Source of the DNA: a virus
Lineage: Duplodnaviria; Caudoviricetes
IMG/VR virus record: IMGVR_UViG_3300033121_002140
Coordinates: 17,962 to 81,961 of that record
DNA length: 64,000 nucleotides
Reading direction: 5' to 3' (one strand)
Shown here: positions 1 through 64,000 of the stretch, in pieces
Layout of the letters: each line of letters begins with the position of its first letter
How positions within the stretch are numbered: the first letter of the stretch is position 1
Notes under the pieces: model-generated
Told to the model about the DNA's origin: nothing
What the model saw: the letters and a program-made list of their open reading frames with translations, nothing else
The model's database searches: none
Program-made: the position numbers and the translations under genes

Positions 1-711
1 CCCCCACAGCAGCAGTGATCGCGTGACGCCACCTGCGATCGCCCGGCCCAGGTACGCGCTGAGCTCTCGAGAGGTGTGCGAGTGCAGGGGCGCGTCGTCA
101 GAGTCGGGCTCGAATGTGTGATTGACGTGGTCCGTGCTGCTGTAACTCGCTTCACGGTGACGACGCAGCACGATCGACCTGCCTGCGAAGTGCGTCCACA
201 GCGCCTCCCGGATCCGGGCCCGTGCCTCCTCGATCTGCTCGCTCCTGACGTACACGTGCTTGCTGGGCCTGTCGAACATGAGCCTGTCGTGCAGCCAGGC
301 CACCTCGCAACCGTCCAGGTCGGCCACGATGATCTGGATGCCGGGCCGGGTCGTCGCCATGATACGGCAGGACCTCCTGCGCAGGACCTCGATGATGGTC
401 TTGTTGAACTCGCTGGCGTAGGGCACGGCCCACTCGTCCCCGTCAAAGTACGTGTCGGGATCGACCTCGGCGGCCGTCACGAGCACCTTGCACACCCGCG
501 CGGCGACGTGCAGGAGGCCGAGTGCGGTGGGCTTTCCGCCCACCAGGGGCTGGACAGCGTCCGACAGGTCCTGCGCGAGCGCGACGCTGCGCCTGACGGG
601 GGGTTGGTTCACGAACGAGCGACAGACATCGAGCGCGCGCATCCCGCTCTGGACGGGCGCAGTGCGCATGATGCGCGCAGTGATCGGATCGCGTTGGGAT
701 TGGGACTGCAT
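1..711 (-). CDS. Hypothetical protein, 3'-partial (runs off window start)
   Basis: Manual translation from ATG at 711 (TGATG overlap with upstream stop): MQSQSQRDPITARIM...WAVPYASEFNKTIIEVLRRR..., open to base 1; absent from ORF track because it lacks a stop. Confidence 0.6.
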   Translation of the reverse strand, partial: MQSQSQRDPITARIMRTAPVQSGMRALDVCRSFVNQPPVRRSVALAQDLSDAVQPLVGGKPTALGLLHVAARVCKVLVTAAEVDPDTYFDGDEWAVPYASEFNKTIIEVLRRRSCRIMATTRPGIQIIVADLDGCEVAWLHDRLMFDRPSKHVYVRSEQIEEARARIREALWTHFAGRSIVLRRHREASYSSTDHVNHTFEPDSDDAPLHSHTSRELSAYLGRAIAGGVTRSLLLWG

Positions 712-1124
712 CACGCGACGGCTCCCGGCGCTGGGATGGTCACCACCATCCAAGTGAGCCCGACCCACCTGGGCGACTCGCTGTTGACGTCCTCGCAGGC
801 ATCGTCCCTGAACGTGACCTTGAGACCCATCGACTGCAGCCGCTGCAGCACCTTTCCGCACCAGCCCTTCCTCATGTCACGTTCGTCCTCGGCACACAGC
901 AGGTCGACCGTGCCCTGGCCCTGAGCGGTCGCATCGGCGACCCTCTTGGGCAGGCACTCCAGGAAGTCGTCCGCCTGCTTCCAGAGGGCCTCTTCCTCGG
1001 CCTGCCTCTTCCGCTCCTGCTCCTCGCGCTCGCGGCGCTCGTGTTCCTGCCTTTCGGCTGCGATTGACGGAGCGCGCCGAGCCCCCTCTTCGGCCGCACG
1101 CCTGATGTCTTCCATCGTCAGCAT
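711..1124 (-). CDS. Hypothetical protein (coiled-coil N-terminus)
   Basis: Start MLTMEDIRRAAEEG at 1124 overlaps stop of upstream ORF. Confidence 0.6.
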   Translation of the reverse strand: MLTMEDIRRAAEEGARRAPSIAAERQEHERREREEQERKRQAEEEALWKQADDFLECLPKRVADATAQGQGTVDLLCAEDERDMRKGWCGKVLQRLQSMGLKVTFRDDACEDVNSESPRWVGLTWMVVTIPAPGAVA

Positions 1125-1432
1125 CACCTCGACTCCTTCATCTGCTGTGCGATAGCGTTGAGCGCGATCAGGGGCCAGCCGCCCGAAGGCGCCATCCAGA
1201 CCCACTGGCCCATGTGGTCCTTGTTGAGGGCGACCTCGACGAAGTTGCTCCGGACGAGCCGATCGGACATGCCACGCGGCACACCCGGCATCGACTGCAC
1301 GACGCTGACGACGCGCGCACGGCAATTCTCGTTCGGGGGCAGCATCGCGCCCTCCCACACGATCCTGGGCGCGAGGTCGCCCGGTGCGCCAAGAGGACCA
1401 TCAAGCCCTCCCTGGTCTCTGTAGGGATGCAT
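1124..1432 (-). CDS. Hypothetical protein
   Basis: ATG at 1432 coupled to fpg stop (TGATG). Confidence 0.55.
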   Translation of the reverse strand: MHPYRDQGGLDGPLGAPGDLAPRIVWEGAMLPPNENCRARVVSVVQSMPGVPRGMSDRLVRSNFVEVALNKDHMGQWVWMAPSGGWPLIALNAIAQQMKESR

Positions 1433-2262
1433 CACTTCTGCCTTTCTGGGCACCACCACGTGGTGCGTCCGTCCAAAGTCTCCTCGGCGACCACAGCGAG
1501 CCCGTCTGGATCGTGCTTCCGCGCATAGCACATGAAGCGTGAGGTGGCGGAACCCACCTTACCCTCCGGGTCGCGATAGGACTCGATCGTGGCACCACCC
1601 AGGGCATACGATTCACGCAGCACCGCTATGATGGCCTCATGCAGCGCCACGATCTCATGCGTTCTGAGCCTGTGGACGACCCTGTGGGGCGACAACCGCG
1701 CGTGCCACAGGGACTCTGCTTTCACATAGTTGCCCACGCCGCTGATCGTGCCTTGGTCCATCAGGGCCTCTGCCAGCGTGGCCCTGGGACGTCGCAGGAT
1801 CCGCAGCGCGAACTCCTCGGGTCCCGGGGGCGCGGCCAGCATGTCAGGCCCGAGCGACGCGAGCTTCCGGTCGAGCGCGGCCTGCCCCTCCACGAACTTC
1901 AGGGTGCCGAAGTGCCGGACGTCGTCGAATGACAGCCGGACTCCGCCTTCCAGCTCAAACACGAAGGCGGGATGGGTGGGCTCAAGCGTGGTCCACCCGC
2001 CCGTCATGCCGTAGGTGCAGAACAGGTGCCAGCGGTCCGCGGGCGCGTCGTGCAGGCGACCTAGGCGCCACCACATGAACTTGCCCTTCACGTCGACCTC
2101 GAGCAGGCGGGCGTCCGGATCGGACGCCCACGTCCACTCCGCGAAGCCCACGGGAGGCGTGGTCACGTAGCGGCCGCCCGCCGTCCTGGCGTCCTGGACC
2201 CGGAGACCCACGAATTGCTGCAGCGCGTCCCGGCTGTGCCGGAGCTCAGGCCCCTCGGGCAT
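1432..2262 (-). CDS. mutM: Formamidopyrimidine-DNA glycosylase (Fpg/MutM/Nei family), lacking the 4-Cys zinc finger
   Basis: N-terminal MPEGPE, GKFMWW, DDVRHFG, LGPD, H2TH ALMDQGTISGVGNY, C-terminal RTTWWCPERQK. Confidence 0.93.
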   Translation of the reverse strand: MPEGPELRHSRDALQQFVGLRVQDARTAGGRYVTTPPVGFAEWTWASDPDARLLEVDVKGKFMWWRLGRLHDAPADRWHLFCTYGMTGGWTTLEPTHPAFVFELEGGVRLSFDDVRHFGTLKFVEGQAALDRKLASLGPDMLAAPPGPEEFALRILRRPRATLAEALMDQGTISGVGNYVKAESLWHARLSPHRVVHRLRTHEIVALHEAIIAVLRESYALGGATIESYRDPEGKVGSATSRFMCYARKHDPDGLAVVAEETLDGRTTWWCPERQK

Positions 2263-2467
2263 CGTCTTCTCCGCGCGGGGCCCGTCGGCCGACGGGCCCC
2301 CTGAGGTTCTCGATCGCGACCGTCATGATCCTCGTCTTGCCCGCCGAGACCCCGTAGTGCTCGGGCAGGATGCCCAGCACGACCACCGCGGGCACGCCCC
2401 TGCGTGTGTCCGTCCAGAGCACGAGGGCGAGTCCGTTCATGTCCCACCGAAAGAGCTCACCGGGCAT
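2246..2467 (-). CDS. Small SH3/KOW-like hypothetical protein
   Basis: MPGELFRW...GLALVLW...AVVVLG pattern shared with other small ORFs here. Confidence 0.5.
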   Translation of the reverse strand: MPGELFRWDMNGLALVLWTDTRRGVPAVVVLGILPEHYGVSAGKTRIMTVAIENLRGPVGRRAPRGEDDARGA

Positions 2468-2666
2468 GCCGTCCTCCTGGCATGAGCCTGCGCAAGAACG
2501 CAGTTTCCCATACGTTCTCGACATGACCAGAGCTGAGCAGCACCAAAACAACGTCCATTGCGTCGTCGTCTTTTCCCGTCGATCGTACGGCAAGGACGAG
2601 GCCCAGCTCACGGGTTCGATAACGCCCGATCAGCCATGTCTCTCCCGGACGCTGAACCTCAGGCAC
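2457..2666 (-). CDS. Small SH3/KOW-like hypothetical protein
   Basis: RPGETWLI...LGLVLAV...VVLVLLSSG. Confidence 0.55.
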   Translation of the reverse strand: MPEVQRPGETWLIGRYRTRELGLVLAVRSTGKDDDAMDVVLVLLSSGHVENVWETAFLRRLMPGGRHAR

Positions 2667-3243
2667 CGGGCGGCTCCGTCCACAGCGAGCCCTCGGTCTC
2701 CCGGGCGAGCTCGACCAGCTCCGAGAGCGGACGCAGGCATCGACGTTCCATCATGAGCAGGCCCTCGATGCCCGGGATCTCGCAGGGCCTGAAGAGCTCG
2801 GGCAGGCCCATGGTCCAGCCCGGCGCCTCGAACCACAGGTCGTAGTTTCGCACGCCTCTGATTGGCCATGGACCATCCGTTGGACCGAGCACGTCGCCCA
2901 ACACGTACGCGACGTGCGGACGCAGGTGACCAGGCGTGATGAGCAGGTTATTGCGCGAGTGCGGTCTCCTGCGCGAGAAGGTTGACTTGGCGTCGATCGC
3001 GAGCCCGCCGGCCCGAAAGTCGAGCCAGAAGTCCTCGGGGTGGTGCGCGCCCACGCGCGCCAGGTGTTCACGGCACCGCTCCAGCACGGTCGAACCCAAG
3101 TGCCTCGCCAGGGCGAGCTCCCAGCGGGCGCCGAGGTACGTGTGCCCATACACCTTGCGCTTGGCCTCGACCATGTAGACCGCGTACTCGTGCGCGGCAT
3201 CGTGATCCTCGGCCGGTCCCACCACGATGGGTTCCTGCGTCAT
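2659..3243 (-). CDS. Putative PD-(D/E)XK nuclease-fold protein
   Basis: GARWELA...PEDFWLDFRAGGLAIDAKS fits an E...D...D-x-K catalytic layout; promoter directly upstream of ATG 3243. Confidence 0.5.
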   Translation of the reverse strand: MTQEPIVVGPAEDHDAAHEYAVYMVEAKRKVYGHTYLGARWELALARHLGSTVLERCREHLARVGAHHPEDFWLDFRAGGLAIDAKSTFSRRRPHSRNNLLITPGHLRPHVAYVLGDVLGPTDGPWPIRGVRNYDLWFEAPGWTMGLPELFRPCEIPGIEGLLMMERRCLRPLSELVELARETEGSLWTEPPGA

Positions 3244-3250
3244 GCACAGG

Positions 3251-3279
3251 AACATAGCGCGTGGGCAGAGGCTTCTACA
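3251..3279 (-). promoter_or_regulatory. sigma70-type promoter, leaderless
   Basis: TGTAGA-N17-TATGTT-N7-ATG. Confidence 0.65.
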
Positions 3280-3505
3280 GCCGCATCTTGCTCCGCAGGG
3301 GATGCAACCAGGCGGGCGCAACATGCGACAGCAGCGTCTCGCCTGCACGCAGAACAGTCACCCAAGTATCCGTGGGATCGTCGTCCACCGCCAGCACCAG
3401 CACGGGCATTGGTGCCACGGACGCGATGTACGTGCACGTCATGCCCGGGCTCAACCTGCGACCGCGCCCGGTGTTGCCGGTCCGGACGACCTCATGCTTG
3501 CGCAT
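3275..3505 (-). CDS. Small SH3/KOW-like hypothetical protein
   Basis: LSPGMTCTY...PVLVLAVD...WVTVLRAG; TGATG coupling. Confidence 0.55.
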   Translation of the reverse strand: MRKHEVVRTGNTGRGRRLSPGMTCTYIASVAPMPVLVLAVDDDPTDTWVTVLRAGETLLSHVAPAWLHPLRSKMRL

Positions 3506-3933
3506 CAGCGCTGCCGGGGGTGCATGACCGGCTGGCCGCCCCTGGTCGGATCCTTGAAAGCAGCGTAGTCCAAGGCGTCCTGCCAGCCCTCGGGCGAGGC
3601 GGGAAAGCGGGCCGCGGGGGCAGGCGCCTCGTCGGGCCCGCGCTGGGCGGCCTTCTTGGGGTCTGCGAAGTGCGGGTCCATCTTGCGCCACCGCATTCCC
3701 GCCGCGGCCGTGGTGTTCAGGAGCACCAGCACCTTGCGGCCTTCGTAAGCACAGCGACGGCAGCTCGGGTACAGGACCTCGAGCACCATGTGCGGTCCGA
3801 CGGACTCGACCCGCTGGACCTGGAACTCGTCCGGTCTTGGGCTGTTGTCGCTCCCGTACACGGTGGGTGCATAGGAGATCTGAGGCCGGTTGGAACCGCA
3901 GTTGGGATCGCCAGGGGCGTGTCGACAGATCAT
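3505..3933 (-). CDS. Hypothetical phage protein
   Basis: VLYPSCRRCAYEGRKVLVL...DPHF; coupled at both ends. Confidence 0.65.
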   Translation of the reverse strand: MICRHAPGDPNCGSNRPQISYAPTVYGSDNSPRPDEFQVQRVESVGPHMVLEVLYPSCRRCAYEGRKVLVLLNTTAAAGMRWRKMDPHFADPKKAAQRGPDEAPAPAARFPASPEGWQDALDYAAFKDPTRGGQPVMHPRQR

Positions 3934-4466
3934 CTTCTCGTGTCTCCTGTCATCAGAGGTACACCACGTGACCGTCGCTTCGACACAGGCGGGGACTCCA
4001 CGACGATCGCCCCGTCAGGCAACAGCAGCGTCACGGTCTTGCCCAGGGCGTGTGCCTTCCTCACGGCGTCTTCCGTGCCGCCCGTCCTATCGGCAGCCAC
4101 CTGTGCGAGCAGGTCGTGACCCAGGCCCACGACGCGGGAATTTCGAGCATGAAGCAGCGCGGTGTGCACCCAGCGCGCTGAGCCCTTTGGTGCAGGCTCT
4201 GGCAGGAACCTGATCATGGTCAGGCCCATCGCTGCCGCGACCAGCTCTGCGCTCCGGTCCGCGCCCTGGGCACATCCGCCCGACACGAGGACGACAGGCC
4301 GATCCCGCGCGCGCTCGACCCTGTCGACCACCGCGAGCAGCACCTGGTCCCGGTCCGCGGCCGTGTCGCGCCTGCGCGAGCCCCCGACCGCGAGCAGCAC
4401 AACGTCCGTGGGCGGCGTCCACGGCAGCTCCGCCCAACCCACGACGTCGATCAGCTCGTGAGCCAT
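3930..4466 (-). CDS. SLOG/YspA-like (DprA-related) nucleotide-binding protein
   Basis: VGGSR, VSGGCAQGADRSA, ARNSRVV, GGTEDAVRKAHALGK. Confidence 0.8.
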   Translation of the reverse strand: MAHELIDVVGWAELPWTPPTDVVLLAVGGSRRRDTAADRDQVLLAVVDRVERARDRPVVLVSGGCAQGADRSAELVAAAMGLTMIRFLPEPAPKGSARWVHTALLHARNSRVVGLGHDLLAQVAADRTGGTEDAVRKAHALGKTVTLLLPDGAIVVESPPVSKRRSRGVPLMTGDTRR

Positions 4467-4651
4467 GGTGCCACGAAGACTGGGACGTAGGGTGCCCAGA
4501 CGTAGGCCACATCGCAGTACATGGGCGCATCTGTCCGGGGCTCCGCGTGGCCCACGCGCGGGCGGACGCCCACGATCATGCGGTCGATGTACTCACACAG
4601 GGACTCATCCGGCCGAGGACGTCGATCCCTGCTTTGGTCAACGTGCTCCAT
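4451..4651 (-). CDS. Small hypothetical protein ending in YVWAPYVP
   Basis: ORF fills the gap between coupled genes; start uncertain. Confidence 0.45.
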   Translation of the reverse strand: MEHVDQSRDRRPRPDESLCEYIDRMIVGVRPRVGHAEPRTDAPMYCDVAYVWAPYVPVFVAPWLTS

Positions 4652-4662
4652 GAGCAGCAACA

Positions 4663-4884
4663 CTACGTTGTGGCTCTGCCGTTCTTCAACCCGTGGACCA
4701 CCATGAGACCCTCGTGAATGATGTCTGTCAGCCTGCCAGACGCATCCAGCACGGAGCACGCTGGGTCGCCGCGTGAGACCAGCAGGCCGACGTGGTCCTT
4801 CGCGCCGTGGATCGCCCAGGTCGACCACCGCACGACTGCGCCGGGCCTGAGCCCGCGCCGCGGGATGGGGAAGTCACGCTTCAT
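4663..4884 (-). CDS. Small SH3/KOW-like hypothetical protein
   Basis: LRPGAVVRW...VGLLVS...SVLDASG; RBS GGAGAG upstream. Confidence 0.55.
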   Translation of the reverse strand: MKRDFPIPRRGLRPGAVVRWSTWAIHGAKDHVGLLVSRGDPACSVLDASGRLTDIIHEGLMVVHGLKNGRATT

Positions 4885-4900
4885 CGGAACCTCTCCGGGC

Positions 4901-5100
4901 CTACTTGACCCATGCCTTGGAGATGATCTCAGGCCGTGACTGGCCCGCCTTGAGCACGAGGCACAGCCAGCCTGGGGCATTCTGCCACATGATCCTCGAG
5001 GCCAACACCAGGCACGCGCCGGGTGCCAGGGATAGACGGTGCGCGCCAGGTCTCCTGGTGTAGGATCAGGATCATCCATGTCAGTGTCGGACTTGATCAC
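4901..5100 (-). pseudogene. Frameshifted small SH3-like gene (one base short)
   Basis: GTG start overlaps upstream TGA and gives PTPGDLART; the family core CLVLASR...WLCLVLKAG...WVK* lies in the -1 frame; span 200 nt = 3n+2. Confidence 0.55.
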
Positions 5101-5480
5101 CCGAGCACCGTCCGGGCGCCCGCCAGCAGCTTGACAGTGAGCAGGTCGGGCTTGAGCGCAGCCTCCATGGGCGTGAAGCAAAAGCAGCAACCCTCGGTCT
5201 CGTTCCAGGTCTCGACCAGGCCGTAGCCCTGGTCCGCCTCGTCGACCTCGACCCTGAGGACCTCGCACACGAGCGGTTCCCGCACGGTGCCGTAGTGCTT
5301 CAACACCACCAGCCTATCGCCCTGCCTGGCGTCGAGCCGGAAGCCGTCCTGGTTCGCGTTCAGGACCACGCCGTCAGGCAGGGACGAAACGTGGACGTTT
5401 CTGTGCAGTTTCTTGGGTGCCGGGCCCAGGCGGGGCTCGTCTGACTTCTTATCGGTGCCGGGCAGCTTGCGCCTGATCAT
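5097..5480 (-). CDS. Hypothetical protein
   Basis: MIRRKLPG start supported by promoter at 5486-5514. Confidence 0.6.
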   Translation of the reverse strand: MIRRKLPGTDKKSDEPRLGPAPKKLHRNVHVSSLPDGVVLNANQDGFRLDARQGDRLVVLKHYGTVREPLVCEVLRVEVDEADQGYGLVETWNETEGCCFCFTPMEAALKPDLLTVKLLAGARTVLG

Positions 5481-5485
5481 GGTCG

Positions 5486-5514
5486 AACCTACCACGGTCC
5501 GGACCCACCAAACA
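5486..5514 (-). promoter_or_regulatory. sigma70-type promoter, leaderless
   Basis: TGTTTG-N17-TAGGTT-N5-ATG. Confidence 0.6.
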
Positions 5515-5528
5515 CGGCATCGAATCTG

Positions 5529-6005
5529 TCAGTGAGCCGCGCACGCGCTGTTCGGTGCCGAGATCATGCCGACCGCGTGCGTTCGCTCGACCCTGGGTCG
5601 GGACTCGACCTCGCGCCTGAAGTACAGGTCACACCTGTGCGGTCCCGCGGACTGGACAGGCGGGACCGTGACGGAGACCAGCTCCCAGCCCAGCGATCCC
5701 AGCCTGTCCGCGACTCTGACGACCTCGTCCCGGTCGACCGAGCGCTCGTCCTTGTGCTCGAATGTCCTCATGGGTCCCATCTTACGTTCGTCAGGCTTGT
5801 CGCAACACGTCACCGCATGCTGGATGACGCCCAACGCGAGTCGGACCTGGGCCAGGGCATGGCCCAGCGCGCGCCTGCGCTCAGGATCCATGCCGTCGAG
5901 ACAACGGCACGGGCCGTTGGTGCCCTGCCCACGCGGGGGCATGATGCGGCATGAGTGACTCATGCAGCCCGCGGTCCTCAGGGCCTCAAGGACGCCTGAG
6001 ATCAC
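5529..6005 (-). CDS. Hypothetical protein with C-terminal DUF4177-like segment
   Basis: LGSLGWELVSV...LYFRRE; GTGA coupling to alkB stop. Confidence 0.5.
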   Translation of the reverse strand: MISGVLEALRTAGCMSHSCRIMPPRGQGTNGPCRCLDGMDPERRRALGHALAQVRLALGVIQHAVTCCDKPDERKMGPMRTFEHKDERSVDRDEVVRVADRLGSLGWELVSVTVPPVQSAGPHRCDLYFRREVESRPRVERTHAVGMISAPNSACAAH

Positions 6006-6703
6006 GGTGCCTCCCGGCGCACGTCCAACGGCGCCCACTCTGCTCGGGTCCGGGAGTAGCCCCTGAAGGTGAGCGAGACCCTGGGCCCGCATGGCCGGCT
6101 CGCCTTCGGGATCCTGTGCTGCCATGCCTCCTGCATGCCCGGCGCCATCAGGCACAGGCTCCCTCCCGTGAGGAGCAGGCGCTCGGTGGGTCCTGAGTCG
6201 ACGCGGCGTCCGGCGCCGATCCGCTCGATCCCGCGACGGTCGGGCACCGCCCCGTCGCGCCTGTCGCCCTCCGCCTCCACGAGTGCGGGAGGCTTGGGTC
6301 GGAACCAGATCTCGCGCGCCGCCCCGAGGCTGACCACGGCGATGGGCCGTGCGTCGTCCATCTCGGGCGAGTCGTCCGCGTGCCAGCCCAGGTGGTCCGA
6401 GCCGTCGTCGTAGCGGTTCAAGAAGCACACCTCGAAGGCAGTGCCCGTCCGCGCCTCCAGCGCGGTCCTGACGGCGACGATCGCTGGGTGCCAGGGCGAG
6501 GGCACGTACAGGCGACGGCCCCTGCCGCGACCGTACACGTACGGGTCAGGATAGTCGTTGCAGTAGTACTCATGCCTGGGCGTGTCGCCCCTGCGCTCCC
6601 ATGCCAGCTCCTCAAGCAGGGTGCGCAGCACATGCGAGTGCTCGGGCACGAAATCGTCGATGTGTTCGACAGGAGCCTTGTCGGCAACGGGATCGTCGTT
6701 CAT
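6002..6703 (-). CDS. alkB: AlkB-family 2OG-Fe(II) dioxygenase (ALKBH2/3-like)
   Basis: CFLNRYDDGSDHLGWHADD (HxD), VSLGAAR, WQHRIPK, RVSLTFR. Confidence 0.92.
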   Translation of the reverse strand: MNDDPVADKAPVEHIDDFVPEHSHVLRTLLEELAWERRGDTPRHEYYCNDYPDPYVYGRGRGRRLYVPSPWHPAIVAVRTALEARTGTAFEVCFLNRYDDGSDHLGWHADDSPEMDDARPIAVVSLGAAREIWFRPKPPALVEAEGDRRDGAVPDRRGIERIGAGRRVDSGPTERLLLTGGSLCLMAPGMQEAWQHRIPKASRPCGPRVSLTFRGYSRTRAEWAPLDVRREAP

Positions 6704-6741
6704 GGCCTCAGGCGACTGTAATGCATGGCAGGGCGCAGTTT

Positions 6742-7005
6742 TCACCGTGTGCCCGGCTCGACGAACAGCTCCCCGTCGGAGAAGAGAGTCAGCCTGCTGT
6801 GCGTGGGACCATCCTGCCAGAGCAGCATGCACATCCTGGCACAGACGACACGACGCGTCGTGGTCTCGAGCATGTGGGCATTTTTGGACGGCGTCGCCGG
6901 CACGGACGAGAGCACGAGCGGGGCAGGCATCCCGAACCACAGCGTGTCGAGCGCCCGGCCTGGCAGCAGATCGTGCTCGCAGAATTTTCTAGGAGCCTGC
7001 ACCAT
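6742..7005 (-). CDS. Small hypothetical protein, possibly SH3-like family
   Basis: LLPGRALDTLW...; start uncertain. Confidence 0.4.
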   Translation of the reverse strand: MVQAPRKFCEHDLLPGRALDTLWFGMPAPLVLSSVPATPSKNAHMLETTTRRVVCARMCMLLWQDGPTHSRLTLFSDGELFVEPGTR

Positions 7006-7459
7006 GAGCACCCACACGCGTCAGCGCCCGCGTCTTCTTGCCCAGCCACTCCCAGTAGCGCACCAGCGCATGGTCCCTCGGGGGTTCATCGCCGATGATG
7101 CCGCGACAGAAGATGTCGTGCGCCCGGCCAGCGTACTGGCCCACGCCCAGGAGGTCCCGCGAGTCCACCCAACCGGGCCTCAGGTAATCCCGTGAAAGCC
7201 CGATGAGGGTCACTGCCCTTCTGTTGCCGAAGCCCAGGGGCGTGACCAGAGCAGACACGTCGGCGACGTCTGCGTCAGACAGGGCCCGCGCGGTGGGCCA
7301 GAGCGAGAGGAACGTGGGCAGCACCCGCTCGACCTGCCGGCGCTGGGTGCAGTTGAGCATCACGCACGCGACCAGGATGGCCCACTCGTCTGGAAAAAGA
7401 TCCTCTTGAATCAGGCTGTAGGGGCTTCTGGGTGGGCACCAACCGAGCTTGATGGGCAT
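6989..7459 (-). CDS. MBD4-like HhH-GPD DNA glycosylase (stand-alone catalytic domain)
   Basis: PPRSPYSLIQEDLFPDEWAILVACVMLNCT...PLGF..RRA...GVGQYA..AHDIFC...PRDHALVRYWEWL parallels the MBD4 glycosylase domain including catalytic D-H. Confidence 0.85.
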   Translation of the reverse strand: MPIKLGWCPPRSPYSLIQEDLFPDEWAILVACVMLNCTQRRQVERVLPTFLSLWPTARALSDADVADVSALVTPLGFGNRRAVTLIGLSRDYLRPGWVDSRDLLGVGQYAGRAHDIFCRGIIGDEPPRDHALVRYWEWLGKKTRALTRVGAHGAGS

Positions 7460-7472
7460 GGCTCCTCTTGGA

Positions 7473-7763
7473 TCACGAGGCGTCGAGCGCCTCGAGCTCG
7501 AGCACCCGAGCGCGACCGGCCCGGGACAGGCCCTGCACGACGATCATGACCACGGTGCCGCGACTGTCCAGTGCAGCGCCCCACACAGCGGTGTGAAGCT
7601 GCTGTCGTCGACCCCACGGCACGGAACGACCGCTGGATTCGACCCAGAGGACCAGGAAGGGCCCGCGCTCGTGGCACCAGTCGTCCAGCCTGTCGTCGAC
7701 GATACCGGTGACGTCGCGCAGCACCCTGCCCGGTCGGATCGACGGGACCATCTTCTTGCCCAT
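7473..7763 (-). CDS. Small SH3/KOW-like hypothetical protein
   Basis: IRPGRVLRD...PFLVLWVE...WGAALDSRG. Confidence 0.55.
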   Translation of the reverse strand: MGKKMVPSIRPGRVLRDVTGIVDDRLDDWCHERGPFLVLWVESSGRSVPWGRRQQLHTAVWGAALDSRGTVVMIVVQGLSRAGRARVLELEALDAS

Positions 7764-7769
7764 CGTCGG

Positions 7770-8144
7770 TCAGGGGCATCGCTCGACGACCCAGAGCGCG
7801 TAGTACATGTCGGCACCGAACCTGCCGTGGTCGTCGTCGAGGCCCAGCTTCGTGGGCCTGTCCACCGTCACGACGCACGTGTTCTCGGTCGCGTCCTCGG
7901 GCCGGACGTTGAGGTCGAACCGCCTGTAGTCGGCGCGGTTGTGCATGGAGTACGCGCGGACCGTGAGCCTGCCGTACAGCATCCCCTCCGGGTCGTCCAC
8001 CGTGACCCTGTGGACCGTGCCATGGAACAGCACGCGTTCCTCCCCGCAGAGCCGGCGGAGCCGGCGCACCTCCACCGTGTCGCCTGCCTTGACCCTGAAG
8101 ACCTCCAGCAGCGCTCGGGTCGCCTGCCTCTCGATGTCGCCCAT
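7770..8144 (-). CDS. Hypothetical protein
   Basis: MGDIERQ start preceded by TGTTCC-N17-TACATG-N6. Confidence 0.55.
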   Translation of the reverse strand: MGDIERQATRALLEVFRVKAGDTVEVRRLRRLCGEERVLFHGTVHRVTVDDPEGMLYGRLTVRAYSMHNRADYRRFDLNVRPEDATENTCVVTVDRPTKLGLDDDHGRFGADMYYALWVVERCP

Positions 8145-8192
8145 GCGGGTCATGTACCACACCCGTCCGGCGTGGAACACCTGAGCGCTTGC

Positions 8193-8600
8193 TCACCTGT
8201 AGGCGGTGGCGGTCGCCGGACGAGGGCATTGCCCGCGCCAACCCAGCTCACGCGCGGTCAGGACCAGGCGCGTCAACAAAGGACGCACAGCCCAGTCAGG
8301 CACGCGGATGACCTGCGGCGCGCCGCCCGCAGGCGTGTACGTGAGCACGACGTCGGTCATGATCTTGGTCCTGGTCCGCATCTCAGCGGCACCGCAAAGC
8401 TCGTACATCACGGCCGTCATCGAGTAGAGGTCGTTACGGTGCGCCAACTCGACGACGAGATCGGATGCGCCCCATTCGACGATCCTGATCGTCACGGCGT
8501 CCGAGTCTGCCTTCTCACGCCTGACCACCACGTCGCGACCAGGTCGCAGCTCGCCGAGCCACCATGTCCACCACTTTTTCAGCTTTTTCAGGACACTCAT
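8193..8600 (-). CDS. Hypothetical protein
   Basis: MSVLKKLKKWW start with promoter at 8607-8635. Confidence 0.6.
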   Translation of the reverse strand: MSVLKKLKKWWTWWLGELRPGRDVVVRREKADSDAVTIRIVEWGASDLVVELAHRNDLYSMTAVMYELCGAAEMRTRTKIMTDVVLTYTPAGGAPQVIRVPDWAVRPLLTRLVLTARELGWRGQCPRPATATAYR

Positions 8601-8606
8601 GCATTG

Positions 8607-8635
8607 ATCATACCATCGTGCAGAGCACGATAACA
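8607..8635 (-). promoter_or_regulatory. sigma70-type promoter, leaderless
   Basis: TGTTAT-N17-TATGAT-N6-ATG. Confidence 0.7.
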
Positions 8636-8669
8636 CCCATTTCGCTTGGTTCGACCTTGGGTCCACAGC

Positions 8670-8676
8670 ATAGCTA
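8670..8676 (+). promoter_or_regulatory. Putative late-promoter heptamer
   Basis: ATAGCTA 5 nt before ATG 8682. Confidence 0.6.
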
Positions 8677-8681
8677 CGACC

Positions 8682-9632
8682 ATGGTCGTCTATAAGGTGA
8701 CGCACCGCACAACGGGCTTGTGCTACGTCGGAAAGACGCGCGGTACGGTCGAGAGCAGGTGGCGGGCGCACGTCCGCGATGCGCGGCGGGGCTCGCGGAC
8801 GCGTTTCCACGCGGCCATCCGCGAGCACGACGCCGATGCTTTCGATGTCGAACAGGTCGAGCAGTGCGCCGACGCTGGCGAGCTCGACCGTGCGGAACGC
8901 AGATGGATCGAGCTGCTGGGGACGACGGATCCTGCGCGCGGCTTCAACAGCACGACGGGCGGACAGAACGGCGCGCTATGCGAGACGTCGAGACGCAAGA
9001 TCTCGGTCGCGCTATCGGGCAAGTCCAAGGACGAACGCCACCGCGCGCAGCTCTCCCACGCGCAGTCCCAAAAGACGGGGCCCCTGAACAGCTTCTTCGG
9101 TCGCACGCACTCGGAGGAGACGAAGCGACGCATCGCGGATTCGATGCGAGGTGAGCGCGGGCCCTGTTTCAATCGAACAGGAGAGCGCCACCCGATGTGG
9201 GGCACGCAGCACAGCGATGAGGCCCGCCAGAAGATGGCTGCGGCGCATGTAGGCAGGTCTCTCACCCACGAGCACGCGAGAAGCATCTCCGAGGGCCATG
9301 GTCGACGCAACGCTGCTCTGCACGAAAAACGGGCCAGGGCGCTTGAGCTCCTCGACGCAGGGCTGACACGACGGCAGGTGCGCGAGGAATTGGGCGTGAC
9401 GCTAGGGTTCATTTACGGCGCGACGTCGCGCCGTAACACTGCGCGTCGCGCCTCAGGCCTGCAGGCCAGCGGCGATGAACATGCGGGCGTTGTAGGGCCC
9501 GAAGCACCCGTCGAGCAGGGCCTGGGGAGGCACCCAGACGACCCTGCCGGCCTCGGTCGTCCGGATGGGCCCCCTGCAGTCGTGCCAGTCGGCCTCGAAG
9601 GTCGTGGTGACGAAGCCGTCGTGCTCCTCTGA
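8682..9632 (+). CDS. GIY-YIG homing endonuclease with NUMOD3 repeats and C-terminal HTH
   Basis: VYKVTHRTTGLCYVGKT...RW..H, FNSTTGG, HSEETKRRI, HSDEARQKM. Confidence 0.88.
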   Translation: MVVYKVTHRTTGLCYVGKTRGTVESRWRAHVRDARRGSRTRFHAAIREHDADAFDVEQVEQCADAGELDRAERRWIELLGTTDPARGFNSTTGGQNGALCETSRRKISVALSGKSKDERHRAQLSHAQSQKTGPLNSFFGRTHSEETKRRIADSMRGERGPCFNRTGERHPMWGTQHSDEARQKMAAAHVGRSLTHEHARSISEGHGRRNAALHEKRARALELLDAGLTRRQVREELGVTLGFIYGATSRRNTARRASGLQASGDEHAGVVGPEAPVEQGLGRHPDDPAGLGRPDGPPAVVPVGLEGRGDEAVVLL

Positions 9633-9923
9633 CTCATAGACGAACCGCAAGGCGCGCGGATCGACCGTGAGCCCAGTCTCCTCCAGCAGCTCGCGCGCGG
9701 CAGCCTCGGCCAGGTCTTCCCCGGGCTCCACCTTGCCGCCCGGACAGCCGAAGTCCGTGGGATCGTGCTTGCGTGAGACCGCGAGCACGCGGCCCATGTG
9801 CCTGATCAGCACGCAAGCCGCACGTTTTGACCCAGGTTCGTCGTTGCGATCTGTGACCTGCACGATGATCATCTCCTCCTCCAGGAGCCCCCGCACGGCG
9901 GCACGAAGGAGGTCTGACCTCAT
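9453..9923 (-). CDS. NUDIX hydrolase with N-terminal LRAAVRGLLEE tag
   Basis: Nudix box GGKVEPGEDLAEAAARELLEETGL. Confidence 0.92.
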   Translation of the reverse strand: MRSDLLRAAVRGLLEEEMIIVQVTDRNDEPGSKRAACVLIRHMGRVLAVSRKHDPTDFGCPGGKVEPGEDLAEAAARELLEETGLTVDPRALRFVYESEEHDGFVTTTFEADWHDCRGPIRTTEAGRVVWVPPQALLDGCFGPYNARMFIAAGLQA

Positions 9924-10315
9924 CGTGCGATTCCTCGGGTCATGTCCTCGCGGCGCGCCGCGAGCTCGCGCGTGACCTGGGTGGACAGGTCTGCTCGCAC
10001 CAGGCCGATCACGCGGCCGTTGTCTGCCAGGGGCTTGAAGCGCGGCGGCTGCCCGTCCGGAGCCTCCGTGACGTTCGCCTCGGTGGCCTCCAGCACGTCC
10101 TTGACCGCGTCCACCACGTCCTCGCAGACGACGGCCGCGAGCTTCTGCTTGACCACGACGCCCAGCAACGGGCACGCGATCTGCCCGGCTGCGTCGACCG
10201 CTGCTCCTGCCAGCACGGGGTCGACCCTACCGTCGACGCAGCCCTGCAGGGTGCCGCAGGCGAGCGCGACCGCGAAGAAGGCCGCGTGCGCGGCCAGCCA
10301 CCTCGAAAATCTCAT
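9920..10315 (-). CDS. Putative lipoprotein
   Basis: Basic N-terminus, hydrophobic stretch, lipobox-like LQGC. Confidence 0.55.
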   Translation of the reverse strand: MRFSRWLAAHAAFFAVALACGTLQGCVDGRVDPVLAGAAVDAAGQIACPLLGVVVKQKLAAVVCEDVVDAVKDVLEATEANVTEAPDGQPPRFKPLADNGRVIGLVRADLSTQVTRELAARREDMTRGIAR

Positions 10316-10334
10316 GTCGAAGACCTCCCATCGC

Positions 10335-10341
10335 TAGGTAT
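10335..10341 (-). promoter_or_regulatory. Putative late-promoter heptamer
   Basis: ATACCTA 19 nt before ATG 10315, with GGGAGG RBS in between. Confidence 0.55.
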
Positions 10342-10433
10342 GGGGCGGTGCCATGACGGCCACAGCACGGTCGCGATCAGGTACAGCAGCCTGCCTGCCT
10401 CACGCGGGCACCTGCCCTTTTCGCAGGACTGGC

Positions 10434-10748
10434 TCAAGTCGACTGGCCCAGGGCCTGGCCGAGCGAAAACCCGAGGTTGAAGCCCAGGCCAGATCCCAGG
10501 TCGCACGTCGCTGGGACGCAGGCATCATGCCGAGGACGCTGCACCGTGAACAGCGTCGTGTGCCCGCAGCCCAGGCACACGTGCTCGTACACGCCGTCGG
10601 GTAGGACGATCATGGACGGCGGCGTATGCCCGCTGTGGCGGCAGGGACTGGGACCGGGCAGGTCCCCCACACGACGAAGGCCTCCCGTGCGCCGTCGTCG
10701 GGCCTCCGCAAGCTTCTGCACAGAGATCCACGCATTGGTTGCCAACAT
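10434..10748 (-). CDS. Hypothetical Cys/His (Zn-binding-like) protein
   Basis: CRHSGHTPP...HVCLGCG. Confidence 0.55.
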   Translation of the reverse strand: MLATNAWISVQKLAEARRRRTGGLRRVGDLPGPSPCRHSGHTPPSMIVLPDGVYEHVCLGCGHTTLFTVQRPRHDACVPATCDLGSGLGFNLGFSLGQALGQST

Positions 10749-10754
10749 GGTACG

Positions 10755-10783
10755 AACCTACGCCTTTGGCGCGCACGCAGACA
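10755..10783 (-). promoter_or_regulatory. sigma70-type promoter, leaderless
   Basis: TGTCTG-N17-TAGGTT-N6-ATG. Confidence 0.6.
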
Positions 10784-10937
10784 CATCGCCGCGTGCGCGC
10801 CTGCGTGCCACGATCGACTTGGCCTCTTCCAGGCCCCAGTTGACCAGGCCCGTCGCCAGCGCGACCACGGCCGCGGTCAGGGCCGCGATGCCCACCTGAC
10901 GGCGCTCGTCGGGCGTCAACCCGGCATCGTGATGCAT
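10758..10937 (-). CDS. Small single-pass membrane protein
   Basis: GIAALTAAVVALATGLVNWGL hydrophobic helix. Confidence 0.45.
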   Translation of the reverse strand: MHHDAGLTPDERRQVGIAALTAAVVALATGLVNWGLEEAKSIVARRRARGDVSACAPKA

Positions 10938-10945
10938 GGGCACGA

Positions 10946-11365
10946 TCATCGTCGCTCGTCCGCAGCCTGCCAGGCGCGCCAATGCGGTTCCAGCACGGCC
11001 TCGTGCTTGCGCTCGAAGTCGCGCACGTCCTGCTGCCGGGCTTCATGACCGGGATCGAGCCGTGCTTGACGCTGCAGCCTCGCGTACTCGAAAAAAAGCA
11101 ACAGCGTCTTCGTCAGCGTCTCCTCCCTGCTCGGAGCAGGCGGGGGCGGAGGCCTCGGGATGCCCATGAGCTCGTGCTCCACGTAGCGACGCACGTCTCC
11201 AGGTCCGATCCCGTAGCCGCCCTCGTCCCAGTCAGTCACGCCCAGCAGCTCACCGCAGCCCAGGACCCACGACTTGCCCTCGGGCGACCTGAGCTTCACG
11301 TGCTGGCTCCCCACCGCAAATGCCCAGGTGCCTGAAGAAAGGACGAGGTCACGCATCTTCGCCAT
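10946..11365 (-). CDS. Hypothetical protein
   Basis: ORF with typical codon usage, overlapping the exonuclease 3' end. Confidence 0.55.
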   Translation of the reverse strand: MAKMRDLVLSSGTWAFAVGSQHVKLRSPEGKSWVLGCGELLGVTDWDEGGYGIGPGDVRRYVEHELMGIPRPPPPPAPSREETLTKTLLLFFEYARLQRQARLDPGHEARQQDVRDFERKHEAVLEPHWRAWQAADERR

Positions 11366-12230
11366 GTTCGACGTCGTTCCTGCCCCAGAGGGGCTCGAAA
11401 GTGGGAATGAGACGGTTGGACCAATACGGATCCGACGTGACCTTGTTCACGCCCAGGGCACGCAGCTCGGACCTCAGCCCTTCCCAGTCGCGGACCGGAC
11501 ATGACGACTCGACCGCGTCCAGCTCCTCCTCAGGCACCTCCGCCAGCTTGATGAGGTGAAAGTTGAGGGTCAATCTCTCCTTCCGGCCCTCCACCGCAAG
11601 GAAGCGCTCGAGCGCGTCCGGGGTCCGCACCAGCTCCAGGGCACGCTTCGGCCCGATGCCCTCGAACCCCCTCACGTTGTCGCCCTCGTCGCCCTTCAGC
11701 GCCTTCCACAGCACGTATGCGTCGCCTGCCAGCTCGTGCGTCAGGTAGTCGTCCTTGTGCGCGCTGAAGAGCCTGACGTTCGGTCGGTCCAGGAGCTGGA
11801 GGAAGTCTGTGTCGCTTGACACGACCGTGAAGTCGACGGCCGTCGAGGCGCGTGCGACCAACGTGTTGATCAGGTCATCGGCCTCGAACCTGGGATGGCG
11901 CATGACGGCCACAGGCATGAAGCGCCTGACCAGCTCCACAGCGTGGCTCGCGACGACCAACATGTCGTCGCGAGCCTGGGCCCGTCGCCGGCCCTCATCG
12001 TCCAGCGTGCTCGGGTCGACTCGACGGTTGGCCTTGTAGGCAGGAAAGAGGGCAAGCCTGTCGACAGGCTTGCCCTCGAACACCATGACCACGCGCGTGG
12101 GTGCCAGGCGCTCCACGGTCGCACGCAGGCACGTGAAGAGCGACGCCAGCGGCATGCCTGAGCCGCAGGCCCGGTGCAGGTAATTCAGCCCGTCGATGAT
12201 GACTGTGTGAGGTCGGGATCGCAGGCTCAT
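11349..12230 (-). CDS. 5'-3' exonuclease / flap endonuclease (Pol I N-terminal, T4 RNase H-like)
   Basis: IDGLNYLHRA, VFEG, YKANR, EADD, SSDTDFLQL, GDEGDNVRGFEGIGPKRA. Confidence 0.95.
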   Translation of the reverse strand: MSLRSRPHTVIIDGLNYLHRACGSGMPLASLFTCLRATVERLAPTRVVMVFEGKPVDRLALFPAYKANRRVDPSTLDDEGRRRAQARDDMLVVASHAVELVRRFMPVAVMRHPRFEADDLINTLVARASTAVDFTVVSSDTDFLQLLDRPNVRLFSAHKDDYLTHELAGDAYVLWKALKGDEGDNVRGFEGIGPKRALELVRTPDALERFLAVEGRKERLTLNFHLIKLAEVPEEELDAVESSCPVRDWEGLRSELRALGVNKVTSDPYWSNRLIPTFEPLWGRNDVEHGEDA

Positions 12231-12236
12231 GCCTGC

Positions 12237-12265
12237 ATGCTACCAGGTCCAGGCCCCAGGGAACA
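12237..12265 (-). promoter_or_regulatory. sigma70-type promoter, leaderless
   Basis: TGTTCC-N17-TAGCAT-N6-ATG. Confidence 0.65.
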
Positions 12266-12287
12266 CTGGAACCTCACGGCATGGGCG

Positions 12288-12533
12288 TCAGGAGCCGCAA
12301 CCGGCGTCCGGCCCGTCGACCGTCGTGGTCGTGCTGGGGCCCTCGGCCTGGTCTTCTTCCATCGGATCGACGCAGTCGTCGAACATCCCGTCGTCGCCTC
12401 CGCCTCCTGCTCCGCCCACGCAGGACGCCCACTGCGTCCCGACGTCGTCATCGACCAACGTCCAGCCCCGGGCACAGCCGATGAAACCGAGCGCACACAG
12501 CACCACCGTGACGCACAGACGAGTCGTGGTCAT
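12288..12533 (-). CDS. Small putative lipoprotein downstream of endolysin
   Basis: MTTTRLCVTVVLCALGFIGC signal/lipobox-like; Gly/Asp-rich tail. Confidence 0.5.
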   Translation of the reverse strand: MTTTRLCVTVVLCALGFIGCARGWTLVDDDVGTQWASCVGGAGGGGDDGMFDDCVDPMEEDQAEGPSTTTTVDGPDAGCGS

Positions 12534-12635
12534 GTGTCTTCTCCCTGTCCCTGGAACGGACTCAGCGCCCGCCCAGAACAAGGACCATACCACGCTCTTT
12601 ACCGGCAAAACACAGCTAGATCGCAGGCGGTCGAG

Positions 12636-13370
12636 TCACACCCTCGTGAGCTCGAAGTGCATCGGGTCGGGCCTACTCGCGAAGTGGGAGCCCGAGAACC
12701 AACCCAGCCTGTTCGCGATCGGAATGAGCTCGGCCACAGAGCCCGGGGCCCAGGGCGGCACGCCCTGGCGCCCCATCGGGTTCCAAGCCGCGTTGATGTC
12801 GAAGGCAGTGCCCCAGGCATGGTTCGACAGCAGGCTCGTGGACCCACGGACGAACCTGGGGGCCCACATGCCTGCCCACGACAGCACCTTCCCACGCAGG
12901 CCCGCGGCCTCCCAGGCCGCGAACAGCTCCAGGAGCCGCGGACCCACGAGCCTGTGGCACATGACGGCGCCGTCATGTGCCGCGCCGTCGACCCCCACGA
13001 GCTGCGGCACCCTCACCACGACGATGTTCTGGGCAGGCCACGGCCCGACGATCCTGATCCCGCCTGGGTTCGAGGCAGACGGCGCGGACTCGTATGCGAA
13101 CTCCCCGAAGAGCGCCCGGCGTGCCTCGTCCGAGAGAGGGCCGAACCCGGGGGCCGCGGGCCAGGACCAGCCCGGGGCCGATCGTGTCTTTGGACCCACG
13201 ACGCCGTCTGGCTCAAGGCCGTGCCTACGCTGGAACGCCTGCGTCGCGGCCCTCGTGACGGGTCCAAACACTCCGTCGACAACGAGCGCTGCGCCCTCGT
13301 GCCTGAGCCGCTCCTGCCACGTCCGCACGTCGTCGCCGATGACGCCTTCTTTCAACAAGCGCACGGTCAT
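12636..13370 (-). CDS. Endolysin: peptidoglycan-binding domain plus M15-type peptidase
   Basis: DVRTWQERL...VDGVFGPVTRAATQAFQRRHGLEPDGVVGPKT; LSNHAWGTAFDIN; DPMHFE. Confidence 0.92.
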   Translation of the reverse strand: MTVRLLKEGVIGDDVRTWQERLRHEGAALVVDGVFGPVTRAATQAFQRRHGLEPDGVVGPKTRSAPGWSWPAAPGFGPLSDEARRALFGEFAYESAPSASNPGGIRIVGPWPAQNIVVVRVPQLVGVDGAAHDGAVMCHRLVGPRLLELFAAWEAAGLRGKVLSWAGMWAPRFVRGSTSLLSNHAWGTAFDINAAWNPMGRQGVPPWAPGSVAELIPIANRLGWFSGSHFASRPDPMHFELTRV

Positions 13371-13376
13371 AGCTAT
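13370..13376 (-). promoter_or_regulatory. Putative late-promoter heptamer
   Basis: ATAGCTA whose last A is the A of the endolysin ATG. Confidence 0.6.
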
Positions 13377-13396
13377 GCGCCGATCGTCGGTCGTCC

Positions 13397-14806
13397 TCAC
13401 GTTCGCCTGAGCGGATAGACCTTCCTGAGCCGGCGGACGTCTGGACTGCGCTCTGCCCTCACGTCTGTGACGTCGAAGGCCGCAGCCCGCGACGTCGTTT
13501 GGCCTGACGCGTCCACAGCCGCCACCGCCAGCGTGAATGTCCTCGACGTCCACCCAGGTTGGTCATGGACCACGGCATAGCGCCTGCCTGCTGACAACGC
13601 GGAGCTCGTGCTGCTCACGTCGAATTGGTCGCCGAAGACAGAGCCCGAGAACACCATGACCGTGCTGCCGTCGGCCAGCGCGGCAGTGCAGATGGCCGAC
13701 TCGAGCCCGGCCGACGCCGTGACGTCGATGGTGATCTGCGCGCCTCGCCCGATCGCCCCGCCGTTGGGCGAGAAAGACACATAGGGCGGCGTGCCCGCGA
13801 CGAAGTCAGTGACATGGTACGCAGAGTGCGCACGTGCCACGGCACCGCTGACGTTGGTGGCGATCGCGTCGATCGCCACCAACGACGCGAACCAGCCCGA
13901 GTCAGGCTTGATCGTGAAGCGTGAGCCGCCCGCCACAGACGTGGTCGACGAACCCGTCGTGAACCTGCCCACGAAGCCTGTGCCATCCCAGGCCAGCAAC
14001 GAATCAGCGGACCCGCTCGAGATCCAGATCGCTGAGCACGAGACAGGAAACGTCCCGCTCATGACAATCGTGACGTCGACGGAGTCGGCAACCAGCCTGC
14101 TGCTACCAGACGAGGGCATGAACGTGATGGAGGGAGCCGGCCCCACTGACCCCGTGGCGCCTCCGCCCGATCCGGTGCCCGCTGTCAGCGCGGCATCGAT
14201 GCTGGTCATCATGGCCTCGAAGTTCCTGACGAACGCCAGCCCGCTGCCGTAGGTGAACCCTGTCTCAGGTAGGCCCGTGGCGCTCGCAGCAAGAAGAGCA
14301 GGGCTCGTGCCGATGCCGCCTGAGATGGGCTGGTACATGACGCTGACGTCGGGCTCAGGGTAGCCTGAGTTCGTGGTGTAGACGTAGAACGCCCAGGGCG
14401 ATGACGTCTGCACGCCTGAGACCACGTCATAGGGCCCGCCCAAGAAGATGCCGCTCGAGACCAACGTCTCCTCATCAGAGGCGGACGGACGCGTCGTCGC
14501 CCCGCCGCCGGTGAAACCCGAGGCAGGTGATCGCGAGATGTACCACGTGGTATTGTCGCCGCCGCCACCACGTTGGAACAGCCATTGAACGACACCGCTT
14601 GGATCCCTAAGAACGGCCCAGGCAAAATCGTTGTCCCACCCGCCGGCTCCTGCGTTGCCGCTCGTGATCTGGTCGCCGCTCGCGTTGAACGTGGTGCCGT
14701 CGCTTGACTGCGTCACAGTCCACGAGCCGGACTTCAATCGGGTCTTGTGGTAGTAGAAGACCTCAGGCGGGGTCGTGACTGTCGTGGTGCCGACGTCGAT
14801 CGCCAT
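13397..14806 (-). CDS. Putative virion structural/tail-associated protein with two internal beta-rich repeats
   Basis: Gly/Ser/Thr-rich; repeats begin PSITFMPSSG and PYVSFSPNGG. Confidence 0.5.
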   Translation of the reverse strand: MAIDVGTTTVTTPPEVFYYHKTRLKSGSWTVTQSSDGTTFNASGDQITSGNAGAGGWDNDFAWAVLRDPSGVVQWLFQRGGGGDNTTWYISRSPASGFTGGGATTRPSASDEETLVSSGIFLGGPYDVVSGVQTSSPWAFYVYTTNSGYPEPDVSVMYQPISGGIGTSPALLAASATGLPETGFTYGSGLAFVRNFEAMMTSIDAALTAGTGSGGGATGSVGPAPSITFMPSSGSSRLVADSVDVTIVMSGTFPVSCSAIWISSGSADSLLAWDGTGFVGRFTTGSSTTSVAGGSRFTIKPDSGWFASLVAIDAIATNVSGAVARAHSAYHVTDFVAGTPPYVSFSPNGGAIGRGAQITIDVTASAGLESAICTAALADGSTVMVFSGSVFGDQFDVSSTSSALSAGRRYAVVHDQPGWTSRTFTLAVAAVDASGQTTSRAAAFDVTDVRAERSPDVRRLRKVYPLRRT

Positions 14807-14821
14807 CGTGGATCGGCTCTC

Positions 14822-15061
14822 TTACATGCCTGCCACGAGGGCCTGGACCGCGAGCCCCACCCGCGTCCTGAGCTCTGCTGGCAGCGCGCTCAGGAGCACG
14901 TAGGTCTCCGGGTGCTGCGCGCTGGCCGGCACGCCCTCGACCATGCCTCCCCGCGCGCTCGTGACGATGGCACGGATCACGAGCGGCGCCGGCCCAGGGC
15001 GGACAGCGGCCATGGGTGCCATGAGGTCCACTCGCTGCATCTGTTGGTTCTGCTGGCCCAT
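14822..15061 (-). CDS. Small hypothetical protein
   Basis: ORF with AGGGAGGG RBS. Confidence 0.5.
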   Translation of the reverse strand: MGQQNQQMQRVDLMAPMAAVRPGPAPLVIRAIVTSARGGMVEGVPASAQHPETYVLLSALPAELRTRVGLAVQALVAGM

Positions 15062-15083
15062 CTTCGTTCCCTCCCTTGCGTCC

Positions 15084-15278
15084 TCAGCCCTTCAGGAGCT
15101 GAACTCCTTTGCCCTCGGTCAGCGCGGCCTGCGAGGCCTGCAGTTTCTGCGCATAGTAGGCACGGTCCTGCTCCATCTGTGCGATCTGTCCGTCTGTGCC
15201 GCCGTTGGCTCTGAGCACAGCCAGCGCTTCATCCAAGAGGACGATCTGCTTGTGAAGCATTTCAGACGTTGCTGACAT
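15084..15278 (-). CDS. Small hypothetical protein
   Basis: MSATSEMLHKQ... with GAGAGGG RBS, directly after the tmRNA. Confidence 0.55.
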   Translation of the reverse strand: MSATSEMLHKQIVLLDEALAVLRANGGTDGQIAQMEQDRAYYAQKLQASQAALTEGKGVQLLKG

Positions 15279-15300
15279 TGTTTCCCTCTCTGTTCGAAAC

Positions 15301-15662
15301 TGGTGGAGCTGCCCGGTACTGCCCCGGGGTCCAAGAGTCAATCAGTCACATCCTCGTCCACGTGCATGGTCGCAGCATCCCCTGCGACTGGGCCCGCGGT
15401 TTCGGCCGCGGCCTATCCCTCGCTGATCTCGACCACGCTATCGAGGACGTCCTCGCGTGATCCAGCCCTGTGGTTCATGCCCGTGCGCGAATACCAGGAC
15501 GATCTCTCCGCCGGACAGCTCAGGCAGCGATCCTACGGATATGCGCCGGAGCAGCAGTGCTGTTGTCGTTCGCAGCTGATTCTTCCCGATTGGTCATGGC
15601 GGATCAGGAGCCGCCCGCACGCAGATGCGCCTTTCTTCCCCTGTCGAGTCTATGTCAGCCCC
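15301..15662 (-). ncRNA. ssrA: tmRNA, tag (A)ANDNSTAAPAHIRRIAA*
   Basis: 5' GGGGCTGACATAGACTCGAC; 3' GACCCCGG-GGCAGTA-CCGGG-CAGCTCCACCA; acceptor stem GGGGCUG/CAGCUCC with G3:U wobble; encoded CCA; tag ORF 15573-15520. Confidence 0.95.
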
Positions 15663-15672
15663 AGACACGGTA

Positions 15673-15701
15673 GATATAGCACCCCCGTGCGTGCGTTTAC
15701 A
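15673..15701 (-). promoter_or_regulatory. sigma70-type promoter of tmRNA
   Basis: TGTAAA-N17-TATATC, 10 nt before the mature 5' end. Confidence 0.55.
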
Positions 15702-16356
15702 CCTGGGCAGGGCCCGCGTGATGGGCACGACCGCGGCGGCGCGCACGGCGACGAGGCATGGCCGGCATCACGGGCTCGGGCGGGCGACGCCGCGGATACT
15801 CTCGGACGGGCTCGTCGTCGCCGAACGGGTCGAGGTCCACCTCGACCATCGCGTCGTCCGCCAGCTGGCCCACCTCGATGCTCTCCTGGGCTTGACCCTC
15901 CTGGGCCTGCTGGTCGATCCCTGCATGCTGATCGCGTAGAGCGTCGATCTTCAGCTGCTGCCCCCTGAGGTAGCGCCTGCGCAGCTCCTGCGTGATGATG
16001 TCATGCTCTTGGTCGCGGCCCTCGGCGAGCGCCGCCGAGATCAGCTCTGTGAGAGGCCGGGTCCGTCTGTTGCGCGCCAGAGCCGCCGTGACCTGCATGC
16101 TCAGCAGCAACCGTGCCTTGATCCGAGACAGGGCCTGGGACAGGGGAACGGACGGATCGTCCTCGTCCGAGCACTCGAGCGATCCGCACGGCTTGTCGTC
16201 CATGCGCTGCACGAGCAGCGCATACAGCGCAAGCACCTCATCCGGGGTGAACCTCACCTCGATCGTGCCAGGCCAGTGTCCGGCACGCTTGTCGCAGCAG
16301 CCCCCGTCCGAGTCCATCTTTTCTTCCATCACCACGTGCACCTTTCGATCCGACAT
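15697..16356 (-). CDS. Hypothetical protein
   Basis: 219-aa ORF in gene-dense minus-strand run. Confidence 0.6.
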   Translation of the reverse strand: MSDRKVHVVMEEKMDSDGGCCDKRAGHWPGTIEVRFTPDEVLALYALLVQRMDDKPCGSLECSDEDDPSVPLSQALSRIKARLLLSMQVTAALARNRRTRPLTELISAALAEGRDQEHDIITQELRRRYLRGQQLKIDALRDQHAGIDQQAQEGQAQESIEVGQLADDAMVEVDLDPFGDDEPVREYPRRRPPEPVMPAMPRRRARRRGRAHHAGPAQV

Positions 16357-16373
16357 TTGGTTGGCCCTTCCTC

Positions 16374-16814
16374 TCAGGATCCGGTCGGGCCCTTGATCCT
16401 TGCCTTGACGACTGCGCCGTCCGGCAGCTGCATCAGGGTCGTGCCCTGTGTGCCCTGCTCCAGCAGCACTGCTTCCTCATGCTTGGGTGGCTGTTCGTTC
16501 TCTGCGCCAGGAAACGCGCGGCGCGAGGCCTCCACCGCGCGCTCGACCAGCGCATCCACCGCAGCGACTGCTCGCTGCCGCAGCGCCTGCTGGAGCTTCG
16601 TGCTGCTGTCGAAGGCCTCGTGCACTGCTGGATCGAGCTCGAACCTGGACCCATCCTCGACCGCGCTGAGCTGCGCTGTGTACACGGTACGTGTGCCCCC
16701 GCCCAGGACCGTGCGCCTGTTCTCCTCGATCACCTGGACCGCGACCACGTCCTGCTCTTGGAGCAGGACGAGGAACAGCACCTGGCCCACCGAGAACTGC
16801 CAGTCCTGCGTCAT
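16374..16814 (-). CDS. Hypothetical protein
   Basis: MTQDWQFSVGQVLFLV...; ATGA coupling. Confidence 0.65.
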   Translation of the reverse strand: MTQDWQFSVGQVLFLVLLQEQDVVAVQVIEENRRTVLGGGTRTVYTAQLSAVEDGSRFELDPAVHEAFDSSTKLQQALRQRAVAAVDALVERAVEASRRAFPGAENEQPPKHEEAVLLEQGTQGTTLMQLPDGAVVKARIKGPTGS

Positions 16815-17272
16815 CGGGACCTCTTCTTGGAGGAAGAAGGCGTCTCTGGGCTGGGCTCAGCCTGCTCCAGGACGACGTCGAGGAACGCGCTCGGATCCGG
16901 GGGCGCCCCCGGATCCGCCTCCTGCCCGGCGGCATCGAAGCGCTGGACTGCGAGCTCGGGCATGGGCACCGACGTGGGCACGACCACGAAGTCAGGGGCC
17001 GCATCACCCAGCGGGACTCCCAGCTCCACGCACACCTGCTGTAGCTTGTGCCAGAGCCTGGACTCCACGATCGACCTGCCAGTGGCAGTGGCGAGGGACT
17101 GGCTCACGGTCCGTGAGCCGTCCGGCGGCAGCACGATCCCGAACAGGTCCCTCATGTGGACGGCGTCCGCCGCCGTGAGCCTGAGGCTCGCGACAGGCCT
17201 GGGCCTGGTGTCGACGTGCTCAGGCCGCGTCTTCCTGCGGTCGGAGGCCTTTCTTTTCCTCGAGGTCGCCAT
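16811..17272 (-). CDS. Hypothetical protein
   Basis: MATSRKRKASD...; start uncertain. Confidence 0.6.
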   Translation of the reverse strand: MATSRKRKASDRRKTRPEHVDTRPRPVASLRLTAADAVHMRDLFGIVLPPDGSRTVSQSLATATGRSIVESRLWHKLQQVCVELGVPLGDAAPDFVVVPTSVPMPELAVQRFDAAGQEADPGAPPDPSAFLDVVLEQAEPSPETPSSSKKRSR

Positions 17273-17307
17273 CGCTCTTGATCCTACTGGGCCCGCGGCC
17301 CGACGGA

Positions 17308-17586
17308 TCACTCCTCGGGGCCTTGAAGGGCCTCGCGGAACGTGTCGGCCGCGTCCCTGTGCGCGATCTCGCTCTCGATCTTCAGGATCCGCATGACGCT
17401 CTTCAGGGTCTTCAGGTCCACCTTCTCGGCGAACTCGTCGTCCAGGGTCCGCATGTCCTCCCTGATGCCGTCGATCTGGCCCTCGAGCATGTCGCGCCGC
17501 TCGACGTACTCCTTGACGGCCTTCTTGAGCTCATCGAGCTCCGCTGGGTCCATCGCCTCGATCTTGTTCACAGCACACTTGGCCAC
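17308..17586 (-). CDS. DUF2312/GapR- or T4 DsbA-like small dsDNA-binding protein
   Basis: ELKKAVKEYVERRDMLEGQIDGIREDMRTL...VDLKTLKSVMRILK. Confidence 0.6.
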   Translation of the reverse strand: MAKCAVNKIEAMDPAELDELKKAVKEYVERRDMLEGQIDGIREDMRTLDDEFAEKVDLKTLKSVMRILKIESEIAHRDAADTFREALQGPEE

Positions 17587-18185
17587 TAGATCACCTCGTC
17601 ACATGACTGTAGCATGCTGTGCGCCGCCTGTTTCTTCTTGCCAGAGGAGATGTTTGCTCTGTGCTCTGCTGTCAACGCTCGACCCGTCAAGGCAACAGAG
17701 ATCTTCGCTCTCACAGACGGATCAGTCATGACCTGCGTGCTTCCCATGCTGATCTTCCGTCGAGTTTCTCTGCTGAGCTTTCGTCCTATGGCAGCGGCAC
17801 GCATCTTTGCTCGACTCTCTGCGCTCACTGCACGACCTCGCTTGGCGTCGCCGATCTTTTCGCGAGTCGCTTTTGAGTGTGCATATCCACACGTACCATC
17901 ACCGCCGCTGGTCTCATTGTAGCCCTGGGTACCGTTGGCTCGTGTTGCAGCGATCCAATCTACCTCTGCTGCTTTTGCCTCGAGCTCAGTGTCGAATGTC
18001 TCAAGCAGGACGTGGATCCAGGCATCATCACCGTGCTTTCGAATCGCTCGGTGAAATGCTGTCGTCGAACCGCTTTTCGCAGCTGCTACGTGCATCTTCC
18101 AGCGAGCCATCATGTCACGGCTTGTCCAACCGATGTAGCGCTTTCCCGTCTTGATGCAGAGGTGACAGTAGACAGTAAATCTCAC
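17586..18185 (-). CDS. GIY-YIG homing endonuclease with NUMOD3 repeats
   Basis: VYCHLCIKTGKRYIGWT, GYNETSGGDG, HSKATREKIG; GTGA coupling; visibly lower GC. Confidence 0.88.
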   Translation of the reverse strand: MRFTVYCHLCIKTGKRYIGWTSRDMMARWKMHVAAAKSGSTTAFHRAIRKHGDDAWIHVLLETFDTELEAKAAEVDWIAATRANGTQGYNETSGGDGTCGYAHSKATREKIGDAKRGRAVSAESRAKMRAAAIGRKLSRETRRKISMGSTQVMTDPSVRAKISVALTGRALTAEHRANISSGKKKQAAHSMLQSCDEVI

Positions 18186-19288
18186 AGTGCCTCGATGGTC
18201 CGCACAGCGTCGACGTATGCCTTGACGTAGGGATGGTCCTTGGGCAGGCCTGCCTTCAAGGCGGCCTCGGCCTGCGCGGTGAGGTTGGCCGCGTACACCT
18301 TCTTCATGGCGGCCCTGACGCGACGCAGGACCTCCTCCCGCGCGGCGTCGGCTTCCTGGCCCTGCAGGGCTCGCAGCTTGTCGAGCCCGGGCAGCCTGCG
18401 GCCCACGACCCCTTCCACGTCCTCGAAGCTGCGGGCCCTGAGCACCACCTTGGCCTTCGCGACCACGTCGCGTAGCGTCTTCTTGATCGCCGTCTGGCCG
18501 TCGTGGGCCAGACGGCGAGCGACGGGCGAATCCCGCAACGCGGCCCGCACCTTCCTGCTCGTCAGCACCTGCGCGAGCGCGGGCCTCTTCTGTGCCTCCG
18601 CGTCCTCGCTGATGACATGACCCAGGAAGACCCCGCCCTCGAACGCCCACGTGTCCATGCCCGGGTCCTCACGGCGTGACCACTTGTCGCCGCTGCCTGA
18701 CCCTCCGTGCCCGTACGTCTGCTTGACGCGGGCGACGAAGCGCTCGACGGCAGGGTTGCCGCCGCCGAGCACGTTGATGACGGCAAGCGCCGCACCGGGG
18801 GAACGCGCGACCATGCCCGCGCTCAGAAAGGCCCAGGGCGCGAACATGAACGCTGCCGCCATGACGTCGTTGCCCAGCAGCGCGCCCTTCGTGGCCCCAT
18901 AGACGTCCGAGTAGCGCTGCCTGATCGCGTCCAGCCTGCGCTTTTCCTCGGCGAAGATGTCGGCGTAGTCGCTCGACAGCGCAGGCACCAGCGTCGTCGC
19001 GGCTGCCTCGAAGGCGACCTTGACGGCCGACTGTGCCCGGGCCGACAGCTCGGCGGTCTTACCCGCCGCGGTCTTCACGACGTCCGTGAAGGGCTTCACG
19101 AAGGTCGCATACAGCTTGTCGGGGCTGCCAAAGTGCATGCCGTACGGCATCTCACCCATGGAGGCGCCGTACAGGTCGCCCACGCCGCCATCGTCCTCGA
19201 CGAGGCGCGGCTCCTTGGTGGACAGCGCATGTCCATGCCGGGTCGCGGTCTCGATGTTCTTGGCTGCCTCACGCAGGCGTCTAGCCAT
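18182..19288 (-). CDS. Hypothetical late protein (candidate virion internal protein)
   Basis: 368 aa; preceded by CTAGTTA; MARRLREAA start, internal VISE. Confidence 0.65.
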   Translation of the reverse strand: MARRLREAAKNIETATRHGHALSTKEPRLVEDDGGVGDLYGASMGEMPYGMHFGSPDKLYATFVKPFTDVVKTAAGKTAELSARAQSAVKVAFEAAATTLVPALSSDYADIFAEEKRRLDAIRQRYSDVYGATKGALLGNDVMAAAFMFAPWAFLSAGMVARSPGAALAVINVLGGGNPAVERFVARVKQTYGHGGSGSGDKWSRREDPGMDTWAFEGGVFLGHVISEDAEAQKRPALAQVLTSRKVRAALRDSPVARRLAHDGQTAIKKTLRDVVAKAKVVLRARSFEDVEGVVGRRLPGLDKLRALQGQEADAAREEVLRRVRAAMKKVYAANLTAQAEAALKAGLPKDHPYVKAYVDAVRTIEAL

Positions 19289-19292
19289 GCCG

Positions 19293-19299
19293 TAACTAG
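19293..19299 (-). promoter_or_regulatory. Putative late-promoter heptamer
   Basis: CTAGTTA 4 nt before ATG 19288. Confidence 0.55.
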
Positions 19300-20015
19300 G
19301 CCGCGAGCTTGGCCCTGATCGCAGGCAGTGCCGCTGCGATCACGGAGACCTGGTACGCGTGCATGGGCGGCAGCCGGTCGACCGGATGCCAACGCACGGC
19401 CACGTTCTCGCCGTCAGCGACCCGGGCCTCGGATCCGGTCGATCCGACGGCAGGCCGGGCCAAGAAGACCCTGACGGTCTTGTCCTCGTCGAAGGACTCG
19501 GTCCGGGTGGGCGGCAGCTCCTCCTCGGCCACCACCGCGAGCCCTGTCTCCTCGAGCGTCTCGCGGACCGCGCAGTCCCGTGGGTCCTCGCCCTCGTGCA
19601 CGTGCCCCTTGGGAACGCCCCAGGTGGGCTTCTTGAGCCACGGCTTGACCAACAGCACCTCTGGGCCCTCTGGTCCTGCCCGGTACGTCAGGCATCCGCA
19701 CGACAGGGTCCTACGCTTCGTCTTCAGGGCCTCGAGCGAGGCCCTGCGCGACGCATGCTCGGCATTCACCTGCTCGACGAGCCCGGCGGGCGCGGGCGGG
19801 GACCTGGGCGGAGCTGGCACGATGTTTGATGCCGACAAGTGCATGACCCTGCCGGTGTCAAGCACGACGGCCCACGTGCGCTGGCCCCGAGGCGCACCGT
19901 CGGGCTTGTCGGCCTTCCACTCCTGCCTGAGTACCGTGCCGAGGTCGTTGCCGACGAAGACCCTGTCACCGCCCCTCGGCTTGACATGATCGTCGTCGCT
20001 GCTAGCGGTCCGCAT
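19296..20015 (-). CDS. SH3-like domain fused to NUDIX hydrolase (Ap4A-hydrolase-like)
   Basis: SCGCLTYR...VLLVKP...WGVPKGHVHEGEDPRDCAVRETLEETGL; N-terminal GGDRVF...LGTVL...WAVVLDTG. Confidence 0.88.
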   Translation of the reverse strand: MRTASSDDDHVKPRGGDRVFVGNDLGTVLRQEWKADKPDGAPRGQRTWAVVLDTGRVMHLSASNIVPAPPRSPPAPAGLVEQVNAEHASRRASLEALKTKRRTLSCGCLTYRAGPEGPEVLLVKPWLKKPTWGVPKGHVHEGEDPRDCAVRETLEETGLAVVAEEELPPTRTESFDEDKTVRVFLARPAVGSTGSEARVADGENVAVRWHPVDRLPPMHAYQVSVIAAALPAIRAKLAA

Positions 20016-20021
20016 GGGCCC

Positions 20022-20050
20022 ATCGTACGCCGCGCGCCTCACGCACGACA
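20022..20050 (-). promoter_or_regulatory. sigma70-type promoter, leaderless
   Basis: TGTCGT-N17-TACGAT-N6-ATG. Confidence 0.65.
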
Positions 20051-20119
20051 CCACGCCGTGATCGGTGCCAGAGAACCCATGAAACCCGTGCCATGGCAAC
20101 CACCATGTTGTTTCGCAGG

Positions 20120-21175
20120 TTAAGCGTGGGCCCCGTCGAAGATGCGACGGACCCGTTCCAGCTGCTGGTCGTTGAGCCTGCGCAGGGCGCGCTCCTTGTC
20201 GAGGGCCAGGTCGCGCCCGGCCTTCTTGCTGACGTTGTCGGCCAGGCCCGTCTCGAACCCATGCAGGACCTGCGCGAGCATCTCGTCCCTGTCATACGCG
20301 CCCGCTGCGTCGAGCGTGTTGGCCAGGCCCACGATCCCGTGCGCGAGGTCGGCCACCGTGACGTTGTCGGGATCGAGGCCCGGATGCCGTCGCAGCACTG
20401 GGTCAGGCGTGTAGCCCGGGCCTAGCAGGTGCTCCGCGATGTCGGCCAGGAAGGTCCTGAAGCTGGTCGACACGGTCCTGACGTCGACCCCCGTCCTGAA
20501 CCGGGACGGGACGCGTTCCTTCCCGCGGTATCGTGCCAGCACGCCCTCTCCCCCGATCGACAGCGTCAGGAAGTCGCCCAGGGCCGCGTACAGGTTGCCC
20601 GTCACGTAGCCCTTGATGCCCCGCTCAGGCGTGTAGCGGCCTGCGGCCCACTCGGCACTGTGCGGGTGCGTGACCACCGTGTCCACCTGGACCAGGCCGC
20701 CGTCGGGCATGACGAGGATGACGCTGAGCGGGTCCGACCCTGAGCCGCCGGAGCGCTTTGTGCCCAGCGTCAGGTCCACGTCGACCCCCTCGGGCGACTC
20801 CTCGCGCAGGTACTTGGCCATGAGCTCCGTGTACCTGCGCAGCGACGCGGCCTGGCCCGCCCTGCGATCTCCCTTGGAGGCGTCCACGGGCAGCGACACG
20901 AGGTAATCGATGTCGCCGTAGGTCGCGTCGGGCCTGTCGACCTCGTCAGCCGCCGCGTGGGTGGCAGAGCCTGAGGCGCGCACGGGTTGCACTGGCTCGG
21001 TGCCGTGCTCCTCGAGCCAGGCGTTCCATCCCGCCAAAAAGCGCTCGTAGGCACGTGAGGCCTGCCTGACCAGCGCAGGCGTGAGGTCGCGCCTGCGGTC
21101 GGCGGGCACCTTGAGCCCGCCCTCAAAGAGAGCACGACGGACGATGGCGCGGAGCGCGCCCAGCCTGATCTGCAT
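20120..21175 (-). CDS. Pol-beta superfamily nucleotidyltransferase-like protein with N-terminal tag
   Basis: MQIRLGALRAIVRRALFEG; SGS...YGDIDYLV...LVQVD. Confidence 0.7.
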   Translation of the reverse strand: MQIRLGALRAIVRRALFEGGLKVPADRRRDLTPALVRQASRAYERFLAGWNAWLEEHGTEPVQPVRASGSATHAAADEVDRPDATYGDIDYLVSLPVDASKGDRRAGQAASLRRYTELMAKYLREESPEGVDVDLTLGTKRSGGSGSDPLSVILVMPDGGLVQVDTVVTHPHSAEWAAGRYTPERGIKGYVTGNLYAALGDFLTLSIGGEGVLARYRGKERVPSRFRTGVDVRTVSTSFRTFLADIAEHLLGPGYTPDPVLRRHPGLDPDNVTVADLAHGIVGLANTLDAAGAYDRDEMLAQVLHGFETGLADNVSKKAGRDLALDKERALRRLNDQQLERVRRIFDGAHA

Positions 21176-21223
21176 CTTGGACCCTGGGCACGTCGACGTG
21201 TCATGCGGCGTCGAGTGCGTGGT

Positions 21224-21231
21224 ATAGCTAG
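21224..21231. promoter_or_regulatory. Putative bidirectional late-promoter element
   Basis: ATAGCTA on + (6 nt before ATG 21237) and CTAGCTA on - share the palindrome TAGCTA, between divergent genes. Confidence 0.55.
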
Positions 21232-21236
21232 GCCAG

Positions 21237-21833
21237 ATGCGTGCGGACAGACCAAGGCGGATCGGGTTGGTGGCCATGAGCGCAAAGCCGTTCACGGCAG
21301 GCCATGACAGCATCATCCAGATGGCAGCGAGCGAGTGCGACGAGGTGCTCGTGTTCGTGTCACTCGCGGACCGACGCCGGCCCGGTGAGTTCCCGATCAT
21401 GGGCACTGACATGGCGACGATCTGGCGGGAACTGGTGGAACCCGGCCTGCCCACGAACGTCACGATCGAATATGCCAGCAACCCGATGGCCAGGATCTGG
21501 GCGACCCTGGGCGCCGCGAACGAGTCGGGCTCGCCCGACTCGTTCGCGATCTATGGGGACGAGCGCGACACCGCGGCACGCTTCGGTCCGGCAGCGCTCG
21601 CGAAGTATGCCAGCGGTCTGCAGGCCTCAGGCAGGATCTCGTTTCGGACGCCGCCCAGGATCACGTCAGGCACAGAGATGCGGAAGGCGCTGGCGGATGG
21701 GGACCTGGACGCGTTCAGGGCAGGCATGCCAGCCTGGTTGGACGCCGACCGGGCCTGGCAGGTCCTGCGGGCCCATCGCACGAACGAGGAACTCCTGCGG
21801 AGCTTCGTCAGGCGCTCGATAGCTCGCGCCTGA
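21237..21833 (+). CDS. HxGH-type (cytidylyltransferase-like) nucleotidyltransferase
   Basis: AKPFTAGHDSII, VLVFVS, ITSGTEMRKAL; C-terminal ELLRSFVRRSIA. Confidence 0.8.
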   Translation: MRADRPRRIGLVAMSAKPFTAGHDSIIQMAASECDEVLVFVSLADRRRPGEFPIMGTDMATIWRELVEPGLPTNVTIEYASNPMARIWATLGAANESGSPDSFAIYGDERDTAARFGPAALAKYASGLQASGRISFRTPPRITSGTEMRKALADGDLDAFRAGMPAWLDADRAWQVLRAHRTNEELLRSFVRRSIARA

Positions 21834-23877
21834 CGAAGGCCTCGAGGCGCTCGAGCGGCGCGCCCAGGGCATCGGGCCCACGTTCCTTCACGCGCTCCCT
21901 GAGCTTCTCGACGAGCTCCTCGGCCATCTGGTCGAGCTCGGATGCGAAGGTCTCCGACCTCCGCAATGCCGCCGCGAGCTCCTCGAAGCGTCGGAGGGCC
22001 TGGGCCCTGTGCCCAGGCCCCAGCAGGACAGAGACGAGCTCGTCGGGCCGGTCGGTCACGAGCTCACGCTCGACCGTGCGCCATGCCGTGTGACCGCCCT
22101 GCTTGTTGGGCCTCCGCGCCTGCACGACCCGGTGCAGGCCCCTGTCGGAGTCGACCACGTAGCGTTCGCGATCGAGCTCGCCCTGCTTTCCTGGGAACGC
22201 GCGCCCAGACGCATGACGTGCGATGACGTCCAACAGCATGTTTCGGACCACACCCTTCACTGTCGAATATTCGGGATGACCCTTCACGGGTGAAGGCCCG
22301 TAGCGCGTCCAGCCTAGAAGCCCGACGTCGCCGACCATCGCGTCCACCTGGACCGCGCCGGACTCCAGCGGAAACGCGATGCTCACGATGTTGGAGCCCA
22401 CCCTGCGCAGCTCGATGCCTGGGCGTGCAGCGACGAGCGCGGCGTACAGGCCTTCCCTGCCGCCCGCATGCTCCATCGCGAGGTCGACGTCGCCCATCGG
22501 GTCCTTCTTCCATGTCGTGCCGATGGGCGTGATCTTCAGGGCGCCTGCACGGACCAGGAGGCCTTCGATCTCTGGCCAGGCTGCCTGCAACCCTGCCCTC
22601 GTCACAGGCCCAACGTCTGAGAACGAGTGACCGCCCTCGGCCATCAGGCGCCGACGTGCCTCGACGAGCCCAGCTCCACCCTCGTGCGTGAAGAACCCGA
22701 GGATCCTGTTCATCGGTGCGAACGCACCCGTGAGCTTGTAAGGCCTGCCCTTGTGCATGAAGACGATGCCCTCGATCGGGCTGATGTCGTCCAGGCGCGT
22801 GAGCTTGTCCTGCACGGCAGCGAGGATGGCCTTCGCCTGGGGCGCGCGCGAGCGCCCTAGGGCCGTCATGGCCTTCGCGGTGGCAGCTCGAAGGCGCGCG
22901 GCCTCGGCCGAGGGATCGCTGACGAAGAGGGAGCTGACACCCCTGAGCACGCCCACCGCGAACTGGCGCATCGTGCGCTCGAGCGGGGCCAACGCCTGTT
23001 CGACCAGCCTGCGCTCGTCATCCACCAGCGCCTTCGACGTGGCGTACATGTCAGGTGCCATCTTCTTGATGGCCGTCAGGGTTGGTGCTCCAGGCACGCC
23101 TGCGATCCTCGCTGCGAGCGCGGCATGCAGCGCGTCCGGAAGGGTCATGTTCGACTCTTCGTCCAAGATCGACTCGATCCTGCGGTGGACGTACTCGCCG
23201 ATCGTGGCGCCGTCGTCCAAGCGGACCTGGGCCATGGCGGCATCGAGCCCGGACAGGGCCTGCGCCATCACAGTCCCGTCCACGAGGCGATGGAGCTCCA
23301 CGGCGGCCCAGGGATGCAGCGTCCATCCCGTCTCACGGGTCCCGGCACGCATCGTGTCGATCCATCGCGCGAGCCGCGTGCCGCCCAGGCCTTCCTCCTT
23401 GATAGGCCGGCCGGTCGCAGGGTCGACGACGAAAACGGGCTCCCTGTGGAACACGACGTTGTTGCCGTCGTACCTGATCGTGTTCGGCGCCTCGGCGTAC
23501 ATCACCTCGATCGAGTACCACCTGTCGCCTGCCGGACCGAAGATGTCGATCCGAGCGTCGGCAGGCATGGCCCTCAGGCCGCGCTCAAGCGCGGCGAAGG
23601 CGCCTGTCAGCGCGGCCTCGATCACACCGCGGCCTGAGAACCTGCGCGCCAAGGCGGGGGCGTCCATGCCGCCCCCCTTGATGTCGGACGAGTTGCGGGC
23701 AGCACGGACTCCGCCCGCTTTCTCGTTCCAGGTGAAGACCAGGTTGACGCCGTCGGTCTTTTCGGACACGCCCTCAAGCCTGGCCTCCGCGATCGAGGTG
23801 ACCACGTCCTTGAGGTCGTCGAAGGTCAGATCCCAGTCCTCGACCAGGTGAGACAGGTGTCCGCTGGCGCCGCCCAT
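21808..23877 (-). CDS. Two-domain protein: N-terminal ligase-like KxDG domain (DUF6267-like) plus C-terminal Pol-beta nucleotidyltransferase-like domain
   Basis: GGASGHLSHL, SEKTDGVNL, IEGIVF, YKLTGAFAPMNRILG; then IGTTWKKDPMGDVDLAM...VQVDAM. Confidence 0.7.
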   Translation of the reverse strand: MGGASGHLSHLVEDWDLTFDDLKDVVTSIAEARLEGVSEKTDGVNLVFTWNEKAGGVRAARNSSDIKGGGMDAPALARRFSGRGVIEAALTGAFAALERGLRAMPADARIDIFGPAGDRWYSIEVMYAEAPNTIRYDGNNVVFHREPVFVVDPATGRPIKEEGLGGTRLARWIDTMRAGTRETGWTLHPWAAVELHRLVDGTVMAQALSGLDAAMAQVRLDDGATIGEYVHRRIESILDEESNMTLPDALHAALAARIAGVPGAPTLTAIKKMAPDMYATSKALVDDERRLVEQALAPLERTMRQFAVGVLRGVSSLFVSDPSAEAARLRAATAKAMTALGRSRAPQAKAILAAVQDKLTRLDDISPIEGIVFMHKGRPYKLTGAFAPMNRILGFFTHEGGAGLVEARRRLMAEGGHSFSDVGPVTRAGLQAAWPEIEGLLVRAGALKITPIGTTWKKDPMGDVDLAMEHAGGREGLYAALVAARPGIELRRVGSNIVSIAFPLESGAVQVDAMVGDVGLLGWTRYGPSPVKGHPEYSTVKGVVRNMLLDVIARHASGRAFPGKQGELDRERYVVDSDRGLHRVVQARRPNKQGGHTAWRTVERELVTDRPDELVSVLLGPGHRAQALRRFEELAAALRRSETFASELDQMAEELVEKLRERVKERGPDALGAPLERLEAFVRRELSSA

Positions 23878-23881
23878 CTGC

Positions 23882-24835
23882 TCAGCTCATGACCTCGAAC
23901 CTGGGCTCGCCCTTGGAGATGTACAGGAAACGCAGGTGATCGTTCAGCTCCGCGTGCGGGACGATCATGAACTGCTGCGGGCTGACCAACACCACGCCTG
24001 CCACGTTGTCGAAGACAGTGCTGGCCTGAACGCCCCTGAGCCACACGTCCCTGATGAAGGTCCTTGGCTTCCTGAAGGCCGGATGCGAGAACGTGCCCGC
24101 GAACAGGTCGCACACCTCGACGCCCATGTCAGAGTCCGACAGACCCAGCTCCCGTGAGGTCCTCACGTAGGTGGCAACGTCGATCTCACGCTCGGAACCG
24201 TTCCATGACACCTTGCGCTTGCACTTATTGGCGTCCCCGATCATGTGCTTGACGTACTCCATCACCTGCAGGAGGCCCACCGGGTTCTTGTGGGTCTTGC
24301 CCACGATACGGCCCTGTGACAGCTCCCCGTTCATGACCATCGGAATGTCGTGCTCGATGAAGTCCTCGACGTCGAAGGACTTGATGCCGGTCTCAGACTC
24401 ATACGCGGGCAAGGCGCTCATGTCGATGCGTGAAAAACCTTGCCGCAGCTGCCTGCAGATCTCCTCGATCTGCTGCCTGATTCCCTCGACCGCACGCCGG
24501 CCCTCGACCCCGGGCCTGATCATGTCGCTCGCGTTGGGTTCCTTGACCTCCCATTTGTTGCCCTGGGCATCGATGACGTCGTACGAGACGCTGTGACCCT
24601 GGATCTCGCCACCCAGTTCCCAGGCCAACTTCAATTCGCCTGGTCCAGTGTCTCGGTCGCCCGCTCGGTACTTGTGCGGGTTGCGTGGGCTCCAGTCGAC
24701 CCAGACGCCCGTGGGGGGCATGGTCCGACGGGTCGAGGCAGACGCCTTGGTTGATTGGACCCGCGTGCCCGTGTCACGCTCGACGAGCACGAGTGAGACG
24801 TAGCGTCGAAACAGTGGGAGTGTGTGTTGTTCCAT
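23882..24835 (-). CDS. Putative PD-(D/E)XK restriction-endonuclease-like protein with N-terminal tag
   Basis: LFRRYVSLVLVE; GPGELKLAWELGG...SYDVIDAQGNKWEVKE. Confidence 0.6.
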   Translation of the reverse strand: MEQHTLPLFRRYVSLVLVERDTGTRVQSTKASASTRRTMPPTGVWVDWSPRNPHKYRAGDRDTGPGELKLAWELGGEIQGHSVSYDVIDAQGNKWEVKEPNASDMIRPGVEGRRAVEGIRQQIEEICRQLRQGFSRIDMSALPAYESETGIKSFDVEDFIEHDIPMVMNGELSQGRIVGKTHKNPVGLLQVMEYVKHMIGDANKCKRKVSWNGSEREIDVATYVRTSRELGLSDSDMGVEVCDLFAGTFSHPAFRKPRTFIRDVWLRGVQASTVFDNVAGVVLVSPQQFMIVPHAELNDHLRFLYISKGEPRFEVMS

Positions 24836-24872
24836 GTGTCTCCGCGCGACCAGCACGGTGCGCTGCCTGGAC

Positions 24873-24879
24873 TAAGTAA
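24873..24879 (-). promoter_or_regulatory. Putative late-promoter heptamer (variant)
   Basis: TTACTTA 37 nt upstream of ATG 24835. Confidence 0.4.
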
Positions 24880-24887
24880 TGCCCTTA

Positions 24888-24941
24888 GGTGGCACTGTGG
24901 AACTACCACCGCGACCGGTGTTTTTTACACCAATGCCGGTC
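24888..24941. other. Two adjacent intergenic hairpins
   Basis: GGTGG...CCACC (24888-24910); GACCGG...CCGGTC (24913-24941) enclosing GGTGT-TTTTT-ACACC. Confidence 0.4.
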
Positions 24942-24977
24942 CAGCAGGTTCACGCTTGACGCGACGTCGACGAGGCT

Positions 24978-25607
24978 TCACTTTCGGTGAGGTTTGATCG
25001 GGATCGGAACGGGCGGGGACGCGTCTTCCGCCTTCTTTGGCGAAGGAGCGCCGCCGCTCTTTTTCACGACCACATTCGGCTTGATGGAACGGCGCTGCTG
25101 CCCGCCTGAACCCTGGCCCTCGCCTGAGTCGACGCCGTTCTTTTTCATCGCGACCGCGGGCTCAGGATCGGCAGGATCGACTGCCTGCTGTCCCGGGACC
25201 TCTCCCGTCACGATCTGCGCGATTCCCTTCAGGAAGGCCAGCAGCGCGACTCTCTCGGGCTTCTTGAGGCTCTTGACGTATGCCTCCATCGCATGCTTGA
25301 TGTCATCGTCACGGAAGGAACGACCCGACCGGATCGCGTTCAGCTTGCCCACGATGTTGTCGAAGCTCACCTCGCCCGTCTTGAGCTCTTCGGCGTCGGC
25401 GTCCATGGTCTTCGACGGTGTGCCGTCTTCGGCTCCGTCGTCGTCCGTGACGCCGTCGTCCATGCCCCCTGCGAGCGCAGCCGCAGTCGCGTCCTGGCTG
25501 TCCTTTTCTGACAGGCCCTGACGCGCGAGGTCGGCCTTGATGCCGTCCTCTGCCAGAAGACGACCCAGCACATCACCCAACAGTGCACCGGTCCTGATCA
25601 CGGGCAT
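24978..25607 (-). CDS. Acidic hypothetical protein with N-terminal tag
   Basis: MPVIRTGALLGDVLGRLLAED; NIVGKLNAIRSGRSF. Confidence 0.7.
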   Translation of the reverse strand: MPVIRTGALLGDVLGRLLAEDGIKADLARQGLSEKDSQDATAAALAGGMDDGVTDDDGAEDGTPSKTMDADAEELKTGEVSFDNIVGKLNAIRSGRSFRDDDIKHAMEAYVKSLKKPERVALLAFLKGIAQIVTGEVPGQQAVDPADPEPAVAMKKNGVDSGEGQGSGGQQRRSIKPNVVVKKSGGAPSPKKAEDASPPVPIPIKPHRK

Positions 25608-25816
25608 CAGCGACCTCCTCGAACCGGAGACCCATACACGGTCCTGTTCACGGGCGCCTCGCGTCCGCGCCGGTTCAGGCGGCGCTGGGGCGTCTCACCC
25701 AGGACCTTGGCGTCCTCCTGCCTGATCCGGCGCTCGCCCAGCAGGATCGCGTCCATGAACTTGTCGAAGGTGAACGCTCCTTCGTCCATGAGGGCCGAAT
25801 CGACGTCGTTGTCCAT
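25607..25816 (-). CDS. Small hypothetical late protein
   Basis: Preceded by ATAGCTA. Confidence 0.55.
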   Translation of the reverse strand: MDNDVDSALMDEGAFTFDKFMDAILLGERRIRQEDAKVLGETPQRRLNRRGREAPVNRTVYGSPVRGGR

Positions 25817-25821
25817 GACGA

Positions 25822-25828
25822 TAGCTAT
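25822..25828 (-). promoter_or_regulatory. Putative late-promoter heptamer
   Basis: ATAGCTA 5 nt before ATG 25816. Confidence 0.6.
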
Positions 25829-25837
25829 GCAGCGTCC

Positions 25838-26299
25838 CTAGGGACGTGCAAACGTGAGGGTCAGCGTGCAGATTCCTGCCGAAGTGACAGAACTGACCTC
25901 GACCTGGCTGGGCGTGCCTGCGGCGAGCCTGAGAGCGGGGGATCCTGGGTCTGCCTGACACACGGTGGTGACGCCGTAGGACCTGCCGGTCGCACCCACC
26001 GCGTCCATGACCACGCCCAGGGCCTGATCGCACGCAGTCCTGAGCTCCACCACGAGCTGGCCGGGCTGGCACATGATCCGCAGCAGCTTTCCCACCACCG
26101 TCGCGTCCACGGCTGGATCCCCTGACGCCCGGGAGACTGCGACCATGGGCGATGAGTCCTCGACCTCCTCCATGGTGCCCTGCTCTTCCGGCTCGACATG
26201 TTCTTCGTCGAGACCAAGCACGCGGCCCTGCAGCTCCCGGCTCATGAGCAGCACTTCCCTGTTGGGCTCAATCGTCAGGCGTCGTCCCTGGTCCTCCAT
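25838..26299 (-). CDS. Hypothetical protein
   Basis: GAGGAG RBS before ATG 26299; start uncertain. Confidence 0.55.
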   Translation of the reverse strand: MEDQGRRLTIEPNREVLLMSRELQGRVLGLDEEHVEPEEQGTMEEVEDSSPMVAVSRASGDPAVDATVVGKLLRIMCQPGQLVVELRTACDQALGVVMDAVGATGRSYGVTTVCQADPGSPALRLAAGTPSQVEVSSVTSAGICTLTLTFARP

Positions 26300-26654
26300 C
26301 GTCGTCCCACTCCTCATCGTCATCGGGCGCGTACGCGACCTCCCGAAAGAGTACATCGCACGCCTGCGCGTGCTCACGCTCGATCTCGGTGACGACCCCG
26401 AGGCCTGCGCGGACGAGCGTCACAGTGACGTCCATGTCACGGATCCCGAGCTCAGACTCCGCCCCTGTCTCGGCCTCGAGACCCAGCAGGGACACGACGA
26501 ACGAGTCGCGCAGGCGCCGGGCCCTGAAGGAGTACGTCTTGACGAGCGCACCCGGCCTGCCCACGAGGCGCCACCTGGACGACGGCAGCACAGGACAGGG
26601 CACGGGCGTCCTGGCGGCGACGACGACAGGGCCTTTTTCGGTCGCTGGGATCAC
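26268..26654 (-). CDS. Pterin-4a-carbinolamine dehydratase-like fold lacking the catalytic His residues
   Basis: W...LVKTYSF...F....EAETGAESELGIRDMDVTVTL...GVVTEIE; the canonical HHP and TH are replaced. Confidence 0.55.
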   Translation of the reverse strand: MIPATEKGPVVVAARTPVPCPVLPSSRWRLVGRPGALVKTYSFRARRLRDSFVVSLLGLEAETGAESELGIRDMDVTVTLVRAGLGVVTEIEREHAQACDVLFREVAYAPDDDEEWDDDGGPGTTPDD

Positions 26655-27400
26655 GTCATCACCGCCCCTCCGACCACGCACTCTCCCTGGGACGTGCCGT
26701 GGGTCCACACCCGCAGCCCCCTGTCGATCGTGCAGGAACCGCCCACACCGGCAGCACCGCACGCGCTGGCGACGACCACGTTCGCACGCGTCTCCTCAGC
26801 GAGGTCGACCCACTGGGCGTCAGGAGTCCCGTCGGGCGCCTGACCCCTCGAGGTCAGGAGACACAACACGTCCACTGACCCAGGGCCGTAGAACAACGCC
26901 TGGTCGGCGACGCCAAAGGGTCGGGACCTGCGCCACGAGTTCATCGAGTCGCGCCCGACCAGAACGCCCAGCCTTCCCACGGACGTGGCCACGACGGGCA
27001 CCGGCAGCTCACCGCGCGTCGCCCAAAGGTGGTCCGTGCCCGCTAGGTTGCGCTTCTGCGCGTTGGCCATGAGTCCCGCAGGACCGAGCAGGGCGGCGGA
27101 GCTGTACAGCTTTCCCCTGCACGACTCGACGTACCCGAAGACGACATGGCAGCCAAACCTGCGCGTCACGCGCAGGAGGCACTGGGTCTGGTGTCCGTCC
27201 CTTGCCTGCGCGCAGGCGGAAGCCTCGCGCAGGCTGCCCATGAAAGGCCCGACGGTGCATAGCTCTGGGAGCGCGATCACCTGCGCGCCCTTTGCTGCGG
27301 CCTCGAACGCGAGCTGCTCGGCCCGCGCCAGGTTGAGGGACGCCTCGCCCGGCACGGGTTCGAACTGGACGGCAGCGACCAGGTGGACCCCGGGCGTCAC
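26651..27400 (-). CDS. Carbon-nitrogen hydrolase (nitrilase) homologue with catalytic Cys replaced by Gly
   Basis: VAAVQF, NLARAE, IALPEL, YSSAALL, QKRNL, GRLGVLVGRD (canonical ICYD). Confidence 0.85.
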   Translation of the reverse strand: MTPGVHLVAAVQFEPVPGEASLNLARAEQLAFEAAAKGAQVIALPELCTVGPFMGSLREASACAQARDGHQTQCLLRVTRRFGCHVVFGYVESCRGKLYSSAALLGPAGLMANAQKRNLAGTDHLWATRGELPVPVVATSVGRLGVLVGRDSMNSWRRSRPFGVADQALFYGPGSVDVLCLLTSRGQAPDGTPDAQWVDLAEETRANVVVASACGAAGVGGSCTIDRGLRVWTHGTSQGECVVGGAVMT

Positions 27401-28623
27401 TCGTCCTCCGCGTCCTCGCTCCAGTCCTTGTAGGACTTCTGCACGTAGCCCGACAGGAACTCACGGAACGCGTCCAGGCCCGTCAGGGTGTCGAGGTCGT
27501 TGGGCAGCTGCGCCAGCTCGGTCTCGAGGTCGGCCAGCAGCTGCGTCCTGACGAACTCCGGGTAGCCGTCCAGCTCCGCCACCATGCCCGGGTGGTCCTT
27601 GAGCAGCTGCACGTCGGCTCCTGCGAGCTCGCCTGAGCCCTCAAGGTACCTCGCGTACTCGGCCACGCTGTCGGGCAGCAGCTCCTTCATGTCGCGGCCC
27701 GTGAGCAGCGCCAGGATCTTCTGGGCCTTCCTGTCGTCGTTCAGCGACTCGATGAAGTCACGTGCGGCAGTCAGGATCACCAGCTGCGCCTCCTCGGGCA
27801 TCGCGCCCTCGCCTGACAGGTCGCCGAACATCATCTTGTGCATGTGACCGAACCTGCGCATCGCACGCGCGGCCATCGCCTGCGCGCCCATGACAGACAT
27901 GCCCAGTTCCTTGGAAATGTCGCCGAACTCCTGGCCGTCGTCGCCCTTGGGCACGGACCACTTGCCCTTCTCGCGCTCGGGCTCGTCGTCCTCAGGCGAC
28001 TCGTCGACCACCTCGTAGCGAGCGCGCGGGTCCTGCTTCTTGAGCCGTGCCATCCAGTCGTCGGCGGCCTTCCGCGTGTCGAAGGAAGCGTCGGGCTGCG
28101 CCTTTCGTGTGCCCTTGGGCGTGAAGCCGTAGACCTTGAAGGGCTCGTCGTCGAATGCTGACAGGGCGTAGGTGTCAGGCCCGGAGTAACCCAGATCACG
28201 ACCGGGCATCGCCTCGGCGATCATGCGCCGGACCGCGCGCCGGACAGCCTCCTCGACCTGAGAATCACCCCGCGTGTTCCTGTCCTGAGCGCCTGCCATC
28301 TTGATCCCCCTCATTCGTCCCTCGTCGTCTCCGTCGTTGTCGCCGATCGCCTGCAGGGCCGCCTGCACCTGCTTGTACAGGCCCGGCACGTCCTCGTCCC
28401 CCAGGTCCTGCGTGAGCCTGCTCAGGGCCACCGCGAACTCGGCCTTGTCCTTGGGCAGGTAGCTCGCGCCCTCAGGACCGTCGACTGCGGTCGTCGGATC
28501 GACGACGGAATTGGGCTCGACGGGTGCCGTCGGCCGCGTGGGTCCAGCGTCGAGGCCATGACCCTCCATCGCCTCCGAGACCAGCTCGCGGAGGGCGGCC
28601 CGTGTGAAGGCGATGGGCCTCAT
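27397..28623 (-). CDS. Acidic hypothetical protein with two copies of the tag
   Basis: AALRELVSEAME; internal EEAVRRAVRRMIAEAM. Confidence 0.7.
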   Translation of the reverse strand: MRPIAFTRAALRELVSEAMEGHGLDAGPTRPTAPVEPNSVVDPTTAVDGPEGASYLPKDKAEFAVALSRLTQDLGDEDVPGLYKQVQAALQAIGDNDGDDEGRMRGIKMAGAQDRNTRGDSQVEEAVRRAVRRMIAEAMPGRDLGYSGPDTYALSAFDDEPFKVYGFTPKGTRKAQPDASFDTRKAADDWMARLKKQDPRARYEVVDESPEDDEPEREKGKWSVPKGDDGQEFGDISKELGMSVMGAQAMAARAMRRFGHMHKMMFGDLSGEGAMPEEAQLVILTAARDFIESLNDDRKAQKILALLTGRDMKELLPDSVAEYARYLEGSGELAGADVQLLKDHPGMVAELDGYPEFVRTQLLADLETELAQLPNDLDTLTGLDAFREFLSGYVQKSYKDWSEDAEDE

Positions 28624-28892
28624 GCCGTGCCCTCGGGGGCTGCCTGGTCTGCTCGCGAGTCCGTGAGACGACGACCGAAATAGAGCCCGAGGATGGGCAC
28701 CAGGTAGGCAGAGGCAGAGGCAGGATCGAAGGCCCTGAACTCCACCTGACCGACGCGAGCCAGCATCCCGCATGCGTACGCGAGCGTGACGATGAGGAAT
28801 GCGACGGCTGCGAACGTGAGGGAGGCCGAGGGCCTCCCACGCGTGTCTCGGATCCAGATCCTGGAGGTCGTGCTGGCGGACTGCGGGTTCAT
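28620..28892 (-). CDS. Holin-like two-TM membrane protein
   Basis: Two hydrophobic helices, C-terminal LYFGRR. Confidence 0.5.
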   Translation of the reverse strand: MNPQSASTTSRIWIRDTRGRPSASLTFAAVAFLIVTLAYACGMLARVGQVEFRAFDPASASAYLVPILGLYFGRRLTDSRADQAAPEGTA

Positions 28893-28898
28893 CGTCGG

Positions 28899-28905
28899 TA
28901 AGTAT
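28899..28905 (-). promoter_or_regulatory. Putative late-promoter heptamer
   Basis: ATACTTA 6 nt before ATG 28892. Confidence 0.6.
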
Positions 28906-28925
28906 CGGGCGAGCGTCCGCGCGTG

Positions 28926-29273
28926 TCAGTCGTCGACGGGTCCGTCGAGGTCCTGAGCCTCGTCGTCGCCTTCCTGGATCAAGGCATACAGGCTCTCCTC
29001 GTCATGCTCGAAGACGGGATGCCGCACGTCAGACATGCGCGATGGAGCCTTAGGCTGGAGCGGACCGAGCTTGCGCCTGAGTTTTTCTGCCGCGAGCCTG
29101 TCGAGGACGCCCAGGGTCGACCGCCGCCCGCTGACCACCTCCTCGGCGAAGGCGTCCATCGCCTCCTGAAGGGACAGGTCCCGTCGCAGCAGCTCCTGGC
29201 GCAGGGCGGCATGGACGCCGCGCCTGATCTTCAGGTGCACGCACTTTCGCTCGAGCGCGACCTCGGAGCGCAT
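28926..29273 (-). CDS. Ribbon-helix-helix-like DNA-binding protein
   Basis: KCVHLKIRRGVHAALRQELLRRDLSLQEAMDAF. Confidence 0.55.
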   Translation of the reverse strand: MRSEVALERKCVHLKIRRGVHAALRQELLRRDLSLQEAMDAFAEEVVSGRRSTLGVLDRLAAEKLRRKLGPLQPKAPSRMSDVRHPVFEHDEESLYALIQEGDDEAQDLDGPVDD

Positions 29274-29935
29274 CAGGCACCCGTGGGCCCCGCGCCGGCG
29301 GCGGCCGGGGCCTGGAAGTCGGCCTCACGCTCGTCGTCGGTCAGCTCCGTGTCGATGCCGTGCTGGTCGGCGAGCGCCGCCTTGACAGCGTCGACCTCCT
29401 CAGGCTTTCGCCCCTTCTGCAGGAAGCCCAGGGCGCGCCGGGCGAGGGTCTGGCGCACGTCGATGACGGTGTCGAAGTTCTCGATCAGGCGGGCCACCAT
29501 GCCCGCGAACGCGGCAGGATCGAACTCAGCGCCGCCCTCGTCGTCACCCACGTCGGCTGGGACCTGAGGCACGTCGTCGTCCCCCTCGTCTGCCTCACGC
29601 AGCAGGAAACGCCTCGTCATGCCCCTCAGGGAACCGTCGCGGCCCTCGGCATGGAGCCCCTTGCCAGAAGCCTCCTTCTCGAAACCGATGAGCTGGCGGT
29701 CCACCTGCGAGTCCAACGAAGAGCCGTCTGGCATGGAGGGCTGCTGCTTTCCGCCGGGTTCGTCCTCGTCGTCGCCGGCGTCCTTCTCATCCGTGTCGTC
29801 GACCGCGTCGTCGAACAGGTCGTCGCCTCCCTCGTCCTCGGCGCTGCCCTTTTCGTCCTTGTCCTCGTCCTCGGGTGCCTCGATCAACAGCGCGGCAGCG
29901 ATGGTCCGGCGCAGCTCCCCCAGCCTGATCTTCAC
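29273..29935 (-). CDS. Acidic hypothetical protein with N-terminal tag
   Basis: MKIRLGELRRTIAAALLIEA; internal RRFLLREA; GTGA coupling. Confidence 0.7.
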   Translation of the reverse strand: MKIRLGELRRTIAAALLIEAPEDEDKDEKGSAEDEGGDDLFDDAVDDTDEKDAGDDEDEPGGKQQPSMPDGSSLDSQVDRQLIGFEKEASGKGLHAEGRDGSLRGMTRRFLLREADEGDDDVPQVPADVGDDEGGAEFDPAAFAGMVARLIENFDTVIDVRQTLARRALGFLQKGRKPEEVDAVKAALADQHGIDTELTDDEREADFQAPAAAGAGPTGA

Positions 29936-30666
29936 TTCAGTGCCTCCGCGATCTTTTCGGCCTTCGCCATGCGTTCCTCGACCACCTGCCAGTTGATCTC
30001 GCGCATCTGCGCGACCACATACGACTGACGGTCGGTCATGTAGTCCCGGAAGTACGCGTGCGACCACACGTCGATCACGAGGACTGGGTACAGGCCCAGC
30101 ATCACGTGCCCGTCATGTCCATCGATCACGGTGTTGACGTACCGCCTCAGGAAGGTGCTGTAGCCCATGACGACCCAGCCCTCCTGAGCGGCCATCGCGC
30201 ATGCGATGAAGTCCTGCTGCCAGTCGTCGAACGTGCCCCAGTCCCTCTCCAGGCGCATGTAGGACTTGGTGTCGGAGTAGATCTGCGAGTGCGGGTCGAA
30301 GCAGTTGGCGAAGTAGAGATCATGCAGCCACACTGCGTTCGCGGAACGCGCCTCCGTGACCTTTAGGTCCCTGAAGGGCGACTTGTCCGGGCCCGAGCCC
30401 CCACGGTCCGCGGTGTCGAGCTCGGCGGACGCCTTGTTCAGGGCCTGCACGTAGCCCTCGTACAGCGCCTTGTGCGCGGCCTTGGTCTTGTCCGAGACCC
30501 GTTCCGACACCTGCGGGAACGTCTTCGCCTGCGCGACGTAGGACTCGTCCAGGCCTTGCGCCCGGGGAGCGACGCCCGCCTGCTGGAGCGACAGCTGCAC
30601 GATCCTGTCGATGTTGAGGCCTGCCAGGGTCTGATCAGTCTTCGCCTCGCTCATCTTCATCAGCAT
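29932..30666 (-). CDS. sod: Fe/Mn superoxide dismutase with N-terminal extension
   Basis: AAHKALYEGYV, WLHDLYF, WGTFDDW, PVLVIDVWSHAY (canonical WEHAY). Confidence 0.85.
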   Translation of the reverse strand: MLMKMSEAKTDQTLAGLNIDRIVQLSLQQAGVAPRAQGLDESYVAQAKTFPQVSERVSDKTKAAHKALYEGYVQALNKASAELDTADRGGSGPDKSPFRDLKVTEARSANAVWLHDLYFANCFDPHSQIYSDTKSYMRLERDWGTFDDWQQDFIACAMAAQEGWVVMGYSTFLRRYVNTVIDGHDGHVMLGLYPVLVIDVWSHAYFRDYMTDRQSYVVAQMREINWQVVEERMAKAEKIAEALK

Positions 30667-31295
30667 GACTCCTCTTTCTGAAGGTATCGCCAGGCGAAGC
30701 CTCCTGAGCTCCTGATGACACCACGCGCTGCGGCAGCCACGGTAGTCTTTTCGAAGCCATCAGCCTGCACCGCAGTCACAGATGGATAAACTTGCAGCAC
30801 AGCTCCCGTGGCAGGATCGCATCGTGCGACACGTTTGTGATGAGCACGTCTACTTGCCTCGATGATCTTTTGGCGTTTTTCGGGAGCCAGCACAGCCATC
30901 GCACGTCGCACGTTTGTGCACGCTTCAACTGTGAACTTTCGGCCCCGGCGCGATTGCGACATCCGCTGCCGTGCTTCCAAGGAGAATTTTCGGCCAGTCA
31001 TCACGCCGTCGCCACCGATCGTGCTATTGTAGCCCAGCTCGCCCATCGACCGCAGCCGTGCGATCCACTCACGTTCTGCGTGCTTGACCTGCTCAGGCGT
31101 GCCGCAGATCTCGAGCACCTCGTGCTTCCAGCATCCAGGACCGTGCAGCGCGATGGCTCTGTGAAAATGACACTTGGAACCCTGCCTTGCAAGCTTGGCG
31201 TGACGCATCCAACGCCGCAGCATTGTGAACGACGTCATACCGACGTACGACTTGCCATTGAGCACGTTCACGTGCCTGTACACGATGCAGGGCAT
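30660..31295 (-). CDS. GIY-YIG homing endonuclease with NUMOD3 and NUMOD1
   Basis: VYRHVNVLNGKSYVGMT, GYNSTIGGDG, C-terminal YPSVTAV...GGFAWRY. Confidence 0.88.
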   Translation of the reverse strand: MPCIVYRHVNVLNGKSYVGMTSFTMLRRWMRHAKLARQGSKCHFHRAIALHGPGCWKHEVLEICGTPEQVKHAEREWIARLRSMGELGYNSTIGGDGVMTGRKFSLEARQRMSQSRRGRKFTVEACTNVRRAMAVLAPEKRQKIIEASRRAHHKRVARCDPATGAVLQVYPSVTAVQADGFEKTTVAAAARGVIRSSGGFAWRYLQKEESC

Positions 31296-31573
31296 CACGA
31301 CAGCTCGTATTCTTGCTCGAGCTCTCCGTTGTGAACGAGGAACTTTTTGCCCTCGGGGGTACGCAGGATCGTGTCCTTGGTCCCCACCGAATCGACCGTG
31401 TAGAGCAGACCCGTCTTCTTGTGTCGCAGCTTCAGGCCTGCCGACAGCACGTTGCGCTGGCCGCCGTCCTTGGTGCCAAACACGACGTCGACGTCCTTGG
31501 CGAGCTCCGCCAGACGCCTGGCATGCTCCTCCTTGAACGCCTGGACGACGTCCGCCTCCGTCAGGGTCCTCAT
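31295..31573 (-). CDS. Hypothetical protein
   Basis: MRTLTEADVV...; coupled at both ends. Confidence 0.65.
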   Translation of the reverse strand: MRTLTEADVVQAFKEEHARRLAELAKDVDVVFGTKDGGQRNVLSAGLKLRHKKTGLLYTVDSVGTKDTILRTPEGKKFLVHNGELEQEYELS

Positions 31574-32058
31574 CGCCGCCTCCTGCCCTGCCCACGCAGG
31601 GCGTCGATGTCAGCGTAGGTGTCCTCGCGTGACTGTCCGGCGGCATGACCCGCGGCCCATGTCTCCGCTTCCCGCTCAGCCGCGTTCTCCGCGCTCCAGG
31701 GCTCGTCCGCGTCCGTCTCCCGGCGCCAGGGTCCAGGCGCGCCCGATCCTTTGTTCGGGTTCCAGTGCCTGTCATAGTAGGCCTTCGCGGACGCCTTGAG
31801 GTCATCCAGCCCAGCAGGCCTGACCTGCCGCACCTCGGCCGCAGGAGCGTCGGCATCGACGGGTTCGGCGACGCCGTTCTTGACGCCGCGGGCGTACGCC
31901 CGAGCCAGCTTCTCCGCGCTGTCTCCGCCGAAGACCCGGGGTTTGCCCGGCGTGCCGTCCTTTTCCGTGAACGTGACCTGCCAGGACGTCTCAGAGAGAC
32001 GCATCAGCTCTCTTCGCACGAAAGACCGCAGCTCATTGACCGACGATCGCATCGTCAC
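31570..32058 (-). CDS. Hypothetical protein with N-terminal tag
   Basis: NELRSFVRRELMRLSE. Confidence 0.65.
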   Translation of the reverse strand: MTMRSSVNELRSFVRRELMRLSETSWQVTFTEKDGTPGKPRVFGGDSAEKLARAYARGVKNGVAEPVDADAPAAEVRQVRPAGLDDLKASAKAYYDRHWNPNKGSGAPGPWRRETDADEPWSAENAAEREAETWAAGHAAGQSREDTYADIDALRGQGRRRR

Positions 32059-32065
32059 TAACTAT
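32059..32065 (-). promoter_or_regulatory. Putative late-promoter heptamer
   Basis: ATAGTTA immediately before GTG 32058. Confidence 0.6.
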
Positions 32066-32835
32066 GCGCGGGTCGCCCAGCCCGGTCGCTCAGGGTCCTC
32101 GCGCCACGGCCCAGTGCCCAGCAGCGAACCCCAGGCGGGTAGGTCCTGCCTGCCCTCCATCAAGAGCCTTGCGACAGCCAGGAACATGGCCTCGGCACGC
32201 TCAGGCTCCCAGGGCACGATGGGCAGGTCCTCATAGGGTGGGATCTTGGTGTGCGCGTAGCGGTGGCTGCCCGGTCCTGGGCCCATGACGTACATGAACT
32301 CTGTGCTGAGCATGCGCTTGTCGGCCAGCTTCACGTCGCCCGGCTCGTCGAGCCGCAGCCTGAAGGCCTTCCTGATGGTCCACATGGCACGGCGCTCGAA
32401 GTGCTTGTAGGCCTCGAACATGCCCGATACCTTGAGCGGCGCGGGTAGGTCCACCAGGTAGGCCTCGCTCGCGTCGTGCAGCAGACCCTCGAGCGCCAGG
32501 TCCTTGGGCAGGACCAGCGCGATCAGGACGGAGTGCTGCGCGACGCTGTAATGACGCTTGGTGTGGCCCGTGAACCTGCACTGGTTGGCCAACGCATGCG
32601 CGATGTCGTCGATCACAACCTCGACAGGATCAGGCCTGCACGGATGGAAGGCCCGACCCGTGAAGGTCTGGATCCAGTCCATGCCATCGGTGACTGTGAG
32701 CTCGAATTGACGGCACCATGAGCACTTGCATGCGTGGCTCCTGTGCAGCGAGCCCACCTCGCACGGATCACCGCAGGACTCGCACCTGCCAAGGTCCTTG
32801 GGACACCAGGGACCTGCCGACATCGAGACGTTCAT
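32062..32835 (-). CDS. HD-domain 5'-deoxynucleotidase (YfbR/YfdR-like) with Cys-rich N-terminal extension
   Basis: WIQTFTG, DIAHALANQCRFTGH, YSVAQHSV, LLHDASEAYLVD. Confidence 0.9.
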   Translation of the reverse strand: MNVSMSAGPWCPKDLGRCESCGDPCEVGSLHRSHACKCSWCRQFELTVTDGMDWIQTFTGRAFHPCRPDPVEVVIDDIAHALANQCRFTGHTKRHYSVAQHSVLIALVLPKDLALEGLLHDASEAYLVDLPAPLKVSGMFEAYKHFERRAMWTIRKAFRLRLDEPGDVKLADKRMLSTEFMYVMGPGPGSHRYAHTKIPPYEDLPIVPWEPERAEAMFLAVARLLMEGRQDLPAWGSLLGTGPWREDPERPGWATRA

Positions 32836-33434
32836 CACTGGACCTCCTCGCTCGTGGCAGGCTCGTCGCCGATCCTGATGGATGGATGGCATGCCCAGCA
32901 CCTGGGCTCGTACGTCTCCGACCCACCCACTTCGATCTCGGTCGACGACCGTGACGGTCCTGTCCGTTTCATCGTGTACCTGGCGTCACCCTTGCATGCA
33001 GCACACACGGAAGTCAGCTTCTCGATCCGAGTGGCCCAGGGCAACGCGGTCTGCACCTCCGTGAACGGCATGCCCGATGCCGACAGGTCCAACGACGACA
33101 CTGCCACCGAGATGCCAGACTTGAAGGCCTCGATCAAGGCAGCGCCCCCGCCCGGCACCATGAAGAGCTCGTCCACCGCGATGGCATGAGGCGGCGTGGG
33201 TGCCGCCAGGACAGCTTCCAGGATCTCGAGGCCCGTCCTGACCGGCACCGCCGACGTGCGCCAGCCGCTGTGCGTGACGACGCTGTCATGGGCGTACCTG
33301 TCGTCGATCCTGGGCTTGAAGACAATGACGGTCCTGCCCTGGTGCCTGTAGCGATCGATCGCTGCCAGCAGCGCAGAGGACTTGCCTGACCACATCGGTC
33401 CCGTCCACACCACGAACTCAGGGGAGCTTCGCAC
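32835..33434 (-). CDS. tdk: Thymidine kinase
   Basis: GPMWSGKS, FKPRIDDRY, VDELF, LTSVCAAC, IEVGGSETYEPRCWACH. Confidence 0.95.
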   Translation of the reverse strand: MRSSPEFVVWTGPMWSGKSSALLAAIDRYRHQGRTVIVFKPRIDDRYAHDSVVTHSGWRTSAVPVRTGLEILEAVLAAPTPPHAIAVDELFMVPGGGAALIEAFKSGISVAVSSLDLSASGMPFTEVQTALPWATRIEKLTSVCAACKGDARYTMKRTGPSRSSTEIEVGGSETYEPRCWACHPSIRIGDEPATSEEVQ

Positions 33435-33442
33435 GTTTTCTC

Positions 33443-33670
33443 CTAACACGCTGCAGCCACGGTGTTTTTCGCGGCTGCGAGGTGCAGCGCGGCCACGACC
33501 TTCTTGCCCAGCACGTGTCCGCACCGCCTGCACAGGCGCGAGCCGCCGTCGATCCGTTCGAGGTCTTCGAGTCCACACAGGCCACGGCACTCGCAGGCGG
33601 CGCCTGCGATCATGGGCAGAAACCTGAGCAGGCGCCTGAGGCGACGACGGGCACGGGCCTGGGCGCTCAT
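33443..33670 (-). CDS. Small Cys-rich hypothetical protein
   Basis: CECRGLC...CRRCG; ATGA coupling. Confidence 0.5.
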   Translation of the reverse strand: MSAQARARRRLRRLLRFLPMIAGAACECRGLCGLEDLERIDGGSRLCRRCGHVLGKKVVAALHLAAAKNTVAAAC

Positions 33671-34407
33671 GCGCCCTCCCAGAAGAGCTCGAGGCTCTTG
33701 CCGCGGCTGTGCTTGCCCCGCCGGCTCGTGACGCGCGTGCCAAATTCCTTGAAGGGCAACCAATCCGGTCTCAGGCCTGTCTTCTTGCACGCTGCCTCGC
33801 ACACGATCAGGTGGTCTTTCCTCGCCACGATCGCCGCCGCGAGCCGCCCGTAGTCGAGCGGGGGCTGGCCGTAGCGGTAGTTGTGCTGGTACGGTGGGTC
33901 GACGAACCATGTCGCGGCCAGGTCGAACGTCTCGATGAGGCTCGTGCCGTCGATGTCGTCGCAGAACTGCCAGTGCTTGACGGCACCGATCTCCTCGGCG
34001 ACCCGCGCGCGCGTGTTCGCGGTCCACTGACCGGGCCTGTTGCCCCATGGACTGATGGTCCAGCAATCGCCCACGTTGTTCGTGCGCTGCCATGACTTCA
34101 GGAGCAGGGCCTGTCCCTGCGACAGGCCCAGGGTCCTGATGTCGGTGCCCGCAGGCACGCCGAGCGGGATCTCACGCACGTCCTGGTCCGTTGCCTCGCG
34201 GATCAGCCATGGCCACAGCGCGACCAGGTTCTTCTCACGTTCGCACAGCACGACCCCGAGCTCGCTGTGCCGCAGAGCGTACGCGGCACCGCCCGCGTAG
34301 GGCTCGACGAGCACCTCATGCTTGGGCGCAGGCAGGACCCGGCTCGAGAGCCACTTGCTGCCGAACCACTTGAACAGCGGGCCTGTCACCCTCGACCGTG
34401 CGTTCAC
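33667..34407 (-). CDS. Dam/D12-like N6-adenine DNA methyltransferase
   Basis: FKWFGSKW, VEPYAGGAAY, FVDPPY. Confidence 0.82.
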   Translation of the reverse strand: MNARSRVTGPLFKWFGSKWLSSRVLPAPKHEVLVEPYAGGAAYALRHSELGVVLCEREKNLVALWPWLIREATDQDVREIPLGVPAGTDIRTLGLSQGQALLLKSWQRTNNVGDCWTISPWGNRPGQWTANTRARVAEEIGAVKHWQFCDDIDGTSLIETFDLAATWFVDPPYQHNYRYGQPPLDYGRLAAAIVARKDHLIVCEAACKKTGLRPDWLPFKEFGTRVTSRRGKHSRGKSLELFWEGA

Positions 34408-34700
34408 TTGGTGGGCACCTGGTCCGTGAGCTTCAGACGGTCACCCGGCCACCAGGCCGGGGGCACGACAGCGCCCACCTCGACCTGCAGGCCGTCGATC
34501 GCCGTGTGCCGCACGACCAGGTGCCAGCCCAACAGCACCTTGATCCGGGCCCAAAAGGGCAGCACGTACGTGAATGTCATCATCCTGTGCACGCTCGGGC
34601 CATCGTCGTCCGTCTCTGCCGGCAGTCTCACCTGCACGTGGTGCGACCCGCTCTCCGTGTACCATGCCCTGTGACCAGAGATCTCATGAAACCTGTGCAT
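34404..34700 (-). CDS. Hypothetical protein
   Basis: ORF coupled to the MTase start. Confidence 0.5.
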   Translation of the reverse strand: MHRFHEISGHRAWYTESGSHHVQVRLPAETDDDGPSVHRMMTFTYVLPFWARIKVLLGWHLVVRHTAIDGLQVEVGAVVPPAWWPGDRLKLTDQVPTK

Positions 34701-35133
34701 GTGTGCCTCCGTCCGGGTTTTCCGGCGTTTTTCCTGACCTTGCGGCGTCCCGCAGCGCCATCAACATGCGTCCGAGCCAGTTGTGGCCCACTCCTCGACA
34801 CACGCCGAAATGACGGTCCCCCCACCAGTTCGTCTCGACCAGCTCGGCGTCCTGCGTCAGCAGCAGCGCCTCGAGCAGGCCTGGATCGGAGAACTTCCGG
34901 AGGAGGCAGGCCCACATGACGGCGTTTTTCGTGGAGTCCCAGTCAGGACGCAGCACTGCGTGCCGTCCACGGGCTCGTGCCTCCCTGGCCGTGGGTGCCG
35001 ACATGATCCAGGCGCGCTGGTCCGGGTCAAGGGTCTTCTCGGCCTGGTAGTGGTGCTCGACGCAGTAACCGTCGTCGGCCACGTGGAAGTTGGAAAGGAA
35101 CCGGAACGCGCCCCTGAAGCCGTCGATCCTCAT
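34684..35133 (-). CDS. NADAR (YbiA-like) family protein
   Basis: FLSNF, VEHHYQAEK, RPDW, KFS, LVETNWWGDRHFG, NWLGRMLMALR. Confidence 0.92.
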   Translation of the reverse strand: MRIDGFRGAFRFLSNFHVADDGYCVEHHYQAEKTLDPDQRAWIMSAPTAREARARGRHAVLRPDWDSTKNAVMWACLLRKFSDPGLLEALLLTQDAELVETNWWGDRHFGVCRGVGHNWLGRMLMALRDAARSGKTPENPDGGTHAQVS

Positions 35134-35696
35134 GGGCTCCTCCGTTTTCGTGTCGAGAGCACGTCAAACGGCCCACGCACCACGACGTTGTAGTGCTCGG
35201 CCGCGGCCAGGGCCAACAACAACCTCCTCCGTGGGGGCACGTCGAGCCCGGAGAGGGCGTGAAGGGCACCCAGGGCGAGCGGCTCGCCCAGACCGATCGC
35301 GATGAAACCCTCAGGCGCACGTGTGACCTGCATGTTAGGCTCCATCCTGTGGAGGACGCCGTGCCAACCGATCAGCAGCCCAGTGCCGCGCTCTGCCATG
35401 CAGGTCCTGTCGTCCCGCAGGGCCTTCCTGACGGATCGCGCGAACGTTGTCGCCAGGTGCGCGGTCAGGCCCTGGTCGGTGCCTCGGTACGCGGGCAGCT
35501 CGACCTCATGGCGCAGCAGTTGTCCGATCCGAAAAGACCCGCAGAAGCCCAGCAGGAAGCCTGAGCGCATGAAGACCTTGGGCTCACCCCACACGAACGA
35601 GGTCGCGCCCAGGCCTGTGCGGCTCCTGTGCACCGCGGCCCTGTCGCCTGCCATGTAGACCCTGCCCTCGTGCTCAAGACCGACCACGCATGTCAT
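35130..35696 (-). CDS. HslV/proteasome-beta-like N-terminal threonine hydrolase
   Basis: M-TCVVG, AGDR, KVF, GFCGSFRIGQLL, AIGLGEPLALGAL. Confidence 0.82.
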   Translation of the reverse strand: MTCVVGLEHEGRVYMAGDRAAVHRSRTGLGATSFVWGEPKVFMRSGFLLGFCGSFRIGQLLRHEVELPAYRGTDQGLTAHLATTFARSVRKALRDDRTCMAERGTGLLIGWHGVLHRMEPNMQVTRAPEGFIAIGLGEPLALGALHALSGLDVPPRRRLLLALAAAEHYNVVVRGPFDVLSTRKRRSP

Positions 35697-35977
35697 GCCG
35701 TGACCTCCTCTTCGTCTCCAATCCTGATCACCCTGAAGGCCCAGCCCGCCGGGATCGCGAGGACGAGTGCGGCGGGATCGCGGGCCCTGAGCTCGTCCAT
35801 GACGTCCCTGAGTCCCGTCTCCATGATCTCACGTGTGGTCTGCTGCGGCTCGTATTGAAACAGCAGGACGGTGCCCACGCCGTCCGGTATCTCGAAGCGC
35901 TCGATGTTGCCACGGCGGGCGGGCAGCTCTTCCCAGGTCTCGAAGACCCGCAGGATCTTATCGTGTGAACTTTGCAT
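35693..35977 (-). CDS. Small hypothetical protein
   Basis: ORF between coupled genes. Confidence 0.5.
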   Translation of the reverse strand: MQSSHDKILRVFETWEELPARRGNIERFEIPDGVGTVLLFQYEPQQTTREIMETGLRDVMDELRARDPAALVLAIPAGWAFRVIRIGDEEEVTA

Positions 35978-36977
35978 ATCCGTTCCACGATGTGGATGCA
36001 CGAAGCGCTCGAGACAGCGTCAGCAATCCGAGTCTACCCGCGCGGTGCGCCGCGAGAACCCTGATCCAATCCATCCAATAGCCATGGAGCAGCTCCAGAG
36101 CGCCAGACGCCTCGCGGACAGTCGAAACGACGTCACGAGCGGACCTCGCGGCACGCAGCTGACACTCCAGTGCTGCCATCGTCACTGTGGGCGGATGCGT
36201 CATGATCGCAGGCATCGATTTGTCCTGCTCAATGTCGATCGGCGATGCCAGCGTTCGCTGGACCAACCGAAAATCACGCTCGTATACGTGAAGCGAGTTC
36301 GACACGTGTGTGTATGAACCCAATCCCACGGCCAGCTCGAGCGCCATGAGCTCCTGAAAGAGCGTGAAGGCAAAGACGTCGTAGGGCAACCCGATCACGA
36401 GATCGCTCGATCTCATCGAGACGATCAAGTGCAGCCTACCTTCACGTAGAAAGAACTGCAGGGCAAGCGTGCACGGCACGTCTCTTTTGGCCAACCATGA
36501 ATCGGTAGCTGACCGGATCTGGATCACAGCCCGGCGTGAATCTGGGTCACGTCGCAGCTCTTCCTTGATGTACTCCCACTGGGACTGCATGGGCCCTGCC
36601 TTGAGCTCCCACGCTGTTTCCACTTCGTGACCGTGGACCCGCGGATGCCAACGCCTGAAGATCCTTGCACCGTAGGCCGAGTTCGCGGTCTTTCCATCGT
36701 CGCTGATTCCGCGCCAAAAGGGCGCATACCAGCCGATCCAGTCGGTCTCATCGTTTCCCGTCAGGTACCAGAGCGACTCTGCGACTGCATACGACACGGA
36801 ACGGTCCGCTGCAGGCACGAATGCGAGCCTGGCTCTCGGATCTGCCAACGTGAACTTCACTGCCAGCTGTTCTTTCACCCGTTGACCACGGGGTGCGCAT
36901 TCATACGTGGGGTTCTCAAACACGCTCTTGAGCAGGTCCCAGTAGCAAGACGTGAAGCCGCTGTATGCACGTTCCAT
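35958..36977 (-). CDS. Thymidylate-synthase-fold enzyme with dCMP-type Asp (putative dCMP hydroxymethylase/methylase)
   Basis: SDDGKTANSAYG, DPDSRRAVI, catalytic DVPCT, MRSSDLVIGLPYD (Asp where ThyA has Asn), SLHVYERDF. Confidence 0.85.
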   Translation of the reverse strand: MERAYSGFTSCYWDLLKSVFENPTYECAPRGQRVKEQLAVKFTLADPRARLAFVPAADRSVSYAVAESLWYLTGNDETDWIGWYAPFWRGISDDGKTANSAYGARIFRRWHPRVHGHEVETAWELKAGPMQSQWEYIKEELRRDPDSRRAVIQIRSATDSWLAKRDVPCTLALQFFLREGRLHLIVSMRSSDLVIGLPYDVFAFTLFQELMALELAVGLGSYTHVSNSLHVYERDFRLVQRTLASPIDIEQDKSMPAIMTHPPTVTMAALECQLRAARSARDVVSTVREASGALELLHGYWMDWIRVLAAHRAGRLGLLTLSRALRASTSWNGYAKFTR

Positions 36978-36984
36978 TGCCAGA

Positions 36985-37012
36985 AGGATACCTATCAAAA
37001 AGATGGCGTACA
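36985..37012 (-). promoter_or_regulatory. sigma70-type promoter, leaderless; overlaps the divergent gene start
   Basis: TGTACG-N16-TATCCT-N7-ATG 36977. Confidence 0.55.
36988..36994 (+). promoter_or_regulatory. Putative late-promoter heptamer
   Basis: ATACCTA 8 nt before ATG 37003. Confidence 0.6.
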
Positions 37013-37722
37013 TCTACTGCATCACGAACAGGATCGATGGAAAGCGCTACGTCGGACAGACGGCCACGACATTATCCAGGCGTTGGAACGGCCACAAACA
37101 GTCTGCCAAGCGTCATACCAACGATTCACATCTTGCTCGCGCAATCCGTCTGCACGGTCATGACGCATTCATGATCGAACCGCTGCAAGAATGCCAAATC
37201 GATGAGCTCGACGAGCTCGAAAGATGGTGGATCGCGCAGTTGCGCACGCAAGATCCCAACGTCGGCTACAACCTGTCGCCAGGTGGCCTGGGGGGCAATA
37301 GAGGGCTGCGCCGCTCGGACGATGCAAGGGCTAAAATGCGTGCACGACACTGGGCACGCGACGCTAAGCGTCGAGACCAGGCGACCAGGCGGAACAGCGA
37401 ATCGCACGTGGGGATCGAGATGGATCACGAGACTCGTGCCAAGATCTCGAGGAGTCTCGCAGGCCATGTTCGCAGCGAAACAACGAGGACACGCATCGGC
37501 GAGACAAAAAAGGGCTCAAGCAACCCGATGTGGGGCAAGCCCTCCAAAAGACGTCCTGTCGTCCAGTGCACACCTGGTTGGCAGCTTATTGCAGTCCACG
37601 GATCGATCGAAGCTGCTGCGAAGGCCGCAAACGTCTCGGCACCGACCATCCGGTCCGCTTGCGCCCGGGCCGTCATTACGGCGGGATCGCGCTGGTGTTT
37701 TCTTGAGGACGACCCTGTCTAA
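37003..37722 (+). CDS. GIY-YIG homing endonuclease with NUMOD3 and NUMOD1
   Basis: YIYCITNRIDGKRYVGQT, GYNLSPGG, GSSNPMWGK, RPVVQC...SIEAAA; lower GC. Confidence 0.9.
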   Translation: MAYIYCITNRIDGKRYVGQTATTLSRRWNGHKQSAKRHTNDSHLARAIRLHGHDAFMIEPLQECQIDELDELERWWIAQLRTQDPNVGYNLSPGGLGGNRGLRRSDDARAKMRARHWARDAKRRDQATRRNSESHVGIEMDHETRAKISRSLAGHVRSETTRTRIGETKKGSSNPMWGKPSKRRPVVQCTPGWQLIAVHGSIEAAAKAANVSAPTIRSACARAVITAGSRWCFLEDDPV

Positions 37723-38684
37723 GCAACAATCGGGCGTGGGCCGCCCCAGTCGCCGCGGGCCTCGAACCACTCGCACGTCGCCTGCAGGCCTTGCCAGAGG
37801 CCCACCCTCGGCTCGTACCCAAGCACTGTCCGCGCCAGCGAGATGTCAGCGTGCGTCGTATGCACGTCTCCTACCCTGGACGGCGCCTGCACCATAGAAA
37901 GCTCGCCGTAACGTGCCCGCAGCGCCTGCAGGATCTGGTCGTTGGTGTGGGTCTCGCCGCAGGCCACGTTGAAGGCCCGGCCGTCCAGGGCATACGGATG
38001 CGCGGCGGCGAGCATGTTGGCATCGACGACGTTGTCGACATGGCACATGTCGCGGGATTGCGTGCCGTCTCCATCGCTACGCAGCGGCCGTCGACGCATC
38101 ACGGCCGTGAGCCACGCCGCGATCGCGGTCGCGTAGGGAGAGTCCCCCAGGGAACCTGGGCCGAAGACGTTGAAGTACCGCAGGCACACCGACTCGAACC
38201 CATAGAGCCGCGCGTACAGGCCCAGGTAGTCCTCCACAGTGGACTTATGCATCGCGTAGGGTGATGCAGGCCTCCTGGGAGCGTCCTCACGGGTGGGTGT
38301 GACGGCACCGGGCCCATACACGGCTGACGAGGACGAGAACACGAACCGCAGCCTGCGGCGCGCCAGGCGACATGCCTCGACCAGACGCATGGTGCGGTTG
38401 ACGTTGACCTCGAACGTGCGCTCTGGATGCTCGACAGTGTAGGAGACCCTGGGCAGTGCCGCCATGTGGAACACGACGTCGTATCGACCGCTGCGAACCC
38501 GGGCCAGCACCTCGTCCGAGGCCATGTCCTCCTCTAGAAACGACCAGCACTGTTGGGCCGGCGTCTTGTCGCAGGACGCCGTCAGGTCGTCCACCGCATC
38601 CACGGCCCAGCCCTCGCTGAGGAGCCGACGCGTCAGGTGGGACCCGATGAACCCGCAGGCGCCTGTCACGAGCGATGTCGGCAT
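37719..38684 (-). CDS. NAD-dependent UDP-sugar 4-epimerase (extended SDR, GalE/WbpP-like)
   Basis: VTGACGFIGSHL, HMAA, SSSSAVYG, YAMHK, RYFNVFGP, RDMCHVDNVV. Confidence 0.92.
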   Translation of the reverse strand: MPTSLVTGACGFIGSHLTRRLLSEGWAVDAVDDLTASCDKTPAQQCWSFLEEDMASDEVLARVRSGRYDVVFHMAALPRVSYTVEHPERTFEVNVNRTMRLVEACRLARRRLRFVFSSSSAVYGPGAVTPTREDAPRRPASPYAMHKSTVEDYLGLYARLYGFESVCLRYFNVFGPGSLGDSPYATAIAAWLTAVMRRRPLRSDGDGTQSRDMCHVDNVVDANMLAAAHPYALDGRAFNVACGETHTNDQILQALRARYGELSMVQAPSRVGDVHTTHADISLARTVLGYEPRVGLWQGLQATCEWFEARGDWGGPRPIVA

Positions 38685-38731
38685 GGCTCAAATTATCGCG
38701 CGCCATTGGCGGCTTGGGTCACGCCAGGTGG

Positions 38732-38956
38732 TCAGGCGACGCTGGTCGCATGCGCTCGGAAGAAGTCGTACGCGTCCTCGTGGGAGACCTGCGCCGCGCT
38801 CGCGATGTAGGCCACCGCATCGTCATCCCCGTAACCCCGCGCCATCGCGTCGTCCAGGGCGACCGCCATCTCGCCCTCGTCAGCGGGCGTGACGCGTTCC
38901 ATCTCTTCCCTGATCAGGTGCCGAAGTCGACGCACGGTGAGCATCATCGTCGTCAC
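38732..38956 (-). CDS. Small hypothetical protein with N-terminal tag
   Basis: MLTVRRLRHLIREEME. Confidence 0.6.
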   Translation of the reverse strand: MTTMMLTVRRLRHLIREEMERVTPADEGEMAVALDDAMARGYGDDDAVAYIASAAQVSHEDAYDFFRAHATSVA

Positions 38957-38961
38957 CTCGC

Positions 38962-39360
38962 TCAGTGCATGCTGAGCAGCGCATCCGTCAGGGGCTGCCT
39001 GTACTGCTCGGCGTCGTCGACGTCGCGCCTGCGTGACAGGTGCGTGATCACAGCTGGCACGACCTCATGCTCCAGGAAGTCCTCGTAGAGGTCGTAACCT
39101 TGGGACTCCCACTCACGCCAGGCCTCCCTGAGGCGCTGGAGCAGGTCGCCGCCCATGTAGCCCAGGTCCGTGACCTCGTCCACGATGTGCTCAGGCACGT
39201 CCGCCTGGGTCATCGCGTGGCCCACCCATTCACGAAACTCGTTCCACGTCGAAGCCTCAGGCGATGTGGGAGGCGGCTTGTTGGGAGCCTTGCCCGCCTC
39301 CACCAGGCGAGCAGCCTCTTCCTTGATGATCTGCCTGAGCCGTCCGACCGCGATGCGCAT
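38962..39360 (-). CDS. Hypothetical protein with N-terminal tag
   Basis: MRIAVGRLRQIIKEEAARLVEA. Confidence 0.7.
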   Translation of the reverse strand: MRIAVGRLRQIIKEEAARLVEAGKAPNKPPPTSPEASTWNEFREWVGHAMTQADVPEHIVDEVTDLGYMGGDLLQRLREAWREWESQGYDLYEDFLEHEVVPAVITHLSRRRDVDDAEQYRQPLTDALLSMH

Positions 39361-39365
39361 ATGGC

Positions 39366-39372
39366 TAGGTAT
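39366..39372 (-). promoter_or_regulatory. Putative late-promoter heptamer
   Basis: ATACCTA 5 nt before ATG 39360. Confidence 0.6.
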
Positions 39373-39930
39373 TCACAAGACCAGCGCGGCCCGCAGCTCC
39401 GTGATCTGACGCCCGAGGTCCTCGTCGTCCACCGTGAGCCGCGTCACCCTGCAGCCGGTCGTCTCGACGAACTCCCGGTAGAGACCGTCGATCTGCATCA
39501 GCCGCGCTGGCCCGAGCTCGTCCGGGAACCTGTCGTCCCTGATCCCGGCGTACGAGGTGCGGGTGCACAGGACCAGGTCGGCACCCAGGGCCGCGTACCT
39601 GGCGTCCGCGTGCCACACGGCCGCGTCGTCCCGAGCACGGCCCATCGCCCTCGAATACACCCACTCGCACGGATAGCCGCGGTCCTTGACCATGCTGGCG
39701 CCAGATGCCCGGAGAAACGATGCCAGGTACTCGTCGCCGTAACGGACCGTGCGTGCGAAGCGCGTCGGGTCGTCCTTGAAAGCGTCCCACTCGCGGTCGT
39801 ATTTCCAGTATGGGATCCCGACCGCCGCCGACAACCCGCGCGCGATCTCGGTCTTGCCACATCGATCTGGTCCAACCATCACGATGATGCGCTGTTCACG
39901 GTTTTCTGAAGTACTCGAACGTCCGTTCAT
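39373..39930 (-). CDS. Thymidylate-kinase-like dNMP kinase
   Basis: P-loop GPDRCGKT; DRGYPCEWVY; start uncertain. Confidence 0.8.
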   Translation of the reverse strand: MNGRSSTSENREQRIIVMVGPDRCGKTEIARGLSAAVGIPYWKYDREWDAFKDDPTRFARTVRYGDEYLASFLRASGASMVKDRGYPCEWVYSRAMGRARDDAAVWHADARYAALGADLVLCTRTSYAGIRDDRFPDELGPARLMQIDGLYREFVETTGCRVTRLTVDDEDLGRQITELRAALVL

Positions 39931-40708
39931 CCCACTTCACTCCTTCAACAGCAAGAAGCTCTTGGAACGAGAGCTTCGGAAAGTCGTCCTCGGTGACTAC
40001 CCTGAACTCCAGTCCCCGCTCTGCGCAGTACGCCCGGGCGGCTTCGAACTTCGCCATGTTCTTAGGCGTCTTCGCCAATCTGCTCGGCTTCACCTCGAAC
40101 AGCAACCCTTGCGATGGCACACCGAAGTCAGGTCGGTAGGTACCGCCCGACCAGCGAATCAGGTGTGCCTCGTAGTCTAGGTCGTGCTGCACGTCCAAAC
40201 CCATCGAGCGTTCTGCATGCAAGAGGAATGAGAGCTCGAACAAGCTACGGAAGAAGACACCCTTGTACCAGCCTTTGACGGACCGACCGCTGCGGGCATA
40301 CACTTTCCCCCACGCAGGATTGTTCTCGCCTGAGACAGCCGCCGACGTCCGCCGAGAGATGTCAGCGGCACGTTCCTCGCCATAGATCTCCGCGTTCGTC
40401 TTGCCAGTGCGGTGCTGCGTCACGCGCTGTAGACCATGCACATGGTCATGTCGACCGTGCATTGGATTCTTCTCACCGGACGTTGCCTTCGACATCGTCA
40501 GCTTGAATCGTCGCGTTCTCTCAGCACCTTCGACGGCACCGAGCTTGGCTTCAAAGCGCTCCTGCACTGATCGACCACGCTGCCACGCATTTAGGCATGA
40601 CACGCAGCAAAACCGCGGCAGCTGCTTTCGAGACGGCCACACGGTCTTGACCGCGGTCTTTCCGCACTGCGGGTTCTGACACACGAACTCGTACGCGACG
40701 GGCGACAT
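39896..40708 (-). CDS. Homing-endonuclease-like protein: Cys-rich N-terminus, NUMOD3-like repeats, TnsA-like PD-(D/E)XK domain
   Basis: CQNPQC, FCCVSC, GEKNPMHG, FRSLFE, YRPDF, FEVKP, KFEAARAYC..RGLEFRVVTE; ATACCTTA upstream. Confidence 0.78.
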   Translation of the reverse strand: MSPVAYEFVCQNPQCGKTAVKTVWPSRKQLPRFCCVSCLNAWQRGRSVQERFEAKLGAVEGAERTRRFKLTMSKATSGEKNPMHGRHDHVHGLQRVTQHRTGKTNAEIYGEERAADISRRTSAAVSGENNPAWGKVYARSGRSVKGWYKGVFFRSLFELSFLLHAERSMGLDVQHDLDYEAHLIRWSGGTYRPDFGVPSQGLLFEVKPSRLAKTPKNMAKFEAARAYCAERGLEFRVVTEDDFPKLSFQELLAVEGVKWDERTFEYFRKP

Positions 40709-40744
40709 GATCTAAGGTATTGTCAGGGCCTTGAGATGTGCGGT

Positions 40745-41326
40745 CTATCCTGCCTTCAATCGCCAGTCATCACTCCGTCTCACCATGCCGATTTTTTTCA
40801 CACGCACAGACTCCGTGGCCCACACCTCACCCGAGTCACGAGAATCAGGCACGCAGTGCTTGAACAAGGCTTGCACGGCTGGATCTGCCTTGGCGCGCGT
40901 GATGTCAGCATCGTGCTGCCTCTGCGTCCACCGTCTCGAGCTCGTGACGTAGGGCCCGAAGTATGCTGGAAAGCGAGCATTGATGAACTTGAAGACGTCG
41001 AACTGCGCGATTTTCTTCGACGCGTGGCTGGGACACCGGACGCGAGCGGGCTCGACCATGCCGGGCAGGTTGTCGACCGCGTAGACGTGGTACGCCTGTG
41101 CGAGCGTCTGCAGCCCATCGAGCGCGGCCTCGACGCTGGTCGCGAACGAGACGCGCGGCGTAAACCAGTCCTCGATGGGCATGCCTCGAAACTCGAGAGG
41201 ATGCCTGGGAACACGTGGGACCAACACGACAGAAGGTCCCAGGTCTTTTTCCGAGAGGTGATAGTAGCTCTGGTCGCTGACTGCCTCGCGGATGAGGCTC
41301 CGGAGCCAACCCATCGAAACCTGCAT
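40745..41326 (-). CDS. Putative ADP-ribosyltransferase-fold protein with N-terminal tag
   Basis: MQVSMGWLRSLIREA; YYHLS...PRVSFATSVEAAL...YHVYA...VPDSRDSGEVW. Confidence 0.55.
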   Translation of the reverse strand: MQVSMGWLRSLIREAVSDQSYYHLSEKDLGPSVVLVPRVPRHPLEFRGMPIEDWFTPRVSFATSVEAALDGLQTLAQAYHVYAVDNLPGMVEPARVRCPSHASKKIAQFDVFKFINARFPAYFGPYVTSSRRWTQRQHDADITRAKADPAVQALFKHCVPDSRDSGEVWATESVRVKKIGMVRRSDDWRLKAG

Positions 41327-41332
41327 GCCAAA

Positions 41333-41339
41333 CAAGTAT
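41333..41339 (-). promoter_or_regulatory. Putative late-promoter heptamer (variant)
   Basis: ATACTTG 6 nt before ATG 41326. Confidence 0.45.
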
Positions 41340-41344
41340 CGGTC

Positions 41345-41557
41345 TCAGGCCGAGGGCTGACACACGCACTCGAGCCCCGCGAAGGGTCCAGTCACGAGCT
41401 CGGCGATCACTCGGCCGTCGAGCGTGCGCTCGAGCTCCACCGTGTGCGCCGCCTGCGGCTCGTCCGTGTGGATCGTCAGGCGCCTGCACACATGTTCGTC
41501 ACCGCGCGCGAAGGCGGCCATCTCCTCGAGAAACTCAGCCGTGAACTCGATTTTCAT
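41345..41557 (-). CDS. Small hypothetical protein
   Basis: MKIEFTAEFLEE; ATGA coupling. Confidence 0.55.
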   Translation of the reverse strand: MKIEFTAEFLEEMAAFARGDEHVCRRLTIHTDEPQAAHTVELERTLDGRVIAELVTGPFAGLECVCQPSA

Positions 41558-41889
41558 GCCTCTCTCCTCGTCACCAGCTCGACCAGCACGTCCCCATGGC
41601 ACTCCGCGGGCTTGCACCTGCATGACAGCACGACGTCCCCCAGTGCCGGTAGGCACCCGAGGATCCACTCCCGGCGCTCGGGCTCCAGCTCCCGGTCGGA
41701 CTCACCCAGCAGCCACGACCTGTAGCGCGACACGGCCTCGGCCCTGCTGCCCACGGCGACCGCCGCCAGTGTGCCTGTCGTGTGCGAGAACGGGTTGCCA
41801 AAGTGCATGCCCACGCGGCGGCGCGTGATGTCGATCGCGCCGGGACCCGGGGCCTCCCGGTGAGAGTTGACGACCCTCGCCTGGGTCAC
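41554..41889 (-). CDS. DUF4326-family protein
   Basis: IDITR...FGNPF...AVSRYRSWL...LSCRCKPAECHGDVL. Confidence 0.85.
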   Translation of the reverse strand: MTQARVVNSHREAPGPGAIDITRRRVGMHFGNPFSHTTGTLAAVAVGSRAEAVSRYRSWLLGESDRELEPERREWILGCLPALGDVVLSCRCKPAECHGDVLVELVTRREA

Positions 41890-42170
41890 TGGGCCCCCTG
41901 CGCGTGCCTGTCGTGCTGGCGCAGGACGCCCGCCATGCTGATCATGTCTTGGCCCGTGATCTCCACGATCGTGCGCCATGCGGTCACGACCTTCCCGAAG
42001 CACACTGGGCACAGCCAGATGAACGTGAGCCCGTCGCTCACGTCGCAGATGTTGCCGAATCCGGTCTTGCGCCGGATCTCGCCCGCATCGTCTCCTCGGC
42101 TGTGCTCACATGAACGTGCGCCACAACGGCACACCAGCGTCGCCGTCTCATCACACACCGACACGGTCAT
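41886..42170 (-). CDS. Small Cys-rich hypothetical protein
   Basis: CRCG...WLCPVC. Confidence 0.55.
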   Translation of the reverse strand: MTVSVCDETATLVCRCGARSCEHSRGDDAGEIRRKTGFGNICDVSDGLTFIWLCPVCFGKVVTAWRTIVEITGQDMISMAGVLRQHDRHAQGAQ

Positions 42171-42505
42171 CCTCCGATCCTCGCACCGTCCATGACGACG
42201 AGCCCGCCTTCGGGCACGGTCGCCAAGCGATCCACCACGTCGCTCGGCTCGGCATGATCTTGCGCCGACCACGACGCCGTCGAGCGCTCCGAGTCCTCGG
42301 CGTCCCAGCGGGCCAACCGTGCCACCACCCAATCGATTCCGTGTTTTTCTCTGCGGGCGATCGCCCACGCCTCGTCGTACCGAGGGTGATCCATCGCCTT
42401 CACGCGAGCCTGCTCTTCTGCACGCTCACGCATCATGCGGTCCCAGCCGGTCTCAAAGCCCGAGTCGAAGTCGCTGCCGCCGAAGTCGTCGGGTCCCACG
42501 TTCAT
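42167..42505 (-). CDS. Hypothetical protein
   Basis: Coupled ORF. Confidence 0.55.
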   Translation of the reverse strand: MNVGPDDFGGSDFDSGFETGWDRMMRERAEEQARVKAMDHPRYDEAWAIARREKHGIDWVVARLARWDAEDSERSTASWSAQDHAEPSDVVDRLATVPEGGLVVMDGARIGG

Positions 42506-42846
42506 GACGCCGTCTCCAGGTAGGGCAAGATGTCAGTCGAATCGACGTCCCACACCATGAGGGTCTTAAAGGCACCCTCCACGTCGCCTTGGGCGTGCTG
42601 AAGGGCCTGTGGACCCTTTGGATGAGTCTCGACAGATGCCTGCATGAAGGCCGACAGCTCGGCCTCGCGCTCTGGGTCGATGGGCACCCACAGCCCAGGC
42701 GTCCTGCCGAGCGTGTGGCTCTCGAAGGCGGTTTGCTCCATCAGGGCGTCGTCCTGCATCTGCCTCAACAGCGCGGCCTGCACCCCTGGGTCCATGGGCC
42801 GGGTCGCCCGGGGCTGCGGCACGAAAGAAGGCGTGTGGACCCTCAC
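42502..42846 (-). CDS. Hypothetical protein
   Basis: Coupled ORF. Confidence 0.55.
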   Translation of the reverse strand: MRVHTPSFVPQPRATRPMDPGVQAALLRQMQDDALMEQTAFESHTLGRTPGLWVPIDPEREAELSAFMQASVETHPKGPQALQHAQGDVEGAFKTLMVWDVDSTDILPYLETAS

Positions 42847-44057
42847 GGCTCCAGCTCTTTCCGGGCCGCGGCCTCGATCATGTCGACCCGGTGCCCAGGC
42901 GAGAAGTCGGCCAACGCCCGCAGGGCACGTTCCTGCGCGGAGACCAGATGGTCGCGGTCCGCGGCCGACATGTCGGCCAGGTTTTTGACCTTCCGCACCA
43001 CATCCTCGGGACCGTTCACCAGGAGCCCGCAGCCGTCGCCCACCTCACGCATGGGCAGGCTCTCGGCGGGCACCAGGGCGGGCACGCCCGCGGCGACCGC
43101 CTCCAGGTACCGCATCGTGATGTTGCCGTGTCTCGCGTACTCGGGCTTCGTGATGTGACACACGGCCACGCTGTCGTTCAGGGTCCCGTACACGTCCCGA
43201 AACGGAAGGCGCGGCACGAAGGCTACGCCAGGATACGCCTGCAGCACCCCACGCGGGTGCTGCCGCTCGGGCGAGGGCGTGAGCCAGTTGCCGTGCACGG
43301 TCGTCTGAAGGCCCAGCCTTTCCCGGAGCTCCCGGGCAGGGCCGGCATAGTAGCGCACGAACTGGTCGTCACGCTCGTAGTTGTTGCCCACGTAGCGGTA
43401 GTGCACGGAGCCCTGGCGGGCCTTGTGGACCCTCGTAAAGTCGCTGCAGAAAGGCATGCGGACCCTGGGCCGCGTCAGCTCCCTAGGCCTGAGGCAGGGA
43501 TCGCACACGGTCACCTTGGGCCACCGACGCTCGTCCTCCTCCGACACCTTCAGGTCCGTGTCGAGGACCACGATGGGCGTGCCCATGCGGGAATAGTGGT
43601 CCAGGAGCTCGACCTGGCGGTCCCAGTCGATCGTGGGCTTGCCCACGATCCGCCACCGCCATTCGACGAAGAGCACGTCGAGCTCGGGCAAGCCAGAACC
43701 CGCGCTGGAATCATCGACCTCGATCGGATAGCTGAGGACGCACGGATCACCCGGCACGGGCGATGAGTCGATCCTGTAGTTTGGCACGGACCTGCCCTGT
43801 TCGAAGCAGGCCGCGATCATCGTGGTGCCTGCCTCACGGATCGCGGCGGGCGTGCCTGCAAACCTGTTCAAGAATGCGTACCGCGTCTTCTCCCGCCTCT
43901 GCTGCAGCTGGATGACGCTGTGCCCCCTGCGCAGGAGCTCGTCCACCATCAGATGGCGCTCGCCGCGTAGGCCATCGGGCGTCTCGACCACGTGGCTGTC
44001 GCAGGGGCGCTCGAGAAAACCCCAGAACGAAACGCCACAACGCAAAGACCGACTCAT
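42843..44057 (-). CDS. GT-B glycosyltransferase resembling T4 DNA beta-glucosyltransferase
   Basis: PIVVLDTDLK (cf. BGT YLFTDIR), YVGNNYER, HGNW, AFVPRLPFRDV, NITMRYLEAVAAGVPAL (cf. BGT FITLRVWETMAS); by-eye comparison. Confidence 0.75.
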   Translation of the reverse strand: MSRSLRCGVSFWGFLERPCDSHVVETPDGLRGERHLMVDELLRRGHSVIQLQQRREKTRYAFLNRFAGTPAAIREAGTTMIAACFEQGRSVPNYRIDSSPVPGDPCVLSYPIEVDDSSAGSGLPELDVLFVEWRWRIVGKPTIDWDRQVELLDHYSRMGTPIVVLDTDLKVSEEDERRWPKVTVCDPCLRPRELTRPRVRMPFCSDFTRVHKARQGSVHYRYVGNNYERDDQFVRYYAGPARELRERLGLQTTVHGNWLTPSPERQHPRGVLQAYPGVAFVPRLPFRDVYGTLNDSVAVCHITKPEYARHGNITMRYLEAVAAGVPALVPAESLPMREVGDGCGLLVNGPEDVVRKVKNLADMSAADRDHLVSAQERALRALADFSPGHRVDMIEAAARKELEP

Positions 44058-44464
44058 AGGGGCTCCTTATACTCAAAAGGAGCTAGCATCGACACATGGC
44101 ATGCATCTACTGCATCACCAACAAGACAAATGGAAAACGCTACGTGGGCAAAACGACAGGGTGTCCCGCAGAACGTTGGCGTGGGCACCCGGAGGCACAG
44201 CACGGCAGGCGCGGCATCGTTGTCCTGCAGCTTTCGTGCCAGGATGACGGCGGGCGAGCCGTCCTCGGCGCTGGAGGCATCTGACTGGGCACCCGGCAGC
44301 AGGCCTTCCTTGCCCAGGATGTCCACGAGCGACGCAGCGTCGTTCACGACGTGCCACAGCTCCACCATGGAGCCCGTGGGCACGAAGCGTGCCCATGTCG
44401 TTGGGTCTGTCGGATCGAGCGCCTCACTGAGAAAGGCCCTGACGAGGCAGCGCAGCTCGTACAT
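44054..44464 (-). CDS. ART-like protein with N-terminal tag; C-terminus probably replaced by a rearrangement
   Basis: MYELRCLVRAFLSEA; LWHVVNDAASLVDILGKEGLLPG; last ~40 codons are antisense to a GIY-YIG fragment. Confidence 0.5.
   Translation of the reverse strand: MYELRCLVRAFLSEALDPTDPTTWARFVPTGSMVELWHVVNDAASLVDILGKEGLLPGAQSDASSAEDGSPAVILARKLQDNDAAPAVLCLRVPTPTFCGTPCRFAHVAFSICLVGDAVDACHVSMLAPFEYKEPL
44066..44094 (-). promoter_or_regulatory. sigma70-type promoter of the glycosyltransferase
   Basis: TGTCGA-N17-TATAAG-N8-ATG. Confidence 0.5.
44096..44190 (+). pseudogene. Truncated GIY-YIG endonuclease remnant
   Basis: MACIYCITNKTNGKRYVGKTTGCPAERWRGH, then homology stops. Confidence 0.75.
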
Positions 44465-44471
44465 GCAGGGA

Positions 44472-44478
44472 TAAATAG
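44472..44478 (-). promoter_or_regulatory. Putative late-promoter heptamer
   Basis: CTATTTA 7 nt before ATG 44464. Confidence 0.55.
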
Positions 44479-44493
44479 CTCTCCGGGCGCGCG

Positions 44494-44880
44494 TCAGTCC
44501 AGATCCTGCAGCGCCTGCCGCATCGCGGTGACCACCGCTGAGTACAGCCCATCCTTCGCCTTCTGCGCAGGCGGGAGGTCGTCGTACCCCACCAGGCACG
44601 GATGCGTCTTCTTCTCGCCGTCCTTCACGGGACCGTGCGTCCAGCCGTCGCGCTGTTTCGCCGCCTTCCAGGCCTCGTACGCCGCCTTCCAGGCCTCGTA
44701 CAGCTGCCTCGGGCTCGCGCCCTGCAGTGTCACTGCGACGCTCTCGATCGAGGCCTCCCTCTGCCACTCAGGAGCCTGCTCCCAGTGTCCCTGGGAGGGA
44801 TCACCCGTCATGTCGCAAAAGACCTTGTTGACCTCGTGCGCCGCGGCGGCGCACGCTTCCTTGACCTTGTCGCTCGTCAT
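44494..44880 (-). CDS. RyR-domain phage protein
   Basis: AAAAHEVN, WEQAPEWQREAS, GWTHGPVKDGEKKTHPCLVGYDDLP..QKAKD. Confidence 0.85.
   Translation of the reverse strand: MTSDKVKEACAAAAHEVNKVFCDMTGDPSQGHWEQAPEWQREASIESVAVTLQGASPRQLYEAWKAAYEAWKAAKQRDGWTHGPVKDGEKKTHPCLVGYDDLPPAQKAKDGLYSAVVTAMRQALQDLD
44660..44701. repeat. Perfect 21-bp tandem duplication (in frame, YEAWKAA x2)
   Basis: gccgccttccaggcctcgtac repeated twice. Confidence 0.9.
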
Positions 44881-44896
44881 CGTCCGTCTCCTCTTC

Positions 44897-45103
44897 TCAG
44901 TTCACTTCGCTCTCCAGCTTTCGGAGCCTGACCTGGAGGCGGCGCATGTCGATCGACAGCTCTAGGATCTCCTGGAGGTGGTCCTCCTGCCACACTTCCC
45001 TGGCCCGATGCCGTGCCATGATGGCGGCGTCGAGATCGTCCATCCCCTCCAGCACCTTCGTGATCGAGGGACGCAGGTGCTGCTCCTCGGGCGTGTAGCT
45101 CAC
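44897..45103 (-). CDS. Small hypothetical protein
   Basis: GTGA coupling to decarboxylase stop. Confidence 0.5.
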   Translation of the reverse strand: MSYTPEEQHLRPSITKVLEGMDDLDAAIMARHRAREVWQEDHLQEILELSIDMRRLQVRLRKLESEVN

Positions 45104-46104
45104 AGGCTCAGCTCCTTTCCGAAATGCTCGATCGTCGACCGCAGCCCATCCTCGAGCGTGATCTTCGGCTCCCAGCCCAGCATCGCCTGTGCCCTGTGGA
45201 TCGAGGGTCGTCTCCTGCATGGGTCATCCACGGGCAGCGGCCTGCGCTCCACGTGGAGCGGCCAATCGCCCGTTGCCCGTGACCTCCCGACCATGGTCAG
45301 AATTGTCGACGCAAGGTCGTTGATGGTCACCTCATGCGGGTTTCCGAAGTTCATGGGTCGCCCGGCCCAGGGACCAGGCGCGGTGGTGCCCAGGGCGACC
45401 AGGCCACGCACCATGTCGTCCACATGGCACAGGCTGCGGGTCTGCAGGCCCGTGCCGTACACGGTCAGGCGCTCGCCTCGCAGTGCCTGCACGACGAAGT
45501 TGGAGACGACCCGGCCGTCATCAGGCCGCATCCTGGGCCCGTATGTGTTGAAGATCCGGGCCACCCGCACGTCCACGCCGTGACAACGCCGGTAGTCGTG
45601 ACACAAGGCCTCGGCCGCGCGCTTGCCCTCGTCATAGCATGCCCGGGGCCCGTACGGCTCCACGTTGCCTCTGTAGCTCTCCAGCTGCGGGTGCTCGAGA
45701 GGATCGCCGTAGACCTCGGAGGTGCTGGCCTGCACCATGACGGCCCCGTTGAGCCGAGCCAGGTCGAGCGCGTTCTGCGAGCCCACCACACACGTCAGCA
45801 GGGTGCCCACCGGATCACGTTGGTACGCGGGCGGGCTCGCAGGACAGGCCAGGTTCCACACGTGCGTCAGGCCACCGCCCTTGACAGAGAGGAAGTGGGC
45901 CCCGTTCCAGCCCAGGTCCTTGGGCACGCGCACGTCACCTGCCATGAAGAAGAACCTGCCCGCGTGCGGACCCGGCTCCAGGTTCTTGGTCCGACCGGTC
46001 GACAGGTCGTCGATCACGAGCACGGAGTCACCCCGCGCCAACAGGGCATCGCACAGGTGCGAGCCGATGAAGCCCGCGCCGCCCAGGACGCAGTGTCTCA
46101 GCAT
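45100..46104 (-). CDS. UDP-glucuronate decarboxylase (UDP-xylose synthase, UXS-like)
   Basis: LGGAGFIGSHL, NLACPASPPAYQRDP, ASTSEVYGDPLEHPQLESYRGNV, RACYDEGKR, RIFNTYGPRM...DGRVVSNF. Confidence 0.93.
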   Translation of the reverse strand: MLRHCVLGGAGFIGSHLCDALLARGDSVLVIDDLSTGRTKNLEPGPHAGRFFFMAGDVRVPKDLGWNGAHFLSVKGGGLTHVWNLACPASPPAYQRDPVGTLLTCVVGSQNALDLARLNGAVMVQASTSEVYGDPLEHPQLESYRGNVEPYGPRACYDEGKRAAEALCHDYRRCHGVDVRVARIFNTYGPRMRPDDGRVVSNFVVQALRGERLTVYGTGLQTRSLCHVDDMVRGLVALGTTAPGPWAGRPMNFGNPHEVTINDLASTILTMVGRSRATGDWPLHVERRPLPVDDPCRRRPSIHRAQAMLGWEPKITLEDGLRSTIEHFGKELSL

Positions 46105-46110
46105 GCGACC

Positions 46111-46139
46111 AGGGTAGCTCACCCGGCACCCGTTGTGCA
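46111..46139 (-). promoter_or_regulatory. sigma70-type promoter, leaderless
   Basis: TGCACA-N17-TACCCT-N6-ATG. Confidence 0.55.
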
Positions 46140-47375
46140 TGCGCCGGATCCGAGCAGTGCCATCACCCGCGCGCGTTCCTGCTCGAAGACGGGCGCAGGC
46201 TCGCAGTGCCAGGCGTGCCTGACGGAACCGTTGGGACCGGGCCTGGGCCTGCGTGTCACCCAGCGGCCCTGTCGACGACCCGGTTCGACCCGATCCCAGT
46301 CATAGCCGCCCTCGGCGCCCTGCAGGGCCATCAGCTCCCTGACGTCCGGGCTGGCGTCCTTCCAGACGCGACCGATCATGGCCTTGACCTCCTCGGTCGA
46401 CTTGCCGTGGAGCTCCCGGTGGGAGAACAGGGCCTGACCCGCGGCCGACACCGCGTTGCGCATCGCATCGCGCTGGCGCCACACCAGGCAGTTGAAGGCC
46501 TCGTCCGCGCAGGGCAGGCTGAAGGCCCGACCGTCGAAGCTGGCAAGCTTCGCTCGGCCGTCGAAGCACCAACCCGACATCGTGCTCACGGTCGCCGCCG
46601 CGGCCGAGGCGGAGACGCTGACCACCTTCTGCAATGCTCCTCCGAACCAGGGCTCGGCCGCGGCGGTCGACCGCGCGGGCACCAGCACCGTGACCTCGTC
46701 CGACTGGACGTAGGCCAGGGCCGCGTCCTGCACGGTCTCAGCCAGGTTCTCGGCCGCACTGTCCATGATCGCGATGAACCTGTTGTCGAAGGGCCTGTCC
46801 AGGCCGCGGGTCCACGTGTGGAACGCCTTACCGTCGACACGAACAGCGTAGGGCAGGTCCGGGTCCAGCGCGGGCCCCTGGCGCTCCTCGTAGGCCTTCA
46901 TGCGGTCATGCAGCGAGGGCCGCCGCAGCTCCAGCACCCGGAGACGCATGGTGCCCCCGTCACGGGTCGCCAGCGACTCTGTCGAGCCCGTCTCGACGAA
47001 GCCCGCCTGCCGCAGCACCGCGTGTCCACCGGTCGAAAAGGCGCGGGCGCGGCACAGCTTGGTGCCCGCGCCCCAGGCCTGGCCCAAAAACCGCCACGTG
47101 AGCTCGCCTGCCAAGCCTTGGCCACGAAGCTCAGGTGCCACCTCGATCGAGTACAGCTCCAGGACGCCCTCGTCCAATTCCTTGGCGTAGGCCGCGCCCA
47201 GGATCCGGCCATCCGATGGCCGGACCGCGACGACCGAGCGGGGCAAAGCCAGGGCCATCACGACAGCGTCATCGTCAAGCACCTCGGGCGGGTAGCACTC
47301 CGCCTGGAGCGCGTTCAGACCCCGCACGTCGTCCTGGCTGGGGGGTCTAAACCTCAGGTCACTGCGTCTCTTCAT
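46119..47375 (-). CDS. GNAT acetyltransferase fused to Thg1-family tRNA(His) guanylyltransferase
   Basis: GNAT motif A IEVAPELRGQGLA; Thg1 DRMKAYE, RVDGKAFH, YVQSDE, WFGG..QK..S, FDGR, WRQRDA.RN. Confidence 0.9.
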   Translation of the reverse strand: MKRRSDLRFRPPSQDDVRGLNALQAECYPPEVLDDDAVVMALALPRSVVAVRPSDGRILGAAYAKELDEGVLELYSIEVAPELRGQGLAGELTWRFLGQAWGAGTKLCRARAFSTGGHAVLRQAGFVETGSTESLATRDGGTMRLRVLELRRPSLHDRMKAYEERQGPALDPDLPYAVRVDGKAFHTWTRGLDRPFDNRFIAIMDSAAENLAETVQDAALAYVQSDEVTVLVPARSTAAAEPWFGGALQKVVSVSASAAAATVSTMSGWCFDGRAKLASFDGRAFSLPCADEAFNCLVWRQRDAMRNAVSAAGQALFSHRELHGKSTEEVKAMIGRVWKDASPDVRELMALQGAEGGYDWDRVEPGRRQGRWVTRRPRPGPNGSVRHAWHCEPAPVFEQERARVMALLGSGACTTGAG

Positions 47376-47391
47376 CCGTCGACTGTACGCG

Positions 47392-48138
47392 TCAGGCTGC
47401 GGGTGTGCACCCGGCGACCAGCTGCTCCCAGCGGTCGGAGACCAGCCGCGCGTACAGGCATGAGTGCAGGCCGTAGCAGCCCAGGGCGAAGCCATCGTTG
47501 CCCTCGACCAGCAGAGTCCGTCCGTCGTCGGTCACGCCGAAGTCGAGGGCGTAACCCTCGGGCCCGCGCCAGGCCCGGACCGCGGCCGCCACCACCTCGG
47601 AATCGGGAAAGACGAGGCAGTCGCCTGCGTAATGTCTCAAGCCCACGGGCGCGCCCTGGTGCACGAAGCACCTGTACTCGGAGACGAAGCACACGGGCTC
47701 CGAGCACAGCACCTCGAACTCGTCATCGAGGCTCGCGGTCACGATCAGGTCGGCGCACTTGCCGCTTGTCACGTGCCCGGTGAACGCCTTCTGGGCGCGC
47801 AGGGGCTTCACGAAGACGTGGTCGTCCGAGTCCAGACGCCGGCGCACCTCCCGCATCGTGGTCGCCCAGACGCGACGCCCGTAGAAGGGCAGCAGCTCCA
47901 CCGGTGGCATGCCACCGAAGGCGTCGGGCTGGCCAGCGCCCAGTCGCTCCAGGGCGCGACGCACGCAGCCGATGCCGCCGTGCACCAGGATGGCAGGCGT
48001 GAGCTCCAGGTCGGGCAGCTGTTCGGGCACGAAGCCCCTGACCTCGGTCCCGAACAGCCTGAGCCCCTGGACCAGCGCGAAGGAGCTCTCGTTGAGCCAA
48101 TCGTCATCCTTGCGCTGCACGTATGCAAGATCGATCAT
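47392..48138 (-). CDS. ATP-grasp protein (DUF4343/R2K-like)
   Basis: VFVKP, SEYRCFV, YALDFGV, LVEGND. Confidence 0.8.
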   Translation of the reverse strand: MIDLAYVQRKDDDWLNESSFALVQGLRLFGTEVRGFVPEQLPDLELTPAILVHGGIGCVRRALERLGAGQPDAFGGMPPVELLPFYGRRVWATTMREVRRRLDSDDHVFVKPLRAQKAFTGHVTSGKCADLIVTASLDDEFEVLCSEPVCFVSEYRCFVHQGAPVGLRHYAGDCLVFPDSEVVAAAVRAWRGPEGYALDFGVTDDGRTLLVEGNDGFALGCYGLHSCLYARLVSDRWEQLVAGCTPAA

Positions 48139-48147
48139 GTGCCATCC

Positions 48148-48450
48148 TCACGTGGCCCAAGCAGGCCATTCACTGATAGGAGGCGGAGTCTCATCGCGAT
48201 GTCTCCTCTCGTCACAGTCGTCGTGCAGGCCTGCGGCGCAGGCCGCGCAGGACCAGGCTGAGCTCGCGTGCACCTTCACGAAGCGCCACACGTGGTCCGG
48301 GGGTGGACTCCTGTAGGGATCACTGGGCAGCCGCCCGGACGCATGCGTCCGTTCCTTGCGACCCTCCAGCCATCGAAAGAACAGCACGCCCGCTGGAAAG
48401 ATCAGAATGAGCAGCGGCACCAGGCAGGGAACGACGTTCGCGTCCATCAC
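48148..48450 (-). CDS. Small membrane protein
   Basis: N-terminal hydrophobic helix. Confidence 0.5.
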   Translation of the reverse strand: MMDANVVPCLVPLLILIFPAGVLFFRWLEGRKERTHASGRLPSDPYRSPPPDHVWRFVKVHASSAWSCAACAAGLHDDCDERRHRDETPPPISEWPAWAT

Positions 48451-48451
48451 G

Positions 48452-51400
48452 TCACCCTAAGTTCCTCAGCTGCGAGATCCGGGTCGACATGCCGAAGTCG
48501 TTGCGCTCCACCTCGGCCAGATAGGGCGCGTTGCGCTCCAGCGTCACGTCGGGTCCGGCACCCCACACGTTGATCCGATGGGTCGTGCCCGAGGCACCCA
48601 CGGCGAACAGCATCTGGTACGGCCTGCCGTTCTTCTTCGTGACCAGGTGCTTCGAGTCCTGCAGCACGAACCACGCGATCCGCTTCTGGCCCTGGACCAG
48701 TTCGTCCACGCTGGGCACGCCCCGGGCCGCGAGCCGCGCCTGGACCTCGGGCTCCAGGATGAAGTCGACGTTGACGTCACCCACGAGGTCCCGATGGAAC
48801 GCGGCACGTTCCAGGTTGCTCCACTCCGACGTCACCTCGTCGTCGTCCAGGTGCAGGGCCAGGCCTTTCAGGGCGTGCCTGCCGTCCTTCTTTCTGAGCC
48901 TCTCCGCGTTCTCGACCAGCACGAAATGCATGTGGCGCCAGGACCTGAACCGGGTCCGGCCGGGAGGCTCGCCCTCGGGCGCGGGCCCGATGATCCCCAT
49001 GGACTCGAAGGCGCCCACCTTGATCAGGCCCTCCAGGGCCTTCTTGTTGAACTTGGAATGGCGCCAGGCGCCATCGGCGTCCCAGCACAGGTCCTCGACA
49101 TCCCGGTAGGGCCTGTTGACCGTGATCTCGTCCACCGCGCTCTGACCCAGTCCCTTGACGCTGAGAAGGGGTGGGATGAAGGTGCGCCCATCTGGGCCGA
49201 TGACCCAGCGGTCGGTGGAGTAGTTGACGTCCACCTTGCCGATGCCATAGCCGAAGGACCGCACTGTCGCAATCGCGGCGCCGCGTGAGTCCGCGTTGCC
49301 CATCTGCGACTCCATGTAGGAGCACAGCCACTCGGCTTCGTGGTAGGTCTCGAGGTAGGCGCACATGAAGGAGTCGATCGCGTACGAATACGAGTGAGAA
49401 GCATTGAAAGCGTACGAGGCGAAGCCCGCGAGAACCTCGAACAGGGCCTGCGCCTTCTCCAGGGCAAGGCCGTTGCGCACGGCACCCTCGATGAAGGTCT
49501 CCTCGAGCACAACGATCTCGCCCTTGTTCTTGGCGTTGCCTGAGACGCTGCGCTTCACGATCGCCTTGCGCAGCCTGTCGCAGTCGACCATCGACATGCC
49601 CGCCAGCTTGTTGCCGAGCGCCATCAGCTGTTCCTGAAACACGACAGTGCCGTGCGTAAAACCCAACACCTCCTTGATGGCAGGATGGTCATACACGACG
49701 CTGCCTGGGTCCTTCTTGGCCTTCAGGTATTGGGCGTCGAACTTCGCGGCAAGCGGTCCAGGCCTATACAACGCTGTTGCCACCGCGATGTCGTCCAGGG
49801 ACCTGGGCTCGAACTGCCTGATGAAGCGCTGGGCGCCGGGGGACGTGAACTGAAAGATGCCTGCCCAACGCCCGGCGTGGTACACATGCTCGTACACGCG
49901 CTGGTCTGTGAAGTCGATGCGGTCAGGGTGCAGGTGCGCGTCGTACCACGACTTCGTCTCGGCCCAGGTGGGATGCTGCCCGGTCTGCCTGAACAGGATG
50001 AGCTCGATGCAGCGCCTGATGATGCGCAGGGTGTCGAGCCCCAGCAGGTCGAACTTGACGAAGCCATAGTCGCCCAGGTGCTTGTAGTTGAGCCCCTCGA
50101 CCCAGGGGGTCTGCGGCCCGTTCTTGGTGGCGATGACAGGCATCTTGCCGTCGATGTCGTCCGCGATGATGACGCCCGACGCATGGCAGCCCAGGGCCTT
50201 GTTCTGCTTGTACAGCACCTTGATGCGACCTGCCACCTCCGGGTACTTGGCCATGAAGTCCCTGAAGCGCTGCGAGTGCTGCATGCAGTCGTCGTACCGC
50301 AGCTCGAACAGGGACTTGTTCTCGCCCGCGTCGATGACGTGCGGCTTGACTTCGGCCTCGACCACGCTGGTCAGCGCGTTCACCTCGTCGAACGGGATGC
50401 CGTACAGCCGACCCATGTCCTTGAGCAGGGACTTGAGCTTGAAGGTGTTGAAATTGGTGATGGGCAGCACCGAATCACGCCCGAAGCGCTCGCGCAGGTC
50501 GGCGACCAGCCGGTCGCAGTCCTCGAAGTCGCTGTCGATGTCAGGCATCTCGGCCCGAGCCGGGTTCAGGAAGCGCTCGAAGTAGAGCCCGCCTGGTGGA
50601 CCGAACCTGATCGGATCCACAGACGTGATGCCCAGCACGTAGTTGATGAGCGATCCGGCCGCTGACCCACGTCCGCAGCCGATGAGCTGCGTCCTTTCGG
50701 CGATCTCCGTGATGATGCGCTGGGTCACGAAGTAGAGCGAGAAGTCCTTGCCCTTTTCCTTGTGGATCTGCCGCAGCACCGAGAGCTCGTACTTGAGGCG
50801 CTGCACGTAGGCGGGCCTCATGTGGAGGCCCATGCGCACCATGCCGTCCTTGCACATCTCCACCAGCATCTGCATGGGCGTGCGGCCCGGCTGCACCAGG
50901 CTCTCGGGCAGCTTGATGCCCACGTCGGGCTCCACGTCGCCCACCATGTCGTGGGCGATGTTCCAGGTGCCCTCGATCGCCGCGCGCACGAGAGCGTCGT
51001 CGTAGAAGCCCCAGCCCGCGCAGTGCTTCCGGTACGCGTCCCACATCTGGCCCGCGTTCTTCGGGTACAGCTCGCACTTGAGCTGCTCGGGCGACCTGGG
51101 CAGCACGGACGGGTCGATCTGGTCGTAGTTGAGCCGGCCCAGCATCTTGTAGATCTCACGCTCGGCCCAGAACTCAGGACGACAGTAGTGGGAGTCGGCA
51201 GCCGCCGACAGCCGCACCCCGTGCCGCTTGTGCATCTCGAGCAGGACCCTGTTGACCAGGTGCTGCTGCGGCAGCGCGTTGAACTGGAGCTCGGCGAAGA
51301 CGCGTCCCGGGCCCACCGCGTCCGCGAGCTGGTCGTACGTGTTCATGGCCCGGGCCAGGGCGGGGCCCATCCGGGCCTCGTCCTTGAGCACGGCCGCGGT

Positions 51401-52045
51401 CAGGTCCGGGCCCTGCACGTCCCTGAGCTCGTGCATCACGTCGTACGCGAGCGGGCCGCCGATGCAGGCAGACGTCACCAGCACGTCCTCGCCGTGCTGC
51501 TTCAGCATGGCCCGGTCGATCCTGGGAAACCTGTAGAACCCCTCCTTGAAGGACCTACTCACCATCCTGAAGATGTTCTCGAGCCCCCGACGGGAGGTGG
51601 GGAGCAGGACCAGGTGGTGCCGGCGCTTGACCGGGTCGAACCACTTGCTGGCGTCCTTGGACTCGTCCTCGTTCTCGAGCGTGACGTTCAGGTCCTCGCC
51701 CTCGTCCGCCTTGGCCGCCTTCTTCTTCGCGGCAGCTCGGTCCGCCTTGGCCTGCTCGTGGTGCCGCCGCCACTCCGCGAGGTCGGGGTGGTAGTAGGCC
51801 TCGACGCCACCGATGAACTTGAACTTCCTGCCCTTCTTGTTGAGCTCTTTGGCGTACGAGTGACCGTGACAGTAACCGTTCATGTTTCCGTGGTCAGTCA
51901 ACGACCACGCGTCCATGCCGTTCTCGAGCACGAAGTCGATGTGTTCTTGCGGTAGGCCTAAACCATCGCCCACGCTGAAGTGCGAATGGCCGTGGGTCCC
52001 CACGAACTGCCTGGGCGGAAGCACTTCTTCGATCACAGGGTTCAT
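48452..52045 (-). CDS. dnaE: DNA polymerase III alpha subunit (family C)
   Basis: PHP HGHSHFS.GDG, TDHG, GVEAY; GCGRGSAAGSL, PDIDSD, KFDLLGL, YAFNASHS; true start may be GTG 52036. Confidence 0.97.
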   Translation of the reverse strand: MNPVIEEVLPPRQFVGTHGHSHFSVGDGLGLPQEHIDFVLENGMDAWSLTDHGNMNGYCHGHSYAKELNKKGRKFKFIGGVEAYYHPDLAEWRRHHEQAKADRAAAKKKAAKADEGEDLNVTLENEDESKDASKWFDPVKRRHHLVLLPTSRRGLENIFRMVSRSFKEGFYRFPRIDRAMLKQHGEDVLVTSACIGGPLAYDVMHELRDVQGPDLTAAVLKDEARMGPALARAMNTYDQLADAVGPGRVFAELQFNALPQQHLVNRVLLEMHKRHGVRLSAAADSHYCRPEFWAEREIYKMLGRLNYDQIDPSVLPRSPEQLKCELYPKNAGQMWDAYRKHCAGWGFYDDALVRAAIEGTWNIAHDMVGDVEPDVGIKLPESLVQPGRTPMQMLVEMCKDGMVRMGLHMRPAYVQRLKYELSVLRQIHKEKGKDFSLYFVTQRIITEIAERTQLIGCGRGSAAGSLINYVLGITSVDPIRFGPPGGLYFERFLNPARAEMPDIDSDFEDCDRLVADLRERFGRDSVLPITNFNTFKLKSLLKDMGRLYGIPFDEVNALTSVVEAEVKPHVIDAGENKSLFELRYDDCMQHSQRFRDFMAKYPEVAGRIKVLYKQNKALGCHASGVIIADDIDGKMPVIATKNGPQTPWVEGLNYKHLGDYGFVKFDLLGLDTLRIIRRCIELILFRQTGQHPTWAETKSWYDAHLHPDRIDFTDQRVYEHVYHAGRWAGIFQFTSPGAQRFIRQFEPRSLDDIAVATALYRPGPLAAKFDAQYLKAKKDPGSVVYDHPAIKEVLGFTHGTVVFQEQLMALGNKLAGMSMVDCDRLRKAIVKRSVSGNAKNKGEIVVLEETFIEGAVRNGLALEKAQALFEVLAGFASYAFNASHSYSYAIDSFMCAYLETYHEAEWLCSYMESQMGNADSRGAAIATVRSFGYGIGKVDVNYSTDRWVIGPDGRTFIPPLLSVKGLGQSAVDEITVNRPYRDVEDLCWDADGAWRHSKFNKKALEGLIKVGAFESMGIIGPAPEGEPPGRTRFRSWRHMHFVLVENAERLRKKDGRHALKGLALHLDDDEVTSEWSNLERAAFHRDLVGDVNVDFILEPEVQARLAARGVPSVDELVQGQKRIAWFVLQDSKHLVTKKNGRPYQMLFAVGASGTTHRINVWGAGPDVTLERNAPYLAEVERNDFGMSTRISQLRNLG

Positions 52046-52269
52046 ACTAGCTCTGGTGCAGCAGGAGGTTCAGGCATGCCGTGCTTGGCCTCGTTCTCAT
52101 CGTCCGACAGGTAGCCCCAGTAGAGATGCTGTATGACAGTGCTGCCTACCATCAGCACGAGCCAGGCCCGGTCACCCAGGATGCCCTGGCGCTCTGCCAG
52201 CACGAGGCACTGGCGCTGGCAGCTCTCGGACTCGAGCAAGCGTCGCACGTCACCCGGTGAGATCGGCAC
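52042..52269 (-). CDS. Small SH3/KOW-like hypothetical protein
   Basis: ISPGDVRR...CLVLAE...AWLVL. Confidence 0.6.
   Translation of the reverse strand: MPISPGDVRRLLESESCQRQCLVLAERQGILGDRAWLVLMVGSTVIQHLYWGYLSDDENEAKHGMPEPPAAPELV
52044..52072 (-). promoter_or_regulatory. sigma70-type promoter of dnaE
   Basis: TGAACC-N17-TAGTAT-N7-GTG; implies a leaderless GTG start at 52036. Confidence 0.5.
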
Positions 52270-52270
52270 G

Positions 52271-52483
52271 TCACACCTCTTTGGCTAAGCGCTCGTCCTC
52301 GCGCAGGAGGTAACATGCGTGGAGCTGCAGCGTGGTCCCCAGGGCAGGCCAGACCGCGGCCGCCAACAGCACCCACCACGCCGTCGACGCGGTGGGGGAT
52401 CGAGCCAACACGAGGCACGGGACCCCATCAAAGCACGGCTCGGTAGGGCACACGATCCGCCTGACGTCGCCCGGAACGATCAT
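52271..52483 (-). CDS. Small SH3/KOW-like hypothetical protein
   Basis: IVPGDVRR...CLVLAR...AWWVL. Confidence 0.6.
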   Translation of the reverse strand: MIVPGDVRRIVCPTEPCFDGVPCLVLARSPTASTAWWVLLAAAVWPALGTTLQLHACYLLREDERLAKEV

Positions 52484-52682
52484 GCCAATCTCCTGTCGTT
52501 TTCGTCCACGACCTCGTGCACGAGTGTGCAGAGGTCAGGCAGCAGCAGCATGCACAGCCAACCTGTGGAGGTCTGGTAGCAGACGGCGGCGACCATGCAT
52601 CGCCGCCTGCCAACTCGCATCGTGAGGGACGTGGGGGCACCCACATCACTTCCCACACTTCGCCCGGTCGCGGCGTGGTCAT
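52480..52682 (-). pseudogene. Frameshifted small SH3-like gene (one base short)
   Basis: ATG 52682 gives RPGEVWEV; the -1 frame gives RCMVAAV...GWLCMLL...DENDRRLA* ending in an ATGA overlap at 52480; span 203 nt = 3n+2. Confidence 0.65.
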
Positions 52683-52933
52683 GCCAACCTCCCGCGTGAG
52701 AAGTCGAACATGGATGACAGCACGCCGTCGACCGACCCGCTGGGCGTCAGAAGCCTGCAGCGTCGGACGTCGTTGCCATCAGGATCAGATCTGTCGTCCT
52801 GCGCGCTCACAGTCAGGACCAGGCACGGCATGGGCAGGAGGAAGGGGGATCGACCGTCGTTGCACCACAGGTGCACGATCCAGACCGATCCAGGCGTGGG
52901 TAATTTCCTGCACGAACTCATCATGGCAGCCAC
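52679..52933 (-). CDS. Small SH3/KOW-like hypothetical protein
   Basis: PTPGSVWIV...PCLVLTV...CRLLTPSG. Confidence 0.6.
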   Translation of the reverse strand: MAAMMSSCRKLPTPGSVWIVHLWCNDGRSPFLLPMPCLVLTVSAQDDRSDPDGNDVRRCRLLTPSGSVDGVLSSMFDFSRGRLA

Positions 52934-53148
52934 GTCCTGGGCACCACCTCAACCTTGCCTGAACGACGCAGCACCGCCGCGGTGCCCTGTGCTCTGCCGA
53001 CAGCCGGACTTGGATCGTACCACAGCACGAGCCCCCACTCATAGAGCTCTGTCTCCCCCGGATCTCCCGACCCGGTCCAGCTTTCGGCGCTCATTCCCAC
53101 GAACCACCACACGACAGCGCCGGGCCTAACTGTGCTCTTCGTCGCCAT
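52921..53148 (-). CDS. Small SH3/KOW-like hypothetical protein
   Basis: VRPGAVVWW...WGLVLW...AAVLRRSGKVE. Confidence 0.6.
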   Translation of the reverse strand: MATKSTVRPGAVVWWFVGMSAESWTGSGDPGETELYEWGLVLWYDPSPAVGRAQGTAAVLRRSGKVEVVPRTWLP

Positions 53149-53446
53149 CCGCGGGCTCTGCCAGGTACGCCGTGAGCAGGCGCGCCGCCACCTCGTCGAC
53201 CCGGGCACGCCACGGCCCGTCCTTGGCAAACCAATGCTCGAGCGTCTGCGCGACGATCGCGCGTGCGACGTCGGGCGCCTCGTCCAGGAGGCAGCCCACG
53301 TGGAGCTCGTTGAACCTTGCCAGCGCGCTCAGAGCCTCAGGTTCGTACTCGTCAGGCCTGGTGGAGGCCATGCCCTGCGGGTCCACGTCGCCGATTACCT
53401 GCGTGAATGCTCTGAGCAGCCGCGCGCCCTTGCTCGTTCCATGCAT
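53126..53446 (-). CDS. Hypothetical protein
   Basis: RPDEYEPEA motif; upstream TGTAGG-N18-TATTGT. Confidence 0.6.
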   Translation of the reverse strand: MHGTSKGARLLRAFTQVIGDVDPQGMASTRPDEYEPEALSALARFNELHVGCLLDEAPDVARAIVAQTLEHWFAKDGPWRARVDEVAARLLTAYLAEPADGDEEHS

Positions 53447-53480
53447 CGTGTGGACACAATACCCCCAGGGGGGATCACGC

Positions 53481-53861
53481 CTACACCCAGGCGCGGTCCA
53501 CGGGACGCCGCCGCTGTTCTTTGACATCACGCAGGCCCGCGCCGGGTTCGTCCGACTCCGTGCCGTCGTCCCAGAGCACGTGCGTGAGCTCGCCCTCGTG
53601 CCCGACCGCGCGGCCCTTCCGGGTGCCCGAGCCGTCTGTCACCCTGTAGCCCTGCGGCTTCGTGGACGAGGTCTTGGGAGTCGACACCTTGGTCGCCGCG
53701 ACAGGGTGTGCCTGCCCACCGGCTCCTTGGGCACCGCTGCCCTGGTTTCCGGTCATGGCAGGCTGCTGCGCCCTTTCTTTCTCGATCGCCGGGTGCACCA
53801 CCTCGCGGACCAGTGCCCGCAGCAGCGCCTCAATCCTCGTCTCCGTGGTCCTGGCCGTCAT
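53481..53861 (-). CDS. Hypothetical protein with N-terminal tag
   Basis: RIEALLRALVREVV. Confidence 0.55.
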   Translation of the reverse strand: MTARTTETRIEALLRALVREVVHPAIEKERAQQPAMTGNQGSGAQGAGGQAHPVAATKVSTPKTSSTKPQGYRVTDGSGTRKGRAVGHEGELTHVLWDDGTESDEPGAGLRDVKEQRRRPVDRAWV

Positions 53862-54306
53862 CACGCCTCTTCTCACGCCGCTGTCGCCTCTCGGCGTACT
53901 TACGTGCCCGGTCCCGGTCCCGATCGGCAGACAGCGCGGCAGAAGTCCCAACCACGGGACTGCGCTTCTGCAGGATCGCGCTCGCCCTGCCCAGGTTCTC
54001 GGGCCCGCCCATGCCGATCGCCTTCTCGGCGACTCGATCCACAAACTTGGCCACGTCGATCGCAAGGCGATCGAACAGCAGGTGGTCGCCGTAGAACGGG
54101 TCAGCCTTCGCCTGCCAGTGATGGTTCTTGTGCACGCGGGCCGTGAACTCCAGGTGCACCAGGACGACAGAGAGCTCGGGCACGGAGACCTGGCTCCAGA
54201 GCGCGAGCTCGTTCTGGAAGTCGACGTCGGTGCCCAACCGCCTGACCAGCAACCGCACTTCCGCGGTCTCCACCAGGCGCCTGCGCCCAGAAGGCGCCCT
54301 TCTCAT
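53830..54306 (-). CDS. Dps/ferritin-like protein
   Basis: HKNHHWQ...FYGDHLLFDRL...DRVAEK ferroxidase-type pattern. Confidence 0.78.
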   Translation of the reverse strand: MRRAPSGRRRLVETAEVRLLVRRLGTDVDFQNELALWSQVSVPELSVVLVHLEFTARVHKNHHWQAKADPFYGDHLLFDRLAIDVAKFVDRVAEKAIGMGGPENLGRASAILQKRSPVVGTSAALSADRDRDRARKYAERRQRREKRRDDGQDHGDED

Positions 54307-55328
54307 CACTTCACCTCGGCGGAGAACACGATCCTGTCTGCGGTGCCGGGCGACCACGAGATGCGGGTGGGCTCACCCGTCGCGGCGGCCCGGCCGTTCC
54401 AGGCGCGGACGTACGAGTCCAGGGCACGCTCGTCCAGTGCCCGGGGCGCGCCGCCGTGCGGCAGGCGGCCCACGACAGGCACCCTGAGGCCGGAGTCGAC
54501 GCCCTCACGGAGGCGTCCCCGCTGGACAGTGCTCGAGGGAGGTGCCGAACGGATCCTGAAGACGCGCTCGACGTCGGCCTTGAAGCCGGACGCACGCTCG
54601 TCGAGCCGGGCGACCGGGTCGCTGTCATGCTCCTCGATCAAGGGCATGACAGGAGTCTCCGCCACGGCACGCCGACGCAAGAAGCCCGCCGCCTCGCGCA
54701 GGTAGCGGTCAGGACGCTCCAGCGTCTCCTCCTCACGCTCTGTCCGGAGGTCGTCCAGGGCCTCGAGCAACCGCTCTTCGTCGATGACGATGCCTGACAG
54801 GGCCCGAGTAGAACCCGCGAGCCGGCGAACGGCGACGGGTTCCCACCCAAATTCCATGCGCCTGCCGAAGTCCTGCATCAGTCGCTCCGCGAGCGAGCGA
54901 TAGTAGCCGTCGCTGAGCTCGGGTCCCTCGTGCTGCTTCACGGCGTCGCCTGTCAGGCGGGTCCCAGGCTCGTCGTCCCCCTCGCACAAGGACCGTAGGC
55001 GTGCTGCCCGGCGCACGCCTGGATCCGGGTCCCTGCCCAGTCTCTCCGCGAGCCGCGGCGGCAGCAGCCGGGCCGCGAGCCGCCGCACGTCACGCGATGG
55101 GTCGTCGACGAACTTCAGGAGGACGCTGGCCCGCGCCCCCTGGCCCGCGTGGGGGCCCAGCTCGTCCAGGCGGGCATGCACAGCCTCGACCATGTGAGCC
55201 AGCGTGCCGCGCACGGGCACGGTCGGACCCAGGACCCTCCTGAGCTCAGAACCCAGGTCTGCGACGGCGCGCGTGCGCTCCACGGCATGGGTGGCCTCGC
55301 TTCGAAGGTGTGACAGTCGCAGCTGCAT
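54306..55328 (-). CDS. Hypothetical late protein with short HEAT-like repeats
   Basis: DDPSRDVRRLAA / DPDPGVRRAA; MQLRLSHLRSEA. Confidence 0.65.
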   Translation of the reverse strand: MQLRLSHLRSEATHAVERTRAVADLGSELRRVLGPTVPVRGTLAHMVEAVHARLDELGPHAGQGARASVLLKFVDDPSRDVRRLAARLLPPRLAERLGRDPDPGVRRAARLRSLCEGDDEPGTRLTGDAVKQHEGPELSDGYYRSLAERLMQDFGRRMEFGWEPVAVRRLAGSTRALSGIVIDEERLLEALDDLRTEREEETLERPDRYLREAAGFLRRRAVAETPVMPLIEEHDSDPVARLDERASGFKADVERVFRIRSAPPSSTVQRGRLREGVDSGLRVPVVGRLPHGGAPRALDERALDSYVRAWNGRAAATGEPTRISWSPGTADRIVFSAEVK

Positions 55329-55347
55329 CAGCTTCCTCTCCGCGGGG

Positions 55348-55354
55348 TAAGTAG
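55348..55354 (-). promoter_or_regulatory. Putative late-promoter heptamer
   Basis: CTACTTA 19 nt before ATG 55328, with GAGAGGA RBS in between. Confidence 0.55.
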
Positions 55355-55388
55355 GTCCCGCCCGCGAAGGTCGTCCCCCCCAGCGAGC

Positions 55389-55907
55389 TCAGCGACCCGC
55401 GAGCCCGGGCAGGTAGCCATCCCACGACGGATGCCAGTAGGACCGGCTCTCCTGGTCGAGAAGATGCAGCGGATGCGGCTCCCTAGGGACAGTCAGGAGC
55501 CGCATGTCTGCCTCCTCCGGCGTCCTGTTTCGCTTCTTCTTGTTGCAGCTGCGACACGCGGTGACGCAGTTGGTCCACGTCCGCCGTCCCCCGCGCGATT
55601 CTGGCATGATGTGTTCGACCTCGGCCGTCTTTGGCAGGACAGGATCGCCGCAGTACTGGCACGTCCATCCATCGCGGTTGAATAGCGCCCGGCGCCTGAA
55701 CCGAGGAGGCCGCCGCGGGCGCCTGACGTAACGCCTGAGCGCGGCGAGCGCGGGTGCCTGCCATGTCTGTGACGCGGAACTAAAGACGGCGTCGGACCAC
55801 GTGTCGAGCACCTCGATCCTGCCCTTGACCAGGAGGAACATCGCGTGCTCGAGCGAGATGAAGTCCAGGGGCTCCCGGGAACCGTTCAACAGCAGCACTC
55901 GTCTCAT
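55389..55907 (-). CDS. HNH endonuclease (McrA-like)
   Basis: RDGWTCQYCG, EHIMPESRGG..TWTNCVTACRSCNKKK. Confidence 0.92.
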   Translation of the reverse strand: MRRVLLLNGSREPLDFISLEHAMFLLVKGRIEVLDTWSDAVFSSASQTWQAPALAALRRYVRRPRRPPRFRRRALFNRDGWTCQYCGDPVLPKTAEVEHIMPESRGGRRTWTNCVTACRSCNKKKRNRTPEEADMRLLTVPREPHPLHLLDQESRSYWHPSWDGYLPGLAGR

Positions 55908-55913
55908 GGCGCA

Positions 55914-56756
55914 TCACTCCACGTCGACCGGGACCTGGACGGCGGGGCTACCGTACGCAGCCCCGCCGACATGGCATGTGAGGTTCGACCTCAGGCGTCC
56001 GCTCCACCGCGCGTGCGTGTGACCGCACAGCACCGTGAACTGGTTGCGCGGATGGTCCGCCGCGGCACGGACCAGGATCTCGCCCATCGTCCTGCTCGAA
56101 TACCACGGAAGGTGACCGGGCTTCGCGCTGCGGCCCCTGACCGCCTCGACGAAGGGTGGAAAATGGGTCAGCACCAGCACGTTCTTGTACCCGGCCGTGC
56201 AGGCCGACTCGATCCCGGCCAGGACCGACGCGGCACCCTCCTGGGCCAGGCCGCGGGCTGTCCTGATGATGTGGTCCGTGAACCTACCCGGGTCGACTTC
56301 GCCTCCGTAGATGCCGGGCGGAGAGACCCAGCCTGCAGCGAACTCCGCGATCTCGCGCCAGTCGGTCATGACGAAGTCGGTCCTGTCCATGTCACCATTG
56401 CGACAGTCGTACCAACCGTCATGGCCCACCAGCGCGGTCGCCTCGGTCAGGCCCACGTGCGGTGAGTCCGACAGATAGCACAGGCCTGCTCCCGGATCCA
56501 GCCCACGCAGGGCCTGCCTGCCGTTTTGCACGGAGGTGCCGTAGTAGTCGTGGTTGCCAGCGACGAAGTAGATGGGCAGGCCCAGCCCGGCCTGGAGCTC
56601 GCGGAGGTGATCGACGACGCCTGGGCCCGTCGAGATGTCGCCCGTCAGCAGCAGGCCCTGGGCCCGCGTGCCTGCGATCCTCGCGCACAGCGCCCTGATC
56701 CCAACGCTGTCGACGTTGTCAAGGTGGATGTCTGTGCACCATGCGAACCTCTTCAT
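55914..56756 (-). CDS. Calcineurin-like metallophosphoesterase
   Basis: TDIH, TGDI, GNHD, THFPP, CGHTH. Confidence 0.92.
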   Translation of the reverse strand: MKRFAWCTDIHLDNVDSVGIRALCARIAGTRAQGLLLTGDISTGPGVVDHLRELQAGLGLPIYFVAGNHDYYGTSVQNGRQALRGLDPGAGLCYLSDSPHVGLTEATALVGHDGWYDCRNGDMDRTDFVMTDWREIAEFAAGWVSPPGIYGGEVDPGRFTDHIIRTARGLAQEGAASVLAGIESACTAGYKNVLVLTHFPPFVEAVRGRSAKPGHLPWYSSRTMGEILVRAAADHPRNQFTVLCGHTHARWSGRLRSNLTCHVGGAAYGSPAVQVPVDVE

Positions 56757-57007
56757 CTCTTCAGCTCCTTCAGGGTCCCCTTTTGGGCCACGTAGATCCT
56801 GCAGCGTGCCACCACATCGGGCTCGTCGGCTCCCACCCAGCTCTCGTGCCAACACATGTCGATGGGGCACGCGAGATAGAAACCCGCCGGGGCTGCCCCG
56901 AGCGCGTCACGGTACCTCAGGTTCTGAAGCGTGAACTCGAGCAGGTAGCAACAGCCATTGCACGCCTTGACGTACCGCGCGACGGGTGCCGTGCTGATGA
57001 TCCTCAC
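56753..57007 (-). CDS. Small Cys-rich protein (paralogue of next ORF)
   Basis: CNGCCYLLEFT...FYLACPIDMC..SWVGAD. Confidence 0.55.
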   Translation of the reverse strand: MRIISTAPVARYVKACNGCCYLLEFTLQNLRYRDALGAAPAGFYLACPIDMCWHESWVGADEPDVVARCRIYVAQKGTLKELKR

Positions 57008-57246
57008 GGGCCACCCGCTGAGACCCGCGCGTACCTGACAGACCCACGGTCGGCACCGATCCACGTGCGCTCCCCGCAGCCTCGACGGGGACACGCGACG
57101 TACAGGCCCTTTTTTTCGACCGCGTCATGGTCGGAGTCGGTCCTGTGCAGCGTCACGTCCTCGAACGTGAACTCGAGCATGCGCATGCAGCAGCATGGGA
57201 TCCTCAGCGTCTCGACGGGACCATCGCCCACGACCCGCACAGGCAT
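57004..57246 (-). CDS. Small Cys-rich protein (paralogue of previous ORF)
   Basis: CCCMRMLEFT...LYVACPRRGC..TWIGAD. Confidence 0.55.
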   Translation of the reverse strand: MPVRVVGDGPVETLRIPCCCMRMLEFTFEDVTLHRTDSDHDAVEKKGLYVACPRRGCGERTWIGADRGSVRYARVSAGGP

Positions 57247-57285
57247 GACATCACCTCTGACCGAGGATACCCCGGCACGGGTCTG

Positions 57286-58233
57286 TCATACACCGCGCAG
57301 CGCTCTGGCCTCGTCCTCAAGCTGTTCGTTCATGTTCTGCTGCAGCTCCTGCGGCGACAGCCCGGAGCCCGAGCCGCGGGGGCTGCAGCAGAAGGCATCG
57401 CCCCCGCCCCACTCGTCTCCGGGTCGTGAGTCGATCCTGTTGAGCCTGCGCGCCAGCGCCCGGAGGTCTGGGCCCGTGTAGGGAGAGGGACGCCCCACGA
57501 CATGGTCCCAGCGACCGTCAGCCCGCTGTCTCACGGAGGCGAAGGTCTGGATGCCCCGGGCGAACATGCCCAGCCGGGCATGGAAACCCCGCTCGCGCAC
57601 CATGGTCCAGCCCGGTCCGCCCCCGATCACGTCGAAGTCGACCTCGAGATCGACCGTCCGACCGCGACCCGCGACGTGCAGACCGATCCTGTCGGCCACC
57701 TGCCTGATGACCTCCTCGAACTCGCGCGGATCCCGACCCGCTAGGCCGCCCCTGTGCCTGAACCGCCTGTACGGATCGTAGATCCAGGCGAGCTCGCGGA
57801 GCACGGGCAGATCGATCGGAAACGGGTACGCTCCTGCGGTCGTGTCGAGCGCGTCCTCCATCGACACGAGCCTGTTCAGGAGCGGGTTCATGGTGTGCTC
57901 CACCATGCAGTGCTGTTCGAGCAGGTACCAGGACGTGCACACGTCCTCGTCGCAGTCGTTCACGTAGGCCTCGAGGCACGGTGCCGTGCCATTCCTGAAG
58001 CGCCTGAACAGGCCCTGCCTGATCGCCATCATCACCTGAGCGCAGGTGGAGCGGGTGGCGAGCCTATCGACCTCCTCGTGGTGGTTGAAATTCGCGCGAG
58101 GGGCGACATGGTCGTAACGGGGGCCTGCCGCCACATAGCCGTCGAGCGCGATGCTGAAGGGAGGGGTGCTGCCGCAGAAATCGTCCCACGTGACGTGGGT
58201 GGCCGAGGGTCTGACCCTCAACGCGACGCTCAT
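57286..58233 (-). CDS. Possible permuted DHH-like phosphoesterase
   Basis: IALDG, NFNHH, YVNDCDEDV; family assignment tentative. Confidence 0.45.
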   Translation of the reverse strand: MSVALRVRPSATHVTWDDFCGSTPPFSIALDGYVAAGPRYDHVAPRANFNHHEEVDRLATRSTCAQVMMAIRQGLFRRFRNGTAPCLEAYVNDCDEDVCTSWYLLEQHCMVEHTMNPLLNRLVSMEDALDTTAGAYPFPIDLPVLRELAWIYDPYRRFRHRGGLAGRDPREFEEVIRQVADRIGLHVAGRGRTVDLEVDFDVIGGGPGWTMVRERGFHARLGMFARGIQTFASVRQRADGRWDHVVGRPSPYTGPDLRALARRLNRIDSRPGDEWGGGDAFCCSPRGSGSGLSPQELQQNMNEQLEDEARALRGV

Positions 58234-58315
58234 TCTCTGTATGGTCTCCGGGAGGTTCGGTCGCACGGGAGTGGGCAACGTGCCCGCTCCGCACGGGTCC
58301 GACGTAGAACATAGG

Positions 58316-58759
58316 TCAGGGCCAGCTCCCACGACGCGGCAACGATTGCCACCCGTCGTCGGCCCCAGGGTCGTGGTAGTCCGGGGCGCGCCGGGCCAGC
58401 TCCGTGCCGTGACGCTTCCTGAGCTTCTCCTGCTCGTCCCGCAGGCCCACCTTCCAGGACATGCGCCGGTCGTGCTGGGCCACGCTGATCCAGTGGTCGC
58501 CCCCGTTGTAGGCCATTGACTCCACTTTGGTGACCTGAGCCAGCCCGCCTGCCACGTCATCCCAGCCGTGGGAGATCGACATCATGGTGGGCACGTAGAT
58601 CCAGACCCCCACCGTGGGCACGCCGGACCCCGCGTGCGGCTTGGTCCCAAAGCCCTCCTTGCCCGTCATGCACGCGGCGCCAGGGACGTCGCACGACTGG
58701 GTGGGGGGGCCCATGCAGCTCGCCTTCGTCGCTTGACCACTGCAAATCAACAAACTCAT
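58316..58759 (-). CDS. Hypothetical protein
   Basis: ORF in minus-strand run; start uncertain. Confidence 0.45.
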   Translation of the reverse strand: MSLLICSGQATKASCMGPPTQSCDVPGAACMTGKEGFGTKPHAGSGVPTVGVWIYVPTMMSISHGWDDVAGGLAQVTKVESMAYNGGDHWISVAQHDRRMSWKVGLRDEQEKLRKRHGTELARRAPDYHDPGADDGWQSLPRRGSWP

Positions 58760-58790
58760 GATCAGAGCGTACGCAATACCATCAGACGTC

Positions 58791-58796
58791 TACAAT
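58791..58796 (+). promoter_or_regulatory. -10 element, leaderless
   Basis: TACAAT-N6-ATG 58803. Confidence 0.55.
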
Positions 58797-58802
58797 CGAT
58801 CC

Positions 58803-59426
58803 ATGCTTCACATCTACATCGATCGCACCAACGAAGGCGTGCCATTCTACGTTGGGATGGGTGATGAATCGCGCGTGCGCCTCAAGCGACGCAACAAGCA
58901 CCACAGCAGCGTGGCACGAAAACACGGCCTCGTGCGCACGATCGTCGAGTCGCACGAGACCAGGGAAGCAGCCGCGCTGCGCGAGACCGAGCTCATCGCC
59001 GAGCTTCACACGTTCGTCGACGACCCGCTCTACAATGGACTGGGCTGCAACTACACCAAGGGTGGTGAGGGCTGTTCCTGCGACGAAGGAACTCGCCAAA
59101 AGATCAGCGACGCCAAGAAAGCAGCGTACGCAGCAGGACGAATGCCTTGGAACAAGGGTAAATCTGCGCCGGTGAAACTCAGCGACGAAGAACGCGAACG
59201 TCGTCGACAGCTGTTGGCTAATCGGAATCGTCGGATCAAACCGATGCTTGGTCGATCACACACTGATGAGAGCAGAGCGAAGATGAAACGACCCCATCGA
59301 TGTTCCATCTGCACTGAAACAGGTCACACCAAAACGACCTGCCCACAGCGTCCTGCTGACGCCGTAAACAACGTGCAGATTGCACAGAAAAACCGGTACA
59401 GACGAGCTAGAACGCTCCGTAATTGA
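58803..59426 (+). CDS. GIY-YIG-type homing endonuclease with NUMOD3 and Zn-knuckle-like C-terminus
   Basis: HIYID...PFYVGMG..SR, NYTKGGEG, PWNKG, HTDESRAKM, CSIC..TGHTKTTC. Confidence 0.82.
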   Translation: MLHIYIDRTNEGVPFYVGMGDESRVRLKRRNKHHSSVARKHGLVRTIVESHETREAAALRETELIAELHTFVDDPLYNGLGCNYTKGGEGCSCDEGTRQKISDAKKAAYAAGRMPWNKGKSAPVKLSDEERERRRQLLANRNRRIKPMLGRSHTDESRAKMKRPHRCSICTETGHTKTTCPQRPADAVNNVQIAQKNRYRRARTLRN

Positions 59427-60423
59427 CTTGGAACACCGTGAGCCCCAGCTCTTCTCGCCACAGCCGCACCACACAGTCCCTGTCATCGTACACGCTCAGG
59501 ACCCTGTACTTGCCCATGATCTCGCGCTCGTAGATCTCTTTCTTGATGAGCGAGTCCTTTCGAGTGTCGCCCTCAGGCCGCATGAAGAGCCGATAGGGCA
59601 TGGCTGCCGTGGTGTGCTCCGCCACCTCGTCGTCGAACACGTCACCGGACACCGTGGTCTCGACCCTGGGCAACCGATAGTAGCGCCGCAGGAACCGCTC
59701 CGTGGGCTCCCGGAACTTGGCGTCGCGCCCAGACACGAACAGCACCTTGGCGCCACGCTGGATGTGCACCGCCTTCACGGTCTCGATCACGGGCCAGTTG
59801 GGCAGGTCCTGGTCGCACCTGGCCGCGTCGTACGGGTTGCGCCCGTTCATGAGCGCGCTGGTGCCGTCCAGGTCGACGATGATGGCCTCGGGCAGGGACG
59901 GGTCCTGCACAGCGGTCTGGCCCTCGGGCCTGCGCGGATACATGGTCGTCCGAGGCGCGAGCGCCGCCTTCTCGAGGTTCTTGCCGAACTTCGCGTGCAT
60001 CTCCTGAATCCGGTCCTCAGGCACATGGCTCAGCGGATCCGCGGCGGCCCGGGCTGCGACCCTCCGCAGGCACTCGTCGAGCGGGACCACGAAGACCCGC
60101 TCGGTCACGGTGACGTCCCCAAGCTCCTCCGCGACCTGGTGCGCGCGCTTCATGCTGTCGCCGGGCAGGTGCGTGTTGTCAAGGATGACGTCCTTGCCCT
60201 TGCGCAGCGCCGTGCGCAGCGCGTGCTCCTGCATCTCATGCACGAAGGCCTCGCGATCCTTCTGGGTCGCAGGATCACGGTACGTGCTGGCACCGTACAG
60301 CATCAGCCGCAGGTCGTCCTTGTTGATCCTGCACCAACGACCTGGTTCTTCGGCGAGTTGCGCCTTGGCCCAGGTCGACTTACCGCTGCCCGGGATCCCA
60401 CGGGTACAGATGACTGTCCTCAT
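59407..60423 (-). CDS. pseT: Polynucleotide 5'-kinase/3'-phosphatase (T4 PseT-like)
   Basis: GIPGSGKST, NKDDLR, LDNT; HAD DLDGT, SGRD, MRPEGDTRKD, DDR. Confidence 0.93.
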   Translation of the reverse strand: MRTVICTRGIPGSGKSTWAKAQLAEEPGRWCRINKDDLRLMLYGASTYRDPATQKDREAFVHEMQEHALRTALRKGKDVILDNTHLPGDSMKRAHQVAEELGDVTVTERVFVVPLDECLRRVAARAAADPLSHVPEDRIQEMHAKFGKNLEKAALAPRTTMYPRRPEGQTAVQDPSLPEAIIVDLDGTSALMNGRNPYDAARCDQDLPNWPVIETVKAVHIQRGAKVLFVSGRDAKFREPTERFLRRYYRLPRVETTVSGDVFDDEVAEHTTAAMPYRLFMRPEGDTRKDSLIKKEIYEREIMGKYRVLSVYDDRDCVVRLWREELGLTVFQVNYGAF

Positions 60424-60784
60424 GGCTCGACCATACGGCCACGGGCGAGGGTTGTGTCAGCCCTCGGGTCCGATGAACCTCATACAGGCGCAGGACTATG
60501 GGCTCGGGTGCCATCATCCACACGACGCGGCCGAGCAGCAACACGCACCACATCGCGTCGCCCGCGCTGGAGGGGGCGATGGGCACAACGCCTAAAACGA
60601 GGATGGGGTGACCAATGACACAGTTTTCAGTGATTCCCTGTGTCAGGCTGGGACCATCAGGTCCATCCCTGCGGGCCGCCCAAAGGTAGCACGGGTTCCC
60701 GAGCTGGCAGCCCAGCTGGCTCGCCCCAGGCCGTCGAAACAGCACGCAGCCCGGGCACAGGGTCAATGCCCGTGCCTGATCCAT
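60380..60784 (-). CDS. Hypothetical protein
   Basis: ORF filling the gap; weak resemblance to the small SH3-like family. Confidence 0.4.
   Translation of the reverse strand: MDQARALTLCPGCVLFRRPGASQLGCQLGNPCYLWAARRDGPDGPSLTQGITENCVIGHPILVLGVVPIAPSSAGDAMWCVLLLGRVVWMMAPEPIVLRLYEVHRTRGLTQPSPVAVWSSHEDSHLYPWDPGQR
60430..60459 (-). promoter_or_regulatory. sigma70-type promoter, leaderless
   Basis: TGACAC-N18-TATGGT-N6-ATG. Confidence 0.55.
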
Positions 60785-61374
60785 GATTCAGCCGCAGCAT
60801 GCATCCTCGGGTGCGCATGCGCCAGCACCTCGCGCCAGGGCGCGTCGTGGAGCGGTCTGAGCCCGGCGATGTCAGCCATGAAGACCCAGCGAAACGGACG
60901 GCCCTCACGGAGCAATGAAGGGTTCAAGATGAAGAGCCGCAGCGCCTCCGCGATGGACTCGCCCAGGTGAGGCTCGTAGCCGCTGACGCAGGGCTCGTGC
61001 TTGAACACACGCTGTGCAGCGAGCCACAGGTCCCGATAGCCCAGGGCCTCATGGACGTGGTGTCCGGTCTCGTGGGCCGTGACGCCCACAGCCGTGAGGT
61101 CGGCCTTGAAGCCCGGAAAGGACCAGCTGAAGCCCGGCGTCCGCACTGGCGTCACCGATTTCTTGAGGTCCACGAAGACGCGCGAGGGCGAGGTCCCATC
61201 GCTCGGGACGTACAGACCCCGGTCCTTCCACTTGCCCTTGATGGGCGGGGGACCCGGCACGAACTGGGGATGGGCGATGCCGTTGAGGCTCAGGAACTCG
61301 CGGCATAAGGCGACCGCGTCCGAGAAGGCCTGCACCTTCTGATACGACCCAGGGTCGGCGATGTAGGGAGGCAT
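60763..61374 (-). CDS. Putative zincin-like metallopeptidase
   Basis: TAHETGHHVH (HExxH) followed by ESIAE. Confidence 0.55.
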   Translation of the reverse strand: MPPYIADPGSYQKVQAFSDAVALCREFLSLNGIAHPQFVPGPPPIKGKWKDRGLYVPSDGTSPSRVFVDLKKSVTPVRTPGFSWSFPGFKADLTAVGVTAHETGHHVHEALGYRDLWLAAQRVFKHEPCVSGYEPHLGESIAEALRLFILNPSLLREGRPFRWVFMADIAGLRPLHDAPWREVLAHAHPRMHAAAESWIRHGH

Positions 61375-61380
61375 GAGGGC

Positions 61381-61409
61381 ATCATACCACGCCGCTGCGT
61401 GCGCCGACA
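61381..61409 (-). promoter_or_regulatory. sigma70-type promoter, leaderless
   Basis: TGTCGG-N17-TATGAT-N6-ATG. Confidence 0.7.
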
Positions 61410-61416
61410 TGCCCGC

Positions 61417-61773
61417 TCACCTGTTCCGTGTGCTCCGAATCGACTTGATCATGGAGACGATCGACTGGGTCGCGGCCTGTTCCACGTCAGCCCCGAACGT
61501 GTCGGTGAAGTCCTGAGCCGTGAGCTCCTCCACGACCGAACCGTCAATGAGGTCCGATCGGACGATGGCCATGTACGCGGCCTCTGTCATCCGCTCGAGC
61601 GCCGAGATGAACTTCTCATCCTCGCCTAGGGCGTCGGAGACTGTGTTCACCAGGCGCGTCTCGCTGGTCCGAGCCACGTTGCCCATCCCGGTGCCCGTGG
61701 GCGTGCCCTCGTCGTCGAAGGCGGCCTCACGGATGATGCGCCTGAGCTGCTCCCGGGTGATCCTGATCGCCAT
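61417..61773 (-). CDS. Hypothetical protein with N-terminal tag
   Basis: MAIRITREQLRRIIREAA. Confidence 0.7.
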   Translation of the reverse strand: MAIRITREQLRRIIREAAFDDEGTPTGTGMGNVARTSETRLVNTVSDALGEDEKFISALERMTEAAYMAIVRSDLIDGSVVEELTAQDFTDTFGADVEQAATQSIVSMIKSIRSTRNR

Positions 61774-61778
61774 GTCGT

Positions 61779-61785
61779 TAGGTAT
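61779..61785 (-). promoter_or_regulatory. Putative late-promoter heptamer
   Basis: ATACCTA 5 nt before ATG 61773. Confidence 0.6.
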
Positions 61786-61786
61786 G

Positions 61787-62854
61787 TCAGCCGTGCAGGG
61801 CCAGGTAGCGCCCGGTCAGGTCGACCACGAGGGCGTCCAGGCGCTCCATGTCAGGCTCGTCAGGCAGGGTCGAGGCCTCGTACAGCGCCCCGCACTCCGC
61901 GTCCAGCGCCTTGGCCTCGGCGACCAAGACATCATAGGGCATGCTGCCGTGGAGCTTGATCGCCAACAGCTCCTCCGCATCGGGCCGACGCACGATCACG
62001 CCCTTGCCCTGCAGGATCTCACGGCACATGCGCATGAGCCTGAGCAGGTGGGAGCCGTGCTTCGTGTCGTAGCCAAAGCGACGCTCGAGCTCGGCCCGGG
62101 TCGGGTTGCGCTTCCGCTCCCAGTCCCTGTGAGCGTCGCACTCGTCCATCCGGGACTTGTACCGACGCTCCAGCTCCAGCAGCCCAAGGAAGTTCTCGTC
62201 GTAGCCGATGGTCCGGCCCGCGGCGCGCCATGCCGAGTCGGACGCGGTCGTCATCTCGGCCAGGGTCTCGGTCATGAAGGACGTGAGCACGATCCTCATG
62301 GCCGGACTCAGGCCCGTCATGTCCCTGAGGTTCCACTGCGCCAGCTTCTTCTCGATCGCGGCCTGGGCCGCCGCGAGCTGGTTGGCAGGGATCACGGTAC
62401 GCTCCGGCAGGCCCATCTCCGTCCGGGTGGGGCGAACGGGCGCGCCCTTGAGCAGCCATCGCCTGTGACGTTCAATGCGACCAAGCTGGCTCTTCGCGTA
62501 GCCCGCGAACGTGAACCGGGCCATGCGCGTGATGAACAGGTCCCGTGCCTCCCGCAGGAGGGCGCCAAACGGGTCGCAGACCAGCACGTCCGAGTCCTGC
62601 ACGAACATGACCTCGATCACGTTCGGGTTGCACTCGCTCAGGAGCCGCACGAATTTCCGCAGCGAATACACGACCCGATCCTCGGGCTCCTTGCGCTCAT
62701 CCTGCTCGAATTTGTGCAAAAAGCCCAGGTGGTACTCCCTGGACTCGATGCAGACGCCCTTCAGGTCCAGGTCGCTCGTCGGGGTCGCCAGACCGTAGGC
62801 ATGGCTGCCGTGACGTGCCAGGTAGATCGTGCGTGCGTCGACGTCGAAGCCCAT
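61787..62854 (-). CDS. Predicted nucleotidyltransferase (Nuc-transf/YcgL-like)
   Basis: HGSHAYGLATPTSDLDLKG, YSLRKF, NPNVIE, GYDTKHGSHLLRL. Confidence 0.88.
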   Translation of the reverse strand: MGFDVDARTIYLARHGSHAYGLATPTSDLDLKGVCIESREYHLGFLHKFEQDERKEPEDRVVYSLRKFVRLLSECNPNVIEVMFVQDSDVLVCDPFGALLREARDLFITRMARFTFAGYAKSQLGRIERHRRWLLKGAPVRPTRTEMGLPERTVIPANQLAAAQAAIEKKLAQWNLRDMTGLSPAMRIVLTSFMTETLAEMTTASDSAWRAAGRTIGYDENFLGLLELERRYKSRMDECDAHRDWERKRNPTRAELERRFGYDTKHGSHLLRLMRMCREILQGKGVIVRRPDAEELLAIKLHGSMPYDVLVAEAKALDAECGALYEASTLPDEPDMERLDALVVDLTGRYLALHG

Positions 62855-62860
62855 GCCTTG

Positions 62861-62889
62861 ATGCTACACCCGACCTGGGCAGGTCTACA
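62861..62889 (-). promoter_or_regulatory. sigma70-type promoter, leaderless
   Basis: TGTAGA-N17-TAGCAT-N6-ATG. Confidence 0.7.
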
Positions 62890-62901
62890 TCGCAAGGCGG
62901 A

Positions 62902-63360
62902 TCAGCCGCCCTGGGTCCCGCCTGCCCTGGGCCTGGGCTTGCGCCGCCGAAGACCGTCGGGCACGGAGGTGGCATCGTCGGGCACGAAGTCCTCGTGATA
63001 GTAGGGCGCGTGCGGGTCGGGCCACGTGAACAGGCTGACGCAGCCGTCGACCGTGCCGATCCCGGCACTGTAGCCCGGGAAGTCATCGATGTGGAGCTGG
63101 ATGCCGTGCTCCTGCACCAGGACGGCCTTGCACATGTCGCCGTGCGCGTTCCAGTCGGCGCACAGGATCCGCTCGGGCTCCACGTGAAAGCCGTTCGCGG
63201 CCAGGAGCCTGCCCGCGCGCTCGCGGTCGGACATGTCCGTGAGCACGTACACCTCGGCGCCGCCGTCGTCCAGCGCGCGCATGAGTTCCCGGAAGAGCGC
63301 CGGGTTCTTGGACAGGACGCCGCCGATGTCGAAGGAGACCCTGAGCTGTTTGGTGCTCAC
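62902..63360 (-). CDS. HAD-superfamily-like protein
   Basis: VSFDIGGVL, VYVLT, LHIDD; GTGA coupling. Confidence 0.65.
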   Translation of the reverse strand: MSTKQLRVSFDIGGVLSKNPALFRELMRALDDGGAEVYVLTDMSDRERAGRLLAANGFHVEPERILCADWNAHGDMCKAVLVQEHGIQLHIDDFPGYSAGIGTVDGCVSLFTWPDPHAPYYHEDFVPDDATSVPDGLRRRKPRPRAGGTQGG

Positions 63361-63746
63361 TGCAGCCACCTTAACGCGATGCCGTTGCACAAGATGTGCA
63401 ACGTGTTGTCGGCGATGATGAGGAGCCAGACCGCGAGCCAGGGCGGACGATCCTTGTGGTAACCCGTCATGGAGCACTCCGACCAAGGAGCGTAGGCGCC
63501 GCCCACCGCGTTCTTGCCCCAGCACACGAACCGCGCCAGTCGCCACCTGTCGATGATGAAGTGTGTGATGACGATGAAGGCCACCGCCCAAGGAGCTGTC
63601 GTGATGAAGAGGAAGGGCACCGCGTACGACAGTGCGTGCAAGGCCGCGGCGAGCGACCGCTTCGTCTTTTCTGTCGCCATCCAGTCGCTCTGGATGAGGT
63701 AGTCGCCCACCAAGTGGGCCAGCAGCTGGTCAGCCGTGATGAACAT
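63357..63746 (-). CDS. DUF3307-like membrane protein
   Basis: AHLVGDYLIQSDWMA.EK, HALSY, THFIIDRW, DNTLH. Confidence 0.85.
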   Translation of the reverse strand: MFITADQLLAHLVGDYLIQSDWMATEKTKRSLAAALHALSYAVPFLFITTAPWAVAFIVITHFIIDRWRLARFVCWGKNAVGGAYAPWSECSMTGYHKDRPPWLAVWLLIIADNTLHILCNGIALRWLQ

Positions 63747-64000
63747 CAGTAGCCCTCCTCTGCGATCCTGCGCGTGTTGCGTTCTGTCTTCTTCTCGTAG
63801 GCCGCGAAGAACTCGTCCAGGGAGACGCCCGCCAGGACCGCGACCTCGACGATGAACTTGAAGGCGTCCACCAGCTCCTCCAGGAAGGCGGCGCGGTCGA
63901 GCTCGGGCACCTCGGTGGCCCGGTGCAGCTTCGCGTTCTTCAGGTGGTCGACGGCCTCGTGCAGCTCGTGGCACGCATCGTACGCGATCTCCTTGACGAG
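63746..64000 (-). CDS. All-alpha dNTP pyrophosphatase (dimeric dUTPase / T4 gp56 dCTPase-like), 5'-partial
   Basis: Manual translation: ELHEAVDHLK.AK.HR...FLEELVDAFKF...FFAAYEKKTERNTRRIAEEGY*. Confidence 0.75.
   Translation of the reverse strand, partial: LVKEIAYDACHELHEAVDHLKNAKLHRATEVPELDRAAFLEELVDAFKFIVEVAVLAGVSLDEFFAAYEKKTERNTRRIAEEGY

Follow-up and report, generated by a model that had tools for sequence, protein, structure and literature searches.

The glycosylase gene and its neighbourhood

The window analysed here, a stretch of 64,000 nt, corresponds to positions 17962-81961 of an 81,961-b virus record in IMG/VR from an uncultured phage, and the phage origin proposed in an earlier note, made from the sequence alone, agrees with this provenance. 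The completeness of 24% estimated by CheckV places the whole genome near 340 kb. No match was found when 25 kb of the window were compared by megablast with 50,697 phage records, and the DnaE-type polymerase of the window is at most ~26% identical to any cultured-phage record. The minus strand holds nearly all genes in the window, including the glycosylase gene, which was found at exactly the coordinates given in the earlier note. The features on which the analysis relies are listed below.

1432-2262 (-): Fpg/Nei-family glycosylase/AP lyase, starting MPEGPEL, with catalytic Pro2 and Glu3
6002-6940 (-): AlkB-like 2OG-Fe(II) oxygenase, adjoining the glycosylase gene downstream
6989-7459 (-): MBD4-type HhH-GPD DNA glycosylase, stand-alone, 156 aa (stop codon included in the coordinates)
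7460-7472 (-): spacer of 13 nt to the upstream ORF (7473-7763), containing the AAGAGGAG ribosome-binding site
8646-9632 (+): GIY-YIG/NUMOD3 homing endonuclease, nearly the sole plus-strand gene of the region
9453-10175 (-): NUDIX hydrolase, directly upstream of the MBD4-type gene in related contigs
11349-12230 (-): 5'-3' exonuclease/FEN, conserved synteny partner
35958-37013 (-): thymidylate-synthase-fold enzyme (TS homologue), Asp-type, with LPYD where ThyA has Asn177 (LPFN)
59407-60423 (-): polynucleotide kinase/3'-phosphatase (PNKP; kinase and HAD phosphatase, Pfam)

The glycosylase ORF is intact, begins with ATG and is preceded at a distance of 2-3 nt by the Shine-Dalgarno sequence AAGAGGAG, a strong ribosome-binding site as read from the sequence. 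Its GC3 of 0.81 is usual for genes of this window (66% GC), and the gene probably forms one transcript with its upstream neighbours. Two small ORFs and the GIY-YIG homing endonuclease separate it from the NUDIX gene. A short ORF with gene-like GC3 (6742-7017) fills the gap below the glycosylase gene and overlaps its end. The AlkB-like gene, the true start of which is probably near 6703 (MNDDP...), had no match in any of 29 related loci and thus appears to be a recent, lineage-specific addition to the repair cluster. The best solved relatives of the Nei protein are PDB 3a42, 3a45 and 3vk7, which we take to be mimivirus Nei1, rather than bacterial Fpg; only two Cys are present in its C-terminal part, so a zincless finger is probable.

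According to Pfam, a YAcAr/SLOG protein and an M15 endolysin are also encoded near the glycosylase gene, while a second NUDIX protein, a CN hydrolase, a superoxide-dismutase-like protein and the TS homologue are located farther along the window, followed beyond the latter by two sugar-nucleotide epimerase/dehydratases, a glycosyltransferase, a GNAT-Thg1 fusion, an R2K ATP-grasp protein, DnaE, PNKP and RlaP. Part of this inventory forms an RNA-repair-like set on the minus strand (46119-48138 and 59407-62854), comprising the GNAT-Thg1 fusion, R2K ATP-grasp, PNKP and the RlaP nucleotidyltransferase. Other mobile endonucleases occur at 30660-31856 (GIY-YIG) and 39896-40708 (NUMOD3 and TnsA-like).

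Family assignment, fold and base pocket

Search of all PDB chains with phmmer retrieved 15 distinct MBD4 glycosylase-domain sequences with E-values from 7e-29 to 2e-27, residues 6-146 of the window protein aligning without gaps to residues ~437-577 of human MBD4 (~40% identity over 141 residues), whereas the best non-MBD4 chain was MutY with an E-value of 7e-5. Pfam recognized only a generic HhH-GPD domain (30.5 bits), PHROGs contained no family for the protein, and the NCBIfam models of endonuclease III and MutY, TIGR01083 and TIGR01084, scored 18.4 and 17.9 bits, far under their respective cut-offs of 211.7 and 286.5. The preference for MBD4 over Nth/MutY expressed in the earlier note was therefore upheld, and the motifs which it listed (PPRSP, LIQEDLF, LN.T, GVGQY, IFC and DHAL..YW.WL) are all present, matching MBD4 column for column. 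It was also right in seeing no Fe-S motif: the C-x6-C-x2-C-x5-C cluster pattern is absent, and the four Cys of the glycosylase (positions 8, 32, 37 and 118) form no cluster motif. A methyl-CpG-binding domain is likewise absent, as the glycosylase domain starts at residue 6 of 156 aa and HhH-GPD is the sole Pfam assignment.

The AlphaFold2 model built from 34 homologues had a mean pLDDT of 95, and its 16 best PDB matches were all MBD4 domains, with target-normalised TM-scores of 0.92-0.96 and rmsd of 1.1-1.5 Å. The next fold was that of the archaeal, thermostable Fe-S T:G glycosylase Mig.Mth TDG (1kea), with a TM-score of only 0.60. Mig.Mth belongs to the same HhH-GPD superfamily and also removes T from G:T, but both it and MutY/Nth differ from the window protein in possessing a [4Fe-4S] cluster and twice the size, and their TM-scores of ~0.6 and sequence E-values of 1e-3 to 1e-5 place them in another family. 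Judging by sequence, fold and the trees described below, we regard it as practically certain that the window encodes a real and intact glycosylase of the MBD4 family.

The closest known system is the glycosylase domain of mammalian MBD4/MED1 (human residues ~426-580; PDB 4e9e, 4dk9, 6vjw, 3iho, 1ngn, 4evv and 4ew0), with which the window protein shares the fold, the catalytic Asp, the pocket Gln, Tyr and Leu, the Leu-Gly pair, Arg512, the lack of an Fe-S cluster and Tyr in place of the lyase Lys. It differs in being phage-encoded, in having neither the N-terminal methyl-CpG-binding domain nor the linker, and in the substitutions Arg468 to Cys, Gly471 to Arg, Lys562 to Ala and Lys539 to Gln. 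The plant MBD4L enzymes, represented by long Cuscuta and Phlomoides proteins, have the same catalytic domain (43-44% identity) and also lack a canonical MBD; these proteins are 560-880 aa long with extended N-terminal regions and, as in other long forms, position 468 is mostly occupied by Lys, Arg or Gln and position 471 by Gly.

Human numbering equals the window residue plus 431, which gives the following equivalents (window = human): Q18 = Q449, L35 = L466, C37 = R468, R40 = G471, F77 = L508, R81 = R512, Y109 = Y540, A131 = K562 and, for the catalytic Asp, D129 = D560. In human MBD4 the base pocket is made up of residues 447-449, 560-562, Leu466, Gly471 and Tyr540; O2 and N3 of the flipped base are read by Gln449 and Tyr540 and O4 by the backbone of residue 448, Asp560 is catalytic, and the Q449A variant is inactive (PMC3479182). 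The orphan G is read there by the backbone carbonyls at positions 468 and 506, Arg468 plugs the gap vacated by the flipped base, and the protein does not touch the 5-hydroxymethyl group of 5hmU (PMC3479182).

In the window protein this base-reading pocket is kept (Q18, Y109, L35 and I17) and is conserved throughout the clade. We compared 123 short/viral sequences with 111 long ones, the label 'short' being length-based and therefore noisy, as some of these rows are eukaryotic fragments. The D560 column is invariant in both sets, and Q449, Y540, D560, L466, N467, T469, L506, G507 and R512, as well as the pocket residues 447-449, are invariant or nearly so among the 123 short/viral sequences. 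Asp129, Gln18, Tyr109 and nine more columns are also invariant in an alignment of 34 sequences sharing 32-71% identity with the window protein. Such conservation of the pocket points to T, U or a 5-substituted U opposite G as the natural predicted specificity. Tyr109 occupies the position of the lyase Lys of Nth and other bifunctional HhH enzymes, and the enzyme should consequently be monofunctional, leaving an abasic site.

At four positions the clade departs consistently from the long forms. The Arg468 plug is not retained in the window protein, which has Cys37 at this position and a near-invariant Arg three residues on, at human 471. Arg at 468 is, moreover, not universal in the MBD4 family: the position is Cys in 100 of the 123 short/viral sequences and Lys, Arg or Gln in the long (eukaryotic) forms. 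Position 471 is Arg in 121 of 123 short/viral sequences and Gly in 83 of 111 long forms; position 562 is Ala in 114 of 123 and Met, Lys or Asp in the long forms; position 539 is Glu or Asp in the short/viral clade, Lys in the long forms and Gln in the window protein. The replacements at 468 and 471 suggest that DNA handling or tolerance at C5 may differ from those of human MBD4. We infer that Arg40 might act as plug and phosphate clamp in place of Arg468, and that the pocket may be wider around C5 owing to the small side chain of Ala131.

Distribution, carriers and phylogeny

A word-indexed search yielded 66 proteins including the query, 108-181 aa in length and all metagenomic, the others sharing 47-88% identity with it. 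When 1.84 billion cluster representatives were searched exhaustively with HMMER, 2,042 matches were obtained; short stand-alone proteins predominated among the best few, and the lower ones were mostly proteins of 300-1,200 aa with the domain at the C-terminus (~40-45% identity), two of which, when checked, proved to be plant proteins, one of them named MBD4. A scan of genomes with two narrow peptide patterns, which understates distant bacterial homologues, detected a single locus among 185,579 prokaryotic species genomes, in a Bdellovibrionota MAG, and 24 loci in IMG/VR, most of them on contigs of 100-340 kb. Profile search of 124 genomes of the phylum of this MAG again returned one full-length match (213 bits), in the same MAG, the remaining matches being partial, located in MutY/Nth-sized ORFs and scoring no higher than 54 bits.

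The Bdellovibrionota MAG locus keeps the phage order FEN - NUDIX - x - glycosylase. In this locus (L002; JBBAUR010000009.1, 58112-70510) the genes FEN - NUDIX - x - MBD4-type - D12-methylase-like are found beside plainly bacterial ones, those of a PAS histidine kinase and PrkA, and it is either what remains of a prophage or part of a chimeric contig; in one search a TAG fell within its MBD4-type match. A second apparent bacterial source, a 'Betaproteobacteria MAG' (NBV89131.1), was rejected, as its 230-kb contig has the gene content of a giant phage. This contig, one of two ENA contigs concerned (L041/L042; 64.8 and 230 kb), encodes thymidine kinase, SOD, a phage lysozyme and dozens of tiny same-strand ORFs, and the bin was probably contaminated by a phage.

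The order of genes is preserved beyond the window. A 247-kb contig repeats it as endolysin - FEN - NUDIX - glycosylase - ... - YAcAr - Nei - UvdE - GroEL. By local phmmer, 21 of the 24 IMG/VR viral loci have FEN 0.4-8 kb from the MBD4-type gene, in most cases upstream of it, and eight of the 24, as well as one further contig (L043), have Nei 0.3-8 kb downstream. This synteny, together with the viral nature of the contigs, indicates that the close clade is essentially a giant-phage family and that most loci belong to one lineage.

Cultured phages carry the gene rarely: tblastn against the 50,697 phage records gave matches in only 15, and 13 of these belong to the Xp12 group. The DNA of Xanthomonas phage Xp12 contains 5-methylcytosine in full replacement of cytosine (PMC7653180, PMC9206674). 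The best PDB match of the Xp12 protein QNN97216.1, annotated as 'hypothetical', is MBD4 (E 5e-14 versus 5e-4 for Endo III), and its gene lies two genes upstream of an LPYD-type TS homologue, dCMP deaminase and DHFR. The orthologue in Stenotrophomonas phage AXL1, gp65, has been described as an 'ENDO3c' protein of uncertain function, adjoining NTP-PPase, TS/pyrimidine hydroxymethylase, deaminase and DHFR (PMC9206674); it was not recognized there as MBD4-type, and its function was left open. Like the window protein, QNN97216.1 and gp65 are stand-alone MBD4-type proteins of phages with an Asp-type TS in the genome. They differ in being only ~35% identical to it and in forming a long branch, and their carriers are siphoviruses of ~64 kb in which the gene is placed inside the modification cluster, as against 29 kb away from the TS homologue in the window. 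Full-text literature search found no description of a phage MBD4-type glycosylase, the nearest being the AXL1 'ENDO3c' note (PMC9206674), and HhH-GPD is not listed in the MetaGPA paper or its supplements.

Phylogenetic trees were calculated from 148 columns with four Nth/MutY-type outgroups; supports were modest and the outgroup branch long. The branch splitting MBD4 and the window protein from the outgroups received 96-99% support, so that the comparison with MBD4 and the HhH-GPD families proposed in the earlier note placed the protein with MBD4 and apart from Nth/MutY. The FastTree reconstruction of 250 domains placed 116 short/viral sequences in one clade, among them the query, Xp12 and the Bdellovibrionota MAG; its sister clade, likewise of 116, held 99 of the 111 long sequences, and a few long (eukaryotic) sequences were basal. 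The IQ-TREE reconstruction (LG+C20, 106 rows) nested the long sequences in a short/viral grade. In neither case was the phage protein nested in a single eukaryotic group, be it plants, animals or other, and it is thus not a recent capture from a eukaryote. Hence, of the designation 'eukaryote-type MBD4 domain' used in the earlier note, the family part is borne out, while 'eukaryote-type' is misleading, since the clade is large, mostly viral and nested in no eukaryotic lineage.

Modified cytosine and the probable role of the enzyme

The residue at the position of ThyA Asn177 sets specificity for cytosine versus uracil. Among solved structures, the TS homologue of the window is closest to the CMP 5-hydroxymethylase MilA (E 1e-47), and this relation, together with Asp at the Asn177 position, suggests that the phage very probably makes a 5-substituted cytosine. 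On the minus strand between 35958 and 46140 the Asp-type TS is followed by two NAD-dependent sugar-nucleotide epimerase/dehydratases, a P-loop kinase-like protein and a glycosyltransferase, a gene set which looks like a putative pathway to a glycosylated 5hmC-type base.

The TS homologue was searched for with PF00303 in 23 of the 24 related viral records and in that of the window itself, and was present in 13 of them; in all 13, aligned to true ThyA, the Asn177 column contains Asp. Both records with the MBD4-type gene that are at least 90% complete also have the Asp-type TS, as do all but one of those over 60% complete; in G011 (61% complete) the MBD4-type gene is present and no TS homologue was found with PF00303. 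Three subtypes were distinguished: AYDVPAFT/PYDVFAFT (MilA-like), ANDAPAFS, and KND..WQ, the last of which we take to be T4 gp42-like. Extended to 32 viral records, of which 26 carry the MBD4-type gene, the search gave 14 TS homologues, all of the Asp-type. Among the relatives reached through the Nei gene, one of 160 kb has both the MBD4-type glycosylase and the Asp-type TS, and another (L066, IMGVR_UViG_3300028558_000791; 480,838 b, 100% complete, flagged as a provirus), found through a Nei gene with 37% identity, has no MBD4-type gene and no TS homologue. The presence of three distinct Asp-type TS subtypes within one syntenic phage lineage (L028-L040, L073) suggests that the cytosine-modifying enzyme was swapped while the glycosylase was kept.

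The MBD4-type gene is associated with the Asp-type TS in no fewer than two unrelated phage groups, and the TS-Asp sequences concerned are of four types, although the co-occurring records mostly belong to one syntenic lineage and thus represent few independent events, the numbers being small. The co-occurrence proposed as a check in the earlier note was accordingly observed, with the same pairing in Xp12, and the link to a modified genome suggested there is supported, albeit indirectly, by the Asp-type TS in the same genome.

Considering these data, we believe that the phage MBD4-type enzyme probably serves the phage's own DNA by repairing 5-substituted cytosine that has been deaminated, with substrates predicted from the pocket residues. 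The Asp-type TS homologue would make the 5-substituted cytosine, either 5hmC, possibly further glycosylated, or 5mC, and its deamination would leave G opposite T, 5hmU or a derivative, none of which is removed by the uracil glycosylase Ung. The glycosylase would flip the deaminated pyrimidine and recognise its O2/N3/O4 face through Gln18, Tyr109 and the main chain at residue 17, while the orphan G would be checked by the backbone carbonyls of the two DNA-inserting loops; Asp129 of the active, monofunctional enzyme would then cut the glycosidic bond. The resulting abasic site would probably be processed without an AP endonuclease, being cut by the phage Nei through beta,delta-elimination, and PNKP would remove the 3'-phosphate left by Nei before polymerase and ligase finish the repair. 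NEIL/PNKP-type repair independent of AP endonuclease is known in mammals, and by analogy Nei and PNKP could finish repair in the phage. In favour of this role we count the proximity of Nei to the MBD4-type gene in related loci, the intact MPE motif of the Nei in the window and the presence of PNKP in it. Against it stand the many modified-cytosine phages which do without the gene, the matches in only 15 of 50,697 phage records noted above, and the location of the gene among general repair genes (Nei, AlkB-like and FEN; UvdE in a relative).

The same location could be taken as evidence of a general mismatch or uracil glycosylase, acting on G:U, G:T and perhaps oxidised pyrimidines within a broad giant-phage repair kit, in which case the association with the Asp-type TS would be an effect of lineage. 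The richness of the region in repair genes, including PNKP, is consistent with this, as are the synteny, and hence ancestry, shared by most co-occurring records and the fact that MBD4 also excises U opposite G. However, the association recurs in the unrelated Xp12 siphovirus group, where the gene is part of the cytosine-modification cluster (PMC9206674 for AXL1); three Asp-type TS subtypes accompany the gene in the giant-phage lineage, and the complete relative devoid of TS is also devoid of the MBD4-type gene. On these grounds we consider a general repair function unlikely, though it is the main rival of the role proposed above.

It is considerably less probable that the enzyme has been retargeted, i.e., that Cys37, Arg40 and Ala131 allow it to attack intact modified cytosine, a bulky hypermodified base, or the DNA of the host or of a competitor, and that it serves modification editing or conflict between genomes instead of repair. 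The clade-wide changes at human positions 468, 471 and 562 do adjoin the pocket and the plug, and the glycosyltransferase and sugar-nucleotide genes of the window suggest a glycosylated base, but the invariant Gln and Tyr which read the uracil face favour T/U-like substrates, Xp12 with its plain 5mC carries the same family, and no toxin-like or defence-like neighbours were seen. Nothing specific speaks for a catalytically dead or merely DNA-binding remnant, and the twelve invariant columns of the 34-sequence alignment, Asp129, Gln18 and Tyr109 among them, together with the intact ORF and its strong ribosome-binding site, make such a remnant highly improbable.

Returning to repair of deaminated cytosine derivatives as the preferred role, a wider joint reading can be offered only tentatively, as a possibility with the odds against it. 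The phage MBD4-type proteins would be an old and diverse viral family evolved to guard genomes with 5-substituted cytosine, from which the eukaryotic MBD4 domain would descend; the rewired loop (Cys at 468, Arg at 471, Ala at 562) would suit deaminated hypermodified bases, e.g., glycosylated 5hmU, and with the mimivirus-type Nei and PNKP the enzyme would constitute a self-contained base-excision pathway without an AP endonuclease. In eukaryotes, MBD4 is studied for its protection of methylated CpG sites. If our reading is true, the problem of deaminated 5-substituted cytosine is solved in viruses by the same enzyme as in eukaryotes, and the viral clade is a candidate source of the eukaryotic MBD4 domain. 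The MBD4-type gene could then serve as a cheap genomic marker for modified-cytosine phages, a function would be assigned to the 'hypothetical' or 'ENDO3c' genes of Xp12-like phages, and small stand-alone natural variants of a G:T / G:5hmU glycosylase would become available for possible use in methylation and deamination sequencing chemistry.

What is new here is the high-GC giant-phage lineage with the conserved FEN - NUDIX - glycosylase - Nei synteny, the MilA-like TS subtype, the clade-wide change of the insertion loop and one concordant double-negative relative. A further gene of the window, that of a protein with a Fe/Mn superoxide-dismutase C-terminal domain (29932-30666, minus strand), is conserved with E-values of ~1e-81 to 1e-85 and is found ~9 kb from the glycosylase gene in related giant-phage contigs (L003, 976-1728; L017, 880-1623; L041, 910-1635).

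Follow-up and report, generated by a model that had tools for sequence, protein, structure and literature searches.

An N-terminal peptide shared by unrelated proteins of a jumbo phage lineage is a probable prohead-core targeting leader resembling the T4 capsid targeting sequence

A short peptide occupies the N-terminus of otherwise unrelated proteins encoded by a 64,000-nucleotide stretch of phage DNA (the window) and by the genomes of its relatives. The peptide, which has a fixed N-terminal position, is spread throughout the lineage, matches the motif of the T4-type prohead protease and behaves as a separable leader module, is probably a leader for targeting to the prohead core, acting in the manner of phage T4's capsid targeting sequence (CTS).

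A conserved peptide at the start of unrelated proteins

Among the 131 called proteins of the contig the motif L-R-x-[LIVFMTAY]-[IV]-[RKSA] occurs 15 times, compared with 2.75 ± 1.6 times in shuffled proteins, showing that the shared near-N-terminal peptide reported by a sequence-only reading of this DNA is real and far above chance. The first 30 residues hold 10 of the 15 occurrences, where uniform placement predicts 2.5, and an eleventh copy comes after an internal Met, identified as the true start by a 351-aa database protein (98% identical) that begins there. The consensus derived from relatives is M-[KR]-h-[TR]-h-[GS]-[QE]-L-[RK]-x-[IL]-[IV]-[RK]-E, the helical part of which is amphipathic (hydrophobic moment 0.89), with flexible linkers after it. 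In 6/12, 14/27 and 21/30 six-frame matches the anchor Leu has a start codon exactly 7 codons 5′ of it, a position that was not an input to the tag matrix.

The possibility that the similarity is a nucleotide signal at gene starts (such as one for translation initiation or a promoter element, in late mRNAs with almost no leader), or chance in the Arg/Leu-rich proteins of a high-GC genome, was also considered. Several tagged genes do have an AT-rich box directly upstream, including 38962-39360 and 61417-61773, and high-GC genomes are abundant in Leu, Arg and Ala. The codons used at the conserved Leu (CTT/CTC/CTG) and Arg (CGN/AGG), however, vary freely among the copies, indicating that conservation, and hence selection, acts on the peptide and not on the DNA, and the same peptide is found in relatives that span 35-62% GC. 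These two observations refute the nucleotide-signal or chance reading, to which we give next to no probability; shuffled (2.75) and reversed (1) controls likewise yield few matches.

The proteins that carry the tag were described earlier as unrelated, and this is borne out by an all-vs-all BLASTP comparison, which detected no similarity outside the tag, the sole matching pair aligning over 22 residues. A paralogous family with an N-terminal domain inherited by descent was rejected as similarity ends at the tag. The Pfam content of the tagged proteins is diverse or absent, the majority being small, acidic and of no recognised family; their bodies are acidic on average (net charge per 100 residues −4.7 vs −0.7), and approximately two-thirds are confined to one genome.

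Leaders in the window

Copies were scored with a matrix refined on three genomes; the N-terminal and internal copies lie on the minus strand, and single positions are starts. The 15 copies claimed previously resolve into seven strong leaders, one moderate leader, four weak short variants, one that is unsupported (position 25607, matrix score −11) and two ‘C-terminal' copies that are an artefact (see below). Leader lengths in the window are 14-21 residues. The strong and moderate copies are as follows.

21122..21175, minus strand: strong leader of 18 residues (score 20.2) on a 351-aa Pol-β-type nucleotidyltransferase (gene 20120-21175); ends L-F-E, then G-G-L-K.
29879..29935, minus strand: strong leader of 19 residues (score 27.5) on a very acidic 220-aa protein (gene 29273-29935); ends L-I-E, then an Asp/Glu-rich linker.
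31990..32052, minus strand: strong leader of 21 residues from the ATG at 32052 (score 25.9) on a ∼160-aa protein (gene 31570-32058); ends L-S-E.
38906..38947, minus strand: strong leader of 14 residues (score 33.5) on a ∼71-aa protein (gene 38732-38956, start set at 38947); ends I-R-E.
39319..39360, minus strand: strong leader of 14 residues (score 29.5) on a 132-aa protein (gene 38962-39360); ends I-K-E.
41285..41326, minus strand: strong leader of 14 residues (score 31.4) on a 193-aa protein (gene 40745-41326); ends I-R-E, then Ala.
61726..61773, minus strand: strong leader of 16 residues (score 30.6) on a 118-aa protein (gene 61417-61773); ends I-R-E at residue 16.
28564..28623, minus strand: moderate leader (score 13.1) on a 408-aa protein (gene 27397-28623).
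28213..28251, minus strand: second, internal tag copy of the 408-aa protein (residues 125-137); ends I-A-E, then Ala.

The starts at 32052 and 38947 correspond to the copies previously placed at 32058 and 38956, respectively. In the leader at 29935 the start codon is 7 codons ahead of the anchor Leu, and the homolog of this protein in relative G001 is tagged too.

Of all genes in the window, that of the 408-aa protein has the strongest codon bias. The protein's moderate leader is kept in 17 aligned homologs, down to ∼30% identity, with Asp sometimes replacing the leader's Glu in this family, and the internal copy is also kept in homologs. In the AlphaFold model the N-terminal copy is an isolated helix (residues 8-20) followed by ∼40 disordered residues, and the internal copy is a lone helix (residues 119-138). 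[LI]-x-E occurs just twice in the protein (residues 13 and 137), each time within a tag copy, and thus a protease with this specificity would trim the protein and not shred it.

In the four weak copies the spacer ahead of the Leu is shorter or longer, and they pass only a relaxed definition of the tag that matches ∼1% of internal 32-residue stretches.

9879..9923, minus strand: weak short-spacer variant (full matrix 0.7) on a 156-aa NUDIX hydrolase (gene 9453-9923; NUDIX domain, E 7e-18).
24779..24835, minus strand: weak variant (relaxed definition only) on a ∼317-aa protein (gene 23882-24835/24856).
44423..44464, minus strand: weak, very short-spacer variant (relaxed definition only) on a 136-aa protein (gene 44054-44464).
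53802..53861, minus strand: weak variant (score 4.2) on a ∼126-aa ORF (53481-53861).
21796..21846, no strand assigned: perfect 13-bp inverted repeat, a terminator-like hairpin read directly from the sequence, outside the tag system.

The ORF at 53481-53861 was missed by the gene caller and is coding-like, with a GC3 of 0.84. For the ∼317-aa protein there is a restriction-endonuclease-like lead from a language model, below 0.9. A short form of the tag is present in the cultured Flavobacterium phage immuto.

The C-terminal copies at 21808 and 21833 were traced to the inverted repeat. The convergent genes 21237-21833 (plus strand) and 21808-23877 (minus strand) both run into it, and each strand encodes F-V-R-R because both genes read the same repeat. 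A scan of the relatives with the refined matrix found no C-terminal class of tag.

A protease motif at the leader boundary

The leader ends in the recognition motif of a known class of protease. In T4, according to the account of head maturation in PMC9026906, gp21 cleaves after L/I-x-E, and gp22 is cleaved at a Glu-Ala bond. Here residue 14 is Glu in 30/37 tags, [LI]-x-E ends precisely at residue 14 in 27/47 (null 1.1%) and lies within 2-16 residues past the anchor Leu in 41/47 (null 15-17%), with Glu or Ala as the residue that follows the motif. These [LI]-x-E statistics are partly circular, as the refined matrix includes that Glu. In several leaders of the window residue 14 is not Glu, and [LIVM]-x-E is found a few residues further on.

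The nucleotidyltransferase family provides a result that is independent of the matrix. Its leaders display P1 Glu in 103/103 and P3 Leu or Ile in 96/103 sequences, directly ahead of an invariant G-G, and at least nine homologs begin exactly at the junction between leader and domain. In the AlphaFold model of the window protein the leader is a detached helix (residues 5-15, pLDDT ∼55) and the domain after the junction exceeds 87; the Pol-β-type nucleotidyltransferase assignment was confirmed by fold (pLDDT 92.5).

The 193-aa protein encoded at 40745-41326 is one of 395 in a phage family that has no Pfam model. Homology to relatives begins at residues 17-21, just past the tag, and homologs start with canonical tags. 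Twelve relatives carry this tag and 20 lack a leader; further relatives possess different leader types, one of which is also found on distant nucleotidyltransferase homologs. In two cargo families one and the same protein body is found joined to this leader, joined to a different one, or bare. Some proteins have a leader of 80-92 residues.

A generic amphipathic helix followed by flexible linkers could be pictured docking or oligomerising on some other phage-encoded hub (for instance a chaperone, a membrane site, or a factory for replication or transcription), with no connection to the capsid. We think this improbable, as it leaves unexplained the module boundary with its invariant Glu at P1 and its Leu or Ile at P3, the strict spacing from the first Met, the presence of tagged genes within the head module and the promoter-like box that these genes have in common with capsid genes (the last two are described below).

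The head module and spread of the tag in relatives

The contig is ∼24% complete and represents part of an uncultured, T4-related jumbo phage. It contains neither the head module nor a gp21-type protease, and the protease is therefore inferred from relatives at ∼40% protein identity. Of the 42 large contig proteins 23 are common to the relatives, in collinear order. The four complete relatives (298-369 kb) all encode a T4-type portal, protease and capsid module. In each, the single Peptidase_S77 protease is of gp21 type (E about 1e-25), the portal of gp20 type (1e-76) and the capsid protein of gp23 type (1e-65), with the gene order terminase, portal, protease, scaffold-position gene, capsid.

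A matrix built from the window tags alone gave 17-22 N-terminal matches per relative, and the refined matrix 19-24, compared with 1 on reversed sequences. Tag matches were found in 19/19 IMG/VR loci (33 vs 1 in the control). An AT-rich promoter-like box, also common to head and capsid genes, lies near 10/23 tagged genes compared with 45/530 others (p = 1.8e-5), and the earlier description of the tagged genes as ‘late' would follow from this shared box.

An N-terminal leader common to many unrelated small proteins is also what would be expected of a RiPP-like system, in which the tag would be recognised by a modifying enzyme. This is very improbable: Radical_SAM (PF04055) was not found in the contig or the four complete relatives (G000-G004), with controls positive in 14/14 genomes, and the sole conserved partner is the gp21-type protease.

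The head module contributes three conserved small tagged proteins, whose genes adjoin those for portal and protease. These have no detectable homology to T4 gp67, gp68 or gp22 and are positional analogues only. The scaffold-position proteins are among the richest in [LI]-x-E (observed/expected 19/7.9, 17/6.3 and 12/3.3). These data bring in the view that the tag marks core or scaffold components only, which would co-assemble via the helix, be degraded at [LI]-x-E and exit the head, making the tagged proteins assembly factors and not cargo. The three head-module proteins, the small and acidic, scaffold-like nature of most tagged proteins, the two tags and strong codon bias of the 408-aa protein, and the occurrence of [LI]-x-E in the N-termini of the T4 core proteins gp22, gp67 and gp68 are all consistent with such a role. 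Conversely, the tagged set includes enzymes that have well-folded domains and no obvious assembly role (the nucleotidyltransferase and, in relatives, a tagged PRTase and a tagged HAD-like protein), the confinement of around two-thirds of tagged proteins to a single genome is unusual for assembly factors, and the 408-aa protein has [LI]-x-E solely inside its tags. On balance we regard a restriction to core components as unlikely.

Proposed role of the leader

In the targeting model that we favour, the leader is strictly N-terminal and 14 to ∼20 residues in length, with a strand-like segment, M-[KR]-h-[TR]-h-[GS], predicted to precede the amphipathic helix [QE]-L-[RK]-x-[IL]-[IV]-[RK]-E. The hydrophobic face of the helix would dock on the scaffolding core during head assembly, leading to enclosure of the attached protein in the prohead. 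The gp21-family prohead protease would then cleave the leader at its terminal [LI]-x-E, on the C-terminal side of the Glu, freeing the mature protein within the head, and, by analogy with T4, some of the freed proteins may enter the host with the DNA. A T4-style leader cut after hydrophobic-x-Glu, as first put forward from the sequence, is the best-supported reading, with the loss of the C-terminal copies and of one N-terminal copy from its evidence.

The suggestion that the tag loads a toolkit of enzymes has fared less evenly. The nucleotidyltransferase was confirmed; for the NUDIX protein the domain is genuine but the tag weak. Nothing resembling SOD or Dps was found, and the ART-like and nuclease-like candidates, which have no Pfam match, are language-model leads only.

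Comparison with known systems

Encapsulin cargo-loading peptides and the encapsulation peptides of microcompartments are short amphipathic helices that, together with a flexible linker, steer unrelated enzymes into a protein shell, and encapsulin shells and phage capsids have the HK97 fold in common. These peptides bind the shell protein itself and are not removed by a protease, and those of encapsulins are mostly C-terminal. The tag described here, by contrast, lies exclusively at the N-terminus and has a protease motif at its end.

The phages of the phiKZ type provide a second parallel, as these are also giant phages with a gp21-related protease that cuts after Glu. The sections of the reviews that deal with these phages (PMC9026906, PMC7411985) describe phiKZ gp175 and SPN3US gp245 as gp21-related proteases, report that many head proteins are cut after the Glu of a three-residue motif, and present the proposal that the propeptides target proteins into the prohead; a single short shared leader is not described in them. 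In those accounts the SPN3US propeptides are long (111-130 residues) and the phiKZ cleavage motif is S/A-x-E, in contrast to the short leader and [LI]-x-E motif reported here. The lineage studied here differs further in having a Pfam-detectable T4-type gp23, gp20 and gp21 module.

The closest likeness is to T4, where the CTS is borne by internal proteins, namely IPI, IPII and IPIII, as well as by Alt, and is removed by gp21 (Mullaney and Black 1996, as outlined in the parts of PMC9026906, PMC7411985 and PMC3012670 that treat it). Both are short propeptides placed at the very N-terminus, of 10-19 residues in T4 and 14 to ∼20 here, and are common to otherwise unrelated, fast-changing proteins. 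The first two residues of the tag are M-K or M-R, and its terminal L/I-x-E precedes Ala or Glu; in the T4 record the leaders of IPII, IPIII and gp22 begin M-K or M-L and end I-A-E, then Ala. The complete relatives of the contig, like T4, have a gp21-family protease and the T4-type order of portal, scaffold-position and capsid genes, and in both lineages the core proteins have similar N-termini. There are also clear differences. On the tag matrix the leaders of T4 IPI, IPII and IPIII obtain scores of −8 to −16, and they display no sequence similarity to the tag, which, as judged from these comparisons, is an analogue and not a sequence homolog of the T4 CTS. The tag is longer, with a defined strand-plus-helix shape, and in some of the proteins concerned there is an additional internal copy or the leader reaches 80-92 residues. 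The cargo is acidic on average, while T4 internal proteins are described as basic in the account given by PMC9026906. Finally, each genome encodes ∼20 tagged proteins, compared with four or five in T4. The tag is best read as a capsid targeting sequence of the T4 kind that has a new sequence and is deployed on many more proteins.

A shared N-terminal peptide on unrelated proteins

The core pattern of the tag, a peptide shared by unrelated proteins, occurs 15 times in the called proteins of the window versus 2.75 ± 1.6 times in shuffled proteins. Ten of these occurrences lie within the first 30 residues, and an eleventh follows an internal Met that is the true start of its protein. The codons for the conserved Leu and Arg vary among the tagged genes, indicating that conservation is at the peptide level. 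When the 13 near-N-terminal copies listed by the sequence-only reading were scored with a matrix that had been refined on sequences from three genomes, seven proved strong and one, conserved in homologs, moderate; four are weak, with an unusual spacer, and the copy at 25607 fails. The two C-terminal copies in the same list are an artefact of convergent genes that overlap on a perfect inverted repeat, which both frames enter and which spells F-V-R-R on each strand:

21796-21846, perfect 13-bp inverted repeat at the overlap of convergent genes 21237-21833 (plus strand) and 21808-23877 (minus strand)

This repeat is probably a two-way terminator. The gene at 21237-21833, among the few on the plus strand, is absent from the codon-based gene calls and displays an HxGH-type nucleotidyltransferase match (Citrate_ly_lig, E 1.4e-6).

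The tagged 408-aa protein encoded by gene 27397-28623 has 26 homologs, on contigs of up to 345 kb; both the tag at its N-terminus and another copy inside the protein remain conserved down to ~30% identity. An alignment-based scan of IMG/VR identified 19 loci on contigs of up to 369 kb, with GC contents of 35-62%, in which further unrelated ORFs begin with the same peptide. In two complete relatives, G004 (298 kb) and G001 (369 kb), a matrix derived from the window tags alone gave 17 and 22 N-terminal matches, respectively, which rose to 19 and 24 after one refinement round, compared with 1 on reversed sequences. A start codon is located exactly seven codons before the anchor Leu, the first conserved Leu of the tag, in about half to two-thirds of six-frame matches, a spacing that is independent of gene calls and involves a position outside the matrix. 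The null scans, the codon variation and the conservation over very different GC contents exclude the view that the similarity is a DNA-level signal or the product of chance.

The consensus of 37 tags is M-[KR]-[LIV]-[TRS]-[LVI]-[GS]-[QE]-L-[RK]-x-[IL]-[IV]-[RK]-E-[AE]-[VIL]. Its helical part is strongly amphipathic, and in AlphaFold models of two tagged proteins the tag is a detached, low-confidence helix that precedes a linker or a well-folded domain. Faster turnover of tagged genes than of other small genes was ruled out, as a homolog was found across G001 and G004 for 10/32 of the former and 97/562 of the latter.

Scans of the cultured far-T4 phages RM378, RsoM2USA and Mel-JY01 returned essentially no tags. 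Only Flavobacterium phage immuto, among the cultured far-T4 phages scanned, is tagged, with about four shorter versions. In immuto (NC_055915.1) the short tag is present on at least gp080 (113188-113946) and gp094 (102880-103359), with the start codon 5, not 7, codons before the anchor Leu; this cultured phage is a possible experimental model for the tag. Searches of cultured phages with tblastn gave no matches to the 408-aa protein, to the nucleotidyltransferase encoded by gene 20120-21175 or to a distant homolog of that enzyme.

A protease motif at the leader boundary

In 27 of 47 tags, residue 14 is the final Glu of an [LI]-x-E motif (null 1.1%), and Glu or Ala follows it; in several window leaders the Glu occurs a few residues later. 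The nucleotidyltransferase family of gene 20120-21175 comprises 120 database clusters. In all 103 leader-bearing members Glu directly precedes an invariant G-G, and in 96 of them Leu or Ile is found two residues before that Glu. In the window protein, the Glu of the predicted cut is residue 18. At least nine homologs begin exactly at the leader/domain junction, which is also where the confident Pol-beta-type fold starts in the predicted structure. The family provides independent evidence, at the level of sequence, for a putatively cleavable leader. In the family of gene 40745-41326, homology to most relatives starts at residues 17-21, just past the predicted cut. Twelve relatives carry the tag, twenty lack a leader and others display different leader types, one of which also heads distant homologs of the nucleotidyltransferase. 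Such an exact module boundary at L/I-x-E shows how cargo of this kind can be exchanged between phages.

The 408-aa protein contains only two [LI]-x-E sites, each inside one of its two tags, and a cut at the second would, in the structural model, free exactly the folded part. A sigma-factor region 4 fold at the C-terminal end of this protein was considered and rejected, with no match by Foldseek or PDB profile search. A cleavable junction before G-G within a 689-aa protein was also discarded, as BLASTP did not relate this protein to the nucleotidyltransferase and neither Leu nor Ile occupies P3 of the first junction. A role of the tag as a recognition leader for a radical-SAM enzyme is excluded here because no such enzyme was found in the contig or in the four complete relatives.

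Head genes of the relatives

The window covers the final 64 kb of one viral contig of 81,961 bp, has a GC content of 66-67% and carries nearly all of its genes on the minus strand. Identifiable products include a DnaE-type polymerase, a polynucleotide kinase-phosphatase, a Thg1-GNAT fusion, an RlaP nucleotidyltransferase, a flap endonuclease, an endolysin and two NUDIX enzymes, whereas genes for a capsid protein, portal or protease are absent from the window. The completeness of the record is 24% (CheckV).

In all four complete relatives, matches above Pfam thresholds identify a single gp21-family protease (for example at L036:16305-16916), a single gp20-type portal and a single gp23-type capsid protein, in the gene order terminase, portal, protease, a 645-706-aa acidic protein in the scaffold position, and capsid. 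Judged by capsid protein, the closest cultured phages are the distant T4 relatives immuto, Mel-JY01, RM378 and RsoM2USA; the best match overall comes from an uncultured 484-kb phage. In all four relatives the tag is also present on three small, conserved proteins encoded next to the portal and protease genes, and the scaffold-position proteins rank near the top of their genomes for abundance of [LI]-x-E. The tagged head-module proteins correspond to T4 core proteins in position but show no detectable homology to them: hhalign revealed none between T4 gp67, gp68 or gp22 and a tagged head-module protein or the scaffold-position protein. The capsid protein N-termini of the relatives appear tag-like by eye, with I-R-E at residues 13-15, but their matrix scores are negative. 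A ~390-aa protein (G001 198890-200705; G004 193813-195216) is also among the richest in [LI]-x-E in these genomes, with 14 and 13 sites, respectively, and adjoins one or two small conserved tagged proteins; these genes may form an additional prohead-core cluster, separate from the main head module.

As 23 of the 42 large proteins of the contig are shared with G001 and G004, in collinear order, it is reasonable that the remaining three-quarters of this phage's genome would hold the same T4-type head module. A 165-kb contig that encodes near-identical copies of this phage's proteins might be the site of that module. The gp21-type protease, seen in the relatives and not on this contig, is a predicted partner of the tag. 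A stretch of ~20 kb is collinear in three phages (window 16000-36000, G001 160900-181000 and G004 166300-181600); it contains five of the window's tagged genes along with several proteins that have a strong codon bias and no known family (18182-19288, 29932-30666), and may be a second virion-related module.

An AT-rich box, T-A-[CGT]-[CT]-T-A, is located 5-30 bases upstream of many tagged genes, and also upstream of the scaffold-position gene of G001 and the capsid gene of the same phage:

39361-39380 (window), AT-rich box upstream of a tagged gene
61774-61795 (window), AT-rich box upstream of a tagged gene
32059-32075 (window), AT-rich box upstream of a tagged gene
44465-44485 (window), AT-rich box upstream of a tagged gene
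L052:9660-9690 (a G001 locus), AT-rich box upstream of the capsid gene

The box is rare genome-wide (0.13-0.24 per kb per strand), and was found near 10/23 tagged genes versus 45/530 others. It looks like a T4-style late promoter, and the tagged genes look co-regulated with head genes.

The protease motif, the two modular cargo families, the involvement of head genes and the apparent co-regulation with them make a capsid-targeting, protease-cleaved leader the best reading of the tag. A docking helix for some other hub would leave both the protease-motif boundary and the link to head genes unexplained.

Candidate cargo

The enzyme toolkit proposed by the sequence-only reading was borne out in part. 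Two members are confirmed, the strongly tagged Pol-beta-type nucleotidyltransferase and a NUDIX hydrolase whose tag is weak; no support was found for SOD or Dps, the nuclease-like protein (23882-24835) is a language-model lead only (score <0.9), and the ART-like assignment of 40745-41326 derives from a language-model lead to Arr-type ADP-ribosyltransferases that neither Pfam nor PDB searches of 50 family members bore out. The mature part of 40745-41326 falls within a family carried by phages, with 395 members (E <= 0.001), no Pfam model and no solved relative; His, Glu-Asp, Arg, Asp and Glu are invariant at certain positions, which suggests an enzyme. Tagged proteins in relatives include a PRTase, a HAD-like protein and a 1037-aa repeat protein, although most are 60-200 residues long and belong to no known family. 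It is possible that the conserved head-module members are core or assembly factors, degraded and expelled rather than packaged, a role that fits poorly with the tagged enzymes and with the genome-specific majority of tagged proteins. Delivery of the cargo into the host is proposed purely by analogy with T4.

Members of the two cargo families may bear the tag, one of at least two other leader types or no leader at all, which supports a broader proposal to which we give somewhat less than an even chance. The tag may be one 'dialect' of a combinatorial address code across uncultured T4-related phages, in which the prohead core of a given lineage would recognise only that lineage's leader type, cargo domains would pass from one lineage to another by leader swaps exactly at the protease cut site, and the leader sequence alone would predict the packaged, possibly injected, protein set of phages never grown in culture. 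For this lineage that set would include the Pol-beta-type nucleotidyltransferase, a NUDIX enzyme and the 395-member Pfam-less family.

Comparison with T4

The T4 capsid targeting sequence is the textbook case of head-loaded proteins that are delivered with the DNA. Passages in PMC9026906, PMC7411985 and PMC3012670 describe T4 gp21 cleaving after L/I-x-E, the 10-19-residue N-terminal leaders through which the internal proteins and Alt bind the prohead core before these leaders are cut off, and the T-even internal proteins as a diverse set with the leader alone in common; a passage in PMC9026906 describes use of the T4 sequence for packaging foreign proteins. In the T4 record the IPII and IPIII leaders start with M-K and end in I-A-E before Ala, and the gp22 N-terminus is similar. 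No published description of this tag, or of an expanded leader system in distant T4 relatives, was found. If the capsid-targeting reading is correct, a widespread uncultured lineage of 300-370 kb phages employs the T4 principle with a signal that is distinct and well defined, and the packaged protein set could be read from the genome. These proteins, most now without annotation, would be candidates for early anti-defence or take-over functions, and the tag a candidate packaging signal for engineering these capsids. While the principle is already known from T4, this tag sequence and its expanded use appear to be new. The T4 leader and the tag share no sequence similarity, the T4 internal proteins are basic whereas the mature tagged proteins are acidic on average, and this lineage has ~20 tagged proteins per genome compared with four or five in T4.

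Follow-up and report, generated by a model that had tools for sequence, protein, structure and literature searches.

A predicted T4-like 5hmC glycosylation locus with a possible pentose supply in an uncultured giant phage

A known route to sugar-bearing cytosine in phage DNA is the T-even glucosyl-5hmC system, in which gp56 dCTPase, gp42 dCMP hydroxymethylase, gp1 dNMP kinase and the alpha- and beta-glucosyltransferases take part. Phages RB69, DLP3 and HY126 carry a pentose at cytosine C5 (PMC13326640). A Uxs/Uxe route was raised as a hypothesis for phage DNA arabinosylation, as one candidate source of the UDP-arabinose, by Thomas et al. in 2018 (PMC6024577). Our literature search found no described UXS-fed route to a DNA sugar, which agrees with the initial annotation of the present locus, although the hypothesis itself pre-dates that annotation.

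The locus described here lies in a window of 64,000 nucleotides taken from an IMG/VR phage fragment of 82 kb (about 24% complete, 66% GC) of an uncultured giant phage, and follows the same logic as the T-even system. We consider that it encodes a T4-like glycosyl-5hmC DNA system with a probability of about 0.8. The pathway type would be T4-like cytosine replacement and glycosylation, with a sugar supply encoded by the phage. The features of the locus are as follows.

35958..36977, minus strand: MilA-like thymidylate-synthase (TS) homolog, predicted dCMP hydroxymethylase
37126..37467, minus strand: 113-aa ORF, no Pfam or PHROG match, no counterpart in relative L001
37719..38684, minus strand: GalE-like NDP-sugar 4-epimerase
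38732..39360, minus strand: two small ORFs (74 and 132 aa), kept only in L001, no Pfam match
39373..39930, minus strand: P-loop nucleotide kinase, predicted 5hm-dCMP kinase (T4 gp1 analog)
39896..40708, minus strand: NUMOD3 / TnsA-like homing endonuclease (Pfam matches; low GC3)
41554..42012, minus strand: DUF4326 protein (Pfam 2.6e-14), found in L001, L002 and L004
42843..44057, minus strand: GT-B glycosyltransferase (GT), predicted 5hmC-DNA glycosyltransferase
44494..44880, minus strand: RyR-domain protein (phrog_5154), outside the assigned pathway genes
45100..46140, minus strand: UDP-glucuronate decarboxylase (UDP-xylose synthase, UXS)
48452..52045, minus strand: DnaE-type DNA polymerase III alpha (Pfam annotation in relatives), the module's constant neighbour
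63746..64000, minus strand: C-terminal 84 aa of a dUTPase_2-like all-alpha NTP pyrophosphatase, candidate dCTPase

The cluster of TS homolog, epimerase, kinase, GT and UXS reported by the initial annotation was confirmed by profile and structure-database matches, each gene being found at its place on the minus strand. Profile matches were clear for the TS homolog (Thymidylat_synt, 1.7e-21) and for the epimerase (Epimerase, 4e-54; GxxGxxG, SSS and YxxxK motifs). They were borderline for the kinase (AAA_28), limited to the C-terminal part for the GT (PF13524) and sub-threshold for the dUTPase_2-like piece. The same order of genes, DnaE, UXS, GT, kinase, epimerase and TS, is found in contigs of 247 and 294 kb from relatives. 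The homing endonuclease is an insertion outside the pathway; the stretch 39894-41344 is missing from L001, which elsewhere is 95-98% identical. The 113-aa ORF likewise sits in a 0.7-kb stretch that this near-identical relative lacks.

The TS homolog is the sole one in the 82-kb record, and its start is probably 12 codons inside a 351-aa ORF. Its best solved relative is the CMP hydroxymethylase MilA (1e-47 in the PDB comparison). In ThyA numbering, the active-site motifs are DVPCT (Cys nucleophile, L143D), RSSD (S167, with D169 kept), PYD (N177D; codon 36378-36380) and DSRR (R126). An Asp at the N177 position specifies cytosine (PMC5175136, PMC13326640), and an Asp at L143 separates hydroxymethyl from methyl products (PMC13326640). 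In MilA, the A176S/K133R exchange flips the preference for CMP to dCMP (PMC5175136); the Ser167 and Arg126 of the TS homolog are residues of the deoxyribose type. The enzyme therefore carries the residue signature of a dCMP hydroxymethylase and is predicted to make 5hm-dCMP. The dCMP-type Asp that had been noticed earlier in this TS-fold enzyme is indeed present. The signature is widespread among relatives. Among the aligned TS homologs from GT loci, 71 have a readable active site; all of these carry the N177-equivalent Asp and Asp169, and the L143 position is Asp in 69 of them and Asn in the other two; one further homolog, which ends before the active-site motifs, was left out.

The GT was analyzed on the basis of a structural model (pLDDT 85.5). 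T4 BGT (Z 21.6) and T4 AGT (Z 20.9) were found among its top matches, on a par with ordinary GT4 enzymes (Z 22; BshA, Z 22.2). By sequence, the GT has no match to the T4 BGT Pfam family. The description "BGT-like" therefore stands at the fold level only; membership of the T4 BGT family is not supported, and by sequence the enzyme falls in a separate, unnamed GT-B family. This family is small (436 clusters at 50% identity among 1.84 billion representatives) and is found in metagenomes only, with no match in 50,697 phage records and no member from a cultured phage.

Of 49 distinct GT loci, 43 have a TS homolog no more than 10 kb away, with a median gap of 1.15 kb, and the two genes stay paired in small phages that lack sugar genes, where GT identity falls to 22-25%. 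In the control set of the best 80 viral UXS loci, a TS homolog was seen in just 2. Even in the small phages without sugar genes, the GT is placed in the replication and nucleotide-metabolism block, away from the structural genes. The kinase, the DnaE polymerase and the dUTPase_2-like gene travel with the GT-TS pair across loci: the kinase adjoins the GT in 37 of the 49 distinct loci, and DnaE orthologs (44-94% identical) do so in 44. The clustering is not due to chance, given that relatives share the gene order of the block and that GT and TS remain linked in deeply diverged phages.

The sequence of the kinase alone shows a P-loop and the borderline AAA_28 match (8e-6). Its model (pLDDT 91) resembles thymidylate and deoxynucleoside kinases best (Z 14-15.4), in line with its earlier assignment as a dNMP kinase. 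The dCTPase/dUTPase-like gene at 63746 is truncated by the end of the contig and has a weak PF08761 (dUTPase_2) match (E 0.0014). Its orthologs, 40-50% identical, lie upstream of DnaE and next to the module in over 30 related loci; some of the relatives' dUTPase_2-like genes reach the Pfam cut-off.

The UXS gene is a true one: it matches human UXS1 with 295 bits (7e-87), whereas the next family reaches only about 111 bits. The catalytic motifs are intact (GGAGFIGSH, STSEVYG, YDEGKR, ARIFNTYGPRM and QTRS). Rhizobial UXS enzymes are 52-55% identical to it, including that of S. meliloti pSymB (53%). The initial annotation named the enzyme correctly, but its end coordinate, 46104, falls 36 nt short of the gene end. 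Since the fragment encodes a maker of UDP-xylose, the sugar may be five-carbon. No UDP-glucose dehydrogenase was found in the 82-kb fragment, itself about 24% complete, and the UDP-glucuronate would therefore have to be host-derived.

With these genes, the following pathway can be proposed. The all-alpha NTP pyrophosphatase would convert dCTP to dCMP, the TS homolog would hydroxymethylate dCMP to 5hm-dCMP, and the small P-loop kinase would yield 5hm-dCDP. Host NDP kinase would supply the triphosphate for incorporation by the phage DnaE polymerase. UXS would decarboxylate host UDP-glucuronate to UDP-xylose, which the epimerase may turn into UDP-L-arabinose. After replication, the GT-B enzyme would glycosylate 5hmC in DNA at its hydroxymethyl group, and the sugar could shield the DNA from host nucleases.

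Sugar-nucleotide genes differ from locus to locus: UXS, UDP-galactopyranose mutase, extra SDRs, or none. The co-occurrence proposed in the initial annotation holds for GT and TS and, in most variants, for the epimerase, but UXS is patchy (about 8 of about 50 GT loci). UXS occurs with the present GT family in L042, L047 and L048, and with an unrelated protein of 434-484 aa or no recognised GT in L082, L112, L114, L118 and L148. L048 has UXS and lacks the epimerase. L047 carries UXS, the epimerase and a GLF-family mutase next to the GT, a set that would form a coherent route to UDP-L-arabinofuranose. Since 74 of the best 80 UXS genes on viral contigs adjoin neither TS nor the GT family, UXS alone is not diagnostic.

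On TIGR01179 (galE), the epimerase reaches 156 bits, short of the cut-off of 262 bits, and its best PDB matches are capsular, WbgU, WbpP and GalE epimerases. Its candidate substrates are UDP-Xyl/L-Ara, UDP-Glc/Gal, UDP-GlcNAc and UDP-GlcA. With the GalE-type gene located after UXS in S. meliloti it shares 33% identity; that gene, a canonical GalE by its 425 bits on TIGR01179, bears no annotation in its record, and we take it to be Uxe. Almost every variant of the module has an ortholog of the epimerase, also where the mutase is present and UXS is not, and the ancestral substrate of the epimerase was therefore probably a hexose or an N-acetylhexosamine. Because it is a core gene with or without UXS, and given the low identity to the S. 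meliloti gene, the earlier suggestion that it acts on UDP-xylose is not specifically supported.

Residue signatures and conserved linkage thus support a T4-like 5hmC route, a dedicated DNA-type GT and a genuine UXS in the module. The replacement of C with 5hmC is backed by the TS residues and the GT-TS linkage, whereas the addition of a pentose, claimed together with it, is plausible. We give about even odds to a pentose derived from UXS, either xylose or L-arabinose, as the sugar. A rather unlikely explanation is that the DNA carries hexosyl-5hmC (galactose, glucose or N-acetylhexosamine), made from host UDP-Glc or UDP-GlcNAc via the core epimerase, while UXS serves elsewhere. UXS would then feed a second, unrecognised transferase, or drain or redirect host UDP-glucuronate (capsule, EPS or LPS precursors) during takeover. 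Since only one GT is recognisable, UXS and the epimerase could serve separate acceptors. The near-constant epimerase beside a patchy UXS would fit a hexose, as would the largest clade, which has epimerase and mutase without UXS, and the best solved relatives of the epimerase, which act on UDP-GlcNAc, UDP-Glc and UDP-GlcA. UXS, moreover, is often upstream of DnaE, several genes from the GT, and most viral UXS genes lie away from DNA modification genes. However, here and in L001-L004, UXS is upstream of the GT by three small ORFs (about 1 kb) in the same strand-run, and several divergent phages of 38-66% GC have acquired it inside the same module, at differing positions. No second GT is detectable in the cluster, and L047 brings UXS, epimerase and mutase together beside the GT.

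It is improbable that the GT and sugar enzymes have virion proteins, a small molecule or a polymer of the host surface as their acceptors, with TS and kinase independently making plain 5hmC DNA. GT-B enzymes of this fold do use many acceptors, capsid glycosylation is known in phages (as cited in PMC12619734), and about 65% of phage GT-containing contigs have no neighbouring base-modification enzyme according to Pyle et al. (10.1101/2023.12.21.572611). The close GT-TS spacing within a replication block, and the small size of a GT family absent from the phage isolate collection, argue for DNA as the acceptor. A very remote prospect is that the TS homolog makes another C5 base (5-hydroxy-dCMP as in RB69/DLP3, or 5-methyl-dCMP), sugared there or left sugar-free in the DNA. 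TS homologs were recently shown to be capable of flavin-dependent hydroxylation (PMC13326640), and the residue rules derive from a limited set of tested enzymes. D169N is, however, the mark of 5hoC synthases, with Asn in every tested one (PMC13326640), whereas Asp169 is retained here and in all readable relatives. The Asp at L143 fits hydroxymethylation over methylation, the nearest solved enzyme is a hydroxymethylase, and the arabinose-5-phosphate isomerase, kinase-pyrophosphorylase and HAD genes of the RB69 route were not found in the cluster.

A glycosyl-5hmC locus of this kind is kindred to the metagenomic GT-B and thymidylate-synthase neighbourhoods surveyed by Pyle et al. (10.1101/2023.12.21.572611); a text search of that survey found no mention of xylose, pentose or a decarboxylase, and no description of the present GT family with swappable supply cassettes. 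In S. meliloti, a UXS 53% identical to the one here is followed by a 4-epimerase; this Uxs/Uxe route belongs to cellular surface-glycan synthesis and yields UDP-xylose and UDP-L-arabinose (Gu et al. 2011, cited in PMC6024577). Like the arabinosyl-5-hydroxycytosine loci of RB69, DLP3 and HY126, the locus clusters a TS homolog, a kinase, a predicted DNA GT and pentose-nucleotide synthesis; those phages use 5hoC as the base, which a flavin-dependent TS homolog with the D169N change produces, and their UDP-arabinofuranose arises from ribulose-5-phosphate via isomerase, kinase/pyrophosphorylase and phosphatase instead of UXS (PMC13326640). Shewanella phage Thanatos also places a pentose, putatively xylose-type, on DNA cytosine with phage-encoded sugar activation, as may be the case here, but its donor comes from a UDP-xylose pyrophosphorylase (PMC12838424) and its TS homolog belongs to the 5hoC class (PMC13326640). 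With the T-even system, the locus shares a predicted TS-fold cytosine hydroxymethylase, a small nucleotide kinase, a candidate all-alpha NTP pyrophosphatase and a GT-B transferase, and relatives of the fragment also have dCMP deaminase and TK nearby. It differs in having a MilA-like hydroxymethylase of about 340 aa, extended at the C-terminus, instead of a gp42-like one, a GT from a separate sequence family and a DnaE-type replicase. Whereas T-even phages use host UDP-glucose, this phage encodes nucleotide-sugar enzymes of its own, UXS and the epimerase.

The window forms the last 64 kb of an IMG/VR record of 81,961 bp, for which CheckV gave a completeness of about 24%. It should therefore be a fragment of a phage of about 300 kb. 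The GC content is 66%, and nearly all genes lie on the minus strand as judged from codon-position GC. The genes of the module are listed in the order of the minus strand, with descending coordinates.

Genes of the module
48452-52045, minus strand: DnaE-type polymerase, the first of the listed module genes
between DnaE and the GNAT-Thg1 fusion, minus strand: R2K ATP-grasp protein
46119-47495, minus strand: GNAT-Thg1 fusion, between DnaE and UXS
45100-46140, minus strand: UDP-glucuronate decarboxylase (UXS), followed by three small ORFs (about 1 kb) and then the GT
42843-44057, minus strand: GT-B glycosyltransferase (GT), followed by four small ORFs, DUF4326 among them
39896-40708, minus strand: inserted homing endonuclease (NUMOD3 / TnsA-like), between the small ORFs and the kinase
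39373-39930, minus strand: kinase, followed by two small ORFs
37719-38684, minus strand: epimerase, followed by a 113-aa ORF
35958-36977, minus strand: MilA-like thymidylate-synthase-fold enzyme (TS homolog), the last of the listed module genes

The small ORFs gave no match in PHROGs, and eight of them gave none in Pfam. With the 10-kb block as query, megablast likewise found no match among 50,697 phage records. The homing endonuclease and a 196-aa ORF, both of low GC3, make up a 1.45-kb insertion (39894-41344) that is missing in the related locus L001; a similar endonuclease lies within the same module of another relative (L114, 18767-19714). Genes of a PNKP-type kinase/phosphatase and an RlaP nucleotidyltransferase were found further along (59407-62854). 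Together with the GNAT-Thg1 fusion they form a set resembling RNA repair, which has no relation to the sugar pathway.

The TS homolog, the only one in the 82-kb record, was confirmed to have the fold and the catalytic Cys (C146 in ThyA numbering) of thymidylate synthase by Pfam (Thymidylat_synt, 1.7e-21) and the DVPCT motif. Its closest solved relative was MilA (1e-47), the CMP hydroxymethylase of mildiomycin synthesis, whereas true thymidylate synthases matched at 1e-15. An Asp at the N177 position (in GLPYD, codon 36378-36380) points to cytosine rather than uracil, and the acidic residue at the L143 position, the Asp of DVPCT, to a hydroxymethyl rather than a methyl product. In ThyA, N177D switched the substrate from dUMP to dCMP, and an acidic residue at L143 accompanies hydroxymethyl instead of methyl products (PMC13326640). 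Ser167 and Arg126' (RSSD/DSRR, as against RAND/DSKR in MilA) suggest a deoxyribonucleotide rather than a ribonucleotide substrate. MilA prefers CMP because Ala and Lys stand at these two positions, and its A176S/K133R variant showed the reversed preference for dCMP (PMC5175136). The Cys nucleophile, Asp143, Ser167, Asp169, Asp177 and Arg126 together are the signature of a predicted dCMP hydroxymethylase of the T4 gp42 / MilA type, which would make 5hm-dCMP from dCMP and methylene-THF. They are not the signature of a CMP enzyme or a 5-hydroxycytosine (5hoC) synthase. The enzyme does not fit a 5-hydroxy-dCMP synthase of the RB69 gp48 type, which has Asn at the D169 position; the TS homolog has Asp there (RSSD). 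D169N is the mark of such synthases in RB69, DLP3, Thanatos and RL38J1, a newly found group that depends on flavin (PMC13326640).

The region of the TS gene differs between the window (35958-37718) and L001 (14831-16168). The flanking DNA on both sides is 95-98% identical, and the TS genes share about 72% identity in DNA and 61% in protein. The TS gene showed a lower GC3 in this comparison (0.68 against about 0.85), and about 0.7 kb with the 113-aa ORF between the TS and epimerase genes is present in the window only. The difference suggests that phages which are otherwise nearly identical have exchanged a hydroxymethylase allele or cassette.

A putative role of the system in DNA is supported mainly by the comparison of loci. 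We fetched 72 IMG/VR loci with a relative of the GT and searched them with the window proteins; 49 of these had distinct GT sequences. A TS homolog was located within 10 kb of the GT in 43 of the 49 distinct loci, with a median gap of 1.15 kb, and three of the other six loci are truncated. The active site could be read in 71 of the 72 TS homologs aligned from the GT loci. Each of these 71 has Asp169 and an Asp at the N177 position, and at the L143 position Asp was found in 69 and Asn in the other two. The GT-TS pair persisted down to 22-25% GT identity, on contigs of 40-60 kb that carry GT, TS homolog and DnaE with no sugar genes at all. The control consisted of 80 IMG/VR loci selected by their UXS gene. 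A TS homolog was found in only two of them; one belongs to the same phage clade, and the other is the contig of the GT locus L048, that is, a re-sampling of the test set. A general tie of viral UXS genes to TS or GT was rejected, as six of the best 80 loci had their UXS in the module. The initial annotation named the co-occurrence of UXS, epimerase, glycosyltransferase and Asp-type TS as a check. In the loci compared, the GT and the TS homolog occur together, and UXS varies.

The kinase lies beside the pair in 37 of the 49 loci and DnaE in 44. Orthologs of a dUTPase_2-like gene at 63746-64000 were found in more than 30 loci, usually directly upstream of DnaE, and the relatives additionally carry dCMP deaminase and thymidine kinase (TK). 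In close relatives (52-82% GT identity; contigs of up to 294 kb), the block from DnaE through UXS, GT, kinase, epimerase and TS to TK is syntenic. A small clade of GT relatives (L052, L054, L056 and L079; 25-28% identical) combines the GT with DnaE, kinase and dCMP deaminase, and no TS homolog lies within 10 kb of the GT. Either the hydroxymethylase lies elsewhere in these phages, or the acceptor base is made otherwise.

The model of the GT (pLDDT 85.5) showed a two-Rossmann GT-B fold resembling BGT and AGT. It matched T4 BGT (1c3j) at Z 21.6 (299 aligned residues, rmsd 3.8) and T4 AGT (1y6f) at Z 20.9, and GT4 enzymes such as BshA and PimA reached the same level (Z 22). By sequence, the GT falls outside the T4 BGT Pfam family: a Pfam scan at E 0.01 gave PF13524 only, and PHROGs gave no match. 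The earlier description of this enzyme as BGT-like is thus justified for the fold, in a tie with GT4, and not for the sequence family. That the GT transfers sugar to 5-hydroxymethylcytosine (5hmC) in duplex DNA we infer only from the GT-TS linkage. The family is small and discrete: a profile search of 1.84 billion representatives gave 436 clusters at E <= 0.001, of which 124 reached E <= 1e-30. The GT and two distant family members gave no tblastn match in the 50,697-record collection of phage isolates, and no cultured representative of the family was found there.

A variable loop in the GT of the window (43707-43891, GT residues about 60-120) contains about 40 inserted residues. This insertion is missing from every other family member, L001 included, and the model has pLDDT below 50 at residues 66-110. 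In the position that follows the kinase, three relatives with UXS encode a conserved protein of 434-484 aa.

Loci of the 434-484 aa protein
L148: 16041-17363
L082: 17273-18727
L112: 19518-20822

Two of these three copies share 62% identity. Neither Pfam nor a profile comparison with the GT family gave a match for the protein. One short motif appears GT-B-like by eye, and the protein may be another kind of transferase.

The kinase showed a P-loop only in its sequence. PHROGs gave no match. A sequence search against solved structures gave nothing except P-loop noise, so that a fold search was needed. The model (pLDDT 91) has a nucleoside-monophosphate kinase fold, with thymidylate and deoxynucleoside kinases at Z 14-15.4. 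Its constant position beside GT and TS homolog suggests that it would phosphorylate 5hm-dCMP, as an analog of T4 gp1. The truncated dUTPase_2-like fragment, a candidate all-alpha dCTPase of the T4 gp56 type, scored 19.4 bits on PF08761 against a curated cut-off of 22.9; its orthologs in the relatives, 40-50% identical to the fragment, scored 21-25 bits. A dCMP deaminase was not found in the 82-kb record, which is about 24% complete.

The gene annotated at the outset as a UDP-glucuronate decarboxylase, EC 4.1.1.35, proved to be a genuine UXS by score, motifs and identity to rhizobial UXS (52-55%). It scored 295 bits to human UXS1, and no other solved family exceeded 111 bits. It is an extended SDR with GxxGxxG, the Thr/Glu pair (STSE), YxxxK (YDEGK) and the Arg of QTR, and GGAGFIGSH, STSEVYG, YDEGKR, ARIFNTYGPRM and QTRS are conserved in the alignment to human UXS1. 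The enzyme is nearer to characterised UXS than to ArnA, UAXS, RmlB or GalE. UDP-glucose dehydrogenase was not found in the same partial record or in four related IMG/VR records; the UDP-glucuronate for UXS would therefore be supplied by the host.

The core stays constant, and the set of nucleotide-sugar genes around it differs between loci.

Nucleotide-sugar genes in the loci
UXS and epimerase: this window, L001-L004
UDP-galactopyranose mutase and epimerase: largest clade, about 18 loci
epimerase alone: some loci
epimerase and another SDR: some loci
UXS, FAD oxidoreductase, short SDR and epimerase: L042
UXS, GLF-family mutase and epimerase: L047
UXS without epimerase: L048
no sugar genes: small phages

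Phages with GC contents of 38-66% have UXS in the module, and its position there differs. Another five contigs from the clade (L082, L112, L114, L118 and L148) also have it directly upstream of DnaE. This recurrence, together with the position of UXS three small ORFs upstream of the only GT in the window, argues for UDP-xylose or a derivative as the predicted donor. In a quick tree in which kin share labels, UXS-linked GTs fell in two or three places.

It is worth noting that a hexose may be attached to 5hmC instead, with UXS used for another purpose. This is a serious rival because of the epimerase, which belongs to the GalE-type SDRs and has the catalytic Ser and YxxxK. The solved enzymes nearest to it use UDP-GlcNAc, UDP-Glc or UDP-GlcA, and it shares 33% identity with the canonical GalE encoded after UXS on pSymB of S. 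meliloti. It is a core gene regardless of UXS, being present in most module variants without UXS and missing from the UXS-bearing L048. These facts weaken the step from UDP-xylose to UDP-L-arabinose in the initial annotation. Orthology to the UXS-linked epimerase of S. meliloti is unsupported at 33% identity, and tblastn against plasmids gave generic SDR annotations only. For the pentose, L-arabinose is the counterpart of galactose. In other loci the GT lineage has a galactopyranose-mutase gene as its neighbour, so that UDP-L-arabinose would be a plausible donor for it. We infer all of the catalytic steps from homology, residue signatures, fold and gene linkage. We regard a glycosyl-5hmC DNA system in the window as probable, and the chance that the attached sugar is a UXS-derived pentose as about even.

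In the low-GC relative L047 (7388-12975), UXS, GLF-family mutase, kinase, GT, epimerase and TS homolog stand in line. On paper, this would be a complete route from UDP-glucuronate to UDP-L-arabinofuranose beside the DNA enzymes. In the gene cluster of the cultured P. syringae phage QdP_Psa3 (Pseudomonas phage, PV055685.1, 2691-11540; locus L007), the TS homolog carries the signature of a uracil-type hydroxymethylase, namely Asn at the N177 position and Asp at the L143 position. It stands there together with a UXS homolog (46% identical), UDP-glucose dehydrogenase, a kinase of the AAA_28/dNK kind and a YfbR-like deoxynucleotidase; the scanned ORFs showed no recognisable GT. A UXS-fed modification of 5hmU is possible in this phage.

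Taken together, the furthest-reaching reading, to which we give a probability of about 0.4, is that one GT-B family acts on 5hmC with swappable sugar cassettes and that UXS leads to pentosyl-5hmC here. A clade of uncultured large DnaE-encoding phages and their smaller relatives would share the dedicated family, and UXS, GalE-like epimerase, UDP-galactopyranose-type mutase and other SDRs would set the attached sugar. The product in the window phage would be xylosyl- or L-arabinosyl-5-hydroxymethylcytosine, a base so far without report. The route would be the UXS path that was hypothesised for RB69 in 2018 and never found in a phage.

Sugar hypermodifications of DNA determine which restriction, CRISPR and type IV defence systems cut a phage. 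They are also a source of useful enzymes, such as T4 BGT for 5hmC mapping. If this reading is true, the locus adds a new route to the donor, from UDP-GlcA to UDP-Xyl and perhaps further to UDP-L-Ara, and a modified base that is probably new. The locus points to a compact transferase family, the constant partner of which is a predicted dCMP hydroxymethylase. This family would be a ready source of 5hmC-directed glycosyltransferases, possibly with other sugar specificities. The swapping of supply genes suggests a way in which phages could quickly diversify their DNA glycans under pressure from modification-dependent nucleases.

Arabinosylated cytosines are known on 5hoC, where they are fed from ribulose-5-phosphate (PMC13326640), and in Thanatos the pentose is fed by UDP-xylose pyrophosphorylase (PMC12838424). 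Thomas et al. (2018) discussed Uxs/Uxe of S. meliloti as one way in which RB69 might obtain UDP-arabinose, and stated that such a route would require phage-encoded enzymes (PMC6024577); RB69 was shown to use another route (PMC13326640). Pyle et al. described GT-B and ThyS neighbourhoods with "epimerase" genes in metagenomes, in a text from which xylose, pentose and decarboxylase are absent (10.1101/2023.12.21.572611). A full-text literature search for UDP-xylose or UDP-glucuronate decarboxylase with phage DNA modification gave the Thanatos and RB69 papers only. The donor route, the transferase family and probably the final base are without earlier description, and the base chemistry and the logic of the system are already known. 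In the classic biology of T4, a modified cytosine is made before replication and glycosylated after it. The module can be likened to the T4 set of dCTPase, hydroxymethylase, dNMP kinase, transferase and deaminase.
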